This document shows, piece by piece, positions 1 to 64,000 of a stretch of 64,000 nt of DNA. The stretch's first letter is position 1. The number at the start of each line of letters is the position of its first letter. The position numbers and the translations under genes were made by a program. The notes under the pieces are model-generated. The model saw only the letters and a list, made by a program, of their open reading frames with translations. It had not been told where the DNA came from and searched no databases. Source of the stretch: a virus (lineage: Duplodnaviria; Caudoviricetes); the IMG/VR virus record IMGVR_UViG_3300021399_000099, positions 1-64,000 of that record. One strand, given 5' to 3'.

Positions 1-1226
1 AGTTGTCTTTTGTTGGAAGTTTCTTTCGCTTTCTCTAGGTCACCCCTTGCAACTCCACTGAACCTATCCACAAGCGTTTGTAAATGCTCACCATTAAGGT
101 TCCAGTCGTACTCATTCACATGGGCATCAGATGCGACATATTTGAGAACTTTATTTAATTGGAAAATAGAGTTTCCGTCATTCAGTTCTCCGTCAAAATA
201 AAGTCTTGTCACCCCAAGAAGAAACTTGCATTGTTGAAGTCTTGAGTTCGGAACATCATTTCTAATGGCATTGAGCATTTCCTGCCTTTTTTCTGGCGGA
301 TATCCTTTTGCTTCAAGGTACCTGCGAGCCTTCTTTATGTTTGTTCCCTCGTTTTCCAACAAAACTTTCATCTGCTTCATCTGTTCCTCAGTTATATACA
401 ATGTTTTTTTCTTTTTACCCGTATCTGATTCACGAAGAGAGCCATAACTTTGCTCCAGCTCCATGCCGTCCCCGGTCCAATCCGCATCAAAAACCCCCTT
501 TGTGGTATAAATTCTGTATTTGAAACTACCATCAAAGCTTTCATATGGCTCACATTTTGAAGCCATCGGGAGAAATGTCTCAGCCATACCATTATTAAAC
601 CATCTCACAGGCATAATGACTGGGTTTCTTGGATTTTTGGTCCAGAGGTCGACCATAACCTCTCCAATATTAAAATATTCATCGGTATCTTTCTGTATTG
701 ATTGTAAGGCCTCTATACAATTATTATAGATATGTTTTACGCTGTCACTGTACGAATAAAAACTAATAACCTTTACGTCTTCTTTAGACCAAAATCTCCC
801 GGTTCTTTTTTCATCAACTTTTAATTCGGAAGGTTTTCCATATTCATCAGGTGTAATTATCCCGTCACTATAAAGTGAGAATTGAAAATTGCCATGAAGC
901 CCACCTTGCGGTCCAACAAAAATAGGCCCGGAGGAACCGTCTTTCCGAAACAAACTAATAAACGGAACAGCATCCTCGTCATAGCATTCAAGGTAGTAGT
1001 CACTGAACTTAACACAATCAGTGCTTTCATTAACGTGATAATACCCACCGCCGACAGGGGCATCTTCCTCACGTCCAATTACATACTCCTCGTCTTCTGG
1101 TTCTGCAGCTTCCATCATTCCACCATAACAAACCCCGTCCATAACACCGGCATTCACCCTGTTATGGACCTGAGCCATTGCTGAAGGCCTTTTAGTTTTC
1201 TTACGTCTTTTCTTTTCGTCAATCAT
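1..1226 (-). CDS. Hypothetical protein, over 400 aa, runs off the window edge
   Basis: Translated manually from ATG 1226 (MIDEKKRRKKTKRPSAM...) with no stop before base 1. Absent from the ORF track. Contains the internal motif KKKTLYITEEQMKQMKVLLENE. Confidence 0.85.
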   Translation of the reverse strand, partial: MIDEKKRRKKTKRPSAMAQVHNRVNAGVMDGVCYGGMMEAAEPEDEEYVIGREEDAPVGGGYYHVNESTDCVKFSDYYLECYDEDAVPFISLFRKDGSSGPIFVGPQGGLHGNFQFSLYSDGIITPDEYGKPSELKVDEKRTGRFWSKEDVKVISFYSYSDSVKHIYNNCIEALQSIQKDTDEYFNIGEVMVDLWTKNPRNPVIMPVRWFNNGMAETFLPMASKCEPYESFDGSFKYRIYTTKGVFDADWTGDGMELEQSYGSLRESDTGKKKKTLYITEEQMKQMKVLLENEGTNIKKARRYLEAKGYPPEKRQEMLNAIRNDVPNSRLQQCKFLLGVTRLYFDGELNDGNSIFQLNKVLKYVASDAHVNEYDWNLNGEHLQTLVDRFSGVARGDLEKAKETSNKRQ

Positions 1227-1228
1227 TT

Positions 1229-1486
1229 TTATTCTCCACGAAGAACTCTCGGGTCAAACGACTTGAAATCATTTCCGACAGCTCCGAGTTTCTCAACAAC
1301 AATATTTGCCGTTGAAGGCTCCATTTCGTCCTGAACTGGTTTTTTCTCGACATTATTTACCTCAGCCGCATTTGCTACATAATTGAAATTAACAAAATCA
1401 ACGCCGGTCTTCTTAACATTCTTTTGTGCTGCGAGAGGAGTAGGTATAAACTGCCTCTGCTCTTTTGTGTGTTTAACAAATTTCAT
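1229..1486 (-). CDS. Hypothetical protein
   Basis: Track ORF trimmed to ATG 1486 (MKFVKHTK), downstream of a TATTTAT motif at 1508-1514. Confidence 0.75.
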   Translation of the reverse strand: MKFVKHTKEQRQFIPTPLAAQKNVKKTGVDFVNFNYVANAAEVNNVEKKPVQDEMEPSTANIVVEKLGAVGNDFKSFDPRVLRGE

Positions 1487-1573
1487 ATTTATTATCCTTT
1501 TGTAATGATAAATAGTCAATACAAAACAAAAAGGACCAGCTTTCGCCGGTCCTCAATGTAGTTATGAATAAAA

Positions 1574-3082
1574 TTAAGCAGATTTCTTTACTGTATAGAC
1601 ATCATGTACAACGCCATCGATTTCTTCGGTTGTATGTACGCTTTCATAACCATCAGGTACGAAACTTGTGCCTTCGCCCTCAGCGGTATTGTTGGCTGGG
1701 TCGAAATCATAGAATTTACCACCCATTACAACAATATTTGCCTTTCCGCTTCTGTAGTTTGCATCATAGCAGTTGAGTAGGAATTTCTTATCCGCACCCT
1801 CATTCTTAAAAATGCCGGCATAGATATTGATGGTTCCAAGGTAGCAATAGATAAGCTCACCACCGCTCCTGTCTGTTACATAGGTAGGTTCCGCGCCAAA
1901 GAAACCGGTTGAACCACTGAGATTGATTACGCTGTTCGTTCCGTTTGCCTCAATAGCAATACGACCATTAGCATCGAATGTACCTTTTCCAATGACTGTA
2001 AGCTGCTCAGAGCCCCTTGTCATGATACCAGGGTTATTTACGGTTGTTCCGGTGAATGTCAATGTCTTGCCATTAAGGTGCAGTGTTGTGACATTCTTTG
2101 AAGTTATACCGCCAGTGTATGTAGCACTTTGAGTGTCTTCAGAAAGTTTTACGGTACCGCTCTTCTTTAATACGTCGGTGAGTTTTCCATCACTAGGTAC
2201 TAAGTACTCGACGTCGCCACCCATATCACCAACAATGTCCTTAAGTTTCTTATAGTCTGCGGTAACGGCGCTGATTTTTTCGTTCTGTACGGCATTAACC
2301 TCTGCAAGACCAGCAAGTTTGGTACCAACGGATTCAAACTCGTAAGAAGTATTCTCTGATAAATCTTCCACTGAACCGGAAAGGGTTTCAACCTCGCTTT
2401 GAACATTTTCAACGGCGCCGGAAAGGCTCTCGATGTCACTTTCTATACCAGAGAGGTCCTGATGCTCAGTGATGAACTTAGCGTCAGCCTCGCTCTTTGT
2501 ATAGACATTCTCCTGTACTGCGAGTGGAGCGATAGCAGCCTCGAGTGCCTCATTCTTTACATAATCTGAAAGGTCTATTTCGCTTCCGAGCTTCTCCCAA
2601 TCACCATCAACATAAACGAATTCGCTGCAGGTGTCTTTTCCTTCATCCTTAACGAGATAGATGATATCCGGCTCACCTTCTTCTGGAAGTTTTTCGACAA
2701 GCTTCGTTTCAAAGGCCGGAAGGTTGTCAATTCTTCTATTTATAGCTGCGATTTCGGCTTCCCTTAATCTGGCCTCGTCAATGATTGCTGCTGCGTTTTC
2801 CTCGATTGCTGCGGCATTTTCTGCTATGGCTGCTGCATTTTTCTCTATTGCAACAGAATTACCACTTATTGCTACTGCGTTTTCCTCGATTGCTACGGAA
2901 TTATTGGCAATAGCCGCAGAGTTTTCTTCTATAGCTGCAGAATTGTCAGCAACGTTCTTCGAAAGGTCTCCGAGCTCGCCCTGAATTTCTTCGATGTCTT
3001 CTTCTACTTGTTCGTATTTTGCCCCGATAACGGCTACGCGAGGGACAAAACCGACGTTTGTGTTGTACTCAAAATCAAACAT
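1574..3082 (-). CDS. Putative tail fibre / virion protein with heptad coiled-coil repeats
   Basis: Seven-residue repeats (NSAAIEE/NAAAIAE), a VEKLPEEGEPDIIYLV...FVYVDGDWEKLG fibre-type motif and a beta-rich C-terminus. Confidence 0.65.
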   Translation of the reverse strand: MFDFEYNTNVGFVPRVAVIGAKYEQVEEDIEEIQGELGDLSKNVADNSAAIEENSAAIANNSVAIEENAVAISGNSVAIEKNAAAIAENAAAIEENAAAIIDEARLREAEIAAINRRIDNLPAFETKLVEKLPEEGEPDIIYLVKDEGKDTCSEFVYVDGDWEKLGSEIDLSDYVKNEALEAAIAPLAVQENVYTKSEADAKFITEHQDLSGIESDIESLSGAVENVQSEVETLSGSVEDLSENTSYEFESVGTKLAGLAEVNAVQNEKISAVTADYKKLKDIVGDMGGDVEYLVPSDGKLTDVLKKSGTVKLSEDTQSATYTGGITSKNVTTLHLNGKTLTFTGTTVNNPGIMTRGSEQLTVIGKGTFDANGRIAIEANGTNSVINLSGSTGFFGAEPTYVTDRSGGELIYCYLGTINIYAGIFKNEGADKKFLLNCYDANYRSGKANIVVMGGKFYDFDPANNTAEGEGTSFVPDGYESVHTTEEIDGVVHDVYTVKKSA

Positions 3083-3173
3083 ACTTTTTCTATTAGTAAT
3101 CTATATTATTTTTTAAATAAATAGTTTTTACTAATAGAAAAACCGGAGGAATTTCTTCCACCGGTAAAACTTT

Positions 3174-3965
3174 TTAATATTTATATTCCTCGACTTTCCC
3201 AGTTCCCGTGTCAAGGACGAATGGCCGTCTGCAATCAAGGTCCATAACCCACTCGCCTATGACCGGCTCATTCCTAAGTTGTGTATGACCACAGATAAAT
3301 ACAACATTCTCATAATCATTTTTCAATTCGCCAGCTACCTTGGAAACATATTCCTTGATATCAGCCCACACAATCGAACCGTCAGGCCATCCGCTCCATC
3401 CTCTGTAAGTTGAATAGATACCAATTGCGGTTTCAAAATCATGGGTTGATTGCTTATCAAAATTGCGACGGTCATCATAAGCGGAATGAAACAACTCATT
3501 GAAACGTTCAGCGTCAGGCAAGTTGTCGCCATCCCACTTAATCAATCTATCCTTAACCCATTTGTCGAACCATCCCTTTCTTACACCAGCATGCGAGAAG
3601 AAGTATCGTTTATCATCAATTTTAACTTCCCAAGCAAGGTCAAAGAGTTTAATGTTATCAAAAAACATTCCGTTTATCAAGCCCCAGTTAGTCCAGTCGG
3701 TACGGCATTCACAGATATTGCTGTTAATGTAACTAAAATCATGGTTTCCCATCAACAAGACAACTTTATCGGGGTTTTTCTTTTTGAAATCCAGGACCTC
3801 ATTAAAAACATCTATCGCCTTCTTGTTCGTAATTTCCTCATGCGGATACGGGGATAGATAATCGCCAAGAAATACAATCTTTTCAAATTCGTCTGCGTGG
3901 TCAAGGCATGGCGTCTTCCAAAACTGACGGCCATGACAGTCCGGAATAATACATATCTTTCCCAT
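3174..3965 (-). CDS. Calcineurin-like metallophosphoesterase
   Basis: Motifs DCHG, GDY, GNHD, SHAG and GHT in the canonical order. Confidence 0.9.
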   Translation of the reverse strand: MGKICIIPDCHGRQFWKTPCLDHADEFEKIVFLGDYLSPYPHEEITNKKAIDVFNEVLDFKKKNPDKVVLLMGNHDFSYINSNICECRTDWTNWGLINGMFFDNIKLFDLAWEVKIDDKRYFFSHAGVRKGWFDKWVKDRLIKWDGDNLPDAERFNELFHSAYDDRRNFDKQSTHDFETAIGIYSTYRGWSGWPDGSIVWADIKEYVSKVAGELKNDYENVVFICGHTQLRNEPVIGEWVMDLDCRRPFVLDTGTGKVEEYKY

Positions 3966-3970
3966 ATTCA

Positions 3971-4243
3971 TCACTTTTTTATATTTCGAATTTCCCAAGC
4001 CAACTCGTCCGCCCTCCTTTCAGCCTTTTCAAGGGCGTCATGGAAACCCTCATCATATGCTGAATTATAGATTTCATCGCTCCAATCAGTGGCGCTTTTG
4101 CCGGTAACGCGTTTAAAAACCTCATACATTGCAGAAACTATCCTTTTATCCGTGCAATCAATACCGTACTCAAGACAGATATCTTGTATTTCCGGCACGC
4201 GAATAAAAACCAAACTAGGTTTTTCGAAACTAAAATTATTCAT
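3971..4243 (-). CDS. Hypothetical protein
   Basis: 90-aa ORF tightly packed in the same operon. Confidence 0.8.
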   Translation of the reverse strand: MNNFSFEKPSLVFIRVPEIQDICLEYGIDCTDKRIVSAMYEVFKRVTGKSATDWSDEIYNSAYDEGFHDALEKAERRADELAWEIRNIKK

Positions 4244-4253
4244 ACTTAATCAT

Positions 4254-4976
4254 TTAAACTAACATGTGTCTTCTTAAAATATTTTCGCCAGTTCCACTTA
4301 TTTTCGTGTTATCCCTGACAAATGCTATATCATCAACGGAGGCTTCTGTCATTGCTGCATCCCGTTCTCTGTCACTTTCAAATCCACCGACAGTGTTTTT
4401 AATTTCTGGGTGTATGTTTCTCGGGGCTTCCAACATATGATAAACGGTAATTCTGTCTGGCTTAACCCCAAGTACATCAACAAGGTAGTTCTGGGCCATA
4501 ATATCAACCCCATAATAATCGCCAACGACGAACCTGCAGTCCGGCACTTCATTAACAATGCTTTCGAGGGCCGGTTTATAATTCCTTTCAAACTCGTCCT
4601 CGGTGATGTTTCTGTGACCGGAGATAAAATAAGTGACCATCTTGGTGTTTTCCCTGTCCATAAACTCCTGGTATCCCCGTTCGATGTATTCCTGTGATAT
4701 TGGAGTTATTTTTTCATATTCATAACCCCTCTTCTTAACTACGTCGTTGAAAGTTTTCCCATTTGAACCGTTAAGCCCTCCGGAAACCATAAATACATAA
4801 TCGCCGAGGGACACATTCTTATATCTATAGGTAGAGCCATTGTTAAAAACAACGGTAAGGTCACCATAATTTTCGTTTGGGTCTTCCACCATTTCGGTAT
4901 ATTTTATCATTGAAGAATTGTGCCACACCTTCTCGGTAAGTGTTTTCTTGTCATAATATTTTCCTGCGTATCCCAT
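4254..4976 (-). CDS. KTSC-domain plus SLOG/YspA-like domain protein
   Basis: N-terminal SSMIK...LTVVFNNGSTYRYKNV...SNGKTFN is KTSC-like. C-terminal FISGHRN...VVGDYYGVDIMAQ...RDAAM is SLOG-like. Confidence 0.7.
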   Translation of the reverse strand: MGYAGKYYDKKTLTEKVWHNSSMIKYTEMVEDPNENYGDLTVVFNNGSTYRYKNVSLGDYVFMVSGGLNGSNGKTFNDVVKKRGYEYEKITPISQEYIERGYQEFMDRENTKMVTYFISGHRNITEDEFERNYKPALESIVNEVPDCRFVVGDYYGVDIMAQNYLVDVLGVKPDRITVYHMLEAPRNIHPEIKNTVGGFESDRERDAAMTEASVDDIAFVRDNTKISGTGENILRRHMLV

Positions 4977-5050
4977 AACTTAATTCTTTATACAAAAATA
5001 TAATACAAAAAAATATTTATATATCAAAACGCCCACGAACGAAGAACGAG

Positions 5051-5079
5051 TTGTTTTTTGGGGAAAAAGGGTGTATTAT
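5051..5079 (+). promoter_or_regulatory. Sigma70-like promoter TTGTTT-N17-TATTAT
   Basis: The same architecture recurs at 10178, 54118, 54843 and 56048. Confidence 0.55.
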
Positions 5080-5105
5080 TGTTGTAGAAACATTTTAAAC
5101 AAATA

Positions 5106-7742
5106 ATGACACAGAACGAAAATTACACAAACGAGCTGAACAGGCTTCTTAATTTTATGGAAAATACTCTTGGCAGGGAAATGCCCACTCCGGTGCTGAC
5201 CCTTGAGTATTTTATTCTTGCCATTCTGGACCAGAAAGATTCAACAGTTTATAAAATTATTGACGACTGCTGTTCGAATATGGCAAAAAACCGCATCTAT
5301 ACAACCTACCGCCAAATACTGCAGGGAAGGGCTCTCAGTGCGATTAAACCGAACCGAGAGATTAAATATGATGCAAAACTCACGGAAACAATAGCCGCTT
5401 CGAACACTGAAAGGGAAATGCTCGGTGCTGAAAAACTTGGTAGCGAGCATATCTTACTTCATATCCTTGCTGATGATTCCAAGGATAACAGCATTAGAAA
5501 AGTGTTTAACGGTGCCGGTTTATCATATTCAATCCTTCTTGAGAAAATCAGCTCCAATGCAAAATTGGTGAGTCAGTTAGAAAATTCAAAGAAACCCCAA
5601 AATCCCAAGCCGAACTCCATTATGGGTATGGACATTGGAGCGGAAGGCGGTGATTCAACAGTAAAAATTATCAATACCCCTGGCGGTCCGGTAATTCTTA
5701 AATCGGGCATTTTTACCGGTAATCCAGCGGATGCACAGCAGGAGTTCTTGAAAATGTTGGGTCTTGAGGATAATCCAGCCCTAAACACCCAGAAACCCGG
5801 GAAAAAGGATAAGCAGAAGACCCAGTTCATTGACCAATACTGCACGAATCTTAACCGTCTTGCAGAAAATAGACAAATTGACAAGCTCGTCGGGCGTGAA
5901 AATGAAATCAACAATATCATAAGGACACTTGGCAGGAGGAAAAAGAACAACATCATCATCGTAGGTGGCGCCGGGGTTGGAAAAACCTGTCTTGCCGAAG
6001 GCCTTGCTTATAAGATTGTCGAGGGCACTGTACCAAAGTTCCTTAAAAACAAAAAGCTGATTTCGCTTGATATGACGGCACTTATGGCTGGTACAACCCT
6101 TCGCGGTATGTTCGAAGAGCGTGTCAAGGGTCTGCTGGACGAAATAAAGGCCTCCGGCGAATATATTCTCTTTATTGACAATATCGGCAACGTTCTCGGC
6201 AACAAGACCAAGAACGACTATGATATCGCCTCAATGCTTTCTCACTCACTTGATAATGGTGAGGTCCAGGTAATAGGCACGGCAGACTTCTCATCGTTTA
6301 GGAGTACTTTCGATAAGGATGCCAGCTTGCTTCGCAGATTCCAGAAGCTCATCATTGAGGCCCCGACAAAGGAAGGTTCAAAGGACATACTGAACGGGAT
6401 ACAGCAAAACTACGCCGATTACCATAAGGTGGTCTATACTCCGGAGGCAATCAATGCGTGTGTTGAATTGGCAGATAAGTACATTACCGAAAGGAACCTG
6501 CCAGACTCAGCAATAGACGTGATGGACGAGGCTGGTGCGGTTGTCGGTACCCAGAACGATACTGAATCACCGGAAATCATCTCACTTAGGGAAAAGATTT
6601 ACGATTATAACGCGAAGATTGAAAAACTTAAGAAAGAGGATAAATATGACGAGGCTGACGCACTTGAGAAGGAGCAGAAGCACACGGCAAATACGCTTGC
6701 AGAGTTTGTAAAACGTGAGGAGGAATACAAGAAAGAACATAGACCAGTTGTAGGCATAGAAGTTATTTACGACATAATTGCCAGCAAGACCGGTATTCCA
6801 CTGAGCAGGCTTTCCTCCGACGACAAGAAAAAGCTGACCAATATCGATGACAGACTTAAGCAGAATGTAATCGGGCAGGATGAGGCGATTGAAGTCATAT
6901 GCCGAGCATTAAAACGCAACAGAGTGGGGTTCAAAAAGAACGGATGCCAATTCTCTGGTCTTATGATTGGAAAAACAGGCGTAGGTAAAACACTCATAGC
7001 AAAGCAATTAGCAAAGGAGATGTTTGGAGACGAGGGTGCCTTAATCCGTTTCGATATGAGCGAATACCCCGACAAGACTGCGGTCAATAAGCTCATAGGC
7101 TCAAATCCCGGCTATGTTGGATATGAAGAGGGCGGACAGCTTACCGAGGCGGTTAAGAACAGGAAATATTGCGTACTTTTGCTTGATGAAATAGAAAAAG
7201 CTGACCCGGAAGTGTATAACATATTCCTTCAGGTGCTTGACGAGGGTTTCCTTACGGATAACTCGGGGCAGAAAGTCGATTTTAAGAATGTTATTGTTCT
7301 TTTCACCTCAAATGTCGGTGCTAAAGCCGCCAGCGATTTCGGGAAGGGTATAGGATTCAATGAGAACGAAGAAGAAAACCAGAAGAGGATATTGCTCAAA
7401 CAGCTTAAGAACAAGTTCCCTCCGGAATTCCTTAACAGACTTGACAATGTGATTTATTTCAACTCACTGAATGATGACGACCTGCGCAAGATTATCCGCC
7501 TTGAAATAAGCAAACTCCAGAAAAGAATGCTCGAAATAGGATATACGATGGTCTATGACGAGGGAACCGTTGATTATATCCTCGACATAGTGAAGGAAGA
7601 AAAGGAATACGGTGCAAGACCCATCGTCAGGGCAATCCAGGACGAGATTGAAGACAAGATTACCGACCTCCTCCTTGAAAACGAATATGATGAACATAAT
7701 TTCACTGTGACCGCCCAAGCCCACTCTTTGAATGTTTCTTAA
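5106..7742 (+). CDS. clpC: ClpC-type Clp/Hsp100 ATPase
   Basis: Clp N-domain; NBD1 Walker A GGAGVGKT; short M-domain; NBD2 with GKTGVGKT, GYVG and LLLDEIEKA; IGF loop; GARP motif. Confidence 0.92.
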   Translation: MTQNENYTNELNRLLNFMENTLGREMPTPVLTLEYFILAILDQKDSTVYKIIDDCCSNMAKNRIYTTYRQILQGRALSAIKPNREIKYDAKLTETIAASNTEREMLGAEKLGSEHILLHILADDSKDNSIRKVFNGAGLSYSILLEKISSNAKLVSQLENSKKPQNPKPNSIMGMDIGAEGGDSTVKIINTPGGPVILKSGIFTGNPADAQQEFLKMLGLEDNPALNTQKPGKKDKQKTQFIDQYCTNLNRLAENRQIDKLVGRENEINNIIRTLGRRKKNNIIIVGGAGVGKTCLAEGLAYKIVEGTVPKFLKNKKLISLDMTALMAGTTLRGMFEERVKGLLDEIKASGEYILFIDNIGNVLGNKTKNDYDIASMLSHSLDNGEVQVIGTADFSSFRSTFDKDASLLRRFQKLIIEAPTKEGSKDILNGIQQNYADYHKVVYTPEAINACVELADKYITERNLPDSAIDVMDEAGAVVGTQNDTESPEIISLREKIYDYNAKIEKLKKEDKYDEADALEKEQKHTANTLAEFVKREEEYKKEHRPVVGIEVIYDIIASKTGIPLSRLSSDDKKKLTNIDDRLKQNVIGQDEAIEVICRALKRNRVGFKKNGCQFSGLMIGKTGVGKTLIAKQLAKEMFGDEGALIRFDMSEYPDKTAVNKLIGSNPGYVGYEEGGQLTEAVKNRKYCVLLLDEIEKADPEVYNIFLQVLDEGFLTDNSGQKVDFKNVIVLFTSNVGAKAASDFGKGIGFNENEEENQKRILLKQLKNKFPPEFLNRLDNVIYFNSLNDDDLRKIIRLEISKLQKRMLEIGYTMVYDEGTVDYILDIVKEEKEYGARPIVRAIQDEIEDKITDLLLENEYDEHNFTVTAQAHSLNVS

Positions 7743-7758
7743 TGCTTGCGGCAAAAAG

Positions 7759-7792
7759 AAATCCCCCGGTTGTTTTTCAATTGGGGGATTTT
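7759..7792 (+). terminator. Intrinsic terminator after clpC
   Basis: Hairpin AAATCCCCCGG...TTGGGGGATTTT. Confidence 0.7.
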
Positions 7793-7833
7793 ACTTTATA
7801 TGAAACTATTTATCTCTATAAGATATCTGTATA

Positions 7834-8241
7834 ATGAAAAGAATTATTATTACGGAAGAACAGGCCCATGCACTGAGTAATGCGATAGACCAGAATGAGC
7901 AAAATAAGCTGCCGGAAAAGGCGGGACCATATATAGTCAATCCAGAAAATGTCTTGTTGGTTAAAAAATATCTCGACAGCAACTTTAAAAAGGGGCAGAT
8001 TGAAAACATTGGTCCGGATGGTTTTCCGGCAAAGGTAAGGATTGCGGGAATGATGACATCAAGTGGAGATATCCTTCAAAACCTCAGCGAAATGCAACTC
8101 GAAGACCTTTTGATAGAAAAGTTCAAAAACATGTTTATTGACAAAGTTGAACGCCAGAAGTTTTTGCACCAAGTACTCAATGATTGGTTTAATGATAAGA
8201 TAGGAATGTTTGGAAACCTGTCAGTTAATATATTGAAATAA
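7834..8241 (+). CDS. Hypothetical protein with shared N-terminal motif
   Basis: Starts MKRIIITEEQ; TATTTAT at 7807. Confidence 0.85.
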   Translation: MKRIIITEEQAHALSNAIDQNEQNKLPEKAGPYIVNPENVLLVKKYLDSNFKKGQIENIGPDGFPAKVRIAGMMTSSGDILQNLSEMQLEDLLIEKFKNMFIDKVERQKFLHQVLNDWFNDKIGMFGNLSVNILK

Positions 8242-8242
8242 G

Positions 8243-9166
8243 ATGAAAGTAATATTGAACGAAAATCAGTTTAACAAGCTTTACGAAGAACTGTCCAAGG
8301 AGGAGATTGACCAGAAGGCAAACGAGGCTAACTTAGACCCCAGTGATGCACAAAAAGAGGCGGGAAATTACAAAATGGGGCACCTGAGAGTAAGGGGTTT
8401 CGACATTTCAATAGAAAATCCGGTCGGCAGCCGAAGATATTACGGAAAAGACAAGAAGAAATATAACGTGATGCAGAACCATTACGGTTATTTCACAAAA
8501 TCGAAAGGAAAAGACGGTGACCAGGTTGATGTATTCCTCGGACCGGACATTGAAAAGTTTGAAAAGGTATATGTCATTGACCAGAAAATCAACGGTAAAT
8601 TCGACGAGAGTAAGGTAATGTTCGGCTTCTCCTCGAAAAAGGAAGCAAAGGCTGCATATTTCGCTAATTTCGACAAGAACTGGCACGGATTTATGCATAT
8701 AACCGGAGTATCGCTGGCAACTTTCAAGAAATGGCTTTATCGCGGAAGGAAACAGAGGCAACCATTCGCTGACTATGTTGAAATACAGAAGAAGAAGCTT
8801 AACGAAGAAAGGGAAAGGGAGCTTAATGACGTTATGGACGACCTCTCCTGGAAGCCGGTAAGAAATAAGGACGGAAAGGCAAATCTGCAAAACAAAACAA
8901 CCGGCGAATTCCTGTCTCCGGAATGGTTTAACTGGTGCGGGTACATGTATGACGGTATTTCTGTTGTAATGAACGATAAGGGAAAATACAACTATCTTCG
9001 AAATGACGGCACCCTTATTCTTGACGACTGGTATGACGACTGTGAGGAGTTCAAGGACGGAAAGGGACGTGTTGCACTCGATAAAGTTGATGGCGACGAA
9101 GTCCTTACATTGTACAACTACATAGACCGTGAGGGTAACTTCCTGGGAGACTGGGAGTTAGCATAA
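8243..9166 (+). CDS. InPase-like (polyvalent-protein inorganic pyrophosphatase) domain plus WG-like repeats
   Basis: AQKEAGNYKMGH...IENP.GS.R...HYGYF....GKDGDQVDVFLGP...FDESKVM.GF; C-terminal YNYLRNDG/YNYIDREG repeats. Confidence 0.75.
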   Translation: MKVILNENQFNKLYEELSKEEIDQKANEANLDPSDAQKEAGNYKMGHLRVRGFDISIENPVGSRRYYGKDKKKYNVMQNHYGYFTKSKGKDGDQVDVFLGPDIEKFEKVYVIDQKINGKFDESKVMFGFSSKKEAKAAYFANFDKNWHGFMHITGVSLATFKKWLYRGRKQRQPFADYVEIQKKKLNEERERELNDVMDDLSWKPVRNKDGKANLQNKTTGEFLSPEWFNWCGYMYDGISVVMNDKGKYNYLRNDGTLILDDWYDDCEEFKDGKGRVALDKVDGDEVLTLYNYIDREGNFLGDWELA

Positions 9167-9204
9167 ATGAAAATGGCGTGGATTATTTCCGCGCCATTAT
9201 TTTA

Positions 9205-9825
9205 TTACCATCTTTTCTTTTTGTCAGCTCCTGGGTCGACTTTTGAAAGGTCAATTTTCCCAAGAACTTTCAGCCCGCCGTTCTTTTCTCTATCTTCTCG
9301 TTCTTTATTATCTGCCTGCGTTTTAATTTTATTCGCAGTATCCGGTAAATAACCATGACCGAGGGCCTTAGCTATCTCATAAAGTTCATCTTTAATTTCA
9401 TATGGTGTCCCGTTTTTTGCCTGTAAAGAGTAATTGCAAAATTCTTCCATCATATCATAAGCGCCATCGAACCAATCTTCATCTGTAAGAATGACATCGG
9501 CACCCCCTCGTACGATTTCGATATAGTCACCGCCGAAAAATTCGTTCAATATCCTACACATCTGTCTTGCGGCTGATAAGGACCCAAGGTTACCAACAGG
9601 TTTTTCATTGGCAAAAAAAGTATCATTCCCTAATCTGTTGTAATATGGTTCGAGTTTGGCAATGACCTTATCTAAACTCGAATATTCGTCTTCCTTTTCC
9701 TTGTCATATTTACTTATTATATGAGGAAGGCTGTCAAATTCGCCCTCTCGTAATACCTTTTTCACACTCTCACTTATAATTCTTTTAAGTTGTGTCTCGT
9801 TAAGACGTATCGCATTCCTTTTCAT
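9205..9825 (-). CDS. Hypothetical protein with shared N-terminal motif
   Basis: Starts MKRNAIRLNETQLKRIISESVKKVLRE. Confidence 0.85.
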   Translation of the reverse strand: MKRNAIRLNETQLKRIISESVKKVLREGEFDSLPHIISKYDKEKEDEYSSLDKVIAKLEPYYNRLGNDTFFANEKPVGNLGSLSAARQMCRILNEFFGGDYIEIVRGGADVILTDEDWFDGAYDMMEEFCNYSLQAKNGTPYEIKDELYEIAKALGHGYLPDTANKIKTQADNKEREDREKNGGLKVLGKIDLSKVDPGADKKKRW

Positions 9826-9837
9826 AATACTTGTGAT

Positions 9838-10005
9838 TTAATTTTTCTTGTAGTTATCCATGAAAATCTTATCTTTCTGCTCTTTAGACAATGATTTCCA
9901 CCAATCATCGGAGTCGTAATTAAATTCACGCAGAACCTGTTTTACACTCTCATTTATAATTCTTTTAAGTTGTGTCTCGTTAAGGTGTATCGCATTCCTT
10001 TTCAT
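9838..10005 (-). CDS. 55-aa protein with duplicated N-terminus
   Basis: Manual translation MKRNAIHLNETQLKRIINESVKQVLREFNYDSDDWWKSLSKEQKDKIFMDNYKKN; TATTTAT at 10027-10033. Confidence 0.8.
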   Translation of the reverse strand: MKRNAIHLNETQLKRIINESVKQVLREFNYDSDDWWKSLSKEQKDKIFMDNYKKN

Positions 10006-10222
10006 AGTAATCGTTTTTCTTTATATATAAATATCTTAACTTTCATTAAAAAACGGGACCTTCAGCCAGGTCCCGTAAAACTTGTACCTATAGCACGGCG
10101 CCCTGTCTCTATAAATGATGCGCTCACCTACTATGGCAGTTTTATCAACACATAAGTATATTTCTTTATCAAAAAAGTTGTTTTCTGTAAAATAATTTTG
10201 TATATTTCTATTACCGCATTAA

Positions 10223-10501
10223 ATGATTATGAAAAAAAGTTGGAAAGCAACCAGGGGTAATAGGACGTACGACACTGATAGATATTCATCCTATTATGTA
10301 ATGACTGACGATGGCGCTTTTACAAAAGCCGTATGGCCCGAGCTTACGTACGTGGGTTCAGGAGCGTACAATAATTCGCATATCGACCTAATATATAACA
10401 ATGTCCGAAACGAACGTGATAGGGTTTTAGGCGGTCCAGATAACCCCTATCATTTAAGACGTATTACTTTGAATAAAGATAAAGCAATTTTCAAACCGTA
10501 A
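10223..10501 (+). CDS. Hypothetical protein
   Basis: ORF downstream of TTGTTT-N17-TATATT (10178-10206). Confidence 0.75.
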   Translation: MIMKKSWKATRGNRTYDTDRYSSYYVMTDDGAFTKAVWPELTYVGSGAYNNSHIDLIYNNVRNERDRVLGGPDNPYHLRRITLNKDKAIFKP

Positions 10502-10518
10502 AAAATTTTTGATATATA

Positions 10519-11649
10519 ATGATTGATACAAAAGGATTTAAGCAAATAAAACTTGAAGATAAGACCGCAGTTGAAACATTCTGCACCAGTGACGGTCTGT
10601 CCCTCCAGAGCCTTTTCTTCGCCGTATTTAATGAATTCCCAAGTCTTTACACATTTAGGAGCGACGAGGCTCACTCAACGTACTATTTCGATACAAAAGA
10701 AATACTTAGGGAGCTCAAGACCCTATACGGAGAGGAAAACGTTCAGTTGGTTGTCTATACTATGCTGAACTTGCAAACGGCAGAAGAAGAATCCGGACTG
10801 AACGTGTATATAAAGAACAAGGACATTTTTGCGAGGATTGAGAAGTCGCCGAGTGACAGTTATATTCTGTACCGTAACGGAAACGAGACCGAGGTTGAAA
10901 AGCTAACCGAGGAATTTAAGAAGTTCTATAAGAAACCGACATTACCCCCGAACAATGTATATACGGTGGCTTATGAGAACGGTTTCTATCTTAACAAACT
11001 TCCCACCAAGGACTTCTCCGAGCTGGACATTCTCAAGAACTATAATGACGACTTTGCTGCGGAAAACGAAATCATTAAGAAATTCGTCGAAACCGATAAC
11101 GAAAGTGGTCTTATGATACTTCACGGCGACAAGGGAACCGGCAAGAGTACATATATCCGTCACCTTATAAGTGCGAACCCAGAAAAGAAGTTTGTGTATA
11201 TTCCAGCCAATCTTGTGAGTATGTTAAGCCAGCCTAATTTCAGCAGTTTCCTTATGACACTTCAGGGACACGTCATCATACTGGAAGACTGTGAAGAGGC
11301 AATCAAGGACAGAAAAGCTAACGGTACTCCCGCTGCCGTATCACTTCTCCTTAATATGACCGACGGACTTTTGAGTGACGGTCTCGGTCTTAAGTTTATC
11401 TGCACATTTAATGATGATGTGAAAAACATTGACCCTGCATTGCTTCGAAGAGGTCGCCTTGTTTCCAAGTACGAGTTTAAGGCTCTTGACACTGAAAAAG
11501 CTAACGCTCTGCTTGAAAGTCTGTACGGAGAGAAGTTCAGGACCGGAGAATACAAGAACGAACCTACAACCGATAAGCCCCTGTCTCTTGCCGACATATA
11601 TCACTTCTACGAGGCATCTTATGAAAAGGAAAGGAGGAAGATAATATAA
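10519..11649 (+). CDS. AAA+ ATPase
   Basis: Walker A GDKGTGKS, Walker B VIILEDCE and [14 protein letters not shown]; no GAFTGA loop. Confidence 0.9.
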
Positions 11650-11867
11650 TGGCAAAACAGGCACTTATGACTTTCGAGGGTGAAGTCACTGAAACCCTCC
11701 CAAATGTAATGTTCCGTGTGAAACTTGACTGCAACGGTGTGGTTATACTGTGCCAGGCATGCGGAAATATGCGAAGAAACTATATCAAGGTCATCGTCGG
11801 GGACAGAGTAAAGGTTGAAATGTCCCCCTATGACTTGACCAGAGGAAGAATAATAAGTAGATTATAA
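11649..11867 (+). CDS. infA: Translation initiation factor IF-1
   Basis: 72 aa: MAKQ...[17 protein letters not shown]...[28 protein letters not shown]. Confidence 0.95.
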
Positions 11868-11894
11868 ACATAACACATTAAAATACAAAGAATT

Positions 11895-12428
11895 ATGGCA
11901 AAAAGAAATTGGTTTGAAGGTATCGAGAACAGAGTTCCCGCTACCAAGTTTGAGTTCAATCTTCCTGCGTTCAGAGATGGAATGAACCTCGCAAAGACCC
12001 TTTTAAAAGAGCCCTTTGATTTGGAAAATGTCAATGTGCATATCACCCCGTTTGATGATTTTATGGCGGACCTTGAAGGTTTTGGTTTCCAGGACAAGGG
12101 GGACCGCTACGAGATGACAACGGACCTCGGTGGGCAGAAAGGCGATTCCGGTACCCCCGAGGATGCGGTGAAGGTTGAGCTCACCGGCAAGAACAACAGA
12201 ACAGTTGAAATTACCTACGAGCACTCAACCAGTACTGACGAGAACTGCTTCTACAGTCACTCGCAGAAGACCAGCGTTACACTCCCGGCTGATGCTGACG
12301 AGGAAACGGTTAAGGCTTATTTTGACGACAATGACAATGTTGTTGTAACTGTCAAGAAGAAGTCAAAGGAACCCGAAAAGAAGGGACCACGGTCAATTCC
12401 CGTAGGTGTAAGACTCAACGACAAGTAA
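11895..12428 (+). CDS. Small heat-shock protein (Hsp20/alpha-crystallin-like)
   Basis: SVTLPADADEETVKAYF.D..VVVTVKK and a C-terminal RSIPV (I-x-V) motif. Confidence 0.75.
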   Translation: MAKRNWFEGIENRVPATKFEFNLPAFRDGMNLAKTLLKEPFDLENVNVHITPFDDFMADLEGFGFQDKGDRYEMTTDLGGQKGDSGTPEDAVKVELTGKNNRTVEITYEHSTSTDENCFYSHSQKTSVTLPADADEETVKAYFDDNDNVVVTVKKKSKEPEKKGPRSIPVGVRLNDK

Positions 12429-12440
12429 TGTGTTTTATGC

Positions 12441-12469
12441 AACCGCAGGCTTTATGCTTGCGGTTTTTT
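12441..12469 (+). terminator. Intrinsic terminator
   Basis: AACCGCAGGC-TTTAT-GCTTGCGGTT-TTTT. Confidence 0.75.
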
Positions 12470-12495
12470 ATTTTCCATCAGCTATTTATTATAGT

Positions 12496-13881
12496 ATGAA
12501 GAAGTCTTTTAACATAACGAACAAAGATTTGCAGCACATAATAAACGAAGTGTGCCGCAAATTATCATATCTCAATGAAAGTATGGAAGAAGGTGGTGCT
12601 GCAGGTCATATGAGCCACCCGTTTGATGCTGACGAATTTACTTTTGGCGACTATAAACAACTCGTTAATGATTTGTTTAACAGTAAGATTGAACGTTTCA
12701 CAGAAAAACTTGACGGAATGAATATTTTCGCCTCCGTTGATATGTCCGGGAAGGTGCGTTTTGCCAGGAACTCCACAGATTTAAGAAGTGCTGAAGGCGG
12801 AATGGACCCGGCTGGTATGCAGGAAAGGTGGGGAAGCGACGGAAAGGACCCAACCATTCTCGGTGCATACACAAAGGCATACAACTTATTCGGTGATATT
12901 GTCAGCAAGCTTAAAGACCCAGTTGCCTTTTTCAATGGTGAAGGATACCGAATTTACGCAAACTGTGAAGTAATTGCCGGTGTGCATCCAAACGTAATCC
13001 TTTACCCGAAAGATGTGTTGTCATTCCACGGTCTTGCGGCTTTTACTACTGATGGAAAAGCGACAGAAGTTAATCTTCCGGACGAGATTTTTGACAAGAA
13101 AATGGAAATACTGTCAAGGCTGCTTCCAGACGTTAAATCACAATATGGTGAGGCACAGGTTACCCCGGAGGTCGTTATTGACGTAAGGGAAAACAACGAA
13201 AAAACCATTGAATATTTTACCTCACTCATTGACCACATAGAAGAATATGCCGGGGTTGATGACAATACGACCATAATAGATTACCGTGGTAAGTTATTGC
13301 CTGAGTGGATGGCTGATAATGGCTACGGCATATTACTGAATAACAATTTCACCGAGCCGCTAATCCAAAGGTGGGTGTATGGCTTGAAAACCCCAAATCT
13401 CGGTGTAATTAAAAAGACTATCCTAAAAAGCGGATTACCAAACGCACAGGAAATACACGATGCGGTTGTTTCTTTTGAAGGTAAAAACCGAGCCGCCGAC
13501 CCGGTTGCCGTCGCATTGAAGCAAATTATGGAACCGGTTGAGATGTTCTTCTATCGTCTTGGTAATGAGATTATTAGAAGATGCAAGGATTATACGAACC
13601 TTGGGCGTGAAGGGATTGTGCTTGATGAGATATTGAAACAACTTGCTGCAACCAAGGAACTAATAGCGAATTCCGGCGACCTTGAATTACAGAATAAGAT
13701 GACAGATTTATTACGGAAACTGGCTGCACTTGATTTTAATTACAATTCAATGGAAGGCGTGGTATTTAACTATCGCGGGCATACTTTCAAACTGACCGGA
13801 ACGTTCGCCGCATTGAACAGGGCGATAAACTTAAGGATTGACTACGCTAAAAGATATAATAAAGAAAACCAGGCTCAATAA
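12496..13881 (+). CDS. Putative ligase-superfamily nucleotidyltransferase
   Basis: TEKLDG (motif I KxDG) plus EGVV and FKL near the C-terminus; EGGAAGHMSHPFD; shared N-terminal helix motif. Start trimmed to ATG 12496. Confidence 0.55.
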   Translation: MKKSFNITNKDLQHIINEVCRKLSYLNESMEEGGAAGHMSHPFDADEFTFGDYKQLVNDLFNSKIERFTEKLDGMNIFASVDMSGKVRFARNSTDLRSAEGGMDPAGMQERWGSDGKDPTILGAYTKAYNLFGDIVSKLKDPVAFFNGEGYRIYANCEVIAGVHPNVILYPKDVLSFHGLAAFTTDGKATEVNLPDEIFDKKMEILSRLLPDVKSQYGEAQVTPEVVIDVRENNEKTIEYFTSLIDHIEEYAGVDDNTTIIDYRGKLLPEWMADNGYGILLNNNFTEPLIQRWVYGLKTPNLGVIKKTILKSGLPNAQEIHDAVVSFEGKNRAADPVAVALKQIMEPVEMFFYRLGNEIIRRCKDYTNLGREGIVLDEILKQLAATKELIANSGDLELQNKMTDLLRKLAALDFNYNSMEGVVFNYRGHTFKLTGTFAALNRAINLRIDYAKRYNKENQAQ

Positions 13882-13894
13882 CCTGGTTTTATTT

Positions 13895-16342
13895 TTATCC
13901 TTGTTTTGGTATGTAAATCTTATCGGGGTCAAAAAGGTTTTCATAATCATTTACCTCATTCCACCCTCTTTCGTCTCTTTTAAAAACCCTTGTCGCCGGA
14001 ACCCAAGTTCCTCCACTCATTACCGATAAAATCTGTCCGGCAGAAGATAGAACAGTCAAAGTGTGGGCTGTCTGTATATTTGTCAAATGATATATGTAAT
14101 TTACCGTCGTGATTATCTGTCCCTCTTTTTCTGTCTGTACTTCTTTCCTCTCAAGGTTTCCGGTCACATCAGTTCCGTTATCAATAAGAGAAACTGTATC
14201 GGTTGAATTTTCCGGTACAATGGTCAATCGATAACTATCCCCAGGTAAAGCAACCATTTGTCCGTTTGGATAAAGTTTTGCATCAGTGTTTGTATTTGAC
14301 GTTACGAAATAATATGTTACTTCGCCAAAAATGAATATCAATGAATGCGATTGACTGATATTATTTAAATCATATGTATAGTATCCAACGACCGGCTCAA
14401 GTGTTTCTATATTCGTTACCTTAAATTGAAGTGTATCGTTATTTTCACTGGTAGCATCATCTTTAGAATATTTAATATAAATTGAATGCTGCCCGGATTC
14501 AATTTCGTATGTTATCGTTTGGGGGGACGACGTGTTATATGTTGATGTATTACACGCCAATTTATAACTATTATCGGTAATTGTTGCACCGCCAGAACCA
14601 GCTGCATAGTAATCAGTACTTAACGGTATGTCAATATTCCCGAAAACGCCAAAATCATATGATGCTTCAGCATAATTTATAAACTGAATTGTCACAAGAC
14701 ACCTGACGGGTAAATCAAAATCGACTTTGCAAACCGCCGCACTTTTATCCACACCCTTATTTTGTGATATATAATATCCTGTGGTTCCACAATAAGCGAA
14801 CCCATATGAAGCTCCCTGAACGGCTGTTAAAGCTGACGTTGGCGAGTCACCACCGTGGGCAACCAACTGGCTTGTAACATCAACACCATTATCTAATGCA
14901 AGTGTTAATTGCGGGTCGCTTGGTGTAATGGTAATAGTTTCACTGGTCCCACTTTCAACCCTGGTTGTCCCCTTTACCGGGTCTGTTATTGCATTAATTG
15001 ATGAGATTGTGATTGGATAATATGTTTTGTCCGGGTCTTCTTCCGGTGGTACGATGACGTTTTCTGAGACAAGTATCGTATGGTCAGTATCAATATTATT
15101 TACGGCATATTCGTAATAATATGGATTGTTATTATCTTTATAATTGACCGTCCAGGTTATACCCCCAATACGTCCGCCGTAAAAACCAACTGTAAAACGC
15201 AAAACGGCATTATCTAACTCTGTCCTGTCCCAAGTTCCTGGGTTTGAAATTGTCATTATTTGGTTCGAACTAGAGGTAAATTCTTGCTCGGTGGATTTTA
15301 ATACGTTGCCAGAATATAGCCCTATTTTTGCATAATCATAGTTATCGCCGCTTTCTTTTGCACCATAACATTTTACAGAAACAGATGTTATTATTGCGTC
15401 AGCTGGTATTGAACTAAAATCAAAAGTAAAATTAATCCACCCAGTTGCACCAGATATGTTGCTTCCGCTGCCTTTAACATATGTATAACTTCCAACCCCT
15501 GTACCGGTTTCTGTATTGGGATTTGGATTTTCGGCTGTGTATCCTATTGCCCTCTCAAGATGGGAGGTGGTTTGACTCGTTGAAGATGTATAGAACGTCA
15601 CGCCGGTTGTGCTCGTTCCAGTTGTAAAATTAGATTGTGCAACACTTTCTACAACTTTTGGGGGACGCTCTTTAATAACCAATTGGTCGGTAACATCAAC
15701 CCCGTTATCTTCAACAACAATATCTCCAACATTGTCGGTTTCTATTTTTAGAACACCGCTTTCACCCTGGAAAACATCCTGTGAAGACGGTTCGATGGTC
15801 GCCAAAGAGGTTTCACTTGATGCATTAATTTCATATTCAATTCCATCAACAGTGTAATTAACTGTCAATGTTGCCCCATAAAAACGGTTTGCATATGCTC
15901 GGTTGTTTGATGACCTCCTAACCCCAATCCTAAGTGCTATCCCGTCGTTAATATCTTGTGCGGACCACGATGTTCCAGACGTTAAGTTGTATGTTGTTAC
16001 GGTCGTTGATGTGACTGTTGTTTGACTTCCCTTTTCTGTAGAGCCAGCAAACAACTGGAATGAACTGGTTCCAGAACTTGTTGCTGAAGCCCTCGTTCTA
16101 ACCGTACAAGAAACTGAATTAATAGTTGATACACTTGGGACCTCTATTGAATTGAACAAGTAATATGCGTACCCACTACTGGTTGTTGTGGCACTAAATG
16201 TTGCATAATTTGACGTGTTCGCAGACGAATTTATACCGTTTGACGGCGGATATGACGTTCCGGTAGAGACATTAGACGTAATGCCACTGAAAGATGCTAT
16301 ATTAACTGTTACTGCACTTGTATATGAAACTGGCTTACTCAT
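13895..16342 (-). CDS. Large Ser/Thr-rich virion protein with repeated beta-sandwich domains
   Basis: Recurring DNGVDVT.QL / Y.Y.L.NI...H.L units; start trimmed to MSKPVSY. Confidence 0.7.
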   Translation of the reverse strand: MSKPVSYTSAVTVNIASFSGITSNVSTGTSYPPSNGINSSANTSNYATFSATTTSSGYAYYLFNSIEVPSVSTINSVSCTVRTRASATSSGTSSFQLFAGSTEKGSQTTVTSTTVTTYNLTSGTSWSAQDINDGIALRIGVRRSSNNRAYANRFYGATLTVNYTVDGIEYEINASSETSLATIEPSSQDVFQGESGVLKIETDNVGDIVVEDNGVDVTDQLVIKERPPKVVESVAQSNFTTGTSTTGVTFYTSSTSQTTSHLERAIGYTAENPNPNTETGTGVGSYTYVKGSGSNISGATGWINFTFDFSSIPADAIITSVSVKCYGAKESGDNYDYAKIGLYSGNVLKSTEQEFTSSSNQIMTISNPGTWDRTELDNAVLRFTVGFYGGRIGGITWTVNYKDNNNPYYYEYAVNNIDTDHTILVSENVIVPPEEDPDKTYYPITISSINAITDPVKGTTRVESGTSETITITPSDPQLTLALDNGVDVTSQLVAHGGDSPTSALTAVQGASYGFAYCGTTGYYISQNKGVDKSAAVCKVDFDLPVRCLVTIQFINYAEASYDFGVFGNIDIPLSTDYYAAGSGGATITDNSYKLACNTSTYNTSSPQTITYEIESGQHSIYIKYSKDDATSENNDTLQFKVTNIETLEPVVGYYTYDLNNISQSHSLIFIFGEVTYYFVTSNTNTDAKLYPNGQMVALPGDSYRLTIVPENSTDTVSLIDNGTDVTGNLERKEVQTEKEGQIITTVNYIYHLTNIQTAHTLTVLSSAGQILSVMSGGTWVPATRVFKRDERGWNEVNDYENLFDPDKIYIPKQG

Positions 16343-16419
16343 TGACAAACAAAACAATTTTCTATAAATATTTTTCAACAATAAAAATGGCAGGTAGATT
16401 AACCCCCGCCACTATATTA

Positions 16420-17097
16420 TCAGTTTTTTCTTATAAATAGTGTTCCGTCCGTTTTGAGATAAACTGAGTCCGTAAAAATGTTCAGTACATCGGTTTGTTT
16501 TACCCAATTTCCGCTTATCTTTTTATAAACGGCAGAGGCCTCGTTCCAAACGCCATTTTCTTTTGTAGAAACGTCTGAACCACCGGGCGAGTCATCATAT
16601 TCATATGTTACAGTAACGTCTGCACCATAAACGTAGAAATATAAACTATAACTTGCCTGAGAACTATTATTAGACCTTTTTGCGTACCACCTAATTGTGA
16701 AATCTTGTAAGCTTTCCCTGGTAAATCCGCCGGCTCCTAAATCCAAAGTGATTGTTTGGTCTGAAGCTGTCAAGTTAGAACTATATCCTTTTGTATTATC
16801 TCCAATATATCCTCTAACTTGACGAAAACTTAGTCTATTTGCAGTTCCTGAACATTTGCCCTTTGTTCTTGCGACAACAGATGTTATGCTTGCATTTGCC
16901 GGTATGGAAGAAAAGTCAAAAGTGAGATAAAAGAATGTTTCAGCATTAACACCCCTAACAAGATATACAGTTGTATAATTTGTAGAATCAGCGTCATCTA
17001 AAAATCTACTTGGATTAACCAGGTCTTCATAATAAACAGACCTACCACTGTCATAGCCAACCGGCACAAACTTTGTTGTTGCTGTAATTATAGCCAT
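16420..17097 (-). CDS. Virion protein, paralogue of domains in 13895-16342
   Basis: Shares FDFSSIPA.A.ITSV and YGA..TV.Y motifs and a similar C-terminal tail. Confidence 0.75.
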   Translation of the reverse strand: MAIITATTKFVPVGYDSGRSVYYEDLVNPSRFLDDADSTNYTTVYLVRGVNAETFFYLTFDFSSIPANASITSVVARTKGKCSGTANRLSFRQVRGYIGDNTKGYSSNLTASDQTITLDLGAGGFTRESLQDFTIRWYAKRSNNSSQASYSLYFYVYGADVTVTYEYDDSPGGSDVSTKENGVWNEASAVYKKISGNWVKQTDVLNIFTDSVYLKTDGTLFIRKN

Positions 17098-17196
17098 TAT
17101 TCCTTCCTCTTTTATAATAAATAATACGCTTCCTGGTTATTTTCCTTTATTTAGGGATTAAAAACCCAGAAGCGTATAAATCTATTTTATTTTTCT

Positions 17197-19218
17197 TTAT
17201 GATGTCTGTACCCAAATATCACCGTCATTACCTCCTGTAGGTGCTTGTGAAGAATAGGTAATCGTTGAAGGAGTAACCCACGCTGGAACGCCGCCCTGCA
17301 TCATAAGAACCTGCCCGTTTGTACCACCAGTAGGGACGTGTATTGCACTATTGCTTGTGTGTGCCGTTGTCCCCCCTGAAAGATTATTCAAATCGGTTGT
17401 TGTCGCATAATTGGACAGTTTCCTCGTTGTACCATCTGCAACGTCATCCAGTGTCGCTCCAGTAGGCAATGCTCCAACTTCATTTGCTGTATATGATGGT
17501 TTAGACGCGGCTTTAGCCCATTCCGGCACCGTTGGGTCTGTCTCCGTGTAACCGGTAATATAGCCAGCATCGTTAGTGAATGCCGTGTTACTTGTAGGGA
17601 CCGTCGGTATGGTGGGTTTATTGGTTAAATCATCGTACGAGCCGGTTTTTGATACTTTATGTAACGCGATATTTCCTGTCAATGCTTCATTTATTGCGGT
17701 ACTTTGTGCTGTCGTGGCGGTGGTTGTTAATGTACCAGGTGCAGAAGGAATGGTCGGCTTATTTAAGATTACTGCCAATCCTGTTGTTGCATTCCAATCC
17801 GCCTGTACGTTACTTACCTTTGCAGCACCGGCTTCAGCATTACTTCTAATCGTTTCGAGGTCATTGATTGCGTCCTGTTTTCCGTCCCAAGCAGAAGTTT
17901 GTGCCGTTGTGACGTGGATTGCTGTGTTTGCCGTGTGTGCCGTTACGGTGTCGTTTAACGTATTTACTGTGCCGGTTGTCGCATAGTTTGAGAGTTTCCT
18001 TGTTGTACCATCTGCAACGCCATCAAGTGTTGTTCCTGTGGGCAACGCACCAACCTCACTTGCAGTATAGGTAGGTTTGTTTGCAGCTTTAGCCCATTCT
18101 GGTACTGTCGGGTCCGTTTCTGTATATCCCGTAATATAGCCGGCGTCGTTAGTAAATGCGGTATTGCTGGTAGGGACCGTTGGAATAATCGGTTTATTTT
18201 TAATATAAGACCCGTCGGTTGTTGCGGTCGTATTCCAATCGGCTTGCACATTACTAACTTTTGCAGCACCAGCCTCGGCGTTACTTCTAATCGTTTCGAG
18301 GTCACTGATTACATCTTGTTTTCCATCCCAAGCGGCGGTCTGTGCTGTTGTAACGTGGATTTCTGTATTCGCTGTATGTGCCGTAACGGTATTATTCAAC
18401 GTATTTACCGCCTCTATTGTCGCGTAGTTGTCGTGTGTATGTCCGGTACTGGATTTCCCGTCAAGTACTGATTGTAAGCCATTTACTTCGCTAATTGTGT
18501 GGGTATGACCGGTATTTGATTTCTTGCTCAATTCGTCTATTGTTCCGGCAGAAAGGGCATTCACATCATTGTAAGCAGACATACCGGAAGCCGCATTTGT
18601 CCTGATTGTTGCAAGGTCACTTATCGCGTCTTGTTTTCCGTTCCAGGTTGATTTCTCTGTGCTTGTTACGTGGATAGTTGTATCTGCTGTGTGAGCCGTA
18701 ACGGTGTTGTTTAACGTATTCACCGTCTCAGTGGTTGCGTAGTTGGATAGTTTCCTTGTAGTGCCGTCAGCAATATCATCAAGTGTTGTTCCTGTGGGTA
18801 ATGCCCCGACTTCGTTTGCAGTATAAGTGGGTTTTGAAGGTGCCTTAGCCCATTCCGGTACTGTTGGGTCTGTCTCCGTGTAACCTGTAATATAACCAGC
18901 GTCATTTGTAAATGCCGTGTTACTTGTAGGAACCGTTGGGATTGTCGGCTTATTTTTAATATAAGACGCATCAGTTGTTGCGGTTGTGTTCCAGTCGGCT
19001 TGTACGGCGCTCGCCTTGCTGTTCCAAGCGGTCCTTTCTGCTTCCGTGATATGTATGGTTTCATTCGCGGTATGTGCGGTAGTGGCGTCAATATTTGTAG
19101 TAAGCACGGTCTGTATTGTCTTGACCGTGCTCTCTTCCGCGTTTGTGCCATCATATCCACCGACACCTTTGATATAAACATCTCCGTTAAACTCCTGATT
19201 GCCTATTAACTTACTCAT
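17197..19218 (-). CDS. Tail-fibre-like protein with long internal repeats
   Basis: Three copies of KPTIPTVPTSNTAFTNDAGYITGYTETDPTVPEWAKA...LSNYATT, plus AHTA.T.IHVT repeats. Confidence 0.8.
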   Translation of the reverse strand: MSKLIGNQEFNGDVYIKGVGGYDGTNAEESTVKTIQTVLTTNIDATTAHTANETIHITEAERTAWNSKASAVQADWNTTATTDASYIKNKPTIPTVPTSNTAFTNDAGYITGYTETDPTVPEWAKAPSKPTYTANEVGALPTGTTLDDIADGTTRKLSNYATTETVNTLNNTVTAHTADTTIHVTSTEKSTWNGKQDAISDLATIRTNAASGMSAYNDVNALSAGTIDELSKKSNTGHTHTISEVNGLQSVLDGKSSTGHTHDNYATIEAVNTLNNTVTAHTANTEIHVTTAQTAAWDGKQDVISDLETIRSNAEAGAAKVSNVQADWNTTATTDGSYIKNKPIIPTVPTSNTAFTNDAGYITGYTETDPTVPEWAKAANKPTYTASEVGALPTGTTLDGVADGTTRKLSNYATTGTVNTLNDTVTAHTANTAIHVTTAQTSAWDGKQDAINDLETIRSNAEAGAAKVSNVQADWNATTGLAVILNKPTIPSAPGTLTTTATTAQSTAINEALTGNIALHKVSKTGSYDDLTNKPTIPTVPTSNTAFTNDAGYITGYTETDPTVPEWAKAASKPSYTANEVGALPTGATLDDVADGTTRKLSNYATTTDLNNLSGGTTAHTSNSAIHVPTGGTNGQVLMMQGGVPAWVTPSTITYSSQAPTGGNDGDIWVQTS

Positions 19219-19262
19219 TACTTTTATAATTTGTTTTATGTAAATGCTTATTATCCAATCGA

Positions 19263-19805
19263 TTATCTATAACCTTCTATCTTGTATAGATATTTTCCGT
19301 CGGTATTCGCGTCCGTCACAGTTATATCCCAAAGATAATTCTGGACAGCCACCTTGAACTTTGTCTTGGTTGAATCGACGCAGACCACGATATTGTAGAA
19401 ACGGTTTCTGTTGTTCGGCAATAATGTTGTAACGCCACCGACATACATTGTAGATACCCCGCTGCCCTTGGACTTTGCTGCGTCATCAAGGAGTATATCA
19501 ACGAAACAGCCGGCAGCAAAATAGTTGTTATCTGCCATACCGAGATTGGATTGCTTGAAATAACACCTGATAAATCTATATGGAGTTAAATCAAGGTTTT
19601 CCAACTGCCACGTCGTTTCGTTCATAGGTGAGGTGTTTAGCCCCAACAAGCCCGTAGTACCATCAGTTTCATATACGACCACTGGATTGTTGAGTACGGT
19701 GCCCAGGTCATTAACGCCATATGACGGATTACCACCATTGTAACCGCCAATGCCATTAACGTACAAAGCACCCGTTATTTCACTGTTTCCCACTAACTTG
19801 CTCAT
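19263..19805 (-). CDS. Virion / fibre-associated protein
   Basis: N-terminus MSKLVGN...GIGGYNG is homologous to that of 17197-19218. Confidence 0.7.
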   Translation of the reverse strand: MSKLVGNSEITGALYVNGIGGYNGGNPSYGVNDLGTVLNNPVVVYETDGTTGLLGLNTSPMNETTWQLENLDLTPYRFIRCYFKQSNLGMADNNYFAAGCFVDILLDDAAKSKGSGVSTMYVGGVTTLLPNNRNRFYNIVVCVDSTKTKFKVAVQNYLWDITVTDANTDGKYLYKIEGYR

Positions 19806-19823
19806 AATCCACCACCCATTTTA

Positions 19824-22800
19824 TTAGATGTTTATTATCTGGCTATTGGAAGACTGATATGTGGTCTTGAATTCGTCGTTAAGAGTATTGTGGGAAATAG
19901 TCTTCCTTGAACTCTCTGAGTTACCATTATTAACACCCTGAGCAATGGTTATGTTCCTTAATGGCGTAAAACCGGTCGGGCTCTGCGTGGAAGTTAAAGT
20001 AATATATCGGTTTCCGTTCTCTATCATAACATTCCGCACATTGTCCTTGTTAAATATGATTTGGTAGCAATTGTTCCCAAAGGTGTTGGATAAGCAGTTG
20101 TTCCCAAAGGTGTTGTGGTCGCAGTCGTTTCCAAAAGCGTTGGATGTGCAGCTGTTCCCAAAGGTGTTTGAGCCGCAGTCGTTTCCAAAAGCGTTGGATG
20201 TGCAGCTGTTCCCAAAGGTGTTTGAGCCGCAGTCGTTTCCAAAAGCGTTGGATGTGCAGCTGTTTCCAAAGGTGTTGGAGTAGCAGGTGTTCCCAAAGGT
20301 GTTGAACTGACAGTTATTGACAAAGGTGTTGAAGTAGCAGCTGCCTCCAAAGGTGTTGAAGTAGCAGTAACTTCCAAAGGTGTTGTGGATGCAGTCGTTC
20401 CCAAAGGTGTTGGAGTAGCAGGTGTTCCCAAAGGTGTTGGAGTAGCAATTATTTCCGAAAGTACAACCATATGCACAATGTGCATAATAATATGGGGTGT
20501 TTTCTGGGTCATCACTACCGATTTCTTCCCAATAGCCTAAAAAGACGTTATCATTTAAATACTGTATGCCACATTTACTATAATCATCATCAACGACACC
20601 ATAAAGCTTTATGTATTTTCCCATAACGTTATCGTGGAAAGTACTACCATTTTCATCGCTTTCATGCCCATATGGTGACTCCAAAGAACCATCTTTCAAA
20701 CCTGACCACGTATCGTTTGTTATATGATATGATGTTGCAGCAAACGTAAAGACCCAAGTATCTGTACCACCAGTTAAATCTAACTCCGGATATCCATTTG
20801 AAAGAGATATTTTTCTCTTAAACTGAATGTTCTTAAAGTCATAAGGACACTCATTGTTCCACTCATCTTTCATATAGTAGATAACACCACGTCCAGTTGA
20901 ACCGGTAACGGCCCAATAAAATCTCTTATCGTCGTTATCAAGTGAGTATTTAATCTCCCAACTTTCAAGTCTTGCACTGGCGTTAGCGAAATATGTATCT
21001 CCGTTATGTAAAACAACCCTTGCATTCTCATTGAGTTTATCTACAGCATCAGCAACGACAATGATATCAAACTGGTGTCCCGCTGCCTGGGTATCTTCCT
21101 GTGATGTTGTTGTATTGTAGTCAGTAATCCTATACTGCTTCCCAGGAGTAAGACCACTGCTGTCACGGAGCGTCTTAAGTGCCGACCAGGTGATTTCTTC
21201 AAAGCCGTCAAATCCAGTGTCCCCGGAAAGTTCGTCAATCTTGTTATTCAAGTTTATAAGTGCCTCCGCCGTAACAAGTTCATTATCAATAACAACGCCG
21301 GAGAGTGTTTCAAGGTTATCACCGATTTCCTCCGTTACACCAGAAAGTGTTGCAAGGTCGTTTTTAACAACGATTGTACCAGCTGAAAGTTCTTCGATGT
21401 TGTCGCTGTTGTCTGCCACTACCGAGGAAAGGTTGGTTACCCCGCCAGAAAGTGCTTCAAGACCGCTTTTTACATTAACGGTAGCCGCTGAAAGCTCATT
21501 GAGACCCGTATTGCCGGAAAGTGCATCGACCCTCCTGTTTAGGTCATTCAAGGACAATGCAACGACATAGTTCGTATCGGTTACTGCACCGGAAAGTATT
21601 GTAAGACCGCTTTCAACTTCGATTGTAGCAGCTGAAAGTTCAAGTGTAGAAGCGGAAACGCCGTCATTGATATCGCCCTTTGTATAGTAGTTGTCAGGGT
21701 TGAATATGTCGGTCAGTTCAAGTTCGATGTCTTCCTTTCCGGCGTCAGTGTTGAAAGAGATAATCATACTGCCGCCAGAGATTGTGACCGCACTGACCAT
21801 TCCGTCCTTAATGAAATCTGTAGCGTCGATTGAGGCCTTTTCCACGTCACCGTTCTTGAATACGATGGTCTTTGCCGATGAAACGTATTCGGCACCGTCA
21901 AAGAAATCTTCACTTGCGGTTGATAAAGCCACCGTTGCTGCTGAAAGTTCGATTGTATCCGCAGAAATGGCTTGTATGTCGGCATTGGTTGAACTTGAAA
22001 GGGTCACCGTTGCTGCAGAGAGGGCAATGGTGGCAGCTGACAGGGGTTCTACACTTCCGCCTTCCTCAAGAGCCGCAACCCTTTCGTCAAGGTCGTTAAG
22101 TGCCCCAGCCACGACTGCCTCATTGTCATAGTTCTGTTTCTGGAGTTTTCCAAAGGCCTCATTTACCGTATCGCTGGCAAGTACTACAAGTTCCTCCTCA
22201 GTTGAACCGGTAGCAAGTTCATATCCGGTAAGGCGAACATCGGCACCAGTGATTTCCTGAATGGCTTCAAGGTTTATTACCGTACTTGCTGACGGACAAT
22301 ATTGACCCTGTTTCACTCCGTTAAGGTTAAGTGTAAGTATGCCGGCTGTTTTTGCCGAAACGGCTGCGATATCGTGGATGGTACCGGCACTCAATGCCCT
22401 AAGGTCGGTATAACTCGCCTTGTTCCTTAATTCTTCATCCACATACTGTTGCATTTGTTCAAAACCGGTAGCAGTTGCCGCAGACAATGTCCTTACGGCA
22501 CCGCTTAATTGGGTAATTCCGGTGCTTTGCTCAATCTGCTCTTCGAGGTCATCAACCTTATTGTTGAGGTCGTTTAAACCTGCGGCGATTGCCTCCTCAT
22601 TATCAAGCATCTGTTTCTGGAGCTTGCCGAACGCCTCATCAACGGTATCCTCTTCCCTGAGTGTAAGTTCCTCCTCGGTGGAGCCGGACGCAAGTTCATA
22701 CCCGGTAATCTGTATGTAATCCCCGGTCATATGGGTCTCGACACCGGCAACGCGTTCGTTCAAAAGGTTGATTGCTCCAGCAGTAACCTCCTCGTCCTCA

Positions 22801-23189
22801 CGGATAATCTTCTTTACGCTGTTTATCTCGTTGGTCTTTACATTCAGTTCGTTTATTGCTGCCGCCGTAACCTTCTCATCCTTAATGAGTTCGTTCGTCA
22901 ATGCACTGAAGGCATCGGCAATCGTGGTCGAACTGTCAATGTAAGACAAACCGCTGTACGTATAACCACTCCCAAGGGTTTTAGTTTCCTCAAGTAGGTT
23001 AATGATTTTGGTTTCGCCAATGAACTTCTCATACTCAGTGCTTGTGTCGGCAGAACCCATCTTTATCCAAATTGCAGGTTCGTTAGGCGTGTGTTGTACC
23101 GCTATCTCTCCCAGATATAGACTGGCTTCAGTAGGGGCTGTTGTCCCCGTACTCGTATGTACGTTAATAAGATGCTTTCTATTTGCCAT
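19824..23189 (-). CDS. Large tail fibre / receptor-binding-like protein
   Basis: 1121 aa; coiled-coil LSA/LSG repeats; duplicated TGYELA.GSTEEEL...AFGKLQKQ; C-terminal NTFGNxC repeats. Confidence 0.75.
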   Translation of the reverse strand: MANRKHLINVHTSTGTTAPTEASLYLGEIAVQHTPNEPAIWIKMGSADTSTEYEKFIGETKIINLLEETKTLGSGYTYSGLSYIDSSTTIADAFSALTNELIKDEKVTAAAINELNVKTNEINSVKKIIREDEEVTAGAINLLNERVAGVETHMTGDYIQITGYELASGSTEEELTLREEDTVDEAFGKLQKQMLDNEEAIAAGLNDLNNKVDDLEEQIEQSTGITQLSGAVRTLSAATATGFEQMQQYVDEELRNKASYTDLRALSAGTIHDIAAVSAKTAGILTLNLNGVKQGQYCPSASTVINLEAIQEITGADVRLTGYELATGSTEEELVVLASDTVNEAFGKLQKQNYDNEAVVAGALNDLDERVAALEEGGSVEPLSAATIALSAATVTLSSSTNADIQAISADTIELSAATVALSTASEDFFDGAEYVSSAKTIVFKNGDVEKASIDATDFIKDGMVSAVTISGGSMIISFNTDAGKEDIELELTDIFNPDNYYTKGDINDGVSASTLELSAATIEVESGLTILSGAVTDTNYVVALSLNDLNRRVDALSGNTGLNELSAATVNVKSGLEALSGGVTNLSSVVADNSDNIEELSAGTIVVKNDLATLSGVTEEIGDNLETLSGVVIDNELVTAEALINLNNKIDELSGDTGFDGFEEITWSALKTLRDSSGLTPGKQYRITDYNTTTSQEDTQAAGHQFDIIVVADAVDKLNENARVVLHNGDTYFANASARLESWEIKYSLDNDDKRFYWAVTGSTGRGVIYYMKDEWNNECPYDFKNIQFKRKISLSNGYPELDLTGGTDTWVFTFAATSYHITNDTWSGLKDGSLESPYGHESDENGSTFHDNVMGKYIKLYGVVDDDYSKCGIQYLNDNVFLGYWEEIGSDDPENTPYYYAHCAYGCTFGNNCYSNTFGNTCYSNTFGNDCIHNTFGSYCYFNTFGGSCYFNTFVNNCQFNTFGNTCYSNTFGNSCTSNAFGNDCGSNTFGNSCTSNAFGNDCGSNTFGNSCTSNAFGNDCDHNTFGNNCLSNTFGNNCYQIIFNKDNVRNVMIENGNRYITLTSTQSPTGFTPLRNITIAQGVNNGNSESSRKTISHNTLNDEFKTTYQSSNSQIINI
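20070..20462 (-). repeat. Tandem 27-bp coding repeats (9-aa NTFGNxCxx unit)
   Basis: CCAAAGGTGTTG / CCAAAAGCGTTG recur about 14 times, including near-exact 54-bp higher-order copies. Confidence 0.9.
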
Positions 23190-23258
23190 AAATAATGATA
23201 TACTTTACTGAGTATAAATAGTAGTTCAAAAACAAAAGGTCGGCTTAAACCGACCTTT

Positions 23259-24026
23259 TTAAACTCTATTTTTATATCTAAAATAATGCACCCTTTCAGG
23301 CGGTACTTGATGTCTAAGCCCGGTAGGTGTTCTTTGCAGGAAGTCAGAGGCCCATCGACCGTTGCCTATGCACATTGCGATATGACCGTATTTGTAATTA
23401 TGGACCCTGTTTATCGACCAGGTGGATTCAACGACAACGACATCCCCCGCCTGACCCGCTTGTTGTGCCGGTATTTTCTGCCAACCGTTTTTCAACAATA
23501 TATTATAATACTGGTATGCATATCTGTGAGGCATTGCATACGGGACGTCCAAACCTCCACGATTGAGTGCCAACCTTACGTTTCTTGCACAATTTTCACC
23601 GGAATTGCTTCCAGCGTGTGCCGCCAACCATTGACAGGCCGCGGCAACGTTAAACTGCTCATGTGCATCAGCATTTTGTGCTTTACCGTGAAGTGCTTGA
23701 CTTAGGTCTGGAACATAGTCTCCGCCGGCAGTACCAGGAGCGGATGCACTAAGGGCCCCAAGCATCCATTTAAGAAATCCATTGTCTCCGTTAGCCACTT
23801 TCTCTTTCCAAGAGTCCGGGATGAGTGCGCCAGGAATACCCTTGATGAGGTTTCCGGCACCCTTAGCCACATCGCCGATATTGGGTAGCGGTCTGTCCTT
23901 TGTTCCTGGGAGGTATAAGCTGTCCTTGTAGTCATTGGGGTTATAGACTTCCATCAAGAGCATTTCCTGAATGATTTCCTTAAGCTCACTTTCCTTTATT
24001 ATGTATTTCTTGCCTTGTTTTTCCAT
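23259..24026 (-). CDS. CHAP/NlpC-P60-like peptidoglycan amidase
   Basis: GENCARNVRLAL (catalytic Cys), QAGDVVV, YGHIAM (His) and WASDF; shared N-terminal motif YIIKESELKEIIQE. Confidence 0.75.
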   Translation of the reverse strand: MEKQGKKYIIKESELKEIIQEMLLMEVYNPNDYKDSLYLPGTKDRPLPNIGDVAKGAGNLIKGIPGALIPDSWKEKVANGDNGFLKWMLGALSASAPGTAGGDYVPDLSQALHGKAQNADAHEQFNVAAACQWLAAHAGSNSGENCARNVRLALNRGGLDVPYAMPHRYAYQYYNILLKNGWQKIPAQQAGQAGDVVVVESTWSINRVHNYKYGHIAMCIGNGRWASDFLQRTPTGLRHQVPPERVHYFRYKNRV

Positions 24027-24121
24027 TTGGATATAATATTCATATATAAATATCCGTAAATTGTCATTTTTTGAATAGAAACGTGTTTCTTAAACTATTT
24101 ATCCAAAAAGGACTTATTGAG

Positions 24122-25321
24122 ATGAAAAAGAAAACACAGATTAAAATCAATGAAGATACTATTAAAGAAATTATCCGTAAGACCATAAAGGAACATGTAG
24201 GTATTGAAAATGCCTTAAAAAGGGGTGTGTGGTCTTCCGATGACCCAGAAGATGCCGCAGATATGAAAAGGGTTGAAGATGACGACAGACGCCAGGCGGA
24301 ATGGTTCGGATACAAAGACCCCGGAAATGAAATGTCAGACCTTATGTTTAAGCGTGCCAATGGGGACGATTCCGAGTTGCCTAGGAGAAGTGGGTTCGGA
24401 CTAGGTCGTAATAACGATGAAAGGATGCACGAGCTCTATGGCGATGAAGAGGAAGAGAGCAGGGCATATGATGAAAATCCTGAAGGCGAAGAAAACCTGT
24501 ACTTTGGTGACCCGGACCTCGAGCAGGATGATGAGGATGGAATGACCGGTATAAACGAGATAAGGCTCAACGAAGAAAATTTTCGTAAATTTGTCTCATA
24601 TTCGGTAGCGAGGATTTTAAAAGAGTCATATTACGGAAGACCAATTTTCGACAGGCACGGTGAGTATGACGGAAGTGAAGCCGGCAGTTATGGGGAAAAT
24701 TCATATGTTTTCGAGCCGGACATTGAAAAATATATTGATTCTGAGGATTTTGAAGACGTTCCGTTCCCTCAGGTAAAGGTATATTTCACAAAGACAGAAG
24801 GAATGAAAGGTGACGGATATCTTCAGCCAGACGACCCAGACGAATACGAGCTTGATTCTTGGACATTGTTAGACAAAGAGAAATATCCAAGGAAGATAGT
24901 CGATGCAGTAGAAAAATATATGGAGAATGATTTCAACCTCGAAGATTCAATTTCATCAAACTTATATGAGGGAAAGAACTTAGGTGTAACCTTCCATTCA
25001 AACGGGGAGGATACATACAAGCCGGAGAATCCTTATGGGAATATGACCTGGGATGAGTATGTTAAGGCAAAGACCGATGAGCAAGAGAAGGAAAAGGAGT
25101 TCCCGGAGACCCACAGTGACGGAAAGAACCTGGGCGTCACCTTTCATTCAAACGGGGAAAGTCACGAGAAGACCCCGGAAGAGATGGAGGACGAGAAACA
25201 TATGTTTGACGACGATTACTGGGTCGGCAAGATGAACTTATCCAAAGAAGACCTTGCCGAAATGGTAAATAAGTCAGTAAGACTTATCGCTGAAAGGATT
25301 AACCTGAAACCCAGACGATAA
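24122..25321 (+). CDS. Acidic hypothetical protein with three copies of the shared helix motif
   Basis: IKINEDTIKEII, IRLNEENFRKFV and NLSKEDLAEMV; duplicated GKNLGVTFHSNGE. Confidence 0.85.
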   Translation: MKKKTQIKINEDTIKEIIRKTIKEHVGIENALKRGVWSSDDPEDAADMKRVEDDDRRQAEWFGYKDPGNEMSDLMFKRANGDDSELPRRSGFGLGRNNDERMHELYGDEEEESRAYDENPEGEENLYFGDPDLEQDDEDGMTGINEIRLNEENFRKFVSYSVARILKESYYGRPIFDRHGEYDGSEAGSYGENSYVFEPDIEKYIDSEDFEDVPFPQVKVYFTKTEGMKGDGYLQPDDPDEYELDSWTLLDKEKYPRKIVDAVEKYMENDFNLEDSISSNLYEGKNLGVTFHSNGEDTYKPENPYGNMTWDEYVKAKTDEQEKEKEFPETHSDGKNLGVTFHSNGESHEKTPEEMEDEKHMFDDDYWVGKMNLSKEDLAEMVNKSVRLIAERINLKPRR

Positions 25322-25382
25322 TAGCAAATAAGGCACAAATTAACCCTGGACTTCTTGTCCGGGGTTTATTATATTATAGTAT

Positions 25383-26261
25383 ATGGAACAAAAGAAATTC
25401 ATCATACTTTTAATGTCCTGCAACAATCCCCTATATGAAAAGGAGGAACTTGCGTGTATGAACACATTCCTAACGGACGCCGAAGGCGAAGGTATTCCCT
25501 TCTATTTCTACAAGTCCGTTTCAGAGGGACATCCTGAGCCTGATTTCGACGAGGAGGCCCACACACTCTACGTGGATGCCCCAGACGGACTTGCTGGCAC
25601 GGGAAAGAAAACCGCCGCCGCCCTTAAGGCAATCCTCCCGCTGGATTTCGATTACGTCATAAAGACGAATGTCTCCACCTACCTGAACATCAAGAATATA
25701 ATTGACGGAACAAGGAACTGGACGGGAAAGGATGACACGAACATTTATGGCGGGAGATATATCATCAACAAATCTTCATTGAACATACCATTCCCCGGAG
25801 GTTGTTTCCTGGTCCTTTCAAAGACGCTGACGAAGGGGATGCTCGATACGCTTGAGACGCTCACAAACCGGAGTTCAATGCCGAAGACCGACGATACCCT
25901 TATCTGCCTGGCCACCCTCTATCACATACAGAAACAACTGAATGCAAACTATATTGACAAGATAAAGCAGGTTCCGTCAGTTGCATTATGGACCAAAGAC
26001 ATCGTTGAGGACCCTATGTTCAGGAATGCCTTCGCGATAAGGTGCAAGGATGAAACCGACCAGGAAAACACTCCAGGAAACATATTGATGACCCACACGC
26101 TGATAAAGGAGGGAAATTCCCCAGAACTGAACTATATCCCGGCAAAGGAATACGAAACCGGTCTTGGGCTTATGAACTATGCCGATTATATCAAGGTGGA
26201 TAAGGCCTTGAGCGTATTGAAGAAACTTAAGGAAATAAGAAATGAGGGAACCACGGAATAA
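25383..26261 (+). CDS. Putative glycosyltransferase (GT31/galactosyltransferase-like)
   Basis: DFDYVIKTNVSTYLN, FPGGCFLVLS and DDTLI motifs. Confidence 0.6.
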   Translation: MEQKKFIILLMSCNNPLYEKEELACMNTFLTDAEGEGIPFYFYKSVSEGHPEPDFDEEAHTLYVDAPDGLAGTGKKTAAALKAILPLDFDYVIKTNVSTYLNIKNIIDGTRNWTGKDDTNIYGGRYIINKSSLNIPFPGGCFLVLSKTLTKGMLDTLETLTNRSSMPKTDDTLICLATLYHIQKQLNANYIDKIKQVPSVALWTKDIVEDPMFRNAFAIRCKDETDQENTPGNILMTHTLIKEGNSPELNYIPAKEYETGLGLMNYADYIKVDKALSVLKKLKEIRNEGTTE

Positions 26262-26281
26262 GCGTTCCCCTTTTTTATATC

Positions 26282-26660
26282 CAAAAATTCTGGGAAAAAA
26301 TTTTTTTACGATGACTACTCTGGGAATCAGTTTTCCATAATGGGAATTCGAAGTCCGGGCAAGTCACTTTTTGGAATGAAAAAATTCCTGGAAAAATTTT
26401 TTTACGATGCCTACTTTGGCAAGTCACTTTTTGAAATGGAAAAGTTGGGGGAAAAAATTTTTCGAAAAGTAGTACCTTTGTTTTTTGGCTCGATTTTTTG
26501 GGGAAAAATTTTTTTGACAGGGCGTTTTTTTGGAGGTCACTTTTTGAAACCGATTTTTTGGGGAAAAATTTTTGTAACAAACTGTTCGCCCTTTATAGGC
26601 AAAAAACCCCGGGGACCGGTAGGGGAGGGGGTTCAGGGGGAGTATAGGGGGGAGTACCCC
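26282..26660. repeat. Non-coding A/T-tract repeat region ending in G-runs
   Basis: GGAAAAATTTTT five times; GGCAAGTCACTTTTTG at 26358 and 26418; CGATTTTTTGGGGAAAAATTTTT at 26491 and 26551; five runs of at least 4 G at 26611-26652. Confidence 0.85.
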
Positions 26661-26663
26661 GGA

Positions 26664-26984
26664 CTACTTGCCGGGTATTGTGGTGATTTCCTCCGTTGCG
26701 AAGGTCATACCGCACACCTCTCGGATTTCGCCATAGGGTTTCGGCTCACCCAGCACCTTGAACTGGGCAAACTGGCTCTCGTCCTTTGTGGTGCGCGACC
26801 ATTTAATCTTCGCAGTACCGCCACAACCGCTTTCGCTATTCCCACGATAGAACTGCGTAACGAGTTCGCCCTTTTCAGCCTGGGTTTCAATGGTGTCGGC
26901 AAGGTCGCGGAGAAACTTGGTGACGTCGTTGGGGTTGGAAGAGCCGACACTGACGAAGAAGAGGGGGAGATTTGAAGTAGTCAT
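26664..26984 (-). CDS. Hypothetical protein (sigma54 cassette)
   Basis: Preceded by CGGCAT-N5-TTGCT at 27043-27028. Confidence 0.8.
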   Translation of the reverse strand: MTTSNLPLFFVSVGSSNPNDVTKFLRDLADTIETQAEKGELVTQFYRGNSESGCGGTAKIKWSRTTKDESQFAQFKVLGEPKPYGEIREVCGMTFATEEITTIPGK

Positions 26985-27247
26985 ATTGCAACTGATTTTA
27001 GGGGTTAAACACTTACACCCTCATAGTAGCAAATTCAATGCCGGAACTGCATTTATTTGCAAAAAATTTCGTGGGTATATTAAAATAATTCTGTGACCAG
27101 GCTTAACAAAAGAAAAGCCCCCGGGGTGTAGTGGAATTTTACACCGCAGGGGCACATCCAAAGCTCCACATCCCCCGGGCCTACCAATTCCACTTGGTCG
27201 TTTCCGGCTTCATCTGCTTCATAGCTTCGGTTATTTAATCAACTGAC

Positions 27248-27571
27248 TTAGAACCCCAAGTCCATAAGATAGTTAGGCCAGCCGAGTTCTTCACATATCC
27301 TGTCGCACTGGGCAAGGTCATCTACGGGAACGAACTTTCCTTCACGCACCATTTTGCCGTAGTACTCGTCGCTGATAAGCCATTCATCGCAGATGCCGAA
27401 CATTTTGATAGTGCAGATACTAAATTTGGCGAGTGCCTCATTATCAACGAAAACGGAGAAATTGCCGGGTTTCTTCCTTTCACCCACTTTCACCCACACT
27501 TTCGGGGCGGTCATAATGTTGTGGTCAAAGTAGAGAACCATTTGTCCTTGCGCGATATTGCTCTTGTTCAT
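27248..27571 (-). CDS. Hypothetical protein (sigma54 cassette)
   Basis: ORF with its own promoter box at 27607. Confidence 0.85.
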   Translation of the reverse strand: MNKSNIAQGQMVLYFDHNIMTAPKVWVKVGERKKPGNFSVFVDNEALAKFSICTIKMFGICDEWLISDEYYGKMVREGKFVPVDDLAQCDRICEELGWPNYLMDLGF

Positions 27572-27624
27572 TGTGTTTGTGTTTTTGGGGTTACACTACA
27601 CTATATTGCAAAATCAATGCCGTA

Positions 27625-27990
27625 CTACTTGCTTTTGACGACAAACTTGTAGATTTTTTCAAGTTCATCGTGCAGGTAGATGAGTTCGTCCATTGAAAAA
27701 TCGTACATATCCATTCCGTTCCGTCCGTATTCTGCGGTACGGATGATGATATGCCCGCCCTTGTCCTCACGGCAGACTTCGGCGATTAAGTCCCAATAAC
27801 CCTCACAGCCTTCAACATTCACCCACGCACCGACCATTCCAGTAGTCACACCCATCTCCTTGAAAGCCCGCATATCAACTGAGCCGGTATTGGTCTTTGC
27901 CGTAATTGTATTGACCATTTCACGGATAGAACCGCATACCTCGTAAAGTAAGTTTGCCTTGTGGCGGAAAAGTGTATCGCTCTTTTTCAT
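27625..27990 (-). CDS. Hypothetical protein (sigma54 cassette)
   Basis: Promoter box at 28013. Confidence 0.85.
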   Translation of the reverse strand: MKKSDTLFRHKANLLYEVCGSIREMVNTITAKTNTGSVDMRAFKEMGVTTGMVGAWVNVEGCEGYWDLIAEVCREDKGGHIIIRTAEYGRNGMDMYDFSMDELIYLHDELEKIYKFVVKSK

Positions 27991-28020
27991 ATCAGTGTTT
28001 TCTTATTGTATATGCAAATC

Positions 28021-28431
28021 CTATGCCAGCGTGAGATTTCTAAACATCGGCTTTGTCAATGCGTTGTTGTTGCTGGCGATGATTTCAAGGGGCATAACCT
28101 TTTCAAGCACCGCGATAAGGTCTTTCTTCTTCATATATTCGGTGGTGGCTTGGTGGATGCCGTTGGCGGTGTTCAGCACCTCTCTACGCCACGAAAGCCC
28201 GGTCGTCTTAATGCCCAGGTCTTTGAGCCACTGCACCCGGTTTTCCCCAAAAAGGGTCAGCATATAGTTTGCCGTGCCGGGAACGCTATCGTCCTTGACA
28301 ACTTGGATATTGGCGGAGAAATGCACCTCTTTCACACCCTCCGGGAACTCCACGAAATTGCTGGCGGGAAGAACTACCTTGTAGCGGGTTTTGTCGCCAT
28401 TCACGAACCACTTTTTGAGCTTGATTTCCAT
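28021..28431 (-). CDS. Hypothetical protein (sigma54 cassette)
   Basis: Promoter box at 28458; its stop codon lies inside the next promoter. Confidence 0.85.
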   Translation of the reverse strand: MEIKLKKWFVNGDKTRYKVVLPASNFVEFPEGVKEVHFSANIQVVKDDSVPGTANYMLTLFGENRVQWLKDLGIKTTGLSWRREVLNTANGIHQATTEYMKKKDLIAVLEKVMPLEIIASNNNALTKPMFRNLTLA

Positions 28432-28533
28432 ATCTTATTGTTTTCTATACCTTTACTTGCAATAAGCGTGCCAAACTCACTGAGGATTAACGAATTGCCC
28501 CGGGAGCATTTAATATACCCCTGGGGTTGAATC

Positions 28534-28863
28534 TTACACGTAAGTCGGGGCGAAACCCTTCAATCCGTGTTCTTCCAGTGCTTGCAGTGCCCTTTGGCTA
28601 TCTCCTGCGGTGCGTGAGCCGATATTGAAGTAGATGGTTGTGTCTTCATCGACCCAATCGCCCTCCTTCCAATCGTAAAGCGTGAAAGGGGTTCCGTCTT
28701 CAAGTTCGAGCTGAAACTCAAAATTGACCTTGTCGCCACCATAGCGAGCAACGTCAATGTCAAGTTTGGAGCGGATTTCGTTTGCACTTGCGAGGATTGA
28801 GTAGCGGTGATAACTTGTACCGCTGAGGGTGTGCTCTTGGGAGAGTGGGAATATCTTTGTCAT
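28534..28863 (-). CDS. Conserved phage hypothetical protein
   Basis: GDKVNFEF...FTLYDWK motif; promoter box at 28897. Confidence 0.85.
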   Translation of the reverse strand: MTKIFPLSQEHTLSGTSYHRYSILASANEIRSKLDIDVARYGGDKVNFEFQLELEDGTPFTLYDWKEGDWVDEDTTIYFNIGSRTAGDSQRALQALEEHGLKGFAPTYV

Positions 28864-28910
28864 ATTCGTGTTGTTTATTGGTTGTGGTATAGTATGAGCA
28901 AATAGTGTGC

Positions 28911-29084
28911 CTAATAGTCAAACTCCCGCTTCAACCTTTTGCGGTCATAAACCTTTTTGGACTTGTGGGTGCGTGTCTTGCACATAGAGACCTGCTTGCC
29001 GAAAAGGGCGATTTCGAGTTCCCTATTGGCTTTCTTCATAGCGGTCACATATTCCTGCTGGGTGATTTTCGTTTTAGGTTTCAT
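28911..29084 (-). CDS. Small basic protein (57 aa)
   Basis: Manual translation MKPKTKITQQEYVTAMKKANRELEIALFGKQVSMCKTRTHKSKKVYDRKRLKREFDY. Confidence 0.75.
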   Translation of the reverse strand: MKPKTKITQQEYVTAMKKANRELEIALFGKQVSMCKTRTHKSKKVYDRKRLKREFDY

Positions 29085-29365
29085 AAAAAACTAAATTTCC
29101 ATTCGGTTGGTAGATTGTATTCTTCGCAGTAAATATCTGCCACTTTCGGGGTCATCTTTTCCGTTTCCCCTGGGGTATGCTTTTCAAACTTTTCTTCACA
29201 GGCAAAACTCTCACTGTATTCGAAAAGCACACCTAACAACCCAATTCTGCCACAAAGGGCATCAACACAGACGTAAGCCCCATTTTTCTCATCAATACCG
29301 ACCACGATATATCTTTGCATTCCCAATCGGTCTGCGATGAAATCACCTATTTTGAATTTTCTCAT
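29081..29365 (-). CDS. Hypothetical protein
   Basis: ATGA-coupled to both neighbours. Confidence 0.8.
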   Translation of the reverse strand: MRKFKIGDFIADRLGMQRYIVVGIDEKNGAYVCVDALCGRIGLLGVLFEYSESFACEEKFEKHTPGETEKMTPKVADIYCEEYNLPTEWKFSFL

Positions 29366-29535
29366 ATCAGTGCGATGGTTACGAACTTGTTAAAAAGGTA
29401 GGCGAGCATAGCGGTGTCGCCAGATGCTTTGACAACTGAACCCTTATGGGTGGCGGTTATTCCGCAATCCTTGAAGTAAGATACAAGGGCGATTGCCTCG
29501 TTCTCGTTGTCCATAGGAAATGTACTTGTTTTCAT
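29362..29535 (-). CDS. Hypothetical protein (57 aa, sigma54 cassette)
   Basis: Manual translation MKTSTFPMDNENEAIALVSYF...; promoter box at 29560. Confidence 0.75.
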   Translation of the reverse strand: MKTSTFPMDNENEAIALVSYFKDCGITATHKGSVVKASGDTAMLAYLFNKFVTIALI

Positions 29536-29579
29536 ATCATATCCGTTTTCCTATATATATGCAAAACCCGTGCCAGTGG

Positions 29580-29903
29580 TTATAGTTCATTATAACCGAG
29601 CCGTTTCCATTCTCTGCATTTGGACTTGATTGCATTTTGCTGGGCTGCCGGGAGGGTTTCGAACTTATAGCCGAACCGGGAATAAAGTTGTCCTACCCGG
29701 GCGAAGAGGATTGTTATCCGCCTATCAGTCAGGTTGTTATACACGATGATGATGCCCTTGTCGGTCAGTTCGAACCTTTCGGGTCCGTCTTTATGTCCCC
29801 GGTCGATTACATTGGTGAGAACCACGTTTCCGGGACCGCCCAGGTTGTCGATGATGGTTTCACGATAGGCCCGGTCAAAAGAGAAGTGCTTTGTGTTTGT
29901 CAT
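29580..29903 (-). CDS. Hypothetical protein
   Basis: 107-aa ORF; first gene of the leftward arm. Confidence 0.85.
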   Translation of the reverse strand: MTNTKHFSFDRAYRETIIDNLGGPGNVVLTNVIDRGHKDGPERFELTDKGIIIVYNNLTDRRITILFARVGQLYSRFGYKFETLPAAQQNAIKSKCREWKRLGYNEL

Positions 29904-30067
29904 ATGTCATTCCTTGTTGGTTACATCTATATATACGGCTAAACCAGCCAATTCTTACATTAAAACTACAAAAAATTATCGGGCTTAACAAGTTTTATCC
30001 CCGGTCTTTAATGTACCCCAGGAGTTTGGCACACTTATTGCATATAGTATAGGTGTTAAATCAATAA

Positions 30068-30268
30068 ATGTTACATATTATGGTTAATTTTATCCTTACT
30101 CTTTGTGCAGTATTTGCAACCATCTCCCTCATCGCCATCGCCGTTGAACTCTCAAACACCAGAACTGCCGTTGAAGATTTGGCATCCGGTCTTGACGAAC
30201 TGAACTCCGCTCTTGACGAGCTGAACTCGAATATCCGGGAATCAAGTATGTCCAAAGGTCGCAAATAG
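30068..30268 (+). CDS. Small membrane-anchored coiled-coil protein
   Basis: N-terminal hydrophobic helix and LDELNS repeats; promoter at 30027. Confidence 0.8.
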   Translation: MLHIMVNFILTLCAVFATISLIAIAVELSNTRTAVEDLASGLDELNSALDELNSNIRESSMSKGRK

Positions 30269-30324
30269 TTTGTGGCACACTTCTTGCATATAATAGGGTG
30301 TAGTCAAAAAAAAAACGAAATGAT

Positions 30325-30564
30325 ATGAACGACCTTTTCTCACAAGTCCTCGGCACTATCCGCAATGGTATGAAGATTACCTTCACCCCCGACAATGTTG
30401 CTTGTGGCGACCACTTCTTAATCTTCTCCGCCAGCAAGGAAATCACCGTTACCTTCCACACGAACTCCGTCCCCTTTTGGATTGACTTCAATGGGGGCGA
30501 ACCTATGCACTTGGCGGACTGCCCCGAAAGTTTCTTTGAAAGTATCCTTTTGAATGCCAAATAG
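30325..30564 (+). CDS. Hypothetical protein
   Basis: Promoter at 30273. Confidence 0.85.
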   Translation: MNDLFSQVLGTIRNGMKITFTPDNVACGDHFLIFSASKEITVTFHTNSVPFWIDFNGGEPMHLADCPESFFESILLNAK

Positions 30565-30713
30565 TTAGCCCGTCCGGTGGGGTATATTAAAAGTACGCCC
30601 CACCCAAGTTTAGCAAGTTTTTAAAATATTTTATTTTCAACTTTCAACCTGGGACCGGAAGTTTGGCATAGAATGTGCAATAGTATAGGTGTAACCCCAA
30701 AAAACTGAAAATT

Positions 30714-31118
30714 ATGCTTACGATTAACGACTTCACCACCGACCACGAGAACCTTGTCAATCTCCTTTCCGTTGCTACTTATGGCAACTACTGGCCCGAT
30801 ATTAGGGCATACAAGAGCGATGCTGAAAGTGGCTTGTTCGATGACTGCGAGTGCTGCGAGGACAAGTGGGCAAAAGCACTGATGCACGGCAAGGGTGTTG
30901 TGGTCTATGACTGGTATGAGCTGGACGATGCCGAAACCGATGAGGAAAGGGCGTCAGCAAGACACGAAATCACCCTTGTCGATGTGAAGAGAGGGCTGGA
31001 ACTGATGCGTGACAAATACCCCCGTCATTATGCCGACCTTGTGGAGGAAAACGATGACGCAATCACGGGAGATGTTTTCCTGCAACTTGCGGTTTTTGGA
31101 GAACTTATCTACGGATAA
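30714..31118 (+). CDS. Conserved acidic phage protein
   Basis: C-terminus DAITGDVFLQLAVFGELIYG; promoter at 30664. Confidence 0.85.
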   Translation: MLTINDFTTDHENLVNLLSVATYGNYWPDIRAYKSDAESGLFDDCECCEDKWAKALMHGKGVVVYDWYELDDAETDEERASARHEITLVDVKRGLELMRDKYPRHYADLVEENDDAITGDVFLQLAVFGELIYG

Positions 31119-31184
31119 TCTCCTTGTGGCACGAAACTTGCTTATAGTATAGTATAATGTTAAACCAATAAACCCTCTACGATT

Positions 31185-31472
31185 ATGAAAACTATCGCTG
31201 AACAGAACTCCGAACGTCTCGCTGCCCTCTCCGTTGCTTTCTGCAAAATGAATGGCATTGACACCAATATGGAGGTAGTACCCGCCCTCACTGACTGCAT
31301 TATGGGTGGAATCGCCAAGTGGTATGCCGAAAACGGACGTACCGACTTCAACCCCCGTACCGAACTGATTGCCGATGATGCTATCGTGTCGGCTTTCGCA
31401 CGGGCACAGGAAATCGTAATCCTCGCTGCTATCTCTGCTCAAACGGGTGTGGGTATGGATTGGGACGACTAA
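31185..31472 (+). CDS. Hypothetical protein
   Basis: Promoter at 31127. Confidence 0.85.
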   Translation: MKTIAEQNSERLAALSVAFCKMNGIDTNMEVVPALTDCIMGGIAKWYAENGRTDFNPRTELIADDAIVSAFARAQEIVILAAISAQTGVGMDWDD

Positions 31473-31600
31473 TCCAACCGCCCAACTCTCTCATTCCCGG
31501 GGGTATATTAAAGAACCTCCGGGGCATCCGTTAATCTCCAGCCCATTGACTTCCAAGTTTGGCACAGGATTTGCAATACTATAGGAAAAACGATAACGAT

Positions 31601-31768
31601 ATGAAAAAGTTTTGGGTAGTTGGAATCGTCTATGACACTGACGGCGAAAATATTGACCTCCCGGAAAGTATGGAGGTAGAGTGTGAAGATATTGAGCAGG
31701 CTATCGACCGGGTGAGTGATGAAACCGGGTGGCTCGTTAAAAGTGTTAAAAATATCATTGAGTTGTAA
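31601..31768 (+). CDS. Small acidic protein
   Basis: Start trimmed to ATG 31601, downstream of promoter 31560; SDETGWLV motif. Confidence 0.85.
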   Translation: MKKFWVVGIVYDTDGENIDLPESMEVECEDIEQAIDRVSDETGWLVKSVKNIIEL

Positions 31769-31829
31769 AAAGTTTGGCACACAATTTGCCTATAGTACTA
31801 CTGAAGTTTAACCCCTAAATCTTTTTGTT

Positions 31830-32273
31830 ATGAGCAAGCAGTACGACACCCGTTATTTCACCGCAAAAGTCAATGGCAAGGAAATCGAGTTCCGTTGCCA
31901 CACTACAGACACCCGCAACGGCTTTTGCCATACCGCCCACTATGTAGGTTGGGACTATGACATCAACGACACTAAAGTGAGTTACTACAATCGCACGTGG
32001 GAGCGGTTCGAGTACGAAAGTGTCCTCAAGCGGGCAATCGAGAAACTGCCCACTGAAGTCCGCCAGCAGGTCTATGACCAAATCATTGACGGAAAGGCAG
32101 CTGAAGAGGAAAAGAAAGCTGACGAAATGGTCGAGGCTTTCCAGAAACTCCACTCCAGCCTGTCGGACGAGAACAAGGAACGTCTTGCCAACTCCGGGAT
32201 TGAAATCCGCACTGAAGACGATGCCCGTGGCGTTATGGGCCTTATGGCTTTGATGAGCATAATGCAGGGATAA
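31830..32273 (+). CDS. Hypothetical protein
   Basis: YYNRTWERFEYESVL; promoter at 31775. Confidence 0.85.
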   Translation: MSKQYDTRYFTAKVNGKEIEFRCHTTDTRNGFCHTAHYVGWDYDINDTKVSYYNRTWERFEYESVLKRAIEKLPTEVRQQVYDQIIDGKAAEEEKKADEMVEAFQKLHSSLSDENKERLANSGIEIRTEDDARGVMGLMALMSIMQG

Positions 32274-32469
32274 AAACGAAATGCGAAGGCGGAGTAGCTA
32301 ACCGCGCCCGAACCCTTGAGGGAGGAAACGATAGGGCTTGGCCAACCGGAGGACGGGTTGGACTTAACTGCCAGGTAATCAAATACTTGGCGGTTTTGTT
32401 TTAACTTTAGCCCCGGAATTATTTTAATATACCCCGGTCTTGTGGCACGATTTTAGCATATAGTGTGGT

Positions 32470-32697
32470 ATGAGCAGATATTACCATAGTTTTCCAAGGG
32501 CTTACAAGAAACGCCCCATCTACACCGCCCTTTTTACCGAGGAGGACAAAGCCAAAATGGAGTACAACAAAAATATGAGTTTCCGCAAGTTCGTAGCCGA
32601 GTGGAACGCAGATGCACCGGAGTTGCTGGGCTGGTCGTTACTTGATTTTTACAATGCCTTCAAAAAAGGTGGCGTGCAACTCGCATTTTCCTTTTAG
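32470..32697 (+). CDS. Hypothetical protein
   Basis: Promoter at 32443; near-leaderless start. Confidence 0.75.
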   Translation: MSRYYHSFPRAYKKRPIYTALFTEEDKAKMEYNKNMSFRKFVAEWNADAPELLGWSLLDFYNAFKKGGVQLAFSF

Positions 32698-32737
32698 TTT
32701 GGCACGGAATATGCAATACTAATAGTGTAACCCCAAA

Positions 32738-32962
32738 ATGAGCAACGAAATGAAATACATTGTCAATTCCCAAGACCACAAAGCAGTCAATCTCGCAAAC
32801 GTTATAGGTATTTCCATATCCAACAACTACCTTATGTTGTCGCTGACCGATGGACGTGAAATGCGTTTCTTCTATGGCACTGAAAACGTGCTTAACGACC
32901 TTTTCAGCCGGATTATGGACTTTATCGACGAGGACGGAACAAGTGTCCTTAACTGCAACTAA
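32738..32962 (+). CDS. Hypothetical protein
   Basis: Promoter at 32700. Confidence 0.8.
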   Translation: MSNEMKYIVNSQDHKAVNLANVIGISISNNYLMLSLTDGREMRFFYGTENVLNDLFSRIMDFIDEDGTSVLNCN

Positions 32963-32991
32963 ACTATTAAAACATTCTAAATCAGTTAATT

Positions 32992-33465
32992 ATGAAAAAG
33001 TTTTCCGTTACCATTGACCGCACAGTTCATCAAGCCCGTACCCTTACCATCAAGGCTGAAAACGAAGAACAAGCTTACGATGCCGCTGTGGATATTTCTG
33101 CTGAGGATGATGGTTGGGACGGTACGGAGTACGACACCACCTATGAAATCAAGTTGGAGGAAGTGCCCAACGACTACATTGACCGGGAGGGAAATCCCTA
33201 CGATGCGGACGATGACGAACACTGCTGGCCCGCTGGTGGTGGTCTGCATAAGGACTGCGAATACAACGCTGACGCCCTTTATGCCTACTATGTAGTTAAA
33301 GACCGCGATAAGATTTTCGCCTACCTCACCAACAAGTGTTTTTGGCTTGAAGATTGCCAGCGGGCGTTTGAGGTGTGGAGAAAGGGCAACACCAAAATCG
33401 TCTTTGAGAACTATGACACGCGTGCTGGACTTTGGGGCTATATGCACACCGAGTTAGACAAGTAG
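32992..33465 (+). CDS. Acidic hypothetical protein
   Basis: 157-aa ORF with an A-rich leader. Confidence 0.85.
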   Translation: MKKFSVTIDRTVHQARTLTIKAENEEQAYDAAVDISAEDDGWDGTEYDTTYEIKLEEVPNDYIDREGNPYDADDDEHCWPAGGGLHKDCEYNADALYAYYVVKDRDKIFAYLTNKCFWLEDCQRAFEVWRKGNTKIVFENYDTRAGLWGYMHTELDK

Positions 33466-33706
33466 CGACCAGGCCGGGGTATATTAAAACAATCCCGGTC
33501 CCTCGCTTAAAAATCCGGAGCTGGAGTTTGGCACGCTTTTTGCAATAGTATAGAATGTAATGGGAAAGTTGAAAGTGGCGGAAAAGGCAGAGCCACGCAA
33601 AGGACGGATAAGGATTGACTAACTGCACCGAAAAGTAGTAGCGTAACACTCAGTAGGATAAACTTCAAACCCCGTCACCCATTTTATTTATAAAAACACA
33701 AAGATT

Positions 33707-33910
33707 ATGACCCCAATTAAAATCATCAGTTCTATTTGTTTGGCTTTTTGCGTTGCCGGACTTCTCGTTGCCCTTATTGAAATTGTGATGAAGTTTGTTG
33801 GATTTATCGGTAAGTCAATAGCAAAAGAGCCGTGCAAGATAAGTATTGCCGGCGAACTTATTTTTGTTTTCATTTTTTCTTTCTTTATTGTGCTCTTTTT
33901 CATTATGTAG
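33707..33910 (+). CDS. Small two-helix membrane protein
   Basis: Two hydrophobic segments; stop codon overlaps promoter 33909. Confidence 0.75.
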   Translation: MTPIKIISSICLAFCVAGLLVALIEIVMKFVGFIGKSIAKEPCKISIAGELIFVFIFSFFIVLFFIM

Positions 33911-33949
33911 GCACGGGGTTTGCAATAGTATAGACAAAACACAAAGATT

Positions 33950-34129
33950 ATGAACCGCCATCAAATTGAAAACCTTATGCAGTCCCTCGCTATGTCGCAG
34001 GGCTTCTATGGCAGATTGCTTGACCAAATCTATTCCGCGCCCGAGGATGAGCAGGAAATGTTCTGGGAGAATATGGAAGCACAGAACTTCGGCTGTGACC
34101 TTGACGTTGTCCTCTTCCTTGAAAGTTAA
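33950..34129 (+). CDS. Hypothetical protein (59 aa)
   Basis: Manual translation MNRHQIENLMQSLAMSQGFYGRLL...DVVLFLES; promoter at 33909. Confidence 0.8.
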   Translation: MNRHQIENLMQSLAMSQGFYGRLLDQIYSAPEDEQEMFWENMEAQNFGCDLDVVLFLES

Positions 34130-34150
34130 ACCAATAAAATATATCGCCAT

Positions 34151-34300
34151 ATGATTGCAACTATCATTATCGGTCTTGGTCTTTTCACCGCCACGCCCAA
34201 CATTCCAGCCACCAATGTCGCACCCAAACAGACCGCCATTGTCTTCGAGGACCAGCAGGCAATCTACAACATCCCTCCCAAGAAAAAGGGACGCAAGTAG
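34151..34300 (+). CDS. Small protein (49 aa) with hydrophobic N-terminus
   Basis: Manual translation MIATIIIGLGLF...KKKGRK. Confidence 0.6.
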   Translation: MIATIIIGLGLFTATPNIPATNVAPKQTAIVFEDQQAIYNIPPKKKGRK

Positions 34301-34441
34301 TACGATGCTGGAGGGGGTATATTAAAAGTATGCCCCGCCCAATTTTAACGCAGACCCGATTTTTTTTTAATTTTTTCTCTTTAGCCGGATAGTGGCACAG
34401 GTTTTGCAATAGTATAGATGTAACCAAAAAACAATAAAGAT

Positions 34442-34669
34442 ATGAGACCTCTTTTCGAAATCGCCCGCGAAATCCGCAAGGACTGGAAGAATGTTTCCTA
34501 CTATGCCGCCCCCTACCTCAATGCTATGTCCTGTCTTAATAGCGTTGATGACAAGTACATTATGGACTCCGGTCGCTCCATTGTCGCCTATTTCCTCGCA
34601 AATGCCGGTTCTTGGCGTGGCGAGACCGCAAAACGCATCAAGGCAGAACTCAAGTCTATGGTCAAGTAA
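34442..34669 (+). CDS. Conserved phage hypothetical protein
   Basis: MRPLFEIAREIRKDW...YFLANAGSWRGETAKRIKAELK; promoter at 34393. Confidence 0.88.
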   Translation: MRPLFEIAREIRKDWKNVSYYAAPYLNAMSCLNSVDDKYIMDSGRSIVAYFLANAGSWRGETAKRIKAELKSMVK

Positions 34670-34728
34670 GTTTGGCACGCAATTTGCCTATAGTAGTACT
34701 GAAGTTTAACCATTAACCCCTTTTCGTT

Positions 34729-35037
34729 ATGAAGACCATCAAGAAATCTCTCCTTCTCCATCAGCTGGGTGCAGTCCAGTCCATCCGCAACCTCGTTTCC
34801 CCTCGTTCCTACCGCCCTGTCGCCAATCAGTTCGATGCGGTACATACCAACGGCATTTCATTTCAATCTTACAACTCGCTTATTGCGGTGCGTATGAACG
34901 GCTATCTCTACCTCACTGCTGACCACGACTACAGCAGAACCACCAGCAAATACTGCACCGAATGGACGGGTTTCTCCACGAAGGAACGCAGAGAGGGGCT
35001 GGAGTCCGGCAAGTTCATCGCAATCGTGGAGGACTAA
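34729..35037 (+). CDS. Conserved phage hypothetical protein
   Basis: FQSYNSLIA...DYSRTTSKY; promoter at 34673. Confidence 0.88.
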   Translation: MKTIKKSLLLHQLGAVQSIRNLVSPRSYRPVANQFDAVHTNGISFQSYNSLIAVRMNGYLYLTADHDYSRTTSKYCTEWTGFSTKERREGLESGKFIAIVED

Positions 35038-35207
35038 GCCACAATGCCTGAAGACCCTGGGGGTATATTAAATGCTCCCAGGTCCTTGCGTTAAGCCCAG
35101 CTCCGGTTTGGCACGGATATTGCAATATCAAGTAATGGTACGCACTTGAGTACCTTTTGGCACGATAGTTGTTTATAGTATAGTGTAACCAATAAACAAT
35201 AAAGACA

Positions 35208-35525
35208 ATGAAAGGTTTTTACTACATTAAGAACTCCATTGACGAATTTCGCAGTGAGCCGAGTGTCTATGCTGAAACACTTGAAAAAGCAAAGGAAGCC
35301 ATCAAGTATTGTGCGGATTGGTATCTTTCGAATGGAACCGGCAGAATCTACTTTCAGCCGACAGAGTTTGAGGTGGTCGAATTGACCCAGGAGCCCAACC
35401 GATTTTTGGGTGAAACCGAGCCAGTCAAGTACAAACGCATCCGTCAGCCCAATGCGAAATTCATCTGCCGTGGAAAGGGGCTTGACGAGAACGGAGAGGT
35501 AATTTTCTCCGAGGAAGAATACTAA
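35208..35525 (+). CDS. Hypothetical protein
   Basis: Promoter at 35158. Confidence 0.85.
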   Translation: MKGFYYIKNSIDEFRSEPSVYAETLEKAKEAIKYCADWYLSNGTGRIYFQPTEFEVVELTQEPNRFLGETEPVKYKRIRQPNAKFICRGKGLDENGEVIFSEEEY

Positions 35526-35574
35526 TGGCACGATAGTTGCAGTATAGATAGTGTAACCAACAAAGACAACGAGT

Positions 35575-35814
35575 ATGTATAGCAAGAAAGCAAAGATGAT
35601 GGTAGCCGAGCAGATTGTCGGTATGATTGAAAACAATGTGCTGAATGAGTGTAATATGGAGTCATTTATGGGCTGGCTTGAAAACGGAGATGCCTTCTAT
35701 GACGCCGATTGCTACACCGATGAGGAGATTGATGAGGCGATGGCTTTCGCATATCAAATCGCTGGTATTGTCGACACGCTTTCTTGGCATCTTGCGCCGG
35801 AAAGAGAGGACTGA
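35575..35814 (+). CDS. Acidic hypothetical protein
   Basis: Promoter at 35526. Confidence 0.85.
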   Translation: MYSKKAKMMVAEQIVGMIENNVLNECNMESFMGWLENGDAFYDADCYTDEEIDEAMAFAYQIAGIVDTLSWHLAPERED

Positions 35815-35861
35815 TGGCACGATAGTTGCATATATCATAGTGTAACCAAAAATCAACGAGT

Positions 35862-36323
35862 ATGTACGGAGAAGAAAAAATCATCGGCAAGAAGGTCAAT
35901 CTCTTGGAGAAGGTTGGCATCTGCGATTGGAAGATGACTGATGAGGTTTGCGAAATCGTGTCGGTTGTTCCGTGGTCGCAGGAACTGAACGATTGGTGTC
36001 AGCACTATATCGTAAGAAAACCGGACGGAACCGAAGTTGAAGTCCGTGAGTGCGAGTGCGTGTTCTCCCCCAACACCGAAAAGCCTGCCGACTATATGGC
36101 ACACGACTTTCTCAATGACAATGGGGTGTGGGCAGATGTTTGGCATCACTACGGAACTTCCGCCCTTGTGGTCAGCATTGAGTGGGGGGATTGGCGTCAT
36201 TCCCATTTGTGGGCAAAGACCCTTATGGAATACCTCGGTTATGTCAAGGTAGGCGAGGTTGTTACGGAGGAAGACGGAAGTGATTGCTATTCAGCGGAAC
36301 ACTACTTCATTAAAGCGGTGTAA
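35862..36323 (+). CDS. Hypothetical protein
   Basis: WGDWRHSH...EEDGSDCYSAEH; promoter at 35815. Confidence 0.85.
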   Translation: MYGEEKIIGKKVNLLEKVGICDWKMTDEVCEIVSVVPWSQELNDWCQHYIVRKPDGTEVEVRECECVFSPNTEKPADYMAHDFLNDNGVWADVWHHYGTSALVVSIEWGDWRHSHLWAKTLMEYLGYVKVGEVVTEEDGSDCYSAEHYFIKAV

Positions 36324-36460
36324 ATACTTGAAGGTCTGGGAGTTATGGGGTTCTCCCGGGCCTCGAGTTAAGCCATCGCCCAGCATTATTTTAATATACC
36401 CCGGTCTTGTGGCACGATAGTTGCTTATAGTATAGTACAACCAAAAAAAAAACATCAGTT

Positions 36461-37198
36461 ATGAGAGAGAACGAATACCTTATCAACACCATTCAGGAAA
36501 TCACCTTGCAAGCCTACGCTTTCGGCATTTATGACTATTTCTCCAACGAAAGGGATATGTCAAGAACGCATATCTTCAAAATCTTCGTTGAGTGGGCAAA
36601 GGAGTTTGAGGAAACCCATAAAGACTTTGATTGGATGCAGGGTTCTTTCTATGACGAGGTGGATGATTTCCTCACGTGCCGTTTTGACTCAATCAAAATC
36701 GAAGACAAGGTTAGGGACGCTTTCCCCGGTGGCATCACCAAAGGTGACCACATTTCCTATGAGGGTGGCATTTTCAAAATCACCGGCTTCACTGAAAGTG
36801 GTATTTTGGTCAAGGAAATCGGCGGGACGCTTGATAGTGAGTGGGAAACAACCGAAATCGGGTTCTCACAAAACTACAAGGTGATAATCCTCCCGGACTA
36901 CGAGGAAGTTATGGACACCACCAATGGACACAACCCGGAACTTGTAGCGAAAATCAACAACGCTTGGAACGAAAAACGCGAGCAGTTCTTCCCCATTCTT
37001 TGTGCCCTTTACAAGAGGGACAATGACGAAATCCTTGCGAGCGATGCGTTTGCTGATTGGAAGAAAGTCAGCAAGGACTACGACACCCTTTACGAGTATA
37101 TGGAGGCGAATTGGGACATTGAGGCATACAACTACCTGCAACACATAGCGGACGATACCGACTTGGAGTGCATCCTCAACTACCTGCACGCTCAGTAA
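36461..37198 (+). CDS. Acidic hypothetical protein
   Basis: 245 aa; promoter at 36410. Confidence 0.88.
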   Translation: MRENEYLINTIQEITLQAYAFGIYDYFSNERDMSRTHIFKIFVEWAKEFEETHKDFDWMQGSFYDEVDDFLTCRFDSIKIEDKVRDAFPGGITKGDHISYEGGIFKITGFTESGILVKEIGGTLDSEWETTEIGFSQNYKVIILPDYEEVMDTTNGHNPELVAKINNAWNEKREQFFPILCALYKRDNDEILASDAFADWKKVSKDYDTLYEYMEANWDIEAYNYLQHIADDTDLECILNYLHAQ

Positions 37199-37307
37199 AA
37201 GAAGTGCCCGGGGTATATTAAAACTATCCTGGGTCTTGCTTTAAGCCGCCTTGCAGTTTGGCACGATAGTTGCTTATAGTATAAGTGTAATCAAAAAACA
37301 ACAAGAT

Positions 37308-37544
37308 ATGGCAAAGAACACTCTCAAATGGCTTGAAACCGAATACTGCGGAAAAGCTGACACCACTATCCAACCAGTTCTCGTCAATGACATCCTTCTC
37401 TACACCCTCTTTGACAACAGGGGTTTCAATTACGTTTTCACAACCATCTATGCAATCCACCTTCATTTGTCGGGTTTTGTCAATCAGTACGAATTCACCT
37501 GCGGGAGTGAGGAGGATTTGATTGAATATCTTGAAAACTGCTAA
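37308..37544 (+). CDS. Hypothetical protein
   Basis: Start trimmed to ATG 37308; promoter at 37259. Confidence 0.82.
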   Translation: MAKNTLKWLETEYCGKADTTIQPVLVNDILLYTLFDNRGFNYVFTTIYAIHLHLSGFVNQYEFTCGSEEDLIEYLENC

Positions 37545-37556
37545 AAAGACAAGAAT

Positions 37557-37802
37557 ATGAAAATGTTTTACATTATTTCGTGTGACGACCTTTGGGAGTT
37601 CCTGGAAGATACCGAGTGCCCAAAGGAAATAATCGAAGACACTGATTTTGATAGTGTCAGCGACGAGCAATACAAGGAAGCTGTAAATGCCCAAGGGTGG
37701 ATTCTTCCGCTTGACCGCTTCGTGGAGGCATTTAACGAAGATAACGACCTCTGCCCCACGCCCTCATACCACTACATCAGGGTTTTTGACAAGGAAAGTT
37801 AA
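37557..37802 (+). CDS. Acidic hypothetical protein
   Basis: Second gene of the unit. Confidence 0.82.
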   Translation: MKMFYIISCDDLWEFLEDTECPKEIIEDTDFDSVSDEQYKEAVNAQGWILPLDRFVEAFNEDNDLCPTPSYHYIRVFDKES

Positions 37803-37864
37803 AAACAACTAAGTTTGGCACGTATCTTGTAATATAAAGGGTGTAACCGATAAAGAAACAAGTT

Positions 37865-38176
37865 ATGACCGAAAAAGATTCCAACGCCACGTGGCAGAAT
37901 AAACTGATTGACGATATGACTGACGAAGAACTCCGGGAATTCAAAGACCACTGCTTTGACGAGTATGAGAAAACCGGGTTCATTGAAAAGTTCGATTCCC
38001 CGTATGACGATATCGGTGGGGGAGAGCACGAACACAACGGAATGACTTTCAAGGTTATCCGCAGAGCCACCACCGAGGAGGTCGATATCGAGGTTATGCC
38101 CGTGTGGCTTGTCGAGTTCGAGAACGGAGATACCGCTTATTGCTACCCGGAAGAAATCTGCAAATTAGAACACTGA
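37865..38176 (+). CDS. Acidic hypothetical protein
   Basis: Promoter at 37816. Confidence 0.85.
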   Translation: MTEKDSNATWQNKLIDDMTDEELREFKDHCFDEYEKTGFIEKFDSPYDDIGGGEHEHNGMTFKVIRRATTEEVDIEVMPVWLVEFENGDTAYCYPEEICKLEH

Positions 38177-38305
38177 GTTTTGTGCAACTGCCTTATTTCC
38201 AGGTGGTTGCACCATTTGTTAAGCCGGAGCCACCCAGCATTTTAATATACCCCCAGGAGTTTGGCACAGGATTTGCAATATAGTATAGTGAAACCAATAA
38301 AGACA

Positions 38306-39100
38306 ATGAATATGAACTCCACCGAAATCAAGACCCTCGCCACCAAGATGTTCAACACCACCAAGAAGAACCTCGCTGATGCCCGCAAGTACAACAAGGA
38401 CAACAAGACACGCAAGGCCCAGCAGGTCAATATTTCCGTATATGACCACGATTATTGGAAAGGCAACACCCGCACCACCGAATACTATGCCTTCAATGTA
38501 GATGGCAAGGAAATCGGTAAATGCACTTACCGGAGCGACATTGAAAGTGTGTTCCGTGAGTTTGGACATATGCTGGATGCACAAAAGAAAGTCAAGGGTT
38601 GGGGCGGACTGAACTACGCCAACGATAAAATCACGTTCAATGTTGGGACGTGGGGCGGCTATTCCGTCAAGTTTATCCCGAAGGTGTGCCTTGCAGATGC
38701 TCCTTGCAGTGAATACAAGTCGCTGATGAACTTTATCAACAAGCACGGCAAAACCACCTATTGGGGTTCGACCTATGGGGCAGTCAATCTTGACAACTAT
38801 GAACTTTTTTCCGCAGCTATGGGTGGCAAGAGGGGTGTCCTTTGGGACGAATATGGCGAGCGGGTTTTCATTGACAACAAGCCGAAGAAGTGTGCCCGTC
38901 TGCTTGAAGAACTCCGCAAGACAAGAGGGTCAAAGGACATTATGATTTGCGAGAGGGGCGAGGAGAACTACATTGACCCCGAGGATAGGACATACTCCGA
39001 AAAGTATGAGATTGAGTGCGAGGGCGAAAAGCACAAGTACCTGAAAATCACTATCAAGACCCCCACCGGAAAGGTCAAGTACGAAACCAAAATCTTTTAG
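38306..39100 (+). CDS. Hypothetical protein
   Basis: Start trimmed to ATG 38306; promoter at 38262. Confidence 0.88.
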   Translation: MNMNSTEIKTLATKMFNTTKKNLADARKYNKDNKTRKAQQVNISVYDHDYWKGNTRTTEYYAFNVDGKEIGKCTYRSDIESVFREFGHMLDAQKKVKGWGGLNYANDKITFNVGTWGGYSVKFIPKVCLADAPCSEYKSLMNFINKHGKTTYWGSTYGAVNLDNYELFSAAMGGKRGVLWDEYGERVFIDNKPKKCARLLEELRKTRGSKDIMICERGEENYIDPEDRTYSEKYEIECEGEKHKYLKITIKTPTGKVKYETKIF

Positions 39101-39314
39101 AGATATGAACCCGTTTGAAAAGGAAGAACTTGAAAGGGCGTTGAACAATCCATTAGTGGATGTGTATCATATGCTCCCGCACTACACCATTGAAACCTAT
39201 TCCACCGGACAAGATAAACGCAGGGCACGCAGAAAGCAGGAAAGGAAAAACAAAAAGAAATAAGTTTGGCACGTAGTTTGCAATATAGATAGTGTAACCA
39301 AAAACAATACTGAT

Positions 39315-39452
39315 ATGACAACTTACGAAGAAATGCACGTCCTTTTTGACGAACTTACCGAGGGAGAGCAGGTTGATATTATGGTTGATTTCTACTACAC
39401 TATGCGGGATTCGCAGAAAGACAAGTTCCTCCGCGAAACAGAAAATGCTTAA
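39315..39452 (+). CDS. Small acidic protein (45 aa)
   Basis: Manual translation MTTYEEMHVLFDEL...; promoter at 39267. Confidence 0.7.
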   Translation: MTTYEEMHVLFDELTEGEQVDIMVDFYYTMRDSQKDKFLRETENA

Positions 39453-39465
39453 AAACCAATAAGTT

Positions 39466-39888
39466 ATGGCATACATAGTTATTCAGTGGCCCGATATCCA
39501 GCACTATATGGACTTGCAAGGTTTTGAGGAAAACTCCTACCTCATTAACGATGAAAAGGGAATGAACGATTTTGGCAGTTCCGCCTACTTTGTAGATGAG
39601 GAATGGCTGAACGAACTCGACCCAATGGGCATAGTCGAAGGTGTCGTAGAAGATTGCCTGCACACCCTTGAAGATGGTGAGGAATACGAATTCGAAACTC
39701 CCATCGAACTCTCCAACAACCTTATCGCTACAAAGTTTTGGGCAGATGACGGAAACGAAGATGTCCGTGTGGAAGTTTGGCAGACCTACCCGGATAAATC
39801 GTGGCGAGATGATATGTTCCTTTCCTCTATGGAAACCAAAGACGCGATTAAGGTCGCCAAAGCGATTAACGCCTATTGGGATTGTTAA
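39466..39888 (+). CDS. Acidic hypothetical protein
   Basis: MAYIVIQWPDIQ...SAYFVDEE. Confidence 0.85.
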   Translation: MAYIVIQWPDIQHYMDLQGFEENSYLINDEKGMNDFGSSAYFVDEEWLNELDPMGIVEGVVEDCLHTLEDGEEYEFETPIELSNNLIATKFWADDGNEDVRVEVWQTYPDKSWRDDMFLSSMETKDAIKVAKAINAYWDC

Positions 39889-39914
39889 GTTAAACCATTA
39901 AAAACTAAATAGTT

Positions 39915-40079
39915 ATGGGATATGTAAAAGTTATGTGGCCCGAAAGCCAGGCACTTATGTCACTCACTGACGAAGAAATGGAAGAGTACGGAATTGAGTT
40001 TGGCGAGGATTGCTCCTATTTCGTGCCGGAAGAGGATTACGAAGAGATTTTCAATCTTGCCGAATCGAAATTTGACTGA
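39915..40079 (+). CDS. Small acidic protein, paralogue of the N-terminus of 39466
   Basis: Manual translation MGYVKVMWPESQ...CSYFVPEE. Confidence 0.75.
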   Translation: MGYVKVMWPESQALMSLTDEEMEEYGIEFGEDCSYFVPEEDYEEIFNLAESKFD

Positions 40080-40188
40080 ATGATGCTGGGCGGGGTATAT
40101 TAAAACACCACCGCCCTTCAAGCTAAACCCGCGTCAGTTTGGCACAAGATTTGCATATAGTATAGTGTAACCAAAAAACAACAAGATT

Positions 40189-40791
40189 ATGAACGAAATC
40201 ATCGCAAACGACCTCCACACCCTCCTCGCCCACAACATTGTTTATTTCACTTACCGCAAGGTCAATGGAGAAATCCGCCACGCAGTAGGGACACGCAACC
40301 TTACCCTTGCGGAGAACTACACTTCGCAGTTTATCGCCCGTCCCCTTGGTGCTGAACAACCGAACTCCTACTATGACGTGGAGAAAATGGGGTGGCGGTC
40401 TTACAAGCCGGAAAACCTCATCAGCATTGACCGCGTGAATGACTTTGACTATGCCACCTCAGAGCCTATTCAGCAGACCAAAAAGGGCGAACTCCCCAAA
40501 AGGGAAATCCCTATCAACAAACCTATGGGGAATGGTGGTGCTGACATTGACAAAATCCTCGGTAGCATCTTCGGTGGTTTCGGTATGCCTATGGGCGAAA
40601 TCCGCAAGTCAATGGAAGATTTGGACAAGGACATCGTAATCGGTGCTCCGGCTCATAGTCCAAAAGTCGGCACTCCCACCGCAACGGAAAAGGGGATTGA
40701 ACTCCCTCTCAACGGAATTTCCGTAGAGGACTTCGCCAAAATGGTGGCTCACTATGTGGTGGAGGAAATTGTTTCACGTATAAAGGGTTAA
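40189..40791 (+). CDS. WYL-like SH3 beta-barrel protein (DUF2693-like)
   Basis: VYFTYRKVNGEIRHAVGTRN...YYDVEKMGWRSYKPENLI; promoter at 40140. Confidence 0.75.
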   Translation: MNEIIANDLHTLLAHNIVYFTYRKVNGEIRHAVGTRNLTLAENYTSQFIARPLGAEQPNSYYDVEKMGWRSYKPENLISIDRVNDFDYATSEPIQQTKKGELPKREIPINKPMGNGGADIDKILGSIFGGFGMPMGEIRKSMEDLDKDIVIGAPAHSPKVGTPTATEKGIELPLNGISVEDFAKMVAHYVVEEIVSRIKG

Positions 40792-40795
40792 TACT

Positions 40796-40927
40796 ATGAC
40801 TGTTTTAGAGCAAAGGTTTATGGAGCAAGTCCCACGCCTTTTGAGGGACGTTGCAAACGAAGTGGCTGAACTCCGCAAGGAGATTGCCGACTTGAAGGAA
40901 CAACTGAAAACCGCTAAAAGCGAGTAA
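40796..40927 (+). CDS. Small coiled-coil protein (43 aa)
   Basis: Manual translation MTVLEQRFMEQVPRLLRDVANEVAELRKEIADLKEQLK. Confidence 0.65.
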   Translation: MTVLEQRFMEQVPRLLRDVANEVAELRKEIADLKEQLKTAKSE

Positions 40928-41044
40928 TCCAGCACCGGACGGGGGTATATTAAAATGCTCCCGTTCAATGCGTTAAGCCGACCTGGAGTTTGGCACGGCT
41001 TTTGCAATATAATACACTGAAACAACAAATAAAGACAATATCTT

Positions 41045-41257
41045 ATGAAAAAAGTATGGATTAGACTTGGCGGTGTGGTCACTACCGATGACAAAACAAT
41101 GGACGCTATCTTGTGTGGAGATACCAACGCACTCATTAAGGCCATCCACGAAAATGGCTTTGAGGTCAATGGAGAGAGTTATATCCCCGCTACTGACGAC
41201 ATTGAAAATGACGTAGAGTTTGACTTTGTTCCCACAACCTTGCTGATTGAAGAATAG
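41045..41257 (+). CDS. Hypothetical protein
   Basis: Promoter at 40991. Confidence 0.82.
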   Translation: MKKVWIRLGGVVTTDDKTMDAILCGDTNALIKAIHENGFEVNGESYIPATDDIENDVEFDFVPTTLLIEE

Positions 41258-41451
41258 TACAACCATAAAAATTAAAACTATGTTTGAAGCTGTTACGTTT
41301 GGGGATATTATCCTTGACCTTTGTGTTGTGGCATTTCTTTTCGCCATCGTTTCCTGCTGGGCATACATTTTTTCTCCGGAAAACAAGGATGATGAATAGT
41401 CCGGCATGCATTTTGCTTATAGTATAGTGTAACCAATAAAACGAAAAAGAT

Positions 41452-41757
41452 ATGAACTTCGCTGACAAACTCCGTAACGAACTGAACAACAAGAATGAGG
41501 AAATCATCGCACGCGACATTGAACCGCGTAAGGACAAAATTATGGAAGTCCTTGCAAGGGGCATCAAGCGACTTGGCTATGTGAAAACGGATACCCTCTG
41601 TAACACCGGAACTTGTGAGGGTAGCGAGCTGGGCGTCAATTCCGGCAACATTGAGGCCTTCGCTGATTTTCTCAAAAAAGAGGGGTTCCGCGTGCAGAAA
41701 GCTTGGTGGGGTTATTCCTCTGACGGAAGACCGGATATGCTGACCATAACCCTTTAA
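41452..41757 (+). CDS. Hypothetical protein
   Basis: Promoter at 41402. Confidence 0.85.
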   Translation: MNFADKLRNELNNKNEEIIARDIEPRKDKIMEVLARGIKRLGYVKTDTLCNTGTCEGSELGVNSGNIEAFADFLKKEGFRVQKAWWGYSSDGRPDMLTITL

Positions 41758-41810
41758 GGTTTGGCACACCTTTTGCAATATAAAGAGTATAACCCCAAAA
41801 AGCAAAAAAT

Positions 41811-42512
41811 ATGCAACCTACTATCTCACAAATGAAAACTTGGTTCAATGAGTTCAACGCAAAAGTGTTTGACGGAAAACTTCCCATTGTTCCAATCAAG
41901 TTCAACAATACCTATCGCCAACTTGGTCAGTTCTATTGGGGGGTGCGTGGTATTGGCATCAAAATCTCCCTTTTCTACGACCGCACCGAAGAGCAGTACC
42001 GCAACTGCCTGCTCCACGAAATGTGCCATCTCTATTGCTACAATCAAGGGTGGAGAAATGAGCACCACGGACATCGTTGGCAGGCAATAGCCGACAAGGC
42101 ATACCGCATTACCGGACTTTATATCCAACGCACCGAAGACGCAAAGGGCTGGAAACCCGCAAGCGGTAACGCCCAAAAGTACAAGGCGGTAAAGGAAAAA
42201 AGAACCGCCCCCGCTATCCTCGTGGATTTGGATTGTGGTAAATACCATTTCATCGTAAAGACCACGAAAAAGGTTATTTGGGATGCGTGTGACGGAAACG
42301 CAATCAAGGATAGCCGTGTTTGTGGTGTGTATATCAGCGACAACAAGAGGGTGCTTTCTTGGCAGAATAGCCGTTCTCTGCATCGCGGGTACAAGTTCGA
42401 CAAGTGGGAATATGAGCACGATATCGCTCCTATGCTGGAAAAGGCGATGAAAGTGGATAATCTTCGCAAACTCTGTTTTTGGGGTGAGTACGACTGCCTT
42501 GGGGTTCGGTAG
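41811..42512 (+). CDS. SprT-like zinc metalloprotease
   Basis: FNAKVFDGKLP...LLHEMCH...HHGHRWQ; promoter at 41762. Confidence 0.85.
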   Translation: MQPTISQMKTWFNEFNAKVFDGKLPIVPIKFNNTYRQLGQFYWGVRGIGIKISLFYDRTEEQYRNCLLHEMCHLYCYNQGWRNEHHGHRWQAIADKAYRITGLYIQRTEDAKGWKPASGNAQKYKAVKEKRTAPAILVDLDCGKYHFIVKTTKKVIWDACDGNAIKDSRVCGVYISDNKRVLSWQNSRSLHRGYKFDKWEYEHDIAPMLEKAMKVDNLRKLCFWGEYDCLGVR

Positions 42513-42642
42513 TTGTCATTGTGGGTCAGGAGTACGCCCTGACCCCTTTCGTTAAGCCCGGGAGCTCCAGCATTTTAATATACCCCGCAAGTTTGGCACG
42601 GAATATGCATATAGTATAGTGTAACCCCAAAATGACAAAGAT

Positions 42643-43077
42643 ATGACAAAGACCTACGAAGCCAACTGGCACAACCCGGAAACCGGAATCGACATCATCG
42701 TAGCCCGCGGAAGCAAGGACTATGTAACGAAGTGTGCCCAAATGAGCCAGTTCGTACCCTTTACAATCAGGGAGTACCAGACACCTGAAGATATCCGGAC
42801 TGACTACCGGGAATGGCGTAAGGAAAACCAGAACCGCAAGCCTAACCGGGTAATCGTAAAGATGCACTGGGAAGATGATGAGAATACCGAAAAGGGCTAC
42901 CAGATTGGCACTATCGGCATTATCCCCCAGAGCAAGATTGGCAACACCGAAAACATTCCCGGCGATGCCCTTATCCTCTACTATGTATCCAGTCTCGAGG
43001 AACTCATTGGACTGATGAAACCCGGCAACGGAAGTGATTTCATTGTCGATGAAGTGCTGGAGTTCTATAAAGCATAG
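42643..43077 (+). CDS. Hypothetical protein
   Basis: Promoter at 42594. Confidence 0.85.
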   Translation: MTKTYEANWHNPETGIDIIVARGSKDYVTKCAQMSQFVPFTIREYQTPEDIRTDYREWRKENQNRKPNRVIVKMHWEDDENTEKGYQIGTIGIIPQSKIGNTENIPGDALILYYVSSLEELIGLMKPGNGSDFIVDEVLEFYKA

Positions 43078-43151
43078 CATTGGTACGCACTTGAGTACCT
43101 TTTGGCACGGATATTGCTTATAGTATAGTATAACTAACAAAGGCAAGAAAT

Positions 43152-43511
43152 ATGAAAACTGCACAAGACATTATCAACATCGCAAGGGGAGCACTCATTA
43201 CCCATATCACTACACTTGTAAGGAAGATTGACGGATACCTTGAGTCCGGAAGCAAGCGGCTTATGACCGACCCCGGAGAGAGTGCGGTGCTGGACTTTGT
43301 GGAGTGTGCTTATGTCCCGACCATTACCGTTGAGGTGGATTATCCATGCCTTGAGGAGGTGCGTACCCTTGACTTTATTGCCACAAGCGGTGAGCACAAC
43401 TTCTATGTTGGTGCGGGCGAGAACACCGATATAAATGCTGATGACCTTTCCACGGACGAACTCGTTGTCATCGCCAAGTGCCTTGAAAAAACTTATGGCG
43501 GGATGGAGTAG
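43152..43511 (+). CDS. Hypothetical protein
   Basis: Promoter at 43103. Confidence 0.85.
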   Translation: MKTAQDIINIARGALITHITTLVRKIDGYLESGSKRLMTDPGESAVLDFVECAYVPTITVEVDYPCLEEVRTLDFIATSGEHNFYVGAGENTDINADDLSTDELVVIAKCLEKTYGGME

Positions 43512-43563
43512 TTTGGCATAGAACTTGCTTATAGTATAGTATAACCAATAAAAACCCAAGATT

Positions 43564-43896
43564 ATGACCGAGAATACCAAAATCGCTATGCAGGCAATCA
43601 ACAAGTGGTTCTACTATGCTATGAACTATCGTATGGTAGAGGTTGAGGTTGCCGACTTTGACGGAAACCACAAGGAGTATCTGCCGGACTTTTTCAACGC
43701 GTTCCCTATGCACCTGCGTAAGCACCTTGCCGGAAAGTGGAACTACGGCTACGAAACCTACGGCTCACGTGCTGCCCTTATGTGGTTCTATGGCGAACTC
43801 TCTTCCAACTATCGCAAAGACCTTATATTGTGGGTGTTGGAGAACTACAATGACGAGTTGAAACTTTCTTTCAAGGAGGAGGACTATTATGAGTAA
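43564..43896 (+). CDS. Hypothetical protein
   Basis: Promoter at 43514. Confidence 0.85.
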   Translation: MTENTKIAMQAINKWFYYAMNYRMVEVEVADFDGNHKEYLPDFFNAFPMHLRKHLAGKWNYGYETYGSRAALMWFYGELSSNYRKDLILWVLENYNDELKLSFKEEDYYE

Positions 43897-44008
43897 GTGC
43901 CTGGGGGTCAATGACTTCCGGGCTTGTTTAACTCCAGCCACAAGATTATTTTAATATACCCCCCGGAGTTTGGCACACGATTTGCAATATAAGAGTAAAA
44001 CAACGATT

Positions 44009-44272
44009 ATGGAAAAATGCATCACAAAAGGGTTATGGTATGCCTGCACGAAGGATTATGAAAAACTTGGTGCTAAATTCACCGCTGGGAAACTCTATAA
44101 GTGTAACGAGCACCGGGTATTGTGCGATGACCACAATGCGCCGAAAGTCTGTCTTGAAGGCCTCGGCATTTTCCGCAAGGCAACGAAGGAAGAAGTGAAA
44201 GAACATTGGGCGAAGGAACGGAGAAAGAAGAAAGAACTTTTATTGCGTTCCAAAGGCGTTTATTTAGTTTAA
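44009..44272 (+). CDS. Basic hypothetical protein
   Basis: Start trimmed to ATG 44009; promoter at 43971. Confidence 0.82.
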   Translation: MEKCITKGLWYACTKDYEKLGAKFTAGKLYKCNEHRVLCDDHNAPKVCLEGLGIFRKATKEEVKEHWAKERRKKKELLLRSKGVYLV

Positions 44273-44326
44273 ACTTTTTGGCACACCTTTTGCAATATCT
44301 ATACTGAAACCAAAAATGCACGAGTT

Positions 44327-44581
44327 ATGACAAAGAAAGAAATCATCAACAAGATTTTCCACCGCCTTTCCGCAAATGCCGGATATGAGGTCTATGTGCC
44401 CAGCTTGCAGAACAAACTCCGCAACGGAAGATGGGGTTTGCACGCCTATTGTATCACGATTGACGATGGCTTTATCGTGTGCCGTCCGTGGGCAGGTGCT
44501 GAAGAGAGTTGGCTCGCCCGGCTTGACCGACTGACAAAGTTCGAGCTCGAGTATATATTGGAAAAATGCCCGGAACTTTAA
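44327..44581 (+). CDS. Hypothetical protein
   Basis: Promoter at 44279. Confidence 0.85.
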   Translation: MTKKEIINKIFHRLSANAGYEVYVPSLQNKLRNGRWGLHAYCITIDDGFIVCRPWAGAEESWLARLDRLTKFELEYILEKCPEL

Positions 44582-44634
44582 GTTTGGCATAGAACTTGCT
44601 TATAGTATAGTATAACCAATAAAAACAAAAGGAT

Positions 44635-45042
44635 ATGAACACCTCCAATGATTTCCGCAAGACCCTCAGCATTGTCCGCCACGAGATTTTCGATTCCATC
44701 CGTTCCATTATGGAAAAACTGGGCGGCAAGGTATGTTTCCGTATTTACCACGAAAACGACATCATTGACTTTCGCTATACCTTTTTTGAGGTAGATGGCG
44801 ATGGCTACGGACGCGAGCTGTTCCTTGATACAGCAGTGCAGACCCCCGATGGCGACATCACCATTATGCTCCACGATACGGAGGATTCCTATGAACCTAT
44901 GTGGGAATTGGCGGATATGACCACGACCGATGCCCTCTATATGCTGGAAGAGCTGGAGCAAATTGCAGAGTTTCACGCACAATACCCCGACAAGCCAGTT
45001 CTTACCGAGTACAAAGCAGATTTTGATTGGGAGAACTATTAG
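44635..45042 (+). CDS. Acidic hypothetical protein
   Basis: Promoter at 44585. Confidence 0.85.
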   Translation: MNTSNDFRKTLSIVRHEIFDSIRSIMEKLGGKVCFRIYHENDIIDFRYTFFEVDGDGYGRELFLDTAVQTPDGDITIMLHDTEDSYEPMWELADMTTTDALYMLEELEQIAEFHAQYPDKPVLTEYKADFDWENY

Positions 45043-45085
45043 TCCGGCACGGGTTTTGCAATATAACAAGTAAAACGATAGCACT

Positions 45086-45538
45086 ATGGAATACAAAGTT
45101 GAATGTGACCTTGACCAATTTAATGCTTGGTCCGGCGGAAAAGACACCCTTGACGTCCTTAAAGAAAAGGGTGTATGCGATGAGGTTCAGTTCTTTATTG
45201 AGGAACTATTCTGCGACGAAATCCCCACGGAAACCGCTATCAACGATTTCCTTTGGTTTGAGCGCGATGCTATTGCCCAGCACCTTGGATACGATGATTG
45301 GGACGAGTTTGAGCACGGGGACGAGAACGAGGAGGAAACCTATAAGGACATCAACGGGGTGGAACTTGCCGTCAGCGATGAGGTTAAATGGCACGATGAA
45401 GCCGGATATGACGAGGACGGCTCTATGATTACCTTTACTATTGTGGAGGAAAGAGGGGACGGCTACTTCAATCTTGCCACCGAGGACGAGGACAATCCTG
45501 AAAGGTGGGCATACTACACTGAACTTGAAATTGTATAA
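45086..45538 (+). CDS. Highly acidic conserved phage protein
   Basis: FNAWSGGKDTL...ETAINDFLWFE; promoter at 45045. Confidence 0.85.
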   Translation: MEYKVECDLDQFNAWSGGKDTLDVLKEKGVCDEVQFFIEELFCDEIPTETAINDFLWFERDAIAQHLGYDDWDEFEHGDENEEETYKDINGVELAVSDEVKWHDEAGYDEDGSMITFTIVEERGDGYFNLATEDEDNPERWAYYTELEIV

Positions 45539-45541
45539 GAT

Positions 45542-45769
45542 ATGAACACACACAACGATTGGGAGAACTTGCTCCGCATCTCCAACGAGAACTTGGAAAA
45601 GACCGGATATTCCTTGCTTATTACCGAGGATGAGGACGGCTACTATACCTGCGAGATTCGTAAAGACGGCGAACTTGTGGAAACCTACGCCGAGAACTTC
45701 TATGAGAACGAACTGAGCGACCTTATCATAGAAGCCCACCACCACGTTCTCACCACTTTGGCACGATAG
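45542..45769 (+). CDS. Acidic hypothetical protein
   Basis: Its TAG stop lies inside promoter 45759. Confidence 0.82.
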   Translation: MNTHNDWENLLRISNENLEKTGYSLLITEDEDGYYTCEIRKDGELVETYAENFYENELSDLIIEAHHHVLTTLAR

Positions 45770-45808
45770 TTGCTTATAGTATAGTGTAACCCTAAAAAAG
45801 AAAGAAAT

Positions 45809-46018
45809 ATGAAAGCAGGTTTTGTAAGAGAGATTTACCTCCGTTCCACCCCCTCCATTGACCTTGACCTTGTCACAGAGCAGGTTGATTGCTGCCAGCA
45901 CACTATCCCTATGAGTGTCTATGACGAACTCGTTGCCGAATACTGCGAGAGTGACGATGACAAAATGTCCGCGAATATGTTTATGCTGGTGTCCGGACCT
46001 CAACTCGTCCAGGGCTAA
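45809..46018 (+). CDS. Hypothetical protein
   Basis: Promoter at 45759. Confidence 0.8.
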   Translation: MKAGFVREIYLRSTPSIDLDLVTEQVDCCQHTIPMSVYDELVAEYCESDDDKMSANMFMLVSGPQLVQG

Positions 46019-46152
46019 AAGCAAGACAAACACCTGGTAGCCAATGAGTTACCAGGTTTCGCTAAGTCCGGACCTGGAGCTATTTTAATATACCCCCGAA
46101 GTTTGGCACACATATTGCATATACTATAGCGTAACCCTAAAAAATTGTTATT

Positions 46153-46839
46153 ATGAAAATGAATATTGAACTCCCCTTCTTCCCCGGTTTTTATGAAACA
46201 AGCCTCGAGAACAGCGACACCACTTACTGCGCTATCAAGGAAGAACTGGACTATTACCGGAAGGACTGCGACACCCCCTGCAAGGAACTCACTGAAGACG
46301 ACCTTGACTTCGATTCTGAGAATTACGAGAAGGACGTGCGTGAAAACTGGGCTGCAGCTTGGAAAGACCACGCCCCGGAAATCGTGCTCTCTCTCGAGAA
46401 TGTTACTATGTGGTCGCCCCGTTACTACAACTTTGACCATGACCGCCTTTATGCAGATATTGAACTTGCCGATAACTGGCAGGACGAAATGCGTCACTTT
46501 ATGGCTTTGAACTATGACTGGCTCAAAGACCGCATCCACGAGGACTGGACTTCCTATGACGGATTTATGTCCTTTATGAGCAACGACATTGACGAGTGGG
46601 GGGATTACCTCTTTGAAAAACTGGACTGCCGTTATATCTCCACGATGCTCGGCTATATGATGCGTGTTGAGAACAAGGACATTTTTGACGACCTTATTAT
46701 GGCTGCCCTTGACGACATTTATGAAGGTATGTATGTGGTTCTTACCGAAGAAGGAGAAGAGAAGGTGAAGAAGGGCATTGAAGATGGCTCAATCAAGGTT
46801 TATGACCCTGACCAGCTCACCATTAACTTCCCGGAATAA
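46153..46839 (+). CDS. Acidic conserved phage protein
   Basis: LPFFPGFYET...SPRYYNFDHDRL...TSYDGFMSF; promoter at 46104. Confidence 0.88.
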   Translation: MKMNIELPFFPGFYETSLENSDTTYCAIKEELDYYRKDCDTPCKELTEDDLDFDSENYEKDVRENWAAAWKDHAPEIVLSLENVTMWSPRYYNFDHDRLYADIELADNWQDEMRHFMALNYDWLKDRIHEDWTSYDGFMSFMSNDIDEWGDYLFEKLDCRYISTMLGYMMRVENKDIFDDLIMAALDDIYEGMYVVLTEEGEEKVKKGIEDGSIKVYDPDQLTINFPE

Positions 46840-46936
46840 GCTGCAGGGCGGGGGTATATTAAAGTGACTCCCGCCCTTGAGTTAAGCCGCTGGGACTTTG
46901 GCACGCTTATTGCAATAATAAAGAAAAAACAAGATT

Positions 46937-47293
46937 ATGAAAGAGATTTACCTTAACGGAAAAGACGCCTGCATTGACGCTGATTTCTTTGTAGGACTTG
47001 GTGCCGACCGGGACACCATCGTTGTTTCACCGGAGCGTATCAAAAATCTGCACTACATCAAGTTCCAGCTGGATGGTTGTGGCTATACTGCACATTGGTC
47101 TGATTTCAACAACCGCCTGACCATCAAGTGCAACGACCTGGAGCTCAAGGACGGGGAAGTCGCGGACAATCGTCTTTATGCGTTAAGCAAGAAAATCACC
47201 CCGGATATGTTCGGTGACCTGGTTGTGAGGAAAATCGTTGCCTGGCCTGAAGGTGATATGCCGGAACTTATGATAATCCTTTACGAGAAATAA
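46937..47293 (+). CDS. Hypothetical protein
   Basis: Promoter at 46899. Confidence 0.85.
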   Translation: MKEIYLNGKDACIDADFFVGLGADRDTIVVSPERIKNLHYIKFQLDGCGYTAHWSDFNNRLTIKCNDLELKDGEVADNRLYALSKKITPDMFGDLVVRKIVAWPEGDMPELMIILYEK

Positions 47294-47358
47294 ACTTTGG
47301 CATACCATTTGCAATATAACAAGTACAACACAAGTTCAACCTTTAAATCCAATTAGTT

Positions 47359-47640
47359 ATGATGAATTTCGACCAAGTAAATGACAAGATTACAAAGAAT
47401 GGTTTCCGGAGGCACGCAGGAACGCGGACGAACTATATCGAGGAAACCAACACCACCCAGAAAGTGTATGACTATGAGCACCGGAAGAAGTTGGATATGT
47501 TTTCCGTATATACCAATGAGTTCGGTTCGGTTGAATACATCGAATATACGAAGGTGGATTTCAACCCGGAAACACGCAAGTACGCCCAAAAAGTAACCAT
47601 CATCAACAATCTTGCCGACCTCAACAAGATTTTGGGTTAG
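47359..47640 (+). CDS. Hypothetical protein
   Basis: Promoter at 47298. Confidence 0.85.
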   Translation: MMNFDQVNDKITKNGFRRHAGTRTNYIEETNTTQKVYDYEHRKKLDMFSVYTNEFGSVEYIEYTKVDFNPETRKYAQKVTIINNLADLNKILG

Positions 47641-47691
47641 TTTGGCACGCGATTTGCAATATAGTAAGTATAACCAAAAAACAACAAGAAT

Positions 47692-48489
47692 ATGAGCCAT
47701 TTTATTGGATTGGTCTTTCTGCGACCTGATGCAGACCTTGAAGAAACCCTCGCCCCCTTCAACGAACAGGATGAACTCTACATGCAGTTCGTTGATAAGA
47801 CGGACGAGGTAAAGGAGCAGTGGGACAAGACACCGGAAACCTGCCCCAGCGAAGGCACTTTCATCGAGGAGATTGACCGCACCGACCTTATCAACGAGAT
47901 TTGGGACGAAGCGGCTGATACCCTTCCTCCGGAAAAAAAGGACGGCTTTTGGACACCTTACACGAAGGACAAGTATCCCACGCCTACCGACATAGCAAAG
48001 GACAAGGAATATGAGGTAGTGCCGGACGATACCAAGAGGGACGGGGTTCGTTTCGTTCAAAAGGCGGAACGCGAGTGGAAGTATGAGCCGAGCAAGGAAA
48101 AGTTCCCCACGATTGACAAACTTGCAAAGGAGTATTTCGGCTACCGCAAGGTCAATGGTCGCTACGGCTATATGAGCAATCCCAATGCCAAATACGATTG
48201 GTACAGCGAGGGCGGCAGGTGGAGTGGCTATCTTACCAACAAGGAGGGAAAGACCACTGACGTTGAACTGCTGACCGAGGTGGATTGGGACAAGACTGAC
48301 ACGCCTTTCTGCTTTGTCAATGCCAATGGCGAGTGGATTGAGAGGGGCGAAATGGGCTGGTGGGCTATGGTGTCCAATGAAAAGCCGCAAGCGAATTGGG
48401 ATGCCGAGTTCAAGGCGTATGTTCAGTCCCTGCTTGCTGAGCCGGATGCCAACGAGATTGAGGTCTATGCGATTGACTATCATATCTAA
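47692..48489 (+). CDS. Conserved phage hypothetical protein
   Basis: MSHF...NPNAKYDWY.EGGRW...GEMGWW...DYHI; promoter at 47643. Confidence 0.88.
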   Translation: MSHFIGLVFLRPDADLEETLAPFNEQDELYMQFVDKTDEVKEQWDKTPETCPSEGTFIEEIDRTDLINEIWDEAADTLPPEKKDGFWTPYTKDKYPTPTDIAKDKEYEVVPDDTKRDGVRFVQKAEREWKYEPSKEKFPTIDKLAKEYFGYRKVNGRYGYMSNPNAKYDWYSEGGRWSGYLTNKEGKTTDVELLTEVDWDKTDTPFCFVNANGEWIERGEMGWWAMVSNEKPQANWDAEFKAYVQSLLAEPDANEIEVYAIDYHI

Positions 48490-48656
48490 CTCTTTCTAAC
48501 TGAATGACTTGGCTGGGCGGATTTAAAGTATCCGTTCAGCTGGGTTTTTAACGCCCGCCCTGGAGAAGTTTTAATATACCCCTACAAAAATATTTCAACA
48601 AAAACAAATCTGGCACGTGTTTTGCATAACTATGCCTGTAACCAATTAATTGCATT

Positions 48657-49196
48657 ATGGAAAGGATAGAAAAGGACTACGGCTATATGCTGAAAGACAA
48701 CTCCGGTGTGACCTATTATCACGGGGGTTGCACCGATAATGGGGTAGTGTATAAGGATTACGAGGCGTTCAAAACCGGGAACGGCATATGCTATATCAGT
48801 GAGTATGAGCTCGAGGACTTGGAGGATAAACTCGAAGAACTTGGTCGGCGTAAGAAGTGGCTGACCGCCGAAGATTATCTTGCAGAGCGTAAAAAGATTC
48901 TCGAGGAGTGCGGGGAAACGAGACAGAGCATCATTGACCAAGTCCGTGATGCTTTCGGTGACGATTACCTTTTGACTGACGAACAGGTCGAGTATTTCGC
49001 CGAAGACGTCTTTGAGTTGGCGGACTGGGCGTGTATTTCAACATATCTCGCCGAAAACTTTAACCTCGACGACCTTATCGAGTTTGACCACAACAAGGGT
49101 ACCGGTATGTTCAGTGATTTCCAGTACGAGGCGGTTATGAACGCTATGTACCCGAAGGATTATGTCGGGGAATATCTCGAGCGGACGGAAAAATAG
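48657..49196 (+). CDS. Acidic hypothetical protein
   Basis: Promoter at 48611. Confidence 0.85.
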   Translation: MERIEKDYGYMLKDNSGVTYYHGGCTDNGVVYKDYEAFKTGNGICYISEYELEDLEDKLEELGRRKKWLTAEDYLAERKKILEECGETRQSIIDQVRDAFGDDYLLTDEQVEYFAEDVFELADWACISTYLAENFNLDDLIEFDHNKGTGMFSDFQYEAVMNAMYPKDYVGEYLERTEK

Positions 49197-49268
49197 CCAT
49201 ATATGGTACGCACTTGAGTACCTTTTTGGCACGATAGTTGTATATAGTAAGCAAAAACCAATAAAGAT

Positions 49269-49775
49269 ATGAAAAAGACAGACTACAAGCACGGAAAGTT
49301 CACTATCTACACAACCGAGGTTAACCCCGAAGATTTTACCCGGAGTGAGTATGAAACGTGGTGCAAGGACAACGGAATTGAGCCGGGGGATGAGTACGAC
49401 TTCTATGACTATTGCGCAATGGAAACGCAGGCCTATTCTGAATCAGACATGGAGAACATTGAAGATTGCAAGGCGTACAATGTGCCGGTGGTGGTCATGG
49501 GTACGCTGGGTCTGTGGTGGGGGCATCCGGAGATTAGACCGGAGCGTTTCGAGAGTGTTGCCGACGCCATCCATCGGTGCATAGACGGGGGCGATTACAA
49601 CGAGATACACGCGGAGTTCAACGATGGGGTTATAACCGTGGATTGCTATCATCACGATGGGTGCAACTCCTTCACTATCAAGGCATTGTCCAAGAAGGGC
49701 ATCGCCAAGCAGTACGCTGAATACAAGGACTTCGACTTCAAGCGACTGCCTTATCTTTACGCTATCGGCATCTAA
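49269..49775 (+). CDS. Hypothetical protein
   Basis: GTLGLWWG...HHDGCN; promoter at 49227. Confidence 0.85.
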   Translation: MKKTDYKHGKFTIYTTEVNPEDFTRSEYETWCKDNGIEPGDEYDFYDYCAMETQAYSESDMENIEDCKAYNVPVVVMGTLGLWWGHPEIRPERFESVADAIHRCIDGGDYNEIHAEFNDGVITVDCYHHDGCNSFTIKALSKKGIAKQYAEYKDFDFKRLPYLYAIGI

Positions 49776-49787
49776 AACAGGAAAAAT

Positions 49788-50078
49788 ATGGAAAAGATTA
49801 AAATTAAAGTGACCTACAACCCAGTAACAAGGAAATACATCGCCACCACCAACAGGGGGCGTTATCACCTGTGCAGTTTTTTCAGAAGCGATTCCGGACA
49901 AGTCTGGTCATTTGAAAACGAATCGATGCTAACGACTCAACATATCACAGGTCCGGAGTTCCCCATTGACTACTTCAAGTCCCTGTGCAAGGCATTCTGG
50001 TTTCTCAATTTCGGGGTTCAGGAATTCCCGGAGGTAGAATTAACGCAGGACTCAGGGAAACTGCTGGGTATCAAGTAA
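49788..50078 (+). CDS. Hypothetical protein
   Basis: Second gene of the unit. Confidence 0.8.
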   Translation: MEKIKIKVTYNPVTRKYIATTNRGRYHLCSFFRSDSGQVWSFENESMLTTQHITGPEFPIDYFKSLCKAFWFLNFGVQEFPEVELTQDSGKLLGIK

Positions 50079-50155
50079 TAGGGACTCAATTGAGTACCTT
50101 TTTGGCACGCTTCTTGCATTATACATTATTATTAACCTTTAAAAATACACTTATT

Positions 50156-50560
50156 ATGCTTACACTTATTGTCCTTTTTGCCATCGCGGTTGTTTGTTTC
50201 GTTGCCGGGGCTCTCATTCTAAAATACACTTACGAGGATTACTTGGGGGACTGTCTGGAAGCTATCGGCTCTATTGCGGCATTCGCTCTCATTATCTGTT
50301 CCCTTACCCTCATTAACAAGGACAGGCGATTTGATGCAATTCAGGAGGAGTATCAGGTAATCTCAGTAATGGTTGATAGTTATGACGGGCAGGACTATGG
50401 TAATATGACTGCACTGATAGACGAGGTAGTTCGTATGAATACCCGTATCGCCAACCATAAAGCTTTCTATACGAGCCCTTGGACAGGTATCTGGTACTCC
50501 GAGAAGATTGCTAACCTCGAGCCCATCAAGTTCAGTAAAAATCCCGGGCTCAAAGAGTAG
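50156..50560 (+). CDS. Membrane protein with two N-terminal transmembrane helices
   Basis: Start trimmed to ATG 50156; promoter at 50103. Confidence 0.82.
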   Translation: MLTLIVLFAIAVVCFVAGALILKYTYEDYLGDCLEAIGSIAAFALIICSLTLINKDRRFDAIQEEYQVISVMVDSYDGQDYGNMTALIDEVVRMNTRIANHKAFYTSPWTGIWYSEKIANLEPIKFSKNPGLKE

Positions 50561-50614
50561 TCTGGCACGGGATTTGCATTATACCATATCGTAACCAATA
50601 AATCATTTCAAATT

Positions 50615-50959
50615 ATGTGCAGAGTAGATAATATCCGGGACAACTACAACGGTCAGACCAAGTTGTATGATTTCTATGCCCAGGCTTTTCCCACTGACAA
50701 GGAAGGTCTCAAGGACATCAACCGCAACGCAACCTTCCAGGACGCCTTTGAGTGTCTCCAGGTCGGGTTCAACTTCTACGCCTTCCTGGGGGTAGATGAC
50801 AGCATTGTACGGGAGAGGATTTTTGACGCACTTGCCACGCTGATGGGCTGTTCCTACGACCACGTTTATTATCAGTGGCTCAACCATAGTCAGGAACCCT
50901 TTGGGCTTCAAATGGTTACGGATATGACCGGGCTTCGTTTCAAAAATCAGGAGGCATAG
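50615..50959 (+). CDS. Conserved phage hypothetical protein
   Basis: DSIVRERIF...YDHVYYQWL; promoter at 50563. Confidence 0.85.
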   Translation: MCRVDNIRDNYNGQTKLYDFYAQAFPTDKEGLKDINRNATFQDAFECLQVGFNFYAFLGVDDSIVRERIFDALATLMGCSYDHVYYQWLNHSQEPFGLQMVTDMTGLRFKNQEA

Positions 50960-50962
50960 CGT

Positions 50963-51145
50963 ATGAAACCAGTTCCTTGCACTATCATCGTTAATAACCG
51001 CTGGGGATATTGTTTCCAGCCTCAGCGGTTCCATTCCATCAACCAGGCGTATCTATATGGAAAGAACTTCCTGGGTGGCTTTGCTTTCAGGATTTTTGAT
51101 ATCGACGGGAAAATAATCAAGTCTGGATACTGCAATCCCGATTAG
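50963..51145 (+). CDS. Hypothetical protein
   Basis: 60-aa ORF packed between cassettes. Confidence 0.7.
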   Translation: MKPVPCTIIVNNRWGYCFQPQRFHSINQAYLYGKNFLGGFAFRIFDIDGKIIKSGYCNPD

Positions 51146-51196
51146 TTTGGCACGCTTCTTGTATATAGTATAGTGTAACCAATAAAACATACAACT

Positions 51197-51574
51197 ATGC
51201 ACGAAGCACTGAAAAAGTTTTGGAAGGACAATCAGTCCAAGCACCTTATCCAGCCCATCACTCTCTGGCTTGGAGAACAACCGGAAGGTGATTACCGGAA
51301 CGAGGAAACCGGAATCAAGGGATTTACCTTTGACGAGCACATCGGTATTGAGGCAGTCAAGGAGATTGCCGGAAAGGGCCTCTATGTCTATGCTATGAGG
51401 CACGGTGATGATTGGTGCGAGCCGGCGAGCATCGAGAAGAATGAGGTCATAGTCAATTTCTACGCGTATCTCGTTGTAGATGAACCACTTGACTTCCTCT
51501 TTGCCGAGAAGGATTGGAGCGAAGACCTTGCAGATTGGTCTATGGATTGGGGCGATGAATATTACTGGGTTTAA
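51197..51574 (+). CDS. LPD28-like domain protein
   Basis: LYVYAMRHGDDWCEPASIE..VIVNFY....EPL resembles large polyvalent protein domain 28; promoter at 51148. Confidence 0.6.
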   Translation: MHEALKKFWKDNQSKHLIQPITLWLGEQPEGDYRNEETGIKGFTFDEHIGIEAVKEIAGKGLYVYAMRHGDDWCEPASIEKNEVIVNFYAYLVVDEPLDFLFAEKDWSEDLADWSMDWGDEYYWV

Positions 51575-51594
51575 CAACTAAAAATCAATCAATT

Positions 51595-51999
51595 ATGGAA
51601 CATATCCTCAATGAGAATGAACTGAACGAGGCTTACGCCGAAATGAAGTCCATCTACGAAAAAACCCGCGAGCTCGAGAAAAGGAAGGGCGAAATCAACC
51701 GGATGCTCATCCAGAATGCCATCAACAAGGCAAAGAGTCGGTTCCCAGGTATCGAGCCAGGTGACAAGGTGAAGGTTGTACGTAAGACCTATGACTGGAG
51801 AAATCCCAATGCAACCGAAACCGTCATCAGGTATATGGGTGGTTATTTCCGTGACCGCTATGGCTCCAGTGATTATAATAACCACGACGAGTACATCAAG
51901 CTCGAACTCTATCAGGTGAAGAAGGACGGCTCACGCTCGCTCAAAAAGGACGAAACGAACATCAGTAGCATCATCTCCATTGAAAAGGTGGAGGAATAG
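51595..51999 (+). CDS. Hypothetical protein
   Basis: KKDGSRS motif; A-rich leader. Confidence 0.85.
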   Translation: MEHILNENELNEAYAEMKSIYEKTRELEKRKGEINRMLIQNAINKAKSRFPGIEPGDKVKVVRKTYDWRNPNATETVIRYMGGYFRDRYGSSDYNNHDEYIKLELYQVKKDGSRSLKKDETNISSIISIEKVEE

Positions 52000-52071
52000 G
52001 GACTCAATTGAGTACCTTTTGGCACGCTTTTTGTAATATAATATGCTGTAACCAATAAAACACAATACATT

Positions 52072-52431
52072 ATGGGACTTAGAGCAACAGTTATTAGAAA
52101 GTATGAAGTTGAATACGGTCACTCTGAAGGTTTCAACTATGGCGCTGACGAGTTGAGTGCAATTATCCGTACATTCTGCGATGACTACTTTATCGGGGAT
52201 GATGGGAACTGCGGTGGAGATACTGACGTGGTCTGGGAGATTGACCGGGAGCAGTTTAAACAAATGCTCGAACAGATAAAGAGTATGACGCACGAGGAAT
52301 TCGTTTCGGCAGTCCGGGATGAATATTATTACGAGGACGAGTGGGACAAGGAGTATATCGTGCAGGTCTTCGAGAACTTCCTTGCAGAAACACCGGAAGA
52401 TTCTAACTATGTTCGCTTCGGCTGGCTGTAG
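52072..52431 (+). CDS. Acidic hypothetical protein
   Basis: Promoter at 52020. Confidence 0.85.
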   Translation: MGLRATVIRKYEVEYGHSEGFNYGADELSAIIRTFCDDYFIGDDGNCGGDTDVVWEIDREQFKQMLEQIKSMTHEEFVSAVRDEYYYEDEWDKEYIVQVFENFLAETPEDSNYVRFGWL

Positions 52432-52509
52432 TTTGGCACGATAGTTGCATATAATAGTACAGAACAAAACAACAATAAAAACATAAATCATTTAAAATCA
52501 ATTAGTTAT

Positions 52510-53169
52510 ATGGGTCTAGATATCTACTTCAAGAAAACCACCGTCCAGTTTCACGGTGACCCCTCGGACATCAAAGATTTCGACAACTTCTGCGAGGAAG
52601 CCAGTGATGCCGCAAGAAACGACCTCCGTGCCAAGATGGAAAAGATGCTCAAACCTCTTCGTGAGGCGTGGGATGCCCTCCAGACCAACGATTACTGGAG
52701 GAATATCTACAACGACCGCTATTTCGCCTTTGTGGAACAGCTCCGGTCTCTCATAGCCAAGAACTATGACTGGAAGATTTACCCTTACACCAAGGAGATT
52801 TTGGACTTCCCGGAGCTGGAGAAGCAGATTGACGATGAGGTCAAGTCCTACTACCTCCAGTATGATGCCTACTTCCGCAAGGTGAATTTCCTCTTCGCCT
52901 ACTACACGAACAAGGGCAAGATGGTTGATGAGTATTATGCCTTTACCGACAAGGAGGACATTGATGACATTATCAGCCGATGCGAGAGGGTACTTGCCGA
53001 CCATTCCCTTGCAAGCGAACTGCTTCCTACGCAGAGTGGCTTCTTCTTTGGCGGTACCGACTACGATGAGATGTACTTCGAGGATGTCGCTGACTGCCTC
53101 AAACAGATGAAGAAGTACCGCAAACTGCTCACTGACGGGGTTACCGGGTTCGTAATCTTCTCTTGGTAG
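52510..53169 (+). CDS. Conserved phage hypothetical protein
   Basis: MGLDIY...YFRKVN...LLPTQSGFFFGGTDYDE...SW; promoter at 52434. Confidence 0.88.
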   Translation: MGLDIYFKKTTVQFHGDPSDIKDFDNFCEEASDAARNDLRAKMEKMLKPLREAWDALQTNDYWRNIYNDRYFAFVEQLRSLIAKNYDWKIYPYTKEILDFPELEKQIDDEVKSYYLQYDAYFRKVNFLFAYYTNKGKMVDEYYAFTDKEDIDDIISRCERVLADHSLASELLPTQSGFFFGGTDYDEMYFEDVADCLKQMKKYRKLLTDGVTGFVIFSW

Positions 53170-53273
53170 AACAAAGAAACCGGGGGCTAAAAAATGGAAA
53201 AAGTCCCCGGTTTTTCTCCAATTTGGCACGGGATTTGCATATAGTATATCGTAACCAATTAAAACGTACTATT

Positions 53274-53495
53274 ATGACAAGAGTAAATTATCCTATGACG
53301 ATTGACGAACTTATCGTTGAGGCATTAAAAGCTAAGAAAAAGTTCGGCGGCAGCAAGTATGTCCTTATTTCCACTGATGAGGAGGGAAACGGATACCACG
53401 AGTGTTATTTCACATTTGGTGCCGGGGAGGAGATGCTTGACGGCTTCAACGGACCTTGTGACCTTAAGCCGGAGGAGTGCGTTACCCTTGGATAA
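53274..53495 (+). CDS. Hypothetical protein
   Basis: STDEEGNGYH; start trimmed; promoter at 53224. Confidence 0.82.
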   Translation: MTRVNYPMTIDELIVEALKAKKKFGGSKYVLISTDEEGNGYHECYFTFGAGEEMLDGFNGPCDLKPEECVTLG

Positions 53496-53529
53496 AAAGT
53501 TGTTTAACCAGTAAAAACGATATAATATT

Positions 53530-53772
53530 ATGTTTAGCGGCAAGAGATTTACCTACTATCAGCCCGAGGCTTACTACGACGATGGCACGAATGTCGATTA
53601 TGGCCCTATCCCTCCGGAACTCTATTCCTTCCAGGCATTTCCAACGAGAGAGGAGTGTGAGGCGTGGCTCGAGAACAACGGATACGAGCCCGGGGATTTC
53701 ACCATCCACGAGTACTCCGACGACGATATCGAAGATGTTGTCATAATCGATGCGGATGGTAACGTTATCTAA
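53530..53772 (+). CDS. Highly acidic small protein
   Basis: 19 D/E against 3 K/R in 80 aa. Confidence 0.82.
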   Translation: MFSGKRFTYYQPEAYYDDGTNVDYGPIPPELYSFQAFPTREECEAWLENNGYEPGDFTIHEYSDDDIEDVVIIDADGNVI

Positions 53773-53801
53773 AAGATTAATCACTTAAAGTAATACTTCA
53801 A

Positions 53802-54083
53802 ATGAAAAGAGAAGAAATGGTAACAGAGAACCTGGCGATAGGCCTTCTGGAAACAGGCAAGAAACTCGTGTATGGTGTTCTTAATACAGCATACTATGAC
53901 CTTATGGGTTATGCATTCATCGCCGGTGACACTCCGGAATGCCTGGGAGAGGTAGGATGCTCTGAGGAGGATATCGAGGCGGCGGACATAATGGAAATCG
54001 GCAGTGTAATTTACGGAGGCTGGCCAGCAGATAAAGCCATCGTCATCATCAAAATGAAGGACGACCGGCTCGAGGTCAGGTAA
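53802..54083 (+). CDS. Hypothetical protein
   Basis: 93-aa ORF. Confidence 0.8.
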   Translation: MKREEMVTENLAIGLLETGKKLVYGVLNTAYYDLMGYAFIAGDTPECLGEVGCSEEDIEAADIMEIGSVIYGGWPADKAIVIIKMKDDRLEVR

Positions 54084-54207
54084 TAGGGACTCTCTTGAGT
54101 ACCTTTTCCTTATAAGGTTGATTTTTTTCCTTATTCATACTATTTATTTTAACCGGTATGTCCCTTATATTTAAATAGTGTATGTAAGATGCGGCTTAGG
54201 TTGCCGG

Positions 54208-54283
54208 TGGCGTATAGCTCAAACAGAAGAGTGCTCGAGTGGTTTAACCTCGAAGGATGTCAGGGGCGGTACCTGATTACGCG
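54208..54283 (+). ncRNA. Degenerate tRNA-like cloverleaf upstream of rpsU
   Basis: GCGTA/TACGC acceptor; GCTC/GAGT D stem; TCGAG/CTCGA stem with a 9-nt loop; TCAGG/CCTGA stem with a non-canonical T loop. Confidence 0.5.
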
Positions 54284-54305
54284 GCTAAGAGAAATATGTT
54301 TAATT

Positions 54306-54497
54306 ATGCTAAGAGTAATTGTAAATGAAGGAGACAAAATCGACAGAGCCCTGAAGCAATTCAAACGCAAGGTGAATAACACGAAGTTGATACAACAGCT
54401 GCGTGCCCGGAAAGAGTTTGAAAAGCCCTCAGTGACTGCCAGAAAAGGAAAACTCAGGGCGGAGTACATCCAGAGACTTCGCAATGAGCAGGAATAG
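54306..54497 (+). CDS. rpsU: 30S ribosomal protein bS21 (phage-encoded)
   Basis: MLRVIVNEGDKIDRALKQFKRKV...LRARKEFEKPSV...AEYIQ, 63 aa, with a Bacteroidota-type C-terminus. Confidence 0.92.
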   Translation: MLRVIVNEGDKIDRALKQFKRKVNNTKLIQQLRARKEFEKPSVTARKGKLRAEYIQRLRNEQE

Positions 54498-54643
54498 CTC
54501 TCGAAAGATAGAGCATATTCACACAGTTTTTATTGGTTACAGAAGAGGGCCGTCGTGAGATGCCCCTCTTCAATTTTTTAACCTTTCAACACACACTTTG
54601 GCACGAGTTTTGCATATATAGTGCTGTAACCAATTTAAAACAG

Positions 54644-54832
54644 ATGATTATGAATATGAACATTATCGAGTCTTGGTGGCGCCATAACGGAATCGCCGAC
54701 AGAATCCAGGCCAGTGGAATCTTTTGCTATGACGACGTGCAGTGGTTCTTCCAGAAAACAGATAACTGGTGGGATTCCCTGACAGATGACGAGAAGCGTG
54801 ACGTGTATGACGAATTCTTTAGCGAGAATTAG
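54644..54832 (+). CDS. Hypothetical protein
   Basis: Start trimmed; promoter at 54599; DNWWDSLTDDEK motif. Confidence 0.8.
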   Translation: MIMNMNIIESWWRHNGIADRIQASGIFCYDDVQWFFQKTDNWWDSLTDDEKRDVYDEFFSEN

Positions 54833-54881
54833 GTACCGTGTCTTGTTAGTCTCAAAAAAAGTTAGTATATTAGAAATACCT

Positions 54882-54958
54882 CGGGGTGTATCGGCTCAAG
54901 CTTATACCTTGTCGAAACCGTAGCTGGTTGCACGGGGGTTCAAATCCCTCCACCCCGA
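54882..54958 (+). tRNA. Atypical tRNA-like RNA lacking a normal D arm, anticodon TAT (Ile?)
   Basis: Perfect 7-bp acceptor CGGGGTG/CACCCCG; T arm GGGGG-TTCAAAT-CCCTC; CAAG-CTTATAC-CTTG arm; promoter at 54843-54871. Confidence 0.6.
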
Positions 54959-54979
54959 CAATATATTTAAAACTTCATT

Positions 54980-55396
54980 ATGAAACGATTCTTTAACTTA
55001 TCTACAGGTATAATGCTGGGTGTCATCGCGATAGCTGTTATAGTTGCGGTCCTTAGTTCCACCATTAATTGGCAGGCTGTAATCTGGATGGTTATCGCGG
55101 CGATGTGGGTCGCCATCGCACGCGTGAATGAGATGATGTCTGATGGTTGGAAAGAGCTGTACTATAGTACCAATGACGAATTGACGGAGCTCAGGAAACA
55201 GAACACTGACACTGACGCGAAGTATCAGACAGCAGTACAGGACCTGGATAACGTGACCCAGAAAGTCGAGGAGCTCACTCAGGCTCTGGAAGCGAAGAAG
55301 CCCCGCAGGAAAAAGAAGTTGGACCTGTCGGATGAAGACGTCACCAGGATAAAGATGGAAATGCGAACGGCAGGTCTGATTAAGGAAGAAGAATAG
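54980..55396 (+). CDS. Membrane-anchored coiled-coil protein
   Basis: Two N-terminal transmembrane segments followed by heptads. Confidence 0.85.
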   Translation: MKRFFNLSTGIMLGVIAIAVIVAVLSSTINWQAVIWMVIAAMWVAIARVNEMMSDGWKELYYSTNDELTELRKQNTDTDAKYQTAVQDLDNVTQKVEELTQALEAKKPRRKKKLDLSDEDVTRIKMEMRTAGLIKEEE

Positions 55397-55414
55397 TTTT
55401 ATTGGTTATACGAT

Positions 55415-56027
55415 TGAAGCGTCGTCTAACGGCAAGACATGGGATTTTAGTTATTATAACTGAATGCACTGAGGGAAACCTTGGATGTAGAACCTCCCTA
55501 ATTCGGTGAAAGCTAAGTGAATGATGAAAGTAAGATTGTACGGCGGATTCCCAGAGATGGGGAACTATGAAGCAGTTCTTAATGTATGTACACTCATTTA
55601 TATGCCAATGCCGAGCCAATGTTATTCATCAATATATTATATGTCTTTGTAGGAGAGAACTGGAAAAGAATATTCCTTGCCCATTGTCGGCATAAGTTCC
55701 AGTATTGATGATAGACAGTGTGTAGAGACTATACAGGAGGAACCTAAGTTGAAATGCTTGATTACCCTACGCATGATTGACGTATAAATCCTATTATACA
55801 ACCAAATCATGAGTGAGATTAAAGAAACAACTAGTGAGTAGGATTAAAGCTAGGATGGTAATGAGCTGCTTGCAAGATTTCAATATGGTTAAGATACAGT
55901 CCAGACCACAAACAAATGAATCGACGAACGTCCTGAGGGATGTACAAGATAATCGTGGCGACATTTGGTAGTGAAAGCTATAGTGGCAAGGGTTCCCAGA
56001 ATAGAGGTTCGATTCCTCTCGCTTCAA
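55415..56027 (+). tRNA. trnQ: tRNA-Gln(TTG) interrupted by a group I intron; exons 55415-55448 and 55991-56027
   Basis: Joined exons form a full cloverleaf: TGAAGCG/CGCTTCA, GTC/GAC D stem, TGGGA-TTTT^GGT-TCCCA, AGAGG-TTCGATT-CCTCT. Confidence 0.9.
55449..55990 (+). ncRNA. Group I intron (542 nt, no endonuclease ORF)
   Basis: P1 with a U.G pair at the 5' splice site; terminal G; core elements AATTCGGTGAAA (~55500), AATGCCGAGC (~55607), GTAGAGACTA (~55722) and AAGATACAGTCC (55891). Confidence 0.88.
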
Positions 56028-56374
56028 CAAAAAAAACATTCGGACCCTTGTTTTTTTAAAAACTTGTTTGTATATTTATATAGAGAGTAAAGATTTTCCA
56101 TTTTGTTAATAAGTTTGACCGGTTAGTTTGCCAGACACGAAGACAGCTGCCAGACCACCTGTAATAGGGACTCTTTTGAGTACCTTTTTTACGCAACACA
56201 CCTCCTTTCTCGTTCTTGCAGTTGGTGCCTGACGTTGTAGATGATACGGTCAAAACAAGTTCTTTGGTATATAACATAGCCGGCTCAGCGTACGTTTTCA
56301 GTGGTATCGCGGCGGTTATGTCGAACAAGGATACGTACAGCAAGATTTTTAGTATATTGAAATTACTTAAAAAT

Positions 56375-56540
56375 CTGAGTAGCCCCACCGCGGTGATAGA
56401 CAGGCACCGTGGAATGAATGCAGGGATGGGAACTGCCGTCTTTACTACCGGTTACCTGGGAGACGTTAATAACCAGGTGCCCGTATCCTGTATTACCAGA
56501 GTGTTTAAAGAGGATGGCCACAACGGTCGTCCTCTTTTTT
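56375..56540 (+). ncRNA. Candidate structured non-coding RNA with terminator
   Basis: Several stems (CCGCGGTG/CACCGTGG; TGCAGGGATGGG/CCCGTATCCTGTA; ACCTGG/CCAGGT), then AGAGGATGGCC/GGTCGTCCTCT-TTTT. Confidence 0.4.
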
Positions 56541-56592
56541 GTTTATATCCGGTTTTTTCTGTATATTTATAGTGTATAGAATATATCATATT

Positions 56593-57354
56593 ATGAAAAC
56601 ATATGGACCGAAACTAATAGTGAATGAATGGCGTGACCGTAACGGGGAATTAAAACGCGAAGAGCATAACGTGATGCCTCTGTCTGAGTCGTCCCTGAAC
56701 CAGATGATGCAGCACGGTGAAACCGGTATGGTTATCATCTCGGCGAACAGGAGTGCTATCGACTCAGAGAACCCGAAACTGTCCCTGAGGCCTGATTTTG
56801 AAAAATATGTAGAAAGCGTCGGGGGCTATGATTCCATCGACTCAGATGCATTGTACGACGAGGAGCAGAACTGGCTTAAGCGTCGTAATGCCAAGGCTGA
56901 CAAGATACTTCGCCGGGATATAAAGAATGCCGGCTTCTCTTACTCTCCAGTATATGGGGGCTATCACGGTACCGACGGCGTAGCAGACAGCTATGAGCCC
57001 AGTTATGTCGTATATTGTTACAACAGGGACGGCGAGCTCGTGAAGTTTGATTATCTAGAAGAGTTCGCTCTTGAAATGTGCAGGAAGTTTAAACAGGACA
57101 GCGTATATGTGCAGCGTCCTGGTGACCCTCCTGTATATCTGGACGGCGCCGGCAACCAGGTGAATTCAACGTCTTCAGACAACTTCAAGTTCAACAGAGA
57201 GAAGGAACAGTTCTACACCACAGCAAAGAGGGATAAGTCCAATCCACAACGCTTCACAGCGGACATTGTCTTTGAGAATATGTTTATCCCTCTGAGACCG
57301 GCGGATTACAATGAGAAACTCCGGAGGATAAAATCAGGGGAATACATACTGTAA
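56593..57354 (+). CDS. Hypothetical protein (DUF3293-like fold possible)
   Basis: IISANRS...GFSYSPVYGGY...EPSYVV...KFKQDSV; TATTTAT at 56564. Confidence 0.8.
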   Translation: MKTYGPKLIVNEWRDRNGELKREEHNVMPLSESSLNQMMQHGETGMVIISANRSAIDSENPKLSLRPDFEKYVESVGGYDSIDSDALYDEEQNWLKRRNAKADKILRRDIKNAGFSYSPVYGGYHGTDGVADSYEPSYVVYCYNRDGELVKFDYLEEFALEMCRKFKQDSVYVQRPGDPPVYLDGAGNQVNSTSSDNFKFNREKEQFYTTAKRDKSNPQRFTADIVFENMFIPLRPADYNEKLRRIKSGEYIL

Positions 57355-57729
57355 GGTAGATTTGTTATTATGCATAGTCGATACCAGGTAAAATTGTCGA
57401 AATTCAGGCACTTTACCTGGTATTTTTGTTGAAATCTGGCACGCTTTTTGCAATATACCAGGTAAATACTTCTATGTTGCCAAGGCGGGAAATCCTGGTA
57501 CCCAGCGGACGAATCTTTTTTTAAGAGTGCCCGACGAAAAAAACCACTCTTGCCCGCTATTTTACTCAGGTAGAAATAATTTGCATTTTTTTCTTCCCGG
57601 GATATGGTTTGGCACGCTTCTTGCAATATACTGTACTGAAAGGTTAAAATAAAAAAGTGTGTGCGTGGGACCAGACCATTTCTGGGCTCTGCGGCACTGT
57701 GTATTATTGTATAGATAAAAAAATTGTAT

Positions 57730-58134
57730 ATGTGTTTATGTAAAACCCACAACGAACCAAAGATAGCCCATCACGATATCGAGGTATGGAAAATACTTAC
57801 GGATAAAGGGCTGTCGCCGTATCTGGATTACCAGTATCACCCGGGAATGAACAAACCTGCGTGTGCGAAAACAATGCCGGTCCCTGTCGAACAGCAACAT
57901 ATTAGAGGCGGATATCTGCATGCGTACGTATCCCATAAAAGGGCCGAGGAATATACTGTTCTTCTCCAGAAAATTCCCCCGAAAATTTTTGAAGACTATG
58001 TGGTCCAGAGAATGCTAATCCCCAAGGGCTCAATATATTATGAGGGCGCGAATGATGATATATGTGCCGAATGCCTCTATTGGCCAGAGGAAGACACCGT
58101 CCATCCCAACCCTATAAAGATTATGGAGATATGA
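57730..58134 (+). CDS. Hypothetical protein, paralogue of 58554-58925
   Basis: MCL...KILT...SP...GYLHAY...IPKG..Y..G; promoter at 57610. Confidence 0.85.
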   Translation: MCLCKTHNEPKIAHHDIEVWKILTDKGLSPYLDYQYHPGMNKPACAKTMPVPVEQQHIRGGYLHAYVSHKRAEEYTVLLQKIPPKIFEDYVVQRMLIPKGSIYYEGANDDICAECLYWPEEDTVHPNPIKIMEI

Positions 58135-58337
58135 AAAAGAAAACTGCAGATTCATCCCGGGACAGCACAAAATATTACCGGGCCACATATGTGACGTCAG
58201 ACGGCGGTACCATACAGGAGGTGTTTATCGCCAGGACCTTGGACGAAGCTAAGGAATACGCTGCCGGTCCGAATCTGTACGACCGGACTCTCCAGGGAAT
58301 AGAGGAGTTTAATGAATTAATTGAATCACTATTATGA
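58131..58337 (+). CDS. Hypothetical protein
   Basis: ATGA-coupled; start trimmed to 58131. Confidence 0.75.
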   Translation: MKKKTADSSRDSTKYYRATYVTSDGGTIQEVFIARTLDEAKEYAAGPNLYDRTLQGIEEFNELIESLL

Positions 58338-58553
58338 GAAACAGATTTACAGACACAGGACTCACCGCGGTCTCAGAGTTCCTAGAGACGGGCAAACTTC
58401 ACGGAACAACAGCCGAGGCAATCTACTGGGCGATTACAGCAGCCATAGCCGGCGAGGCCCATACAGTCGAGGAGGCACTTGTACAGGGGGCAAGTGAGTG
58501 GTATAAGTAAAAAAGCCCCGGGGAAAAAACATCATTAATGAAATAGTAAGAAT

Positions 58554-58925
58554 ATGTGTTTAGTCAAGACAGAAGAAACAGCAAGGGTTGCAACCGAACC
58601 GATAAAGGTATATAAGATTCTCACGGCAGACAACCGCAGCCCATTCCGGAACTATCGTTATAACGTAGGAGAGAACACGGCATATGGTCGCAATATCTTC
58701 TCAAGTGCCGGTCGTACGATAGACAGTGGATATCTCCACGCATATTTGTCACAGCCCGAAGCATATTCGAATCTTGCAATATTGCGGGGTTCATTAATTG
58801 GAACCCTCTCATTAAAGGTAGTTGAAATGTATATACCTGTAGGAACTGAGTACTGGTTGGGTGAAGGTTATGAAGTCGCCGCGGAACGTCTCGTTTGGCC
58901 GGACACTAATCTACCCTCCCAGTAA
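58554..58925 (+). CDS. Hypothetical protein, paralogue of 57730-58134
   Basis: MCL...KILT...SP...GYLHAY...IPVG..Y..G. Confidence 0.85.
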   Translation: MCLVKTEETARVATEPIKVYKILTADNRSPFRNYRYNVGENTAYGRNIFSSAGRTIDSGYLHAYLSQPEAYSNLAILRGSLIGTLSLKVVEMYIPVGTEYWLGEGYEVAAERLVWPDTNLPSQ

Positions 58926-59000
58926 TAGGGACTCTTTTGAGTACCTTTTTTCTACCATTCCGTTTCACCCCGCTATTTATAAAGGATAAAACTTAATAGC

Positions 59001-59261
59001 GTGATGAATACATTCCTTACAAAGATTGCCATGCTTGGTCTGTTCCTTCTGGCGGTAACCTGTGCCTGGGCTGCCCTCGTTATGGTCTTCCCGGTATCCC
59101 TCGTGAATATTCTCCTAGGGATACTTGCAGCATTCTTCCTCCTCAGGGCATTCGAATTGGCCGATAAAGTCAATAAGCTCGGTCCGTACTCCGAAGGTGA
59201 AGAAGAAGATAGCCCACCACAGAAGAACGGGGATAATAACGATTCCCCGGGTGAAGAATAA
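59001..59261 (+). CDS. Small two-helix membrane protein (holin/spanin-like possible)
   Basis: Two hydrophobic helices and a charged tail; TATTTAT at 58974. Confidence 0.7.
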   Translation: MMNTFLTKIAMLGLFLLAVTCAWAALVMVFPVSLVNILLGILAAFFLLRAFELADKVNKLGPYSEGEEEDSPPQKNGDNNDSPGEE

Positions 59262-59801
59262 AAACTTAGCTATCAAAACAAGGCGGTCATCCAGAACATA
59301 CCTGGGTGGCCGCTAAACTTATATCCCCAGGAAGATATGATAAGTACCACCAATAAGTACTCTTTTGAGGACCTTTTCTTTAGTCGTCTGCAGGTGAATA
59401 ATATGCAACCGGAATGAATACTGAATACTGGGGTGTCCTTAAGCCCGCTATAGATATACCGGAACTGACATCTTGGCATATACCCGTAGGGCTAGCCGGA
59501 CAATTATGCGGCAACTACAAATCGTAACTGCCTTGCCCCTTACCAGTTATAATCTGTAAGTGCCCCCCTTATCACATAGATATCCGGGGGCACGTAATAA
59601 ATCGAAATCACTCCCGGGCGAATTACACTTTCTTAGTTTCAGTACCGGTTCTCCTTACATATGGATAAAAAAGTGGGCGATAAAGTTATTAGCCGAAAGA
59701 TATCTTGCTGGAATTGTTTATTTTTATTATTAAAAAATTTTAAAAAAAAATTCACAAGGAACAGTTTTTTCTATTATTTTCCCATACCCTCACTGTCAAG
59801 A

Positions 59802-60080
59802 AATCCTTACTCCAAGCATAATCCGCTTAATCAAAGTTTTTTTCATACTTTTCGCCTATCCCGACTGTTCAAAAATTCTTACTCCTTACATAATCTTATC
59901 TAATCAAAACTTTTCCTCACTCCAACCATCGAAAAGAATCCTTACTCCTTACATATTTCCATCTGTCGAAAAGAATCCTTACTCCTTACATAAAACAATA
60001 GGGCAAAATTACATAGAGTTAAAATCCTGTCATCCCCACTGAGAATCCTTACTCCTCGCATAGTCTTACTTCCCTTATGT
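59802..60080 (+). repeat. Iteron-like direct repeats AATCCTTACTCC(TTACAT)
   Basis: Copies at 59802, 59874, 59937, 59974 and 60044, plus degenerate ones, inside a 1.2-kb intergenic region and followed by AT-rich DNA. Confidence 0.8.
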
Positions 60081-60465
60081 TTCTATTTAGTTCTCTTACA
60101 TTTCTCCTCATTTCTCTTAGATTTCTCTTATTTTTTCTTTTTAAAAATTATCTCCTCTCTCACGCCTGATTTTTAAAAAAACTTAACAACTAAAATGTCA
60201 TTAAATCAGGTGGAACGAGGGCTTTAAGTACCATTTATCCTAACTGGTTGAATATGAATATCTTAACATAGATTACTTATAGTCAAAATTATTTAAGTGT
60301 AGATAAGTCGTTATAAATCACATTCTTGGGGTTTTCTTTAGATTTTCCCGGATACACAAATGAAGGTATGTATTGGGTAGAATATGTTATAATTGGGGTT
60401 ATATATTATTCCTTGTTTTTCTTCATTGTGAGACTATTTATACTAAGTAAAAACAAGTATCTATT

Positions 60466-61959
60466 ATGAGAAACATAAGAAAGTTTGAGACCTATGATGA
60501 GTTCTTGGCGGCGCAGGAAGCCGTTTCCGGGAATGGTGCGTACGTTGAGGATATTGTGCCCGGCTTCGCTTACGTAAAGGAGCTGCTTGATTCCGGGAAG
60601 GGGTGTGTGTTCTATAATAAGACTGCTGAACCCGTGCCCGATGATGACTATGTATTCGGTGACATCGTATATTACGTGGAGGGGCAGGAGAAACTCCAGA
60701 AATGCTACTGGTCGGCATTTACACCTGATATGGGTGAGAAGGTAGGGCTTATCGTGGTGCCTACAAACCTTGCACCTGATGGCAATGCACGTATGATGCC
60801 GTTCGGGTTTATATCACAAGAACAACAAGAGCAGTCGGGACCGATGATGGCATCTAACCCTAATGCAAAGAATGCAAATGGTGGTGACCTTGTCCTTGGG
60901 GCTAACGATGTCACATATGAGCCGATTAGTGCTGGTTGGACGGATGACCTCTTTGACGAAAACCAGACATTCTTCAACTATGTGCCGGGATTCCCGCTTA
61001 ATGGGGAAAATGATGGCGGCGGTGAAGTAGTTGCTGCAGCGGCATCTGTTCCTGGAAGTGAGGGTGAGGAGACAAACTATCAATATGCTGTGCCGATTAA
61101 TACCGCATTATACTCTTCTGACGTGCATAATGCATATGGAACCCCGAACCCATATACGGAAGGTGAGGCGTATCCATATAGTAGCGGGGATGCTGCGATT
61201 TCTCCGTTCCTTGGGGACTCACTGGATAGGCAGGACCCGGCTTACCTATACCCTACACTGGTTGGCGGGAGCATTGGACCAAGCCCTATTAAAAGCGGGA
61301 TTATCGGCGGCAACAACTATAATGCATTCTCTGACTTCAGCGGATATACCTGGACCTATGGGTGCCCTCCTACATATGAACCCATCATTTCGAATGACCC
61401 GGGCGGTGAAGTTTTAGCAGCAAGCAATCCTGTAGAACCTGTTCTTGGTGCGTATTTTCCTCACAACTATGCCAGGATGTTCTCAACGGATGGTACAGCA
61501 GAGGGTGACTGGTATCTTCCTTCAATGGGCGAAATGGGATTCGTTGCGGCAAGGTTCGATATGATTGTAAATACCATAATGATGTATCTATACGAAGAGG
61601 GGGCACTGAACAACCTTGATACCCTTTTAGTTAAGACTTTCAACGTCTTTACAAGCACTGCCGGTGTATATACCAATAACGGCGGAATAGCAAAATCCGG
61701 GGAATTACTTAAGTCATCCGTGCCAGGGGATTCAAATACTGATTTGGATGTATATCCTGTTTTATTCTTTAAACAAAAGATAGCTGGTGGCAAAGGAGAC
61801 GGGGTTGGGCTCGTTCCTATTCCTGCAAACCAACCGTCCTATATCATTCCTTTCGCTATGATTAAGGGCGGCGAAATCCAGCATACAATGGGTGACTATA
61901 CCGAAGAGAACGGACACCAGATGAAAGACATTGTTAATAACGTTGCCGAGACACTTTAA
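60466..61959 (+). CDS. Acidic Gly/Pro-rich protein with a C-type-lectin-like (DUF1566-like) motif
   Basis: GDWYLPSMGEMG near the C-terminus; TATTTAT at 60435. Confidence 0.65.
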   Translation: MRNIRKFETYDEFLAAQEAVSGNGAYVEDIVPGFAYVKELLDSGKGCVFYNKTAEPVPDDDYVFGDIVYYVEGQEKLQKCYWSAFTPDMGEKVGLIVVPTNLAPDGNARMMPFGFISQEQQEQSGPMMASNPNAKNANGGDLVLGANDVTYEPISAGWTDDLFDENQTFFNYVPGFPLNGENDGGGEVVAAAASVPGSEGEETNYQYAVPINTALYSSDVHNAYGTPNPYTEGEAYPYSSGDAAISPFLGDSLDRQDPAYLYPTLVGGSIGPSPIKSGIIGGNNYNAFSDFSGYTWTYGCPPTYEPIISNDPGGEVLAASNPVEPVLGAYFPHNYARMFSTDGTAEGDWYLPSMGEMGFVAARFDMIVNTIMMYLYEEGALNNLDTLLVKTFNVFTSTAGVYTNNGGIAKSGELLKSSVPGDSNTDLDVYPVLFFKQKIAGGKGDGVGLVPIPANQPSYIIPFAMIKGGEIQHTMGDYTEENGHQMKDIVNNVAETL

Positions 61960-62075
61960 TAAACTGATACTACATTAAAACAAATAAGCCCGAGGAACTT
62001 ATAATCCACGGGTTTTATTTTTGTCTCATAATCATAATATTTATATACAGAAAAAATTATAAACTAAAAATTATT

Positions 62076-62597
62076 ATGCTTAAAACTTCTCTTCTGTTTG
62101 TTGTTGCCGGCGTCATTCTCCTCTTTGTATTCGTGTCTGCCGGAATTATTCGCTTCGGGCTCCTGGACTCATATTCATCGTATTCCCCTAAGTGGGCCAG
62201 GGCTGTACCTATGAACAACACCAGTCTGTGGGATACGATAACATTTATGGCTGGAACGTTTATGCTGCCGGCAATCTTTGAACTTGCTGTCGGTTCCCCC
62301 TGGATGTTCCTGGGCCTCCTTGCACCCATATATATGATGATAACGGCACTTAAACCGAACTGGAACACCTCCAGGAACGCATTCCTTACACATTCGTTCT
62401 TTACGTTGATTGGAACCCTGGGAACCATTATCTGGGCAATATTCATAATGCACGCGGTCAAGGTAGTAGCAGTTACTGGCGTCTTCTATATGACCATCGC
62501 ACTGCTCACCGGAACATTGAAAAGCTCGGCAGTATTCTGGGCGGAACTCTGGATGTTCATTACAACTTACCTTTCCATAATACTCTTATTGATATAA
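62076..62597 (+). CDS. Multi-pass membrane protein
   Basis: About 5-6 hydrophobic segments; TATTTAT at 62038. Confidence 0.85.
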   Translation: MLKTSLLFVVAGVILLFVFVSAGIIRFGLLDSYSSYSPKWARAVPMNNTSLWDTITFMAGTFMLPAIFELAVGSPWMFLGLLAPIYMMITALKPNWNTSRNAFLTHSFFTLIGTLGTIIWAIFIMHAVKVVAVTGVFYMTIALLTGTLKSSAVFWAELWMFITTYLSIILLLI

Positions 62598-62710
62598 AAA
62601 CGGGGCACAACCAAAAACGTCAATATATTTTTCACCCCCTTAAAACTATTTATGAAGTAACAAAAATGCACACGGCTTTCTGGGTCGTGTGCATTTCATT
62701 AATCCGCTCT

Positions 62711-63223
62711 TTAAGCCACAATAGAAAAGTTCTCCTCAATCACAAACTTTAGAACGATATCAACACTGTGCTCAAAATCGTCAGGTGCATCATCCCCGAA
62801 GACCTCTTTCCTCGTATCATCGTCCAAGATTGATATTGACGCGTCGAATCCTCCGGTTGATGTCGTATAATAAAGTTTATCGTCGGTAGGATAATCTTCA
62901 AGTTTGTCCTTGTCGAGCTCTTTTTCCTGGTATTCTGCCGCTTCATAGACGAGTTCCTCGAGCATTTTTCTGGCGTGTTTCCTAATGTCCTCTACTTCTG
63001 GGACATAGGTTGATAGTTCCGGAAACTCACGGTTAATATGTACGGTCCGCCCGAGTTCTTTCAATTCCTCAATCTCACTTTTTCCGGCAGACCATTCCCA
63101 ACCAAGGGCCTCCATTGCGATGTCTATCTTTCCAAAATCAAACCCATCAAGGATGTCGTGGATACGATTCCACATCTGCTTTACGCCATCAGCGGTTGCG
63201 ATGTACTCCTTAAGCAATTTCAT
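62711..63223 (-). CDS. Acidic hypothetical protein
   Basis: FDFGKI..AM..LGW.W motif; start trimmed to ATG 63223. Confidence 0.82.
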   Translation of the reverse strand: MKLLKEYIATADGVKQMWNRIHDILDGFDFGKIDIAMEALGWEWSAGKSEIEELKELGRTVHINREFPELSTYVPEVEDIRKHARKMLEELVYEAAEYQEKELDKDKLEDYPTDDKLYYTTSTGGFDASISILDDDTRKEVFGDDAPDDFEHSVDIVLKFVIEENFSIVA

Positions 63224-63548
63224 CAGTTTGGTCCTCGGCAAAATATTCAGTGATTAGTCCGTTAATCACCTTAAGTTCAATTTCAAGGTCCCTGCGTTCA
63301 AGTGCGAGGTTGATACGCTTCCTTACCCAAGCCTCGGTGTCAAGGTTCTCACCAACGACAAGTGCCTGGGTCGAACGGACTGAAAGGTCTTCCATAGATA
63401 CAATCTCGTTGTCAATGTTACGCATGCGTTTCTCAATGTTCCTCTTCTCATCCTCGAAGGTCTCCTGCGTTGCATCTGCAAGATTCTTGGCACGCTTCTG
63501 AAGGACAGCGTCGCCGGTAGTAGTCAAAATGCTTTCAAATTTTCCCAT
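63210..63548 (-). CDS. Coiled-coil hypothetical protein
   Basis: 112-aa ORF overlapping the next gene. Confidence 0.82.
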   Translation of the reverse strand: MGKFESILTTTGDAVLQKRAKNLADATQETFEDEKRNIEKRMRNIDNEIVSMEDLSVRSTQALVVGENLDTEAWVRKRINLALERRDLEIELKVINGLITEYFAEDQTDEIA

Positions 63549-63584
63549 AATGTGTTGTGTATTAAATGCTTATAAACGTTATTT

Positions 63585-63872
63585 TTATCTGTGCTTTATA
63601 TAATATTTTTCTTTATCCCAAACGAATTTAACTTCATTGTGTTCATTCCTTATCTGTTCAACCACTTCTTTGGCGATAGTGTCGATAAGTTCTTTATTAA
63701 CAACGGTACCATTGTCATCACTCCCACGAATTGACCAACAAGATGAATCATTGTCGTCACAGTCGCGAATTGCCCAAGGGGATGATTCATTCGTTGTCAA
63801 TAATCTCAGCTTTTCCGGCTGACCACCATTCCACAGGTTATAAGGACCATAATCCATACTGGTTTCACCCAT
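63585..63872 (-). CDS. Hypothetical protein
   Basis: 95-aa ORF with a short internal duplication (SPWAIRDCDD / SCWSIRGSDD). Confidence 0.7.
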   Translation of the reverse strand: MGETSMDYGPYNLWNGGQPEKLRLLTTNESSPWAIRDCDDNDSSCWSIRGSDDNGTVVNKELIDTIAKEVVEQIRNEHNEVKFVWDKEKYYIKHR

Positions 63873-64000
63873 ATTCTCTTCCTCCTTAACGATATTTTAA
63901 AATATATTTATAGTGGGCTGGCAATACATGATGATAGTTGTCGGGCAATACATAGCGATAGTTGGCGGGCTCCTCTACGTCGTTCGTCGAACATTCATCA

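Follow-up and report, generated by a model that had tools for sequence, protein, structure and literature searches.

The box array at 27.0-57.6 kb

The window, a 64,000-nucleotide stretch from a huge, uncultured phage of the rumen (positions 1 to 64,000 of the 217-kb Caudoviricetes record IMGVR_UViG_3300021399_000099), holds a block of about 60 small genes in which a box resembling the promoter of sigma-54 RNA polymerase recurs at one gene boundary after another (Table 1). The exact form, TGGCAC-N5-TTGCW, is matched 33 times in the window, where shuffled sequence would give 0.05. A relaxed search of the window (up to two mismatches, GG and G(C/T) kept at a fixed distance from each other, AT-rich sequence required downstream) finds 54 boxes of the form TGGCAC-N5-TTG(C/T)W between 27028 and 57625, 6 pointing leftwards on the minus strand (27.0-29.6 kb) and 48 pointing rightwards on the plus strand (30.0-57.6 kb). 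This independent count reproduces the numbers of an earlier note on the same DNA, which had given TTGCW for every copy; that holds for the exact matches, 33 of the 54, and fails at the five boxes where TTGT replaces TTGC (35158, 37816, 49227, 51148 and 52020).

Orientation of the boxes follows that of the downstream gene throughout, and 49 of the 52 scored sites are followed by an ORF of 40 aa or more that starts with ATG and runs in the same direction. The gap from box end to ATG has a median of 33 nt and lies between 20 and 50 nt in 45 of the 49, a slightly wider range than the 25-50 nt first described; at the two boxes excluded by the ORF-scoring filter, ORFs begin 43 nt (27028) and 30 nt (48611) further on. 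Behind each box comes an AT-rich stretch and then the conserved leader already noticed earlier, TATAGTATAG followed by TGTAACC and an A-rich, Shine-Dalgarno-free segment, and terminator hairpins are found just upstream of boxes. The same search gives no true copy in the structural region at 1-26 kb, as had been claimed, only four matches with one or two mismatches, three of which have no downstream ORF and one of which precedes a 52-aa ORF; the leader is absent from their printed contexts.

Reading the boxes as promoters is supported by their constant orientation and spacing relative to start codons, by the upstream hairpins and by the conservation in relatives described below. Their two core blocks are centred 11 bp apart, and the conserved positions coincide with those of the sigma-54 -24/-12 consensus, reportedly published by Barrios et al. 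1999 (reference 52 of PMC12316311), which supports the identity proposed at the outset. The box at 57437..57452 may drive a small RNA, as it is followed by inverted repeats and a T-run instead of an ORF.

Table 1. Features of the window; nt, distance from box end to ATG; aa, length of the ORF. "Box" denotes a sigma-54-type box.
Feature	Position	Strand	Remarks
Block of ~60 small genes, own sigma-54-type promoter each	27028..57625		54 boxes
ClpB/ClpC-like two-ring AAA+ chaperone	5106..7742	+	the phage's sole over-cutoff match to the sigma-54-activator profile
Classical AAA ATPase	10519..11649	+	PF00004; PALLRRGR stretch; conserved in relatives
Box, 2 mismatches (CGGCAT..TTGCT)	27028..27043	-	43 nt, 106 aa
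Box, 2 mismatches	27607..27622	-	35 nt, 107 aa; full TGTAACC leader
Box	28013..28028	-	22 nt, 121 aa
Box, exact	28458..28473	-	26 nt, 136 aa
Box	28897..28912	-	33 nt, 109 aa
Box, exact	29560..29575	-	24 nt, 57 aa
Box, exact	30027..30042	+	25 nt, 66 aa
Box, exact	30273..30288	+	36 nt, 79 aa
Box, 2 mismatches	30664..30679	+	34 nt, 134 aa
Box, exact	31127..31142	+	42 nt, 95 aa
Box, exact	31560..31575	+	25 nt, 55 aa
Box	31775..31790	+	39 nt, 147 aa
Box, TAGC at -12	32443..32458	+	first ATG 11 nt, 75 aa
Box	32700..32715	+	22 nt, 74 aa
Box, exact, spacer GCTTT	33529..33544	+	no following ORF of at least 40 aa
Box	33909..33924	+	25 nt, 59 aa
Box, exact	34393..34408	+	33 nt, 75 aa
Box	34673..34688	+	40 nt, 102 aa
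Box, exact	35109..35124	+	then terminator-like hairpin and second box (tandem pair)
Box, TTGT at -12	35158..35173	+	34 nt, 105 aa
Box, exact	35526..35541	+	33 nt, 79 aa
Box, exact	35815..35830	+	31 nt, 153 aa
Box, exact	36410..36425	+	35 nt, 245 aa
Cassette-junction module (example)	37199..37258	+	stem-loop, variable stem and loop TATATTAAA, tail ..TTTAAGCC, box directly downstream
Box, exact	37259..37274	+	33 nt, 78 aa; DNA contig joint 37278->40138
Box, TTGT at -12	37816..37831	+	33 nt, 103 aa
Box, exact	38262..38277	+	28 nt, 264 aa
Box, exact	39267..39282	+	32 nt, 45 aa
Box, exact	40140..40155	+	33 nt, 200 aa (WYL_2 domain)
Box, exact	40991..41006	+	38 nt, 70 aa
Box, 2 mismatches	41402..41417	+	34 nt, 101 aa
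Box, exact	41762..41777	+	33 nt, 233 aa (SprT-like)
Box	42594..42609	+	33 nt, 144 aa
Terminator-like hairpin (GGTAC..GTACC) and T-run	43082..43102	+	adjoins next box; example of a terminator-promoter junction
Box, exact	43103..43118	+	33 nt, 119 aa
Box	43514..43529	+	34 nt, 110 aa
Box, exact	43971..43986	+	22 nt, 87 aa
Box, exact	44279..44294	+	32 nt, 84 aa
Box	44585..44600	+	34 nt, 135 aa
Box	45045..45060	+	25 nt, 150 aa
Box, exact	45759..45774	+	34 nt, 69 aa
Box, exact	46104..46119	+	33 nt, 228 aa
Box, exact	46899..46914	+	22 nt, 118 aa
Box	47298..47313	+	45 nt, 93 aa
Box, exact	47643..47658	+	33 nt, 265 aa
Box, exact	48611..48626	+	30 nt, 179 aa
Box, TTGT at -12	49227..49242	+	26 nt, 168 aa
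Box, exact	50103..50118	+	37 nt, 134 aa
Box, exact	50563..50578	+	36 nt, 114 aa
Box, TTGT at -12	51148..51163	+	33 nt, 125 aa
Box, TTGT at -12	52020..52035	+	36 nt, 119 aa
Box, exact	52434..52449	+	60 nt, 219 aa
Box, exact	53224..53239	+	34 nt, 73 aa
Box, exact, TGTAACC leader	54599..54614	+	34 nt; no called ORF of at least 40 aa
Box, exact, spacer GCTTT	57437..57452	+	then ~70 nt with inverted repeats and T-run, no ORF
Box, exact	57610..57625	+	first ORF starts 104 nt downstream

Boxes and regulators in the whole record and its relatives

A 24-nt weight matrix run over the 217-kb record, with shuffled genomes as control, gives 86 matches against 2-3 in the shuffles. Only 55 of them lie in the cluster, contrary to the prediction of enrichment there alone; the 31 outside lie at 68-183 kb, nearly all co-directional with their genes, and head tRNA arrays as well as genes and operons. 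Of these 31, 29 are minus-strand copies at 68-183 kb, most of which have TTGTA at -12. Over all box copies, T replaces C at -12 in about a quarter. In the same scan the two structural blocks return no match; large genes there are preceded, at 24-42 nt, by another motif, AC-TATTTAT. Completeness of the record is put at about 61%. Its sequence is present in ruminant gut metagenomes, and two metatranscriptome runs hold just a few short contigs of low depth.

Across five phage genomes, this phage and four relatives (among them G001, rated 100% complete at 361 kb), the box core TTTGGCACg.TttTTGCaTATA is invariant, and core proteins share just 37-58% identity. Profiles of the DNA-binding and core-binding domains of sigma-54 match nothing over cut-off in the phage or the relatives, G001 included, nor is any RNA polymerase family found in them; the D.DGD motif is absent from all large ORFs. 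No enhancer-binding protein is found in the five genomes, where the activator profile matches ClpB-like proteins only. Two products of the window were rejected as enhancer-binding proteins, the ClpB/ClpC-like chaperone and the classical ATPase, whose PALLRRGR stretch is presumably the second region of homology. The search for rpoN and activator genes proposed in the earlier note thus comes out empty for both this record and a complete relative, and host factors would therefore be needed, although the part of the genome that the record lacks could encode an activator, a sigma factor or a polymerase, and very divergent phage polymerases can escape Pfam. The phage and its relatives do encode two sigma-70-family factors. 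The gene of one (287 aa) stands directly behind a box in G001 and G002, and here lies about 1.5 kb downstream of the co-directional box at 87224.

The same promoter type in the candidate host lineage

The host is probably a member of the Bacteroidota, with a rumen Bacteroidales family as the candidate; the BACON and Fib_succ_major domains carried by the phage, its A-rich leaders free of Shine-Dalgarno sites and its presence in ruminant gut metagenomes were counted as host-side evidence, and no spacer-like match to the phage was found in 401 Bacteroidales genomes. Sigma-54 is encoded in 41 of 41 genomes of this family and enhancer-binding activators in 40 of them (1-9 per genome), the sole activator of genome G006 having no sensor domain. 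All 30 groES genes examined have a TGGCA(C/T)-N7-G(C/T) box, and boxes also precede hsp20, htpG, clpB and lon. Half of the groES boxes have GT at -12, like the second flavour of phage boxes, and their commonest spacer, GCTTT, is also that of the phage boxes at 33529 and 57437. The extension TTGCAT(A/T)(T/A) is common to host chaperone promoters and phage boxes and is therefore not phage-specific. T instead of C at -12 weakens sigma-54 binding in the known model systems. Mapping of 5' ends in Flavobacterium psychrophilum locates sigma-54 motifs at groESL, lon, dnaK, grpE-dnaJ, htpG and clpB (PMC9723704), and a phylum-wide survey predicts such motifs at chaperone genes likewise (PMC12316311).

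The palindrome TGACA-N3-TGTCA, a candidate enhancer, is found at 6 of the 30 host loci, 100-190 nt ahead of groES, and recurs in the early regions of two relatives (11 copies in G002 and 5 in G001, against 0.01 expected). In this phage the upstream-region search found no palindrome, no enrichment of TGACA or TGTCA and no other shared word, so activation would have to proceed without an enhancer, which for sigma-54 is unusual in vivo. The single ATP-dependent switch suggested earlier is for this reason best kept conditional.

A probable pre-late programme on host sigma-54

It is likely that the pre-late programme of this phage runs on host sigma-54 and copies host chaperone promoters, with reader, activator, timing and host all inferred. 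The reading builds on the observed anatomy, enrichment and conservation of the boxes, the lack of any recognisable factor of phage origin and the similarity to candidate-host promoters. The proposal of a sigma-54-run early module gains from the promoter-like arrangement, the consensus, the box at all 30 host groES genes examined and the enhancer palindrome in two relatives. The 54 boxes, together with about 30 copies at 68-183 kb, would drive the whole non-structural part of a huge phage, comprising small accessory, NAD-salvage and tRNA-related genes, tRNA arrays and one phage sigma-70-family factor. Host sigma-54 RNA polymerase is the most likely reader because neither sigma-54 nor an activator is among the phage's gene products, and the boxes would imitate the promoter type of Bacteroidota chaperone (heat-shock) genes. 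For activation the likeliest candidate is the PspF-like enhancer-binding protein, lacking a sensor, that serves the host's chaperone regulon; it may work from solution here and, in two relatives, by way of copied enhancer palindromes. The predicted transcription start, 11-13 nt beyond the -12 G(C/T), falls at the conserved (T)GTAACC and would give short A-rich leaders without a Shine-Dalgarno site. Phage sigma factors made from the box class would then activate AC-TATTTAT, the putative late promoter of the structural blocks. Among the features that count against sigma-54, the conserved TATA/AT-rich stretch after -12 is atypical of its classical promoters, and about a quarter of copies have the binding-weakening T at -12, a change that host groES boxes share. 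A literature search found no phage sigma-54 regulon; all it yielded was one sigma-54-like promoter, that of Pseudomonas phage YuA, in keeping with the earlier impression that no such programme had been described; an early programme on host sigma-54, with nearly every non-structural gene behind a box, is a strategy absent from the published phage studies found.

The AT-rich TATA(G)TATAG spans exactly the region that must melt, from -11 to -1, and either this stretch or a new phage protein could permit opening by the host holoenzyme with no host activator, which would make the sigma-54 programme activator-independent. This is unlikely, although about 85 boxes share no enhancer palindrome or other upstream word, and the first transcription after injection must use the box class if housekeeping-type promoters are absent. 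We know of no natural sigma-54 promoter that works without an AAA+ activator, the AT-rich extension recurs in host chaperone promoters, and the palindrome arrays kept by G001 and G002 argue that the family uses the host activator. That the boxes only resemble sigma-54 sites and are read by a phage-encoded factor appears quite unlikely; candidates for such a factor would be either of the two phage sigma-70-family proteins, possibly virion-delivered, or else a divergent polymerase or sigma whose gene falls in the 39% of the genome not covered by the record. Two such sigma genes exist, the TATAG stretch is unusual for sigma-54, the record is incomplete, and a consensus scan gives TTGGCA-N16/17-TATAGT at many sites (score 10/12). 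Yet a -35/-10 reading fails: just 20 of 53 sites here and 13 of 55 in relatives have a -10-like TAnnnT at the canonical 16-18 spacing, with other spacings no worse, and Bacteroidota -33/-7 promoters are not enriched. Moreover, the highest information falls in TGGCAC and TTGC, inside what would be a sigma-70 spacer; the sigma gene itself stands behind a box in G001 and G002; the complete G001 has no polymerase or sigma-54 family match; and the same box at 30 of 30 host groES genes would go unexplained.

The earlier note had also raised the alternative of a trap for host sigma-54 RNA polymerase. Extended to the whole record, about 85 near-consensus sites would titrate sigma-54 holoenzyme, its activator or both and so blunt the host chaperone or stress response. 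As the main role of the array, with phage gene transcription secondary or starting elsewhere, such a sink is very unlikely. Candidate-host genomes of 2-4.6 Mb have just about 3 sites each of the pattern used for counting (11 core letters and two flanking restrictions; about 1.6 for the reversed control) against 33 exact core matches in 31 kb of phage, so a replicating phage would outnumber host sites many-fold. A decoy, however, needs no fixed orientation, 20-50 nt distance to start codons, conserved leader or upstream terminator, all of which are observed, and no alternative promoter is visible for the box genes. Under the favoured reading of the boxes as promoters used by host sigma-54, titration may arise as a side effect of the array.

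The promoter array

Between positions 27028 and 57625 of the window there are 54 copies (48 plus-strand, 6 minus-strand) of a sigma-54-type element, TGGCAC-N5-TTG(C/T)W (hereafter the box), when up to two mismatches are allowed, GG and G(C/T) are held at fixed spacing and an AT-rich stretch is required downstream. The exact form TGGCAC-N5-TTGCW is found 33 times in the window, against 0.05 copies expected from dinucleotide shuffles. An earlier note, made from the sequence alone, had described this cluster as a sigma-54 regulon; its count and strand split are reproduced by the relaxed pattern search, as is the unvarying spacing, the distance from GG to G(C/T) being exactly 10 nt in 54/54 copies. 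The -12 element is TTGT in place of TTGC (GT at -12) in 5 of the 54 window copies and in most copies outside the cluster. The consensus of the cluster sites reads agTtTGGCACg...tTTGCAt, followed by TATAGTATAG and then by the previously described TGTAACC and A-rich leader, and agrees with the extended sigma-54 consensus in having a pyrimidine before TGGCAC, a G after it and TT ahead of the GC.

A co-directional ORF lies downstream of 49 of the 52 scored sites, and the gap between box and ATG has a median of 33 nt and falls within 20-50 nt in 45 of 49 cases, which bears out the initial impression that boxes usually stand 25-50 nt before the ATG of a gene pointing the same way. The median gap is compatible with a predicted transcription start 11-13 nt past the -12 GC. 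About 60 genes of at least 70 aa are found in the cluster block, so that 54 boxes amount to nearly one promoter for each gene. Few of the products can be annotated: one is a WYL_2 protein, one is SprT-like and one gives a weak Bro-N match, while the others have no known family.

Some boxes have no ORF after them (window 57453-57530, 57626-57729 and 33545-33900), and Rfam gave nothing for these segments and no match over the window. Box 57437 is followed by a segment of about 70 nt that contains a T-run and the inverted repeats ACCAGG..CCTGGT and may be a small RNA. A minus-strand gene with its ATG at 29905 has a full TATATAGATGTAACC leader (29921-29960, minus strand) and a degenerate, near-palindromic box (TTGGCTGGTTTAGCC) with the wrong GG-GC spacing; the divergent region at 29.6-30.0 kb was considered as a common enhancer and rejected, since it consists of a gene with a degenerate box and holds no repeat array. 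The interval that separates the structural block from the leftward promoters holds, at 26272-26587, a 55-69-nt unit rich in GGAAAAAATTTTTTT that is repeated in tandem, with 3-4 imperfect copies.

Distribution over the genome and a second promoter class

A weight matrix of 24 nt, derived from the 54 cluster sites, was run over the whole source record, a single linear IMG/VR virus record of 216,910 bp with a CheckV completeness of about 61%, of which the window is the first 64 kb. It gives 86 matches, compared with 2-3 in shuffled genomes, 55 of them in the cluster and 31 outside. The expectation of the earlier note that enrichment would be confined to the cluster therefore fails: 29 of the 31 outside matches lie on the minus strand at 68-183 kb, where the genes also run leftwards, and these outside boxes mostly have TTGTA at -12. 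The motif is nevertheless not equally frequent throughout the genome, with no weight-matrix match in the structural region at 1-26 kb, already described as free of boxes, and none at 184-217 kb.

The two box-free blocks carry large, mostly structural-looking genes with (A/G)AC-TATTTAT 24-42 nt before the ATG, and TATTTAT occurs before start codons 45 times genome-wide. Since boxes are absent from the structural blocks and TATTTAT is found there, two promoter classes appear to split the genome into a non-structural and a structural part. No -35 element is visible in the (A/G)AC-TATTTAT class (window 1229-26261 and 184-217 kb of the whole record). It recalls the late promoters of T4, which consist of a -10 element only, and its probable reader is a phage sigma factor.

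Features of the phage record and of two relatives, with positions in the sequence named
Feature	Sequence	Position	Remark
Cassette-junction modules, examples	window	35050-35108, 37199-37258, 40080-40139, 46840-46898
Cassette-junction modules, inverted form	window	36350-36409, 38200-38261, 42530-42593
Promoter-to-promoter contig joints	window	35079/46881, 37278/40138	public DNA and RNA runs
Promoter-to-promoter contig joints	window	43102/44596, 36316/41760
Genes with upstream (A/G)AC-TATTTAT, examples	window	19824-23189(-), 24122-25321(+), 60466-61959(+)
NAMPT-like NAD-salvage enzyme	whole record		directly behind a box outside the cluster
DUF932 protein	whole record		directly behind a box outside the cluster
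tRNA-like genes	whole record	downstream of boxes 183050, 180982	tRNA reading by eye
Sigma-70-family gene (287 aa)	whole record	~1.5 kb downstream of box 87224	co-directional
tRNA nucleotidyltransferase gene	whole record	68-183 kb	same minus-strand block
TGACA/TGTCA arrays	L142 (stretch of G002)	126-200, 5081-5171, 7333-7410, 12817-12901, 16130-16191
TGACA/TGTCA arrays	L141 (stretch of G001)	2038-2120, 11426-11465, 19489-19544

Relatives and candidate host

Metagenomes of goat, cattle and sheep, sampled from gut or rumen in several studies, contain the stretch (public DNA runs); in RNA, two runs hold only a few short, low-depth metatranscriptome contigs on the region. Megablast of 20 kb against deposited phages gave no match and hence no near relative among them, and the strict box-plus-leader pattern had 0 matches in viral contigs. 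A search of genome contigs with the ClpB-like protein confirmed no relative, and its matches in a protein atlas came from mixed phyla and allowed no host call; with PHROG and Pfam annotation of the large proteins, divergence was too great to class the phage. Four relatives (G001, G002, G004 and G005) were retrieved through the motif with a looser pattern, of which G001 (361 kb) has its completeness rated at 100%. Their identity to the phage is 54-58% for the ClpB-like protein, 51-57% for a 236-aa sigma factor and 37-45% for a 287-aa sigma factor; their G+C is 34-37% compared with about 45% in the phage, and the small genes are mostly absent from them, with few in common.

BACON and Fib_succ_major domains in large phage proteins, the A-rich leaders (45% A) lacking Shine-Dalgarno words (30 of 304 leaders, against 11% in random words) and the ruminant source together point to a Bacteroidota host. 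Spacer-type matches of 20 kb of the cluster to 401 Bacteroidales genomes were weak and at chance level only. A pattern scan of bacterial genomes led to rumen Bacteroidales, including the Prevotellaceae MAG G006, taken here as candidate host. Sigma-54 is found in 41/41 genomes of the family of this putative host, and 1-9 activators per genome in 40 of the 41. The sole activator of G006, a protein of 407 aa (3084-4307 of L277, a stretch of that MAG), lacks a sensor domain, its AAA+ domain starting at residue 13 and being accompanied by a lid and an HTH of the Fis type; its gene adjoins lptE, and it is a candidate for the heat-shock activator of the lineage.

The host search pattern, consisting of 11 core letters and two flanking restrictions, gives about 3 sites per host genome compared with about 1.6 for the reversed control pattern. 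Sites with the extension TTGCAT(A/T)(T/A) stand 5' of hsp20, htpG, clpB-type, groES and lon genes, and TGGCA(C/T)-N7-G(C/T) is found in 30/30 groES loci, 43-108 nt before the start (box consensus tTTGGCACgcTtTT.G(t/c)a), with GT at -12 in half of them, like the phage boxes that have T at this position. These chaperone boxes agree with the results in Flavobacterium psychrophilum, where mapped 5' ends put the sigma-54 motif SM4 at groESL, lon, dnaK, grpE-dnaJ, htpG and clpB (PMC9723704), and with a Bacteroidota-wide survey predicting the same sigma-54 enrichment at chaperone and protein-quality-control genes (PMC12316311).

The phage boxes share with the Bacteroidota chaperone promoters (SM4, PMC9723704; PMC12316311) the -24/-12 core with TT before TGGCAC, G(C/T) at -12, the TTGCAT(A/T)(T/A) extension, a G-T-G/A..AA-C word near the predicted start and the spacer GCTTT, which is seen in phage boxes 33529 and 57437 and is commonest in G001 and G002. 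They differ in abundance, with about 85 boxes in 217 kb compared with a handful per host genome, and are nearer to the ideal consensus than the host groES boxes. Moreover, they serve small genes of unknown function, NAD-salvage and tRNA-related genes and tRNA arrays, and not chaperones.

The enhancer palindrome

In 6 of 30 host loci the palindrome TGACA-N3-TGTCA precedes groES by 100-190 nt, and looser TGACA/TGTCA words are common upstream of the other groES loci. In the 20-kb early region it is found 11 times in G002 and 5 times in G001, against 0.01 expected, forming arrays directly upstream of boxes. Arrays of this kind, placed 5' of some boxes, hold 4-8 TGACA/TGTCA words each, many of which are TGACA-N3-TGTCA. 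The element is common to some host groES loci and these two relatives, whereas the boxes of the phage are enhancer-less: the palindrome is absent from the phage, G004 and G005, and a search for an enhancer in the phage by positional information content, TGACA/TGTCA counts, palindromes and 6-mer enrichment found terminator modules only.

Reading of the boxes

No sigma-54 DNA-binding or core-binding domain was found in the phage or its four relatives, and a profile search found no sigma-54 activator encoded by any of them; the search of the remaining genome for rpoN and enhancer-binding-protein genes, proposed in the earlier note, has thus been carried out on the whole record, which covers about 61% of the genome, and returned neither. 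The sole match of the activator profile is a ClpB/ClpC-like chaperone and was set aside as such, and a 376-aa conserved protein was rejected as an enhancer-binding protein, being a classical AAA ATPase. Profiles of T7-like and multisubunit RNA polymerases (PF00940, PF00623 and PF00562) had 0 matches in the five genomes, one of them complete, the PF00940 search being weak in that it left control genomes empty as well, and the D.DGD motif is in no large ORF. Sigma-70-family factors are encoded in 5/5 genomes, in the phage as the 287-aa and 236-aa proteins. In G001 and G002 the last box of the cluster is immediately followed by the orthologue of the 287-aa factor, which puts one phage sigma factor or more after the box class in the cascade; the TATTTAT class would presumably be served by these factors.

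The gene of the 236-aa factor (206847-207557 of the whole record, minus strand) is directly downstream of an SbcC-like (gp46-like) gene (207584-209968, minus strand), an arrangement recalling T4, in which the late sigma gene 55 is positioned near genes 46/47. Immediately 5' of the 287-aa sigma gene there is a near-consensus E. coli-type promoter, TTGACT-N17-TAGAAT (85706-85775, minus strand); such matches are not enriched in its region (58 compared with 49 expected), and it is a single instance.

A sigma-70 holoenzyme was considered as the reader of the boxes, as many sites score as TTGGCA-N16/17-TATAGT in a consensus scan. TAnnnT at a spacing of 16-18 nt, however, is present in only 20 of 53 sites, and in 13 of 55 in the relatives, where as in the phage it is no commoner than at non-canonical spacings; the most informative positions (the C after TGGCA, and TTGC) would sit in the sigma-70 spacer, and this reading was rejected. 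The Bacteroidota housekeeping promoter (-33 TTTG, 19-21 nt, -7 TAnnTTTG) was likewise discarded, having only 9 scattered matches in 217 kb: TAnnTTTG is not enriched, and no match forms a promoter for the boxed genes, one merely running into box 37816. The core TTTGGCACg.TttTTGCaTATA is the same in 5/5 genomes, and its fixation on the universal sigma-54 consensus despite the divergence of the phages points to a host reader that would not be co-evolving with them. That the array acts as a sink for host sigma-54 is plausible as a side effect, but would leave the fixed orientation, the spacing, the leader and the terminators unexplained. A separate repeat, TGGCA-N6-TGGCATTTGGTATTAACGAATATT, occurs five times in L144, a stretch of G005 (1621, 2416, 10122, 15227 (-) and 7769 (+)), and contains TGGCA twice and no TTGC.

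Proposed mechanism and significance

In the most likely reading, the boxes are promoters for host sigma-54: this phage family copied host chaperone promoters, two members having taken the enhancer too, and uses them for everything except late genes. For the enhancer-less boxes of the phage, activation would come from the sensor-less activator of the host, working from solution, or from an unrecognised factor; activation step, timing and host identity are inferred. A bolder proposal, which we consider unlikely, is that sigma-54 serves as the only early and middle sigma factor of the phage and no longer depends on enhancers. Some 85 idealised boxes, each lacking an enhancer and bearing an AT-rich, easily melted stretch, would then be opened by the sensor-less heat-shock activator of the host from solution or by an unrecognised phage protein, and infection would not only switch on the phage programme but also seize (or drain) the chaperone stress circuit of the host.

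Textbook phages start on the housekeeping sigma factor of the host or bring their own polymerase. A whole pre-late programme run on enhancer-dependent sigma-54 would be a third phage strategy, phage expression would be tied to the protein-stress alarm of the host because sigma-54 drives chaperone genes in Bacteroidota, and the question would be how about 85 enhancer-less promoters open. With C or T at -12 and varied spacers, the boxes also supply a graded natural series of about 85 promoters for Bacteroidales, for which few genetic parts exist, and the signature of a host-type box with a host enhancer palindrome could help to assign hosts to uncultured rumen and gut phages.

In the phage-shock response of E. 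coli, the sensor-less activator PspF acts with sigma-54 at pspA, and phage proteins can trigger the response. This is a stress regulon on sigma-54 with a sensor-less activator like the 407-aa protein of the candidate host; however, the Psp promoters lie in the host genome and serve host defence or repair, whereas here the phage itself would carry promoters for its own genes. In Pseudomonas phage YuA a single sigma-54-like promoter has been assigned to host sigma-54 (Ceyssens et al. 2008, cited in PMC10914365); it stands beside sigma-70-like and phage-specific promoters and does not form a genome-wide class. Pectobacterium phage Q19 has a doubtful sigma-54-like protein (PMC7693777). The literature search gave these two cases and no phage regulon of the present kind.

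Terminator-like hairpins and probable exchange of cassettes

Terminator-like hairpins lie upstream of boxes, some of them ending in a T-run that abuts the box. Contigs in public DNA and RNA runs join promoter to promoter, which suggests that exchange at the promoter repeats has left strains with different sets of whole cassettes; joints at promoters are as expected if the repeats mediate the exchange. The joints skip 1.5-12 kb.

The closest known layout, in another promoter class, is the cassette of promoter-early stem-loops (PeSLs) of T4-type phages (Arbiol et al. 2010, PMC2839356). There, as in the phage, a strong early promoter and a terminator stem-loop are repeated around small non-essential ORFs in a hyperplastic region, and the repeats mark sites of cassette gain and loss; the phage has hairpins 5' of its boxes, contig joints at promoters (such as 37278 to 40138) and small genes that are little shared. 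PeSL promoters, however, are sigma-70-like and read by the housekeeping holoenzyme, whereas the phage boxes have -24/-12 geometry.

About 14 cassette-junction modules are found at 28.4-47 kb of the window, each built of a stem-loop with a covarying stem and the conserved loop TATATTAAA, plus a tail, (T)TTCGTTAAGCC. Relative to this tail the stem-loop may face either way, and a role of the modules as terminators or insulators is probable. In L141 and L142 (for example at L142 7110 and 10127), GCGTGCCA lies 13-14 nt upstream of TGGCACGC, which is followed by TTTTT, so that the -24 element would supply the 3' arm, and the spacer the T-run, of a terminator-like hairpin, a layout suggestive of an overlapping terminator and promoter in these relatives.

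Follow-up and report, generated by a model that had tools for sequence, protein, structure and literature searches.

A group I intron of bacterial tRNA-intron type inside the anticodon of a phage tRNA-Gln(UUG) gene, and its relatives in the tRNA genes of viral contigs

The DNA considered here (the window) comprises the initial 64 kb of an IMG/VR virus record (G000) of 216,910 bp, estimated to be 61% complete, which derives from a large gut phage, probably of the rumen; RNA contigs matching the intron described below come from animal gut metatranscriptomes. The window carries a tRNA-Gln(UUG) gene that is split inside the anticodon, in the following setting:
54309-54497: gene for ribosomal protein bS21 (PF01165), flanking the split tRNA-Gln locus
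54599-54614, plus strand: sigma54-type -24/-12 promoter-like motif, about 800 nt before the split tRNA-Gln
55415-55448, plus strand: 5' exon of tRNA-Gln(UUG), tRNA positions 1-35, ending at U35 with the letters TGGGATTTT
55449-55990, plus strand: group I intron of 542 nt without an ORF, starting with A and ending with omega-G at 55990
55991-56027, plus strand: 3' exon of tRNA-Gln, from G36 to the discriminator A73, starting with the letters GGTTCCCA; CCA is not encoded
56593-57354: gene for an S-adenosylmethionine lyase family protein (PF23780), flanking the split tRNA-Gln locus

The bS21 gene lies about 1 kb upstream of the split tRNA-Gln, and from it we infer Bacteroidota as the host of the phage. 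The split gene starts 18 nt downstream of a 138-codon ORF, and a search with this 138-aa ORF returned no related loci. The genome contains 42 copies of the sigma54-type motif, compared with 0-1 in 20 shuffles, and the copy at 54599 is the likely start, judging from the motif, of the transcript that carries the split tRNA-Gln. About 105 kb away, at 162-183 kb of G000, lies a tRNA array of 47 tRNAs (ARAGORN) and one tmRNA, which includes a CUA suppressor, Gln(CUG) and a second, uninterrupted Gln(UUG) (G000:C1 c179684-179757), while a protein of the CCA-adding/poly(A) polymerase family (PF01743) is encoded at G000 82170-82550. Two other elements of the plus strand of the window lie close by. An 80-nt tRNA-like element (54882-54961), with normal acceptor and T arms and a rearranged middle, matches the Rfam tmRNA model over that model's tRNA-like domain with an E value of 2.4e-8, below the cut-off, and a related RNA contig is present in run X5. 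On the 3' side of the tRNA, a structured non-coding stretch of about 440 nt (56098-56545), preceded by the motif TATTTATA (56073), ends in a hairpin resembling a terminator (56507-56537); its 5' part is covered by near-identical RNA contigs from three runs, no match was found in Rfam or among GenBank phages, and it is a candidate for an undescribed RNA.

When the two exons are joined, they form a flawless cloverleaf of 71 nt (-23.4 kcal/mol) whose loop reads TTTTGGT and which ARAGORN names tRNA-Gln(ttg); the first-pass annotation had described two halves 542 nt apart that rebuild such a cloverleaf, with the loop TTTT^GGT, and all of its coordinates and motifs hold. The cloverleaf, a UUG in the 7-nt loop and the U1-A72 first pair are all present, as befits a tRNA-Gln(UUG). 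Six registers would give a 7-nt loop, and only the one that places the intron between positions 35 and 36 (35/36) combines a U at position -1 with a G at omega. The 5' exon agrees with the intron-less orthologues L150, L151 and L018, which are identical to the spliced sequence at 66-68 of 71 positions, with compensatory differences in the acceptor stem, and which ARAGORN labels tRNA-Gln(ttg); because these orthologues match the spliced sequence, they fix both the splice site and the identity of the tRNA. The gene had further been expected to escape standard tRNA scans, which is true of default ARAGORN and not of ARAGORN with its intron option, by which the split gene is detected with a score of 109.8 (30 shuffled 64-kb windows gave 0 tRNAs with introns allowed). 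Default ARAGORN, like Rfam at its gathering threshold, found nothing within the window. In the intron-split tRNA-Gln genes of L152, L156 and L157, ARAGORN shifts the register and reports tRNA-Stop(tta), that is, false ochre-suppressor calls. The two Gln(UUG) genes of G000 differ in their first pair, the array copy having an A1.C72 mismatch and the split copy U1-A72.

The intron itself can be dissected into the following parts:
55446-55464, plus strand: P1 helix, exon UUU with the guide GAA (55462-55464) and a U55448.G55462 wobble at the splice site
55465-55489, plus strand: P2 hairpin with a GAAA tetraloop (55475-55478); 7 of its 10 pairs show two-sided changes among 18 relatives
55493-55507, plus strand: P3 5' strand (with 55733-55740), J3/4 and P4 5' strand (with 55610-55614)
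55512-55605, plus strand: P5, with a receptor-like GCUAAG/UAUGC and an extension of about 80 nt common to the tRNA-Arg(UCU) intron of L022
55616-55724, plus strand: P6/P6a, with an extension of about 85 nt absent from all relatives, and J6/7
55725-55731, plus strand: P7 5' strand (with 55898-55902), with the guanosine-binding pair G55727-C55901 and the bulged A55726
55743-55888, plus strand: P8, containing the canonical GAAA receptor of 11 nt (CCUAAG 55743-55748 / UAUGG 55884-55888)
55889-55990, plus strand: J8/7, P7 3' strand, P9.0 (55906-55909/55983-55986) and omega-G
within 55889-55990, plus strand: P9 with a GAAA loop (55968-55981), preceded by an insert of about 53 nt

Every element of a group I intron can thus be placed: P3-P7-P8, P4-P5-P6, J6/7, J8/7, P1, P10, P2, P9.0 and P9. 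P1 is extended by 5 bp (55449-55453/55457-55461), and P10 forms between 55458-55461, which also serve the P1 extension, and the 3' exon at 55991-55994; P1 with its U.G at the splice site, P10 and the terminal G are as previously described, and the core elements then suggested now belong to a complete core with covariation among 18 relatives. In the alignment with these relatives, 909 of 946 cells of 53 base pairs are paired (96%), against 33-41% in controls whose partners were slid by 1-3 columns, a percentage biased upward relative to the controls by the fact that the fold was drawn from this sequence. In sixteen pairs both partners change (69 cells, against 8-17 such cells in the controls), among relatives that are not independent sequences; these changes fall in P2, P3 (4 of 6 pairs), P4, P5, P6a and P9, and those in P2 and P3 are stronger structural evidence than the percentage paired. 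The G55727-C55901 pair and A55726 are invariant in 18/18 relatives, while P7 ends in a mismatched pair, A.C, where most close relatives have A.G. The Rfam check that had been proposed came out below its threshold, RF00028 (Intron_gpI) scoring 19.5 bits over 55439-55920 (E 0.012-0.047; gathering cut-off 50), yet relatives score 31-41 bits, and on the evidence of the alignment covariation settles the group I fold. According to Williams 2020 (bioRxiv 10.1101/2020.01.27.920355), in which 18-20 bits are used for tRNA introns, the Rfam model has no bacterial seed, and the sub-threshold score is therefore a limit of the model and not a defining biological feature.

About 340 of the 542 nt are peripheral extension, distributed over P5, P6a, P8 and the segment before P9 (about 79, 85, 120 and 53 nt, respectively, all non-coding); the P8 extension, like that of P6a, is absent from all relatives. 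The coding strand has no frame open for more than 53 codons, in agreement with the earlier view that no homing endonuclease ORF is present, and neither an intron-encoded endonuclease nor, by tblastn, a remnant of one was found (best E 0.064). A degenerate endonuclease as the origin of the extra length was thus rejected for lack of similarity. The folding energy of the whole intron is no better than that of shuffles (z -1.29), which is expected since the RNA is pseudoknotted and AT-rich. As to subgroup, the intron displays traits of IC3, with a GNRA loop on P2, a GNRA-capped P9, the P8 and P5 receptors and neither P7.1 nor P7.2. We take the P5 receptor to be a close variant of the 11-nt GAAA receptor, and both receptors, presumably like those of classical IC3 tRNA introns, would dock the L2 and L9 loops as in the Azoarcus-type IC3 introns. 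IC3 introns are without P5a-d (PMC11835236); the P5 extension of about 80 nt seen here differs freely from relative to relative, without conservation of the P5abc kind.

When compared with known systems, the closest likeness is to bacterial tRNA introns, a group that Williams 2020 extends to 21 classes. Its seed alignment, as far as available, includes four 35/36 classes (Lys.4Ug, Tyr.4Ug, Asp.4Ug and Asn.4Ug), with which the Gln intron has in common the site, the U at -1, the omega-G, a short P1 and a GAAA-capped P2, while its core motifs and its P9.0/P9 3' end are as in seeds such as Mti5.Thr.3Ug and Ncf2.Leu.3Ug. In contrast to those introns, which come from cellular genomes, it is borne by a phage, has 542 nt without an ORF and resides in a tRNA-Gln, a host that appears in none of the 26 seed names of the accessible alignment. 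Thus, of the proposition that a Gln host with a 35/36 site is atypical, the part concerning the host stands, Gln being probably new and apparently uncatalogued, whereas the site was already known from bacterial Lys, Tyr, Asp and Asn tRNAs. With the classical IC3 introns (Azoarcus tRNA-Ile2(CAU) 36/37; cyanobacterial and plastid tRNA-Leu(UAA) 34/35) it shares a compact core and GAAA loops in L2 and L9, but differs in host and site, in being about 2.5 times longer than those members that have about 200 nt, and in its four variable extensions. Group I introns at 35/36 have also reportedly been seen in tRNA-Asn/Asp of Patescibacteria.

Among phages, the introns of protein genes (T4 td, nrdB and nrdD, those of Bastillevirinae and of crAss-like phages, mostly of subgroup IA) are likewise phage-borne ribozymes, some of them with HNH homing endonucleases (PMC11878797; PMC7886860), but the Gln intron sits in a tRNA gene and has the architecture of bacterial tRNA introns. 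Hausner et al. 2014 (PMC3984707) state that the phage introns known to date were all in protein-coding genes, and no publication describing group I introns within the tRNA genes of phages turned up in an incomplete literature search. Devoto et al. 2019 (PMC6784885), in the accessible part, describe 'enigmatic' tRNA introns of Lak megaphages without assigning them to a class; these too are inserts in tRNA genes of large gut Bacteroidota phages, with alleles with and without them, but one is tRNA-shaped and, as far as that part goes, not classed as group I, whereas the Gln insert has a full group I core.

The Gln intron is not an isolated case: the tRNAs of viral contigs hold about 100 introns of this family, including another in G000. 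Patterns scanned against IMG/VR and metagenomes, together with an exon-matching script, yielded 103 distinct family introns in 18 host/site classes, of which a few singleton classes may be miscalled. The sister intron in G000 (L002, G000:C1 c166883-167409) measures 442 nt, interrupts a tRNA-Leu(UAA) at 33/34, has core blocks 92-96% identical to those of the Gln intron and reaches 31 bits with Rfam; an uninterrupted Leu(UAA) is also present in G000. Introns at Gln 35/36 were found in five orthologous tRNA genes (556, 436, 431, 600 and 476 nt) and, as a sixth other case of 311 nt, in a second tRNA-Gln lineage (L155). In the family tree six Gln-35/36 introns fall into three groups with weak support, and no order of events can be read from so poorly supported a tree; independent invasions of Gln 35/36 are accordingly not claimed, the tree fitting a single origin as well. 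Members of the clade are two to three times longer than minimal introns of about 200 nt, and non-coding, and most have no extension sequence in common. The closest relative by score, the L022 intron at 34/35 of tRNA-Arg(UCU), nevertheless matches the Gln intron at 132 of 141 nt (94%) across P3-P5-P6, extension included, with the other extensions unshared, and two further introns of different hosts share their P9 extension. The 141-nt block and the shared P9 extension therefore point to an exchange of peripheral modules between intron copies of different tRNA hosts, as far as can be judged from sequence comparison.

No syntenic copy of the Gln intron was found, as the exact 5'-junction pattern has 0 matches in IMG/VR, and GenBank phages, searched by BLASTN with the locus and with the L022 intron, gave short core matches or none. 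Two exact clade patterns had 0 matches in 185,579 GTDB genomes, a result that exact patterns do not turn into absence. A looser junction pattern retrieved 21 loci, of which the real ones are L021 and L035, both found before, and the truncated L168. The latter (6075-6420), which lies near an intact Gln(UUG), is a decayed copy with the 5' half of a tRNA-Gln and most of a 35/36 intron, having lost the 3' end of the intron and the 3' exon. L149, with a Gln-type 3' pattern, was rejected as a Gln intron since no tRNA is present; its sequence corresponds to an intron within the gene for DnaB helicase in a crAss-like phage (L160, Kolpuevirus, OQ198718), which has the same P9.0/P9 3' end and comes with a GIY endonuclease. 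Two members are in tRNAs with unusually long variable regions, namely L103, in a tRNA called UCA by the script (34/35), and L119, in a tRNA that the script calls GCA (33/34), with a PD-(D/E)XK endonuclease. A cultured representative is the Agrobacterium jumbo phage Atu_ph07 (MF403008), with a 278-nt family intron at 34/35 of tRNA-Leu(UAA) (L158 1460-1821, at about 112.9-113.25 kb of MF403008); the intron is unannotated, a hypothetical CDS is annotated across its 3' end, and the genome paper makes no mention of introns. For a Microcoleus phage, the GenBank record has an annotated 286-nt tRNA-Arg that spans such an intron.

The guides of the family follow their hosts. Among the 51 introns whose guide could be positioned, representing nine host/site classes, pairing with the own exons was found for 96% (P1) and 84% (P10) in a class-balanced count, whereas swapped exons gave 37% and 5% (permutation p 0.0006 and under 0.0002, respectively), and both P1 and P10 hold in 6/6 Gln-35/36 introns tested. 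Several relatives carry HNH genes and one carries a PD-(D/E)XK gene. The tRNA array of G000 contains two genes of interest in this context:
G000:C1 c174487-175587 (L001 14488-15588): free-standing HNH gene
G000:C1 c172470-173405: GIY-YIG gene nearby
The HNH gene is homologous to family intron endonucleases (E 1e-21 to 1e-35); it ends in T-arm-like sequence. As a homologous HNH stands in the tRNA array of the same genome, collaborative homing of the Gln intron, a process described in PMC3984707, is possible on the basis of this homology. Homing endonucleases, either carried by some members or free-standing in arrays, would bring the family to intron-less alleles; a change of host tRNA would come about through alteration of about seven guide bases, and recombination at the near-invariant core blocks would swap peripheral modules between copies.

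RNA data are available from four gut metatranscriptome runs (three studies), whose contigs match the Gln intron with 0-3 differences over 155-339 nt and span the P6a and P8 extensions that are unique to it; RNA libraries can contain DNA, and the contigs show neither strand nor ends. Contigs of relatives, none of them from the Gln intron copy, join the intron 3' end back to the 5' part in a circle-like manner, and the linker of one of them is similar to the 5' end of the introns at CAU-36/37 (L012 and L033). Back-joined joints of this kind are what circularised group I introns give. Circularisation is known for the Azoarcus intron (PMC13168695). The ligated-exon junction of the tRNA-Gln was not found among the gut metatranscriptome contigs, and the exons and flanking ORFs have no cover in RNA contigs; the lack of exon cover is compatible with an excised intron yet does not count as evidence on its own, because such libraries lose short modified tRNAs. 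In run X3, a contig with a loose end at 55986 fuses the 3' end of a relative's intron with the D-arm and the uninterrupted anticodon arm of a tRNA-Leu(UAA), and could have arisen as a chimera or by reverse splicing.

Taken together, the element is very probably a functional group I ribozyme without an ORF, of the IC3-like type known from bacterial tRNA introns, that resides as a mostly neutral passenger in tRNA-Gln(UUG). By the chemistry of group I introns, free guanosine bound in P7 would cut after U35 at the U.G wobble, whereupon P10 would align the 3' exon and U35 would attack after omega-G; the expected products are a tRNA with a UUG anticodon and a free, stable intron able to circularise, and RNase P, 3' trimming and CCA addition would complete the tRNA-Gln. 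The near-neutral status is suggested because the patchy presence, the redundant Gln(UUG) gene and the decayed relative all fit it.

Other explanations differ in whether the gene works at all and in what it makes. The view that either the intron or the tRNA no longer functions, and that the split gene is decaying but tolerated thanks to the second tRNA-Gln(UUG) (G000 c179684-179757), would agree with its location about 105 kb from the array, with the low Rfam score and with the occurrence of decay in the family, L168 lacking the 3' ends of both intron and tRNA; however, the cloverleaf is perfect and differs from its orthologues in a compensatory way, all invariant core columns are kept, near-identical intron RNA contigs exist, and it is the split gene that has the U1-A72 typical of tRNA-Gln, whereas the array copy has A1.C72, which together make this quite improbable. 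Splicing in another register, with some other tRNA as the product (for example a UUA ochre suppressor or Pro(UGG)), is extremely improbable: shifted registers with 7-nt loops do read TTA or TGG, and ARAGORN names three orthologues tRNA-Stop(tta), but TTA requires A or G at -1 and TGG requires A at omega, the intron-less orthologues have the loop TTTTGGT, the L021 intron starts with G so that the shifted register gives TTG anyway, and P1 together with P10 fixes 35/36 in all six introns tested.

The remaining alternatives accept that the intron splices. It could be kept for a benefit, by hiding the gene from rival homing endonucleases during co-infection, by timing the supply of tRNA or as a stable RNA whose large extensions serve some function, and both the size of clade introns (two to three times the minimal length of about 200 nt, with no protein coded) and the prominence of family RNA among gut metatranscriptome contigs speak in this direction, as do the HNH and GIY-YIG genes in the tRNA array; we consider this rather unlikely, given that the intron is patchily present across orthologues, that the extensions of most members are unrelated in sequence and that folding of the complete intron does not surpass that of shuffles. 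Dependence on a protein helper, be it a host chaperone or a phage factor, is suggested by the four large extensions, with about 340 of 542 nt lying in the periphery, and by the established reliance of many group I introns on helpers in vivo. It is nevertheless judged unlikely, as both tetraloop/receptor pairs that render compact IC3 ribozymes self-sufficient are, on an established-knowledge reading, present, and as the extensions occupy loops that usually tolerate whole ORFs (PMC3984707).

If the intron is indeed the working, mostly neutral ribozyme preferred here, its splicing chemistry is that of the textbook, and its significance lies elsewhere. It adds a Gln 35/36 host/site class that was not found catalogued, and the roughly 100 relatives contradict the statement of the 2014 review that phage introns are in protein genes only. 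Because standard scans (default ARAGORN, Rfam at its gathering threshold) miss such genes, the tRNA sets of phages are undercounted or miscalled. A family member in the cultured phage Atu_ph07 brings a bench test within reach, and the sister introns that a single genome has in different tRNAs, their guides following the respective hosts, are material with which the acquisition of sites can be tested; for the reverse-splicing route to new sites, direct experimental evidence was not reported as of the 2014 review (PMC3984707). More tentatively, gut jumbo phages might harbour a separate clade of enlarged tRNA introns without ORFs, which passes from one tRNA gene and loop position to another as copies exchange the short P1/P10 guide and peripheral modules at near-invariant core blocks, and which spreads by means of the free-standing HNH endonucleases of the tRNA array. 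If true, this would be a natural and testable route by which group I introns reach new sites, with Gln 35/36 as one of its new products.
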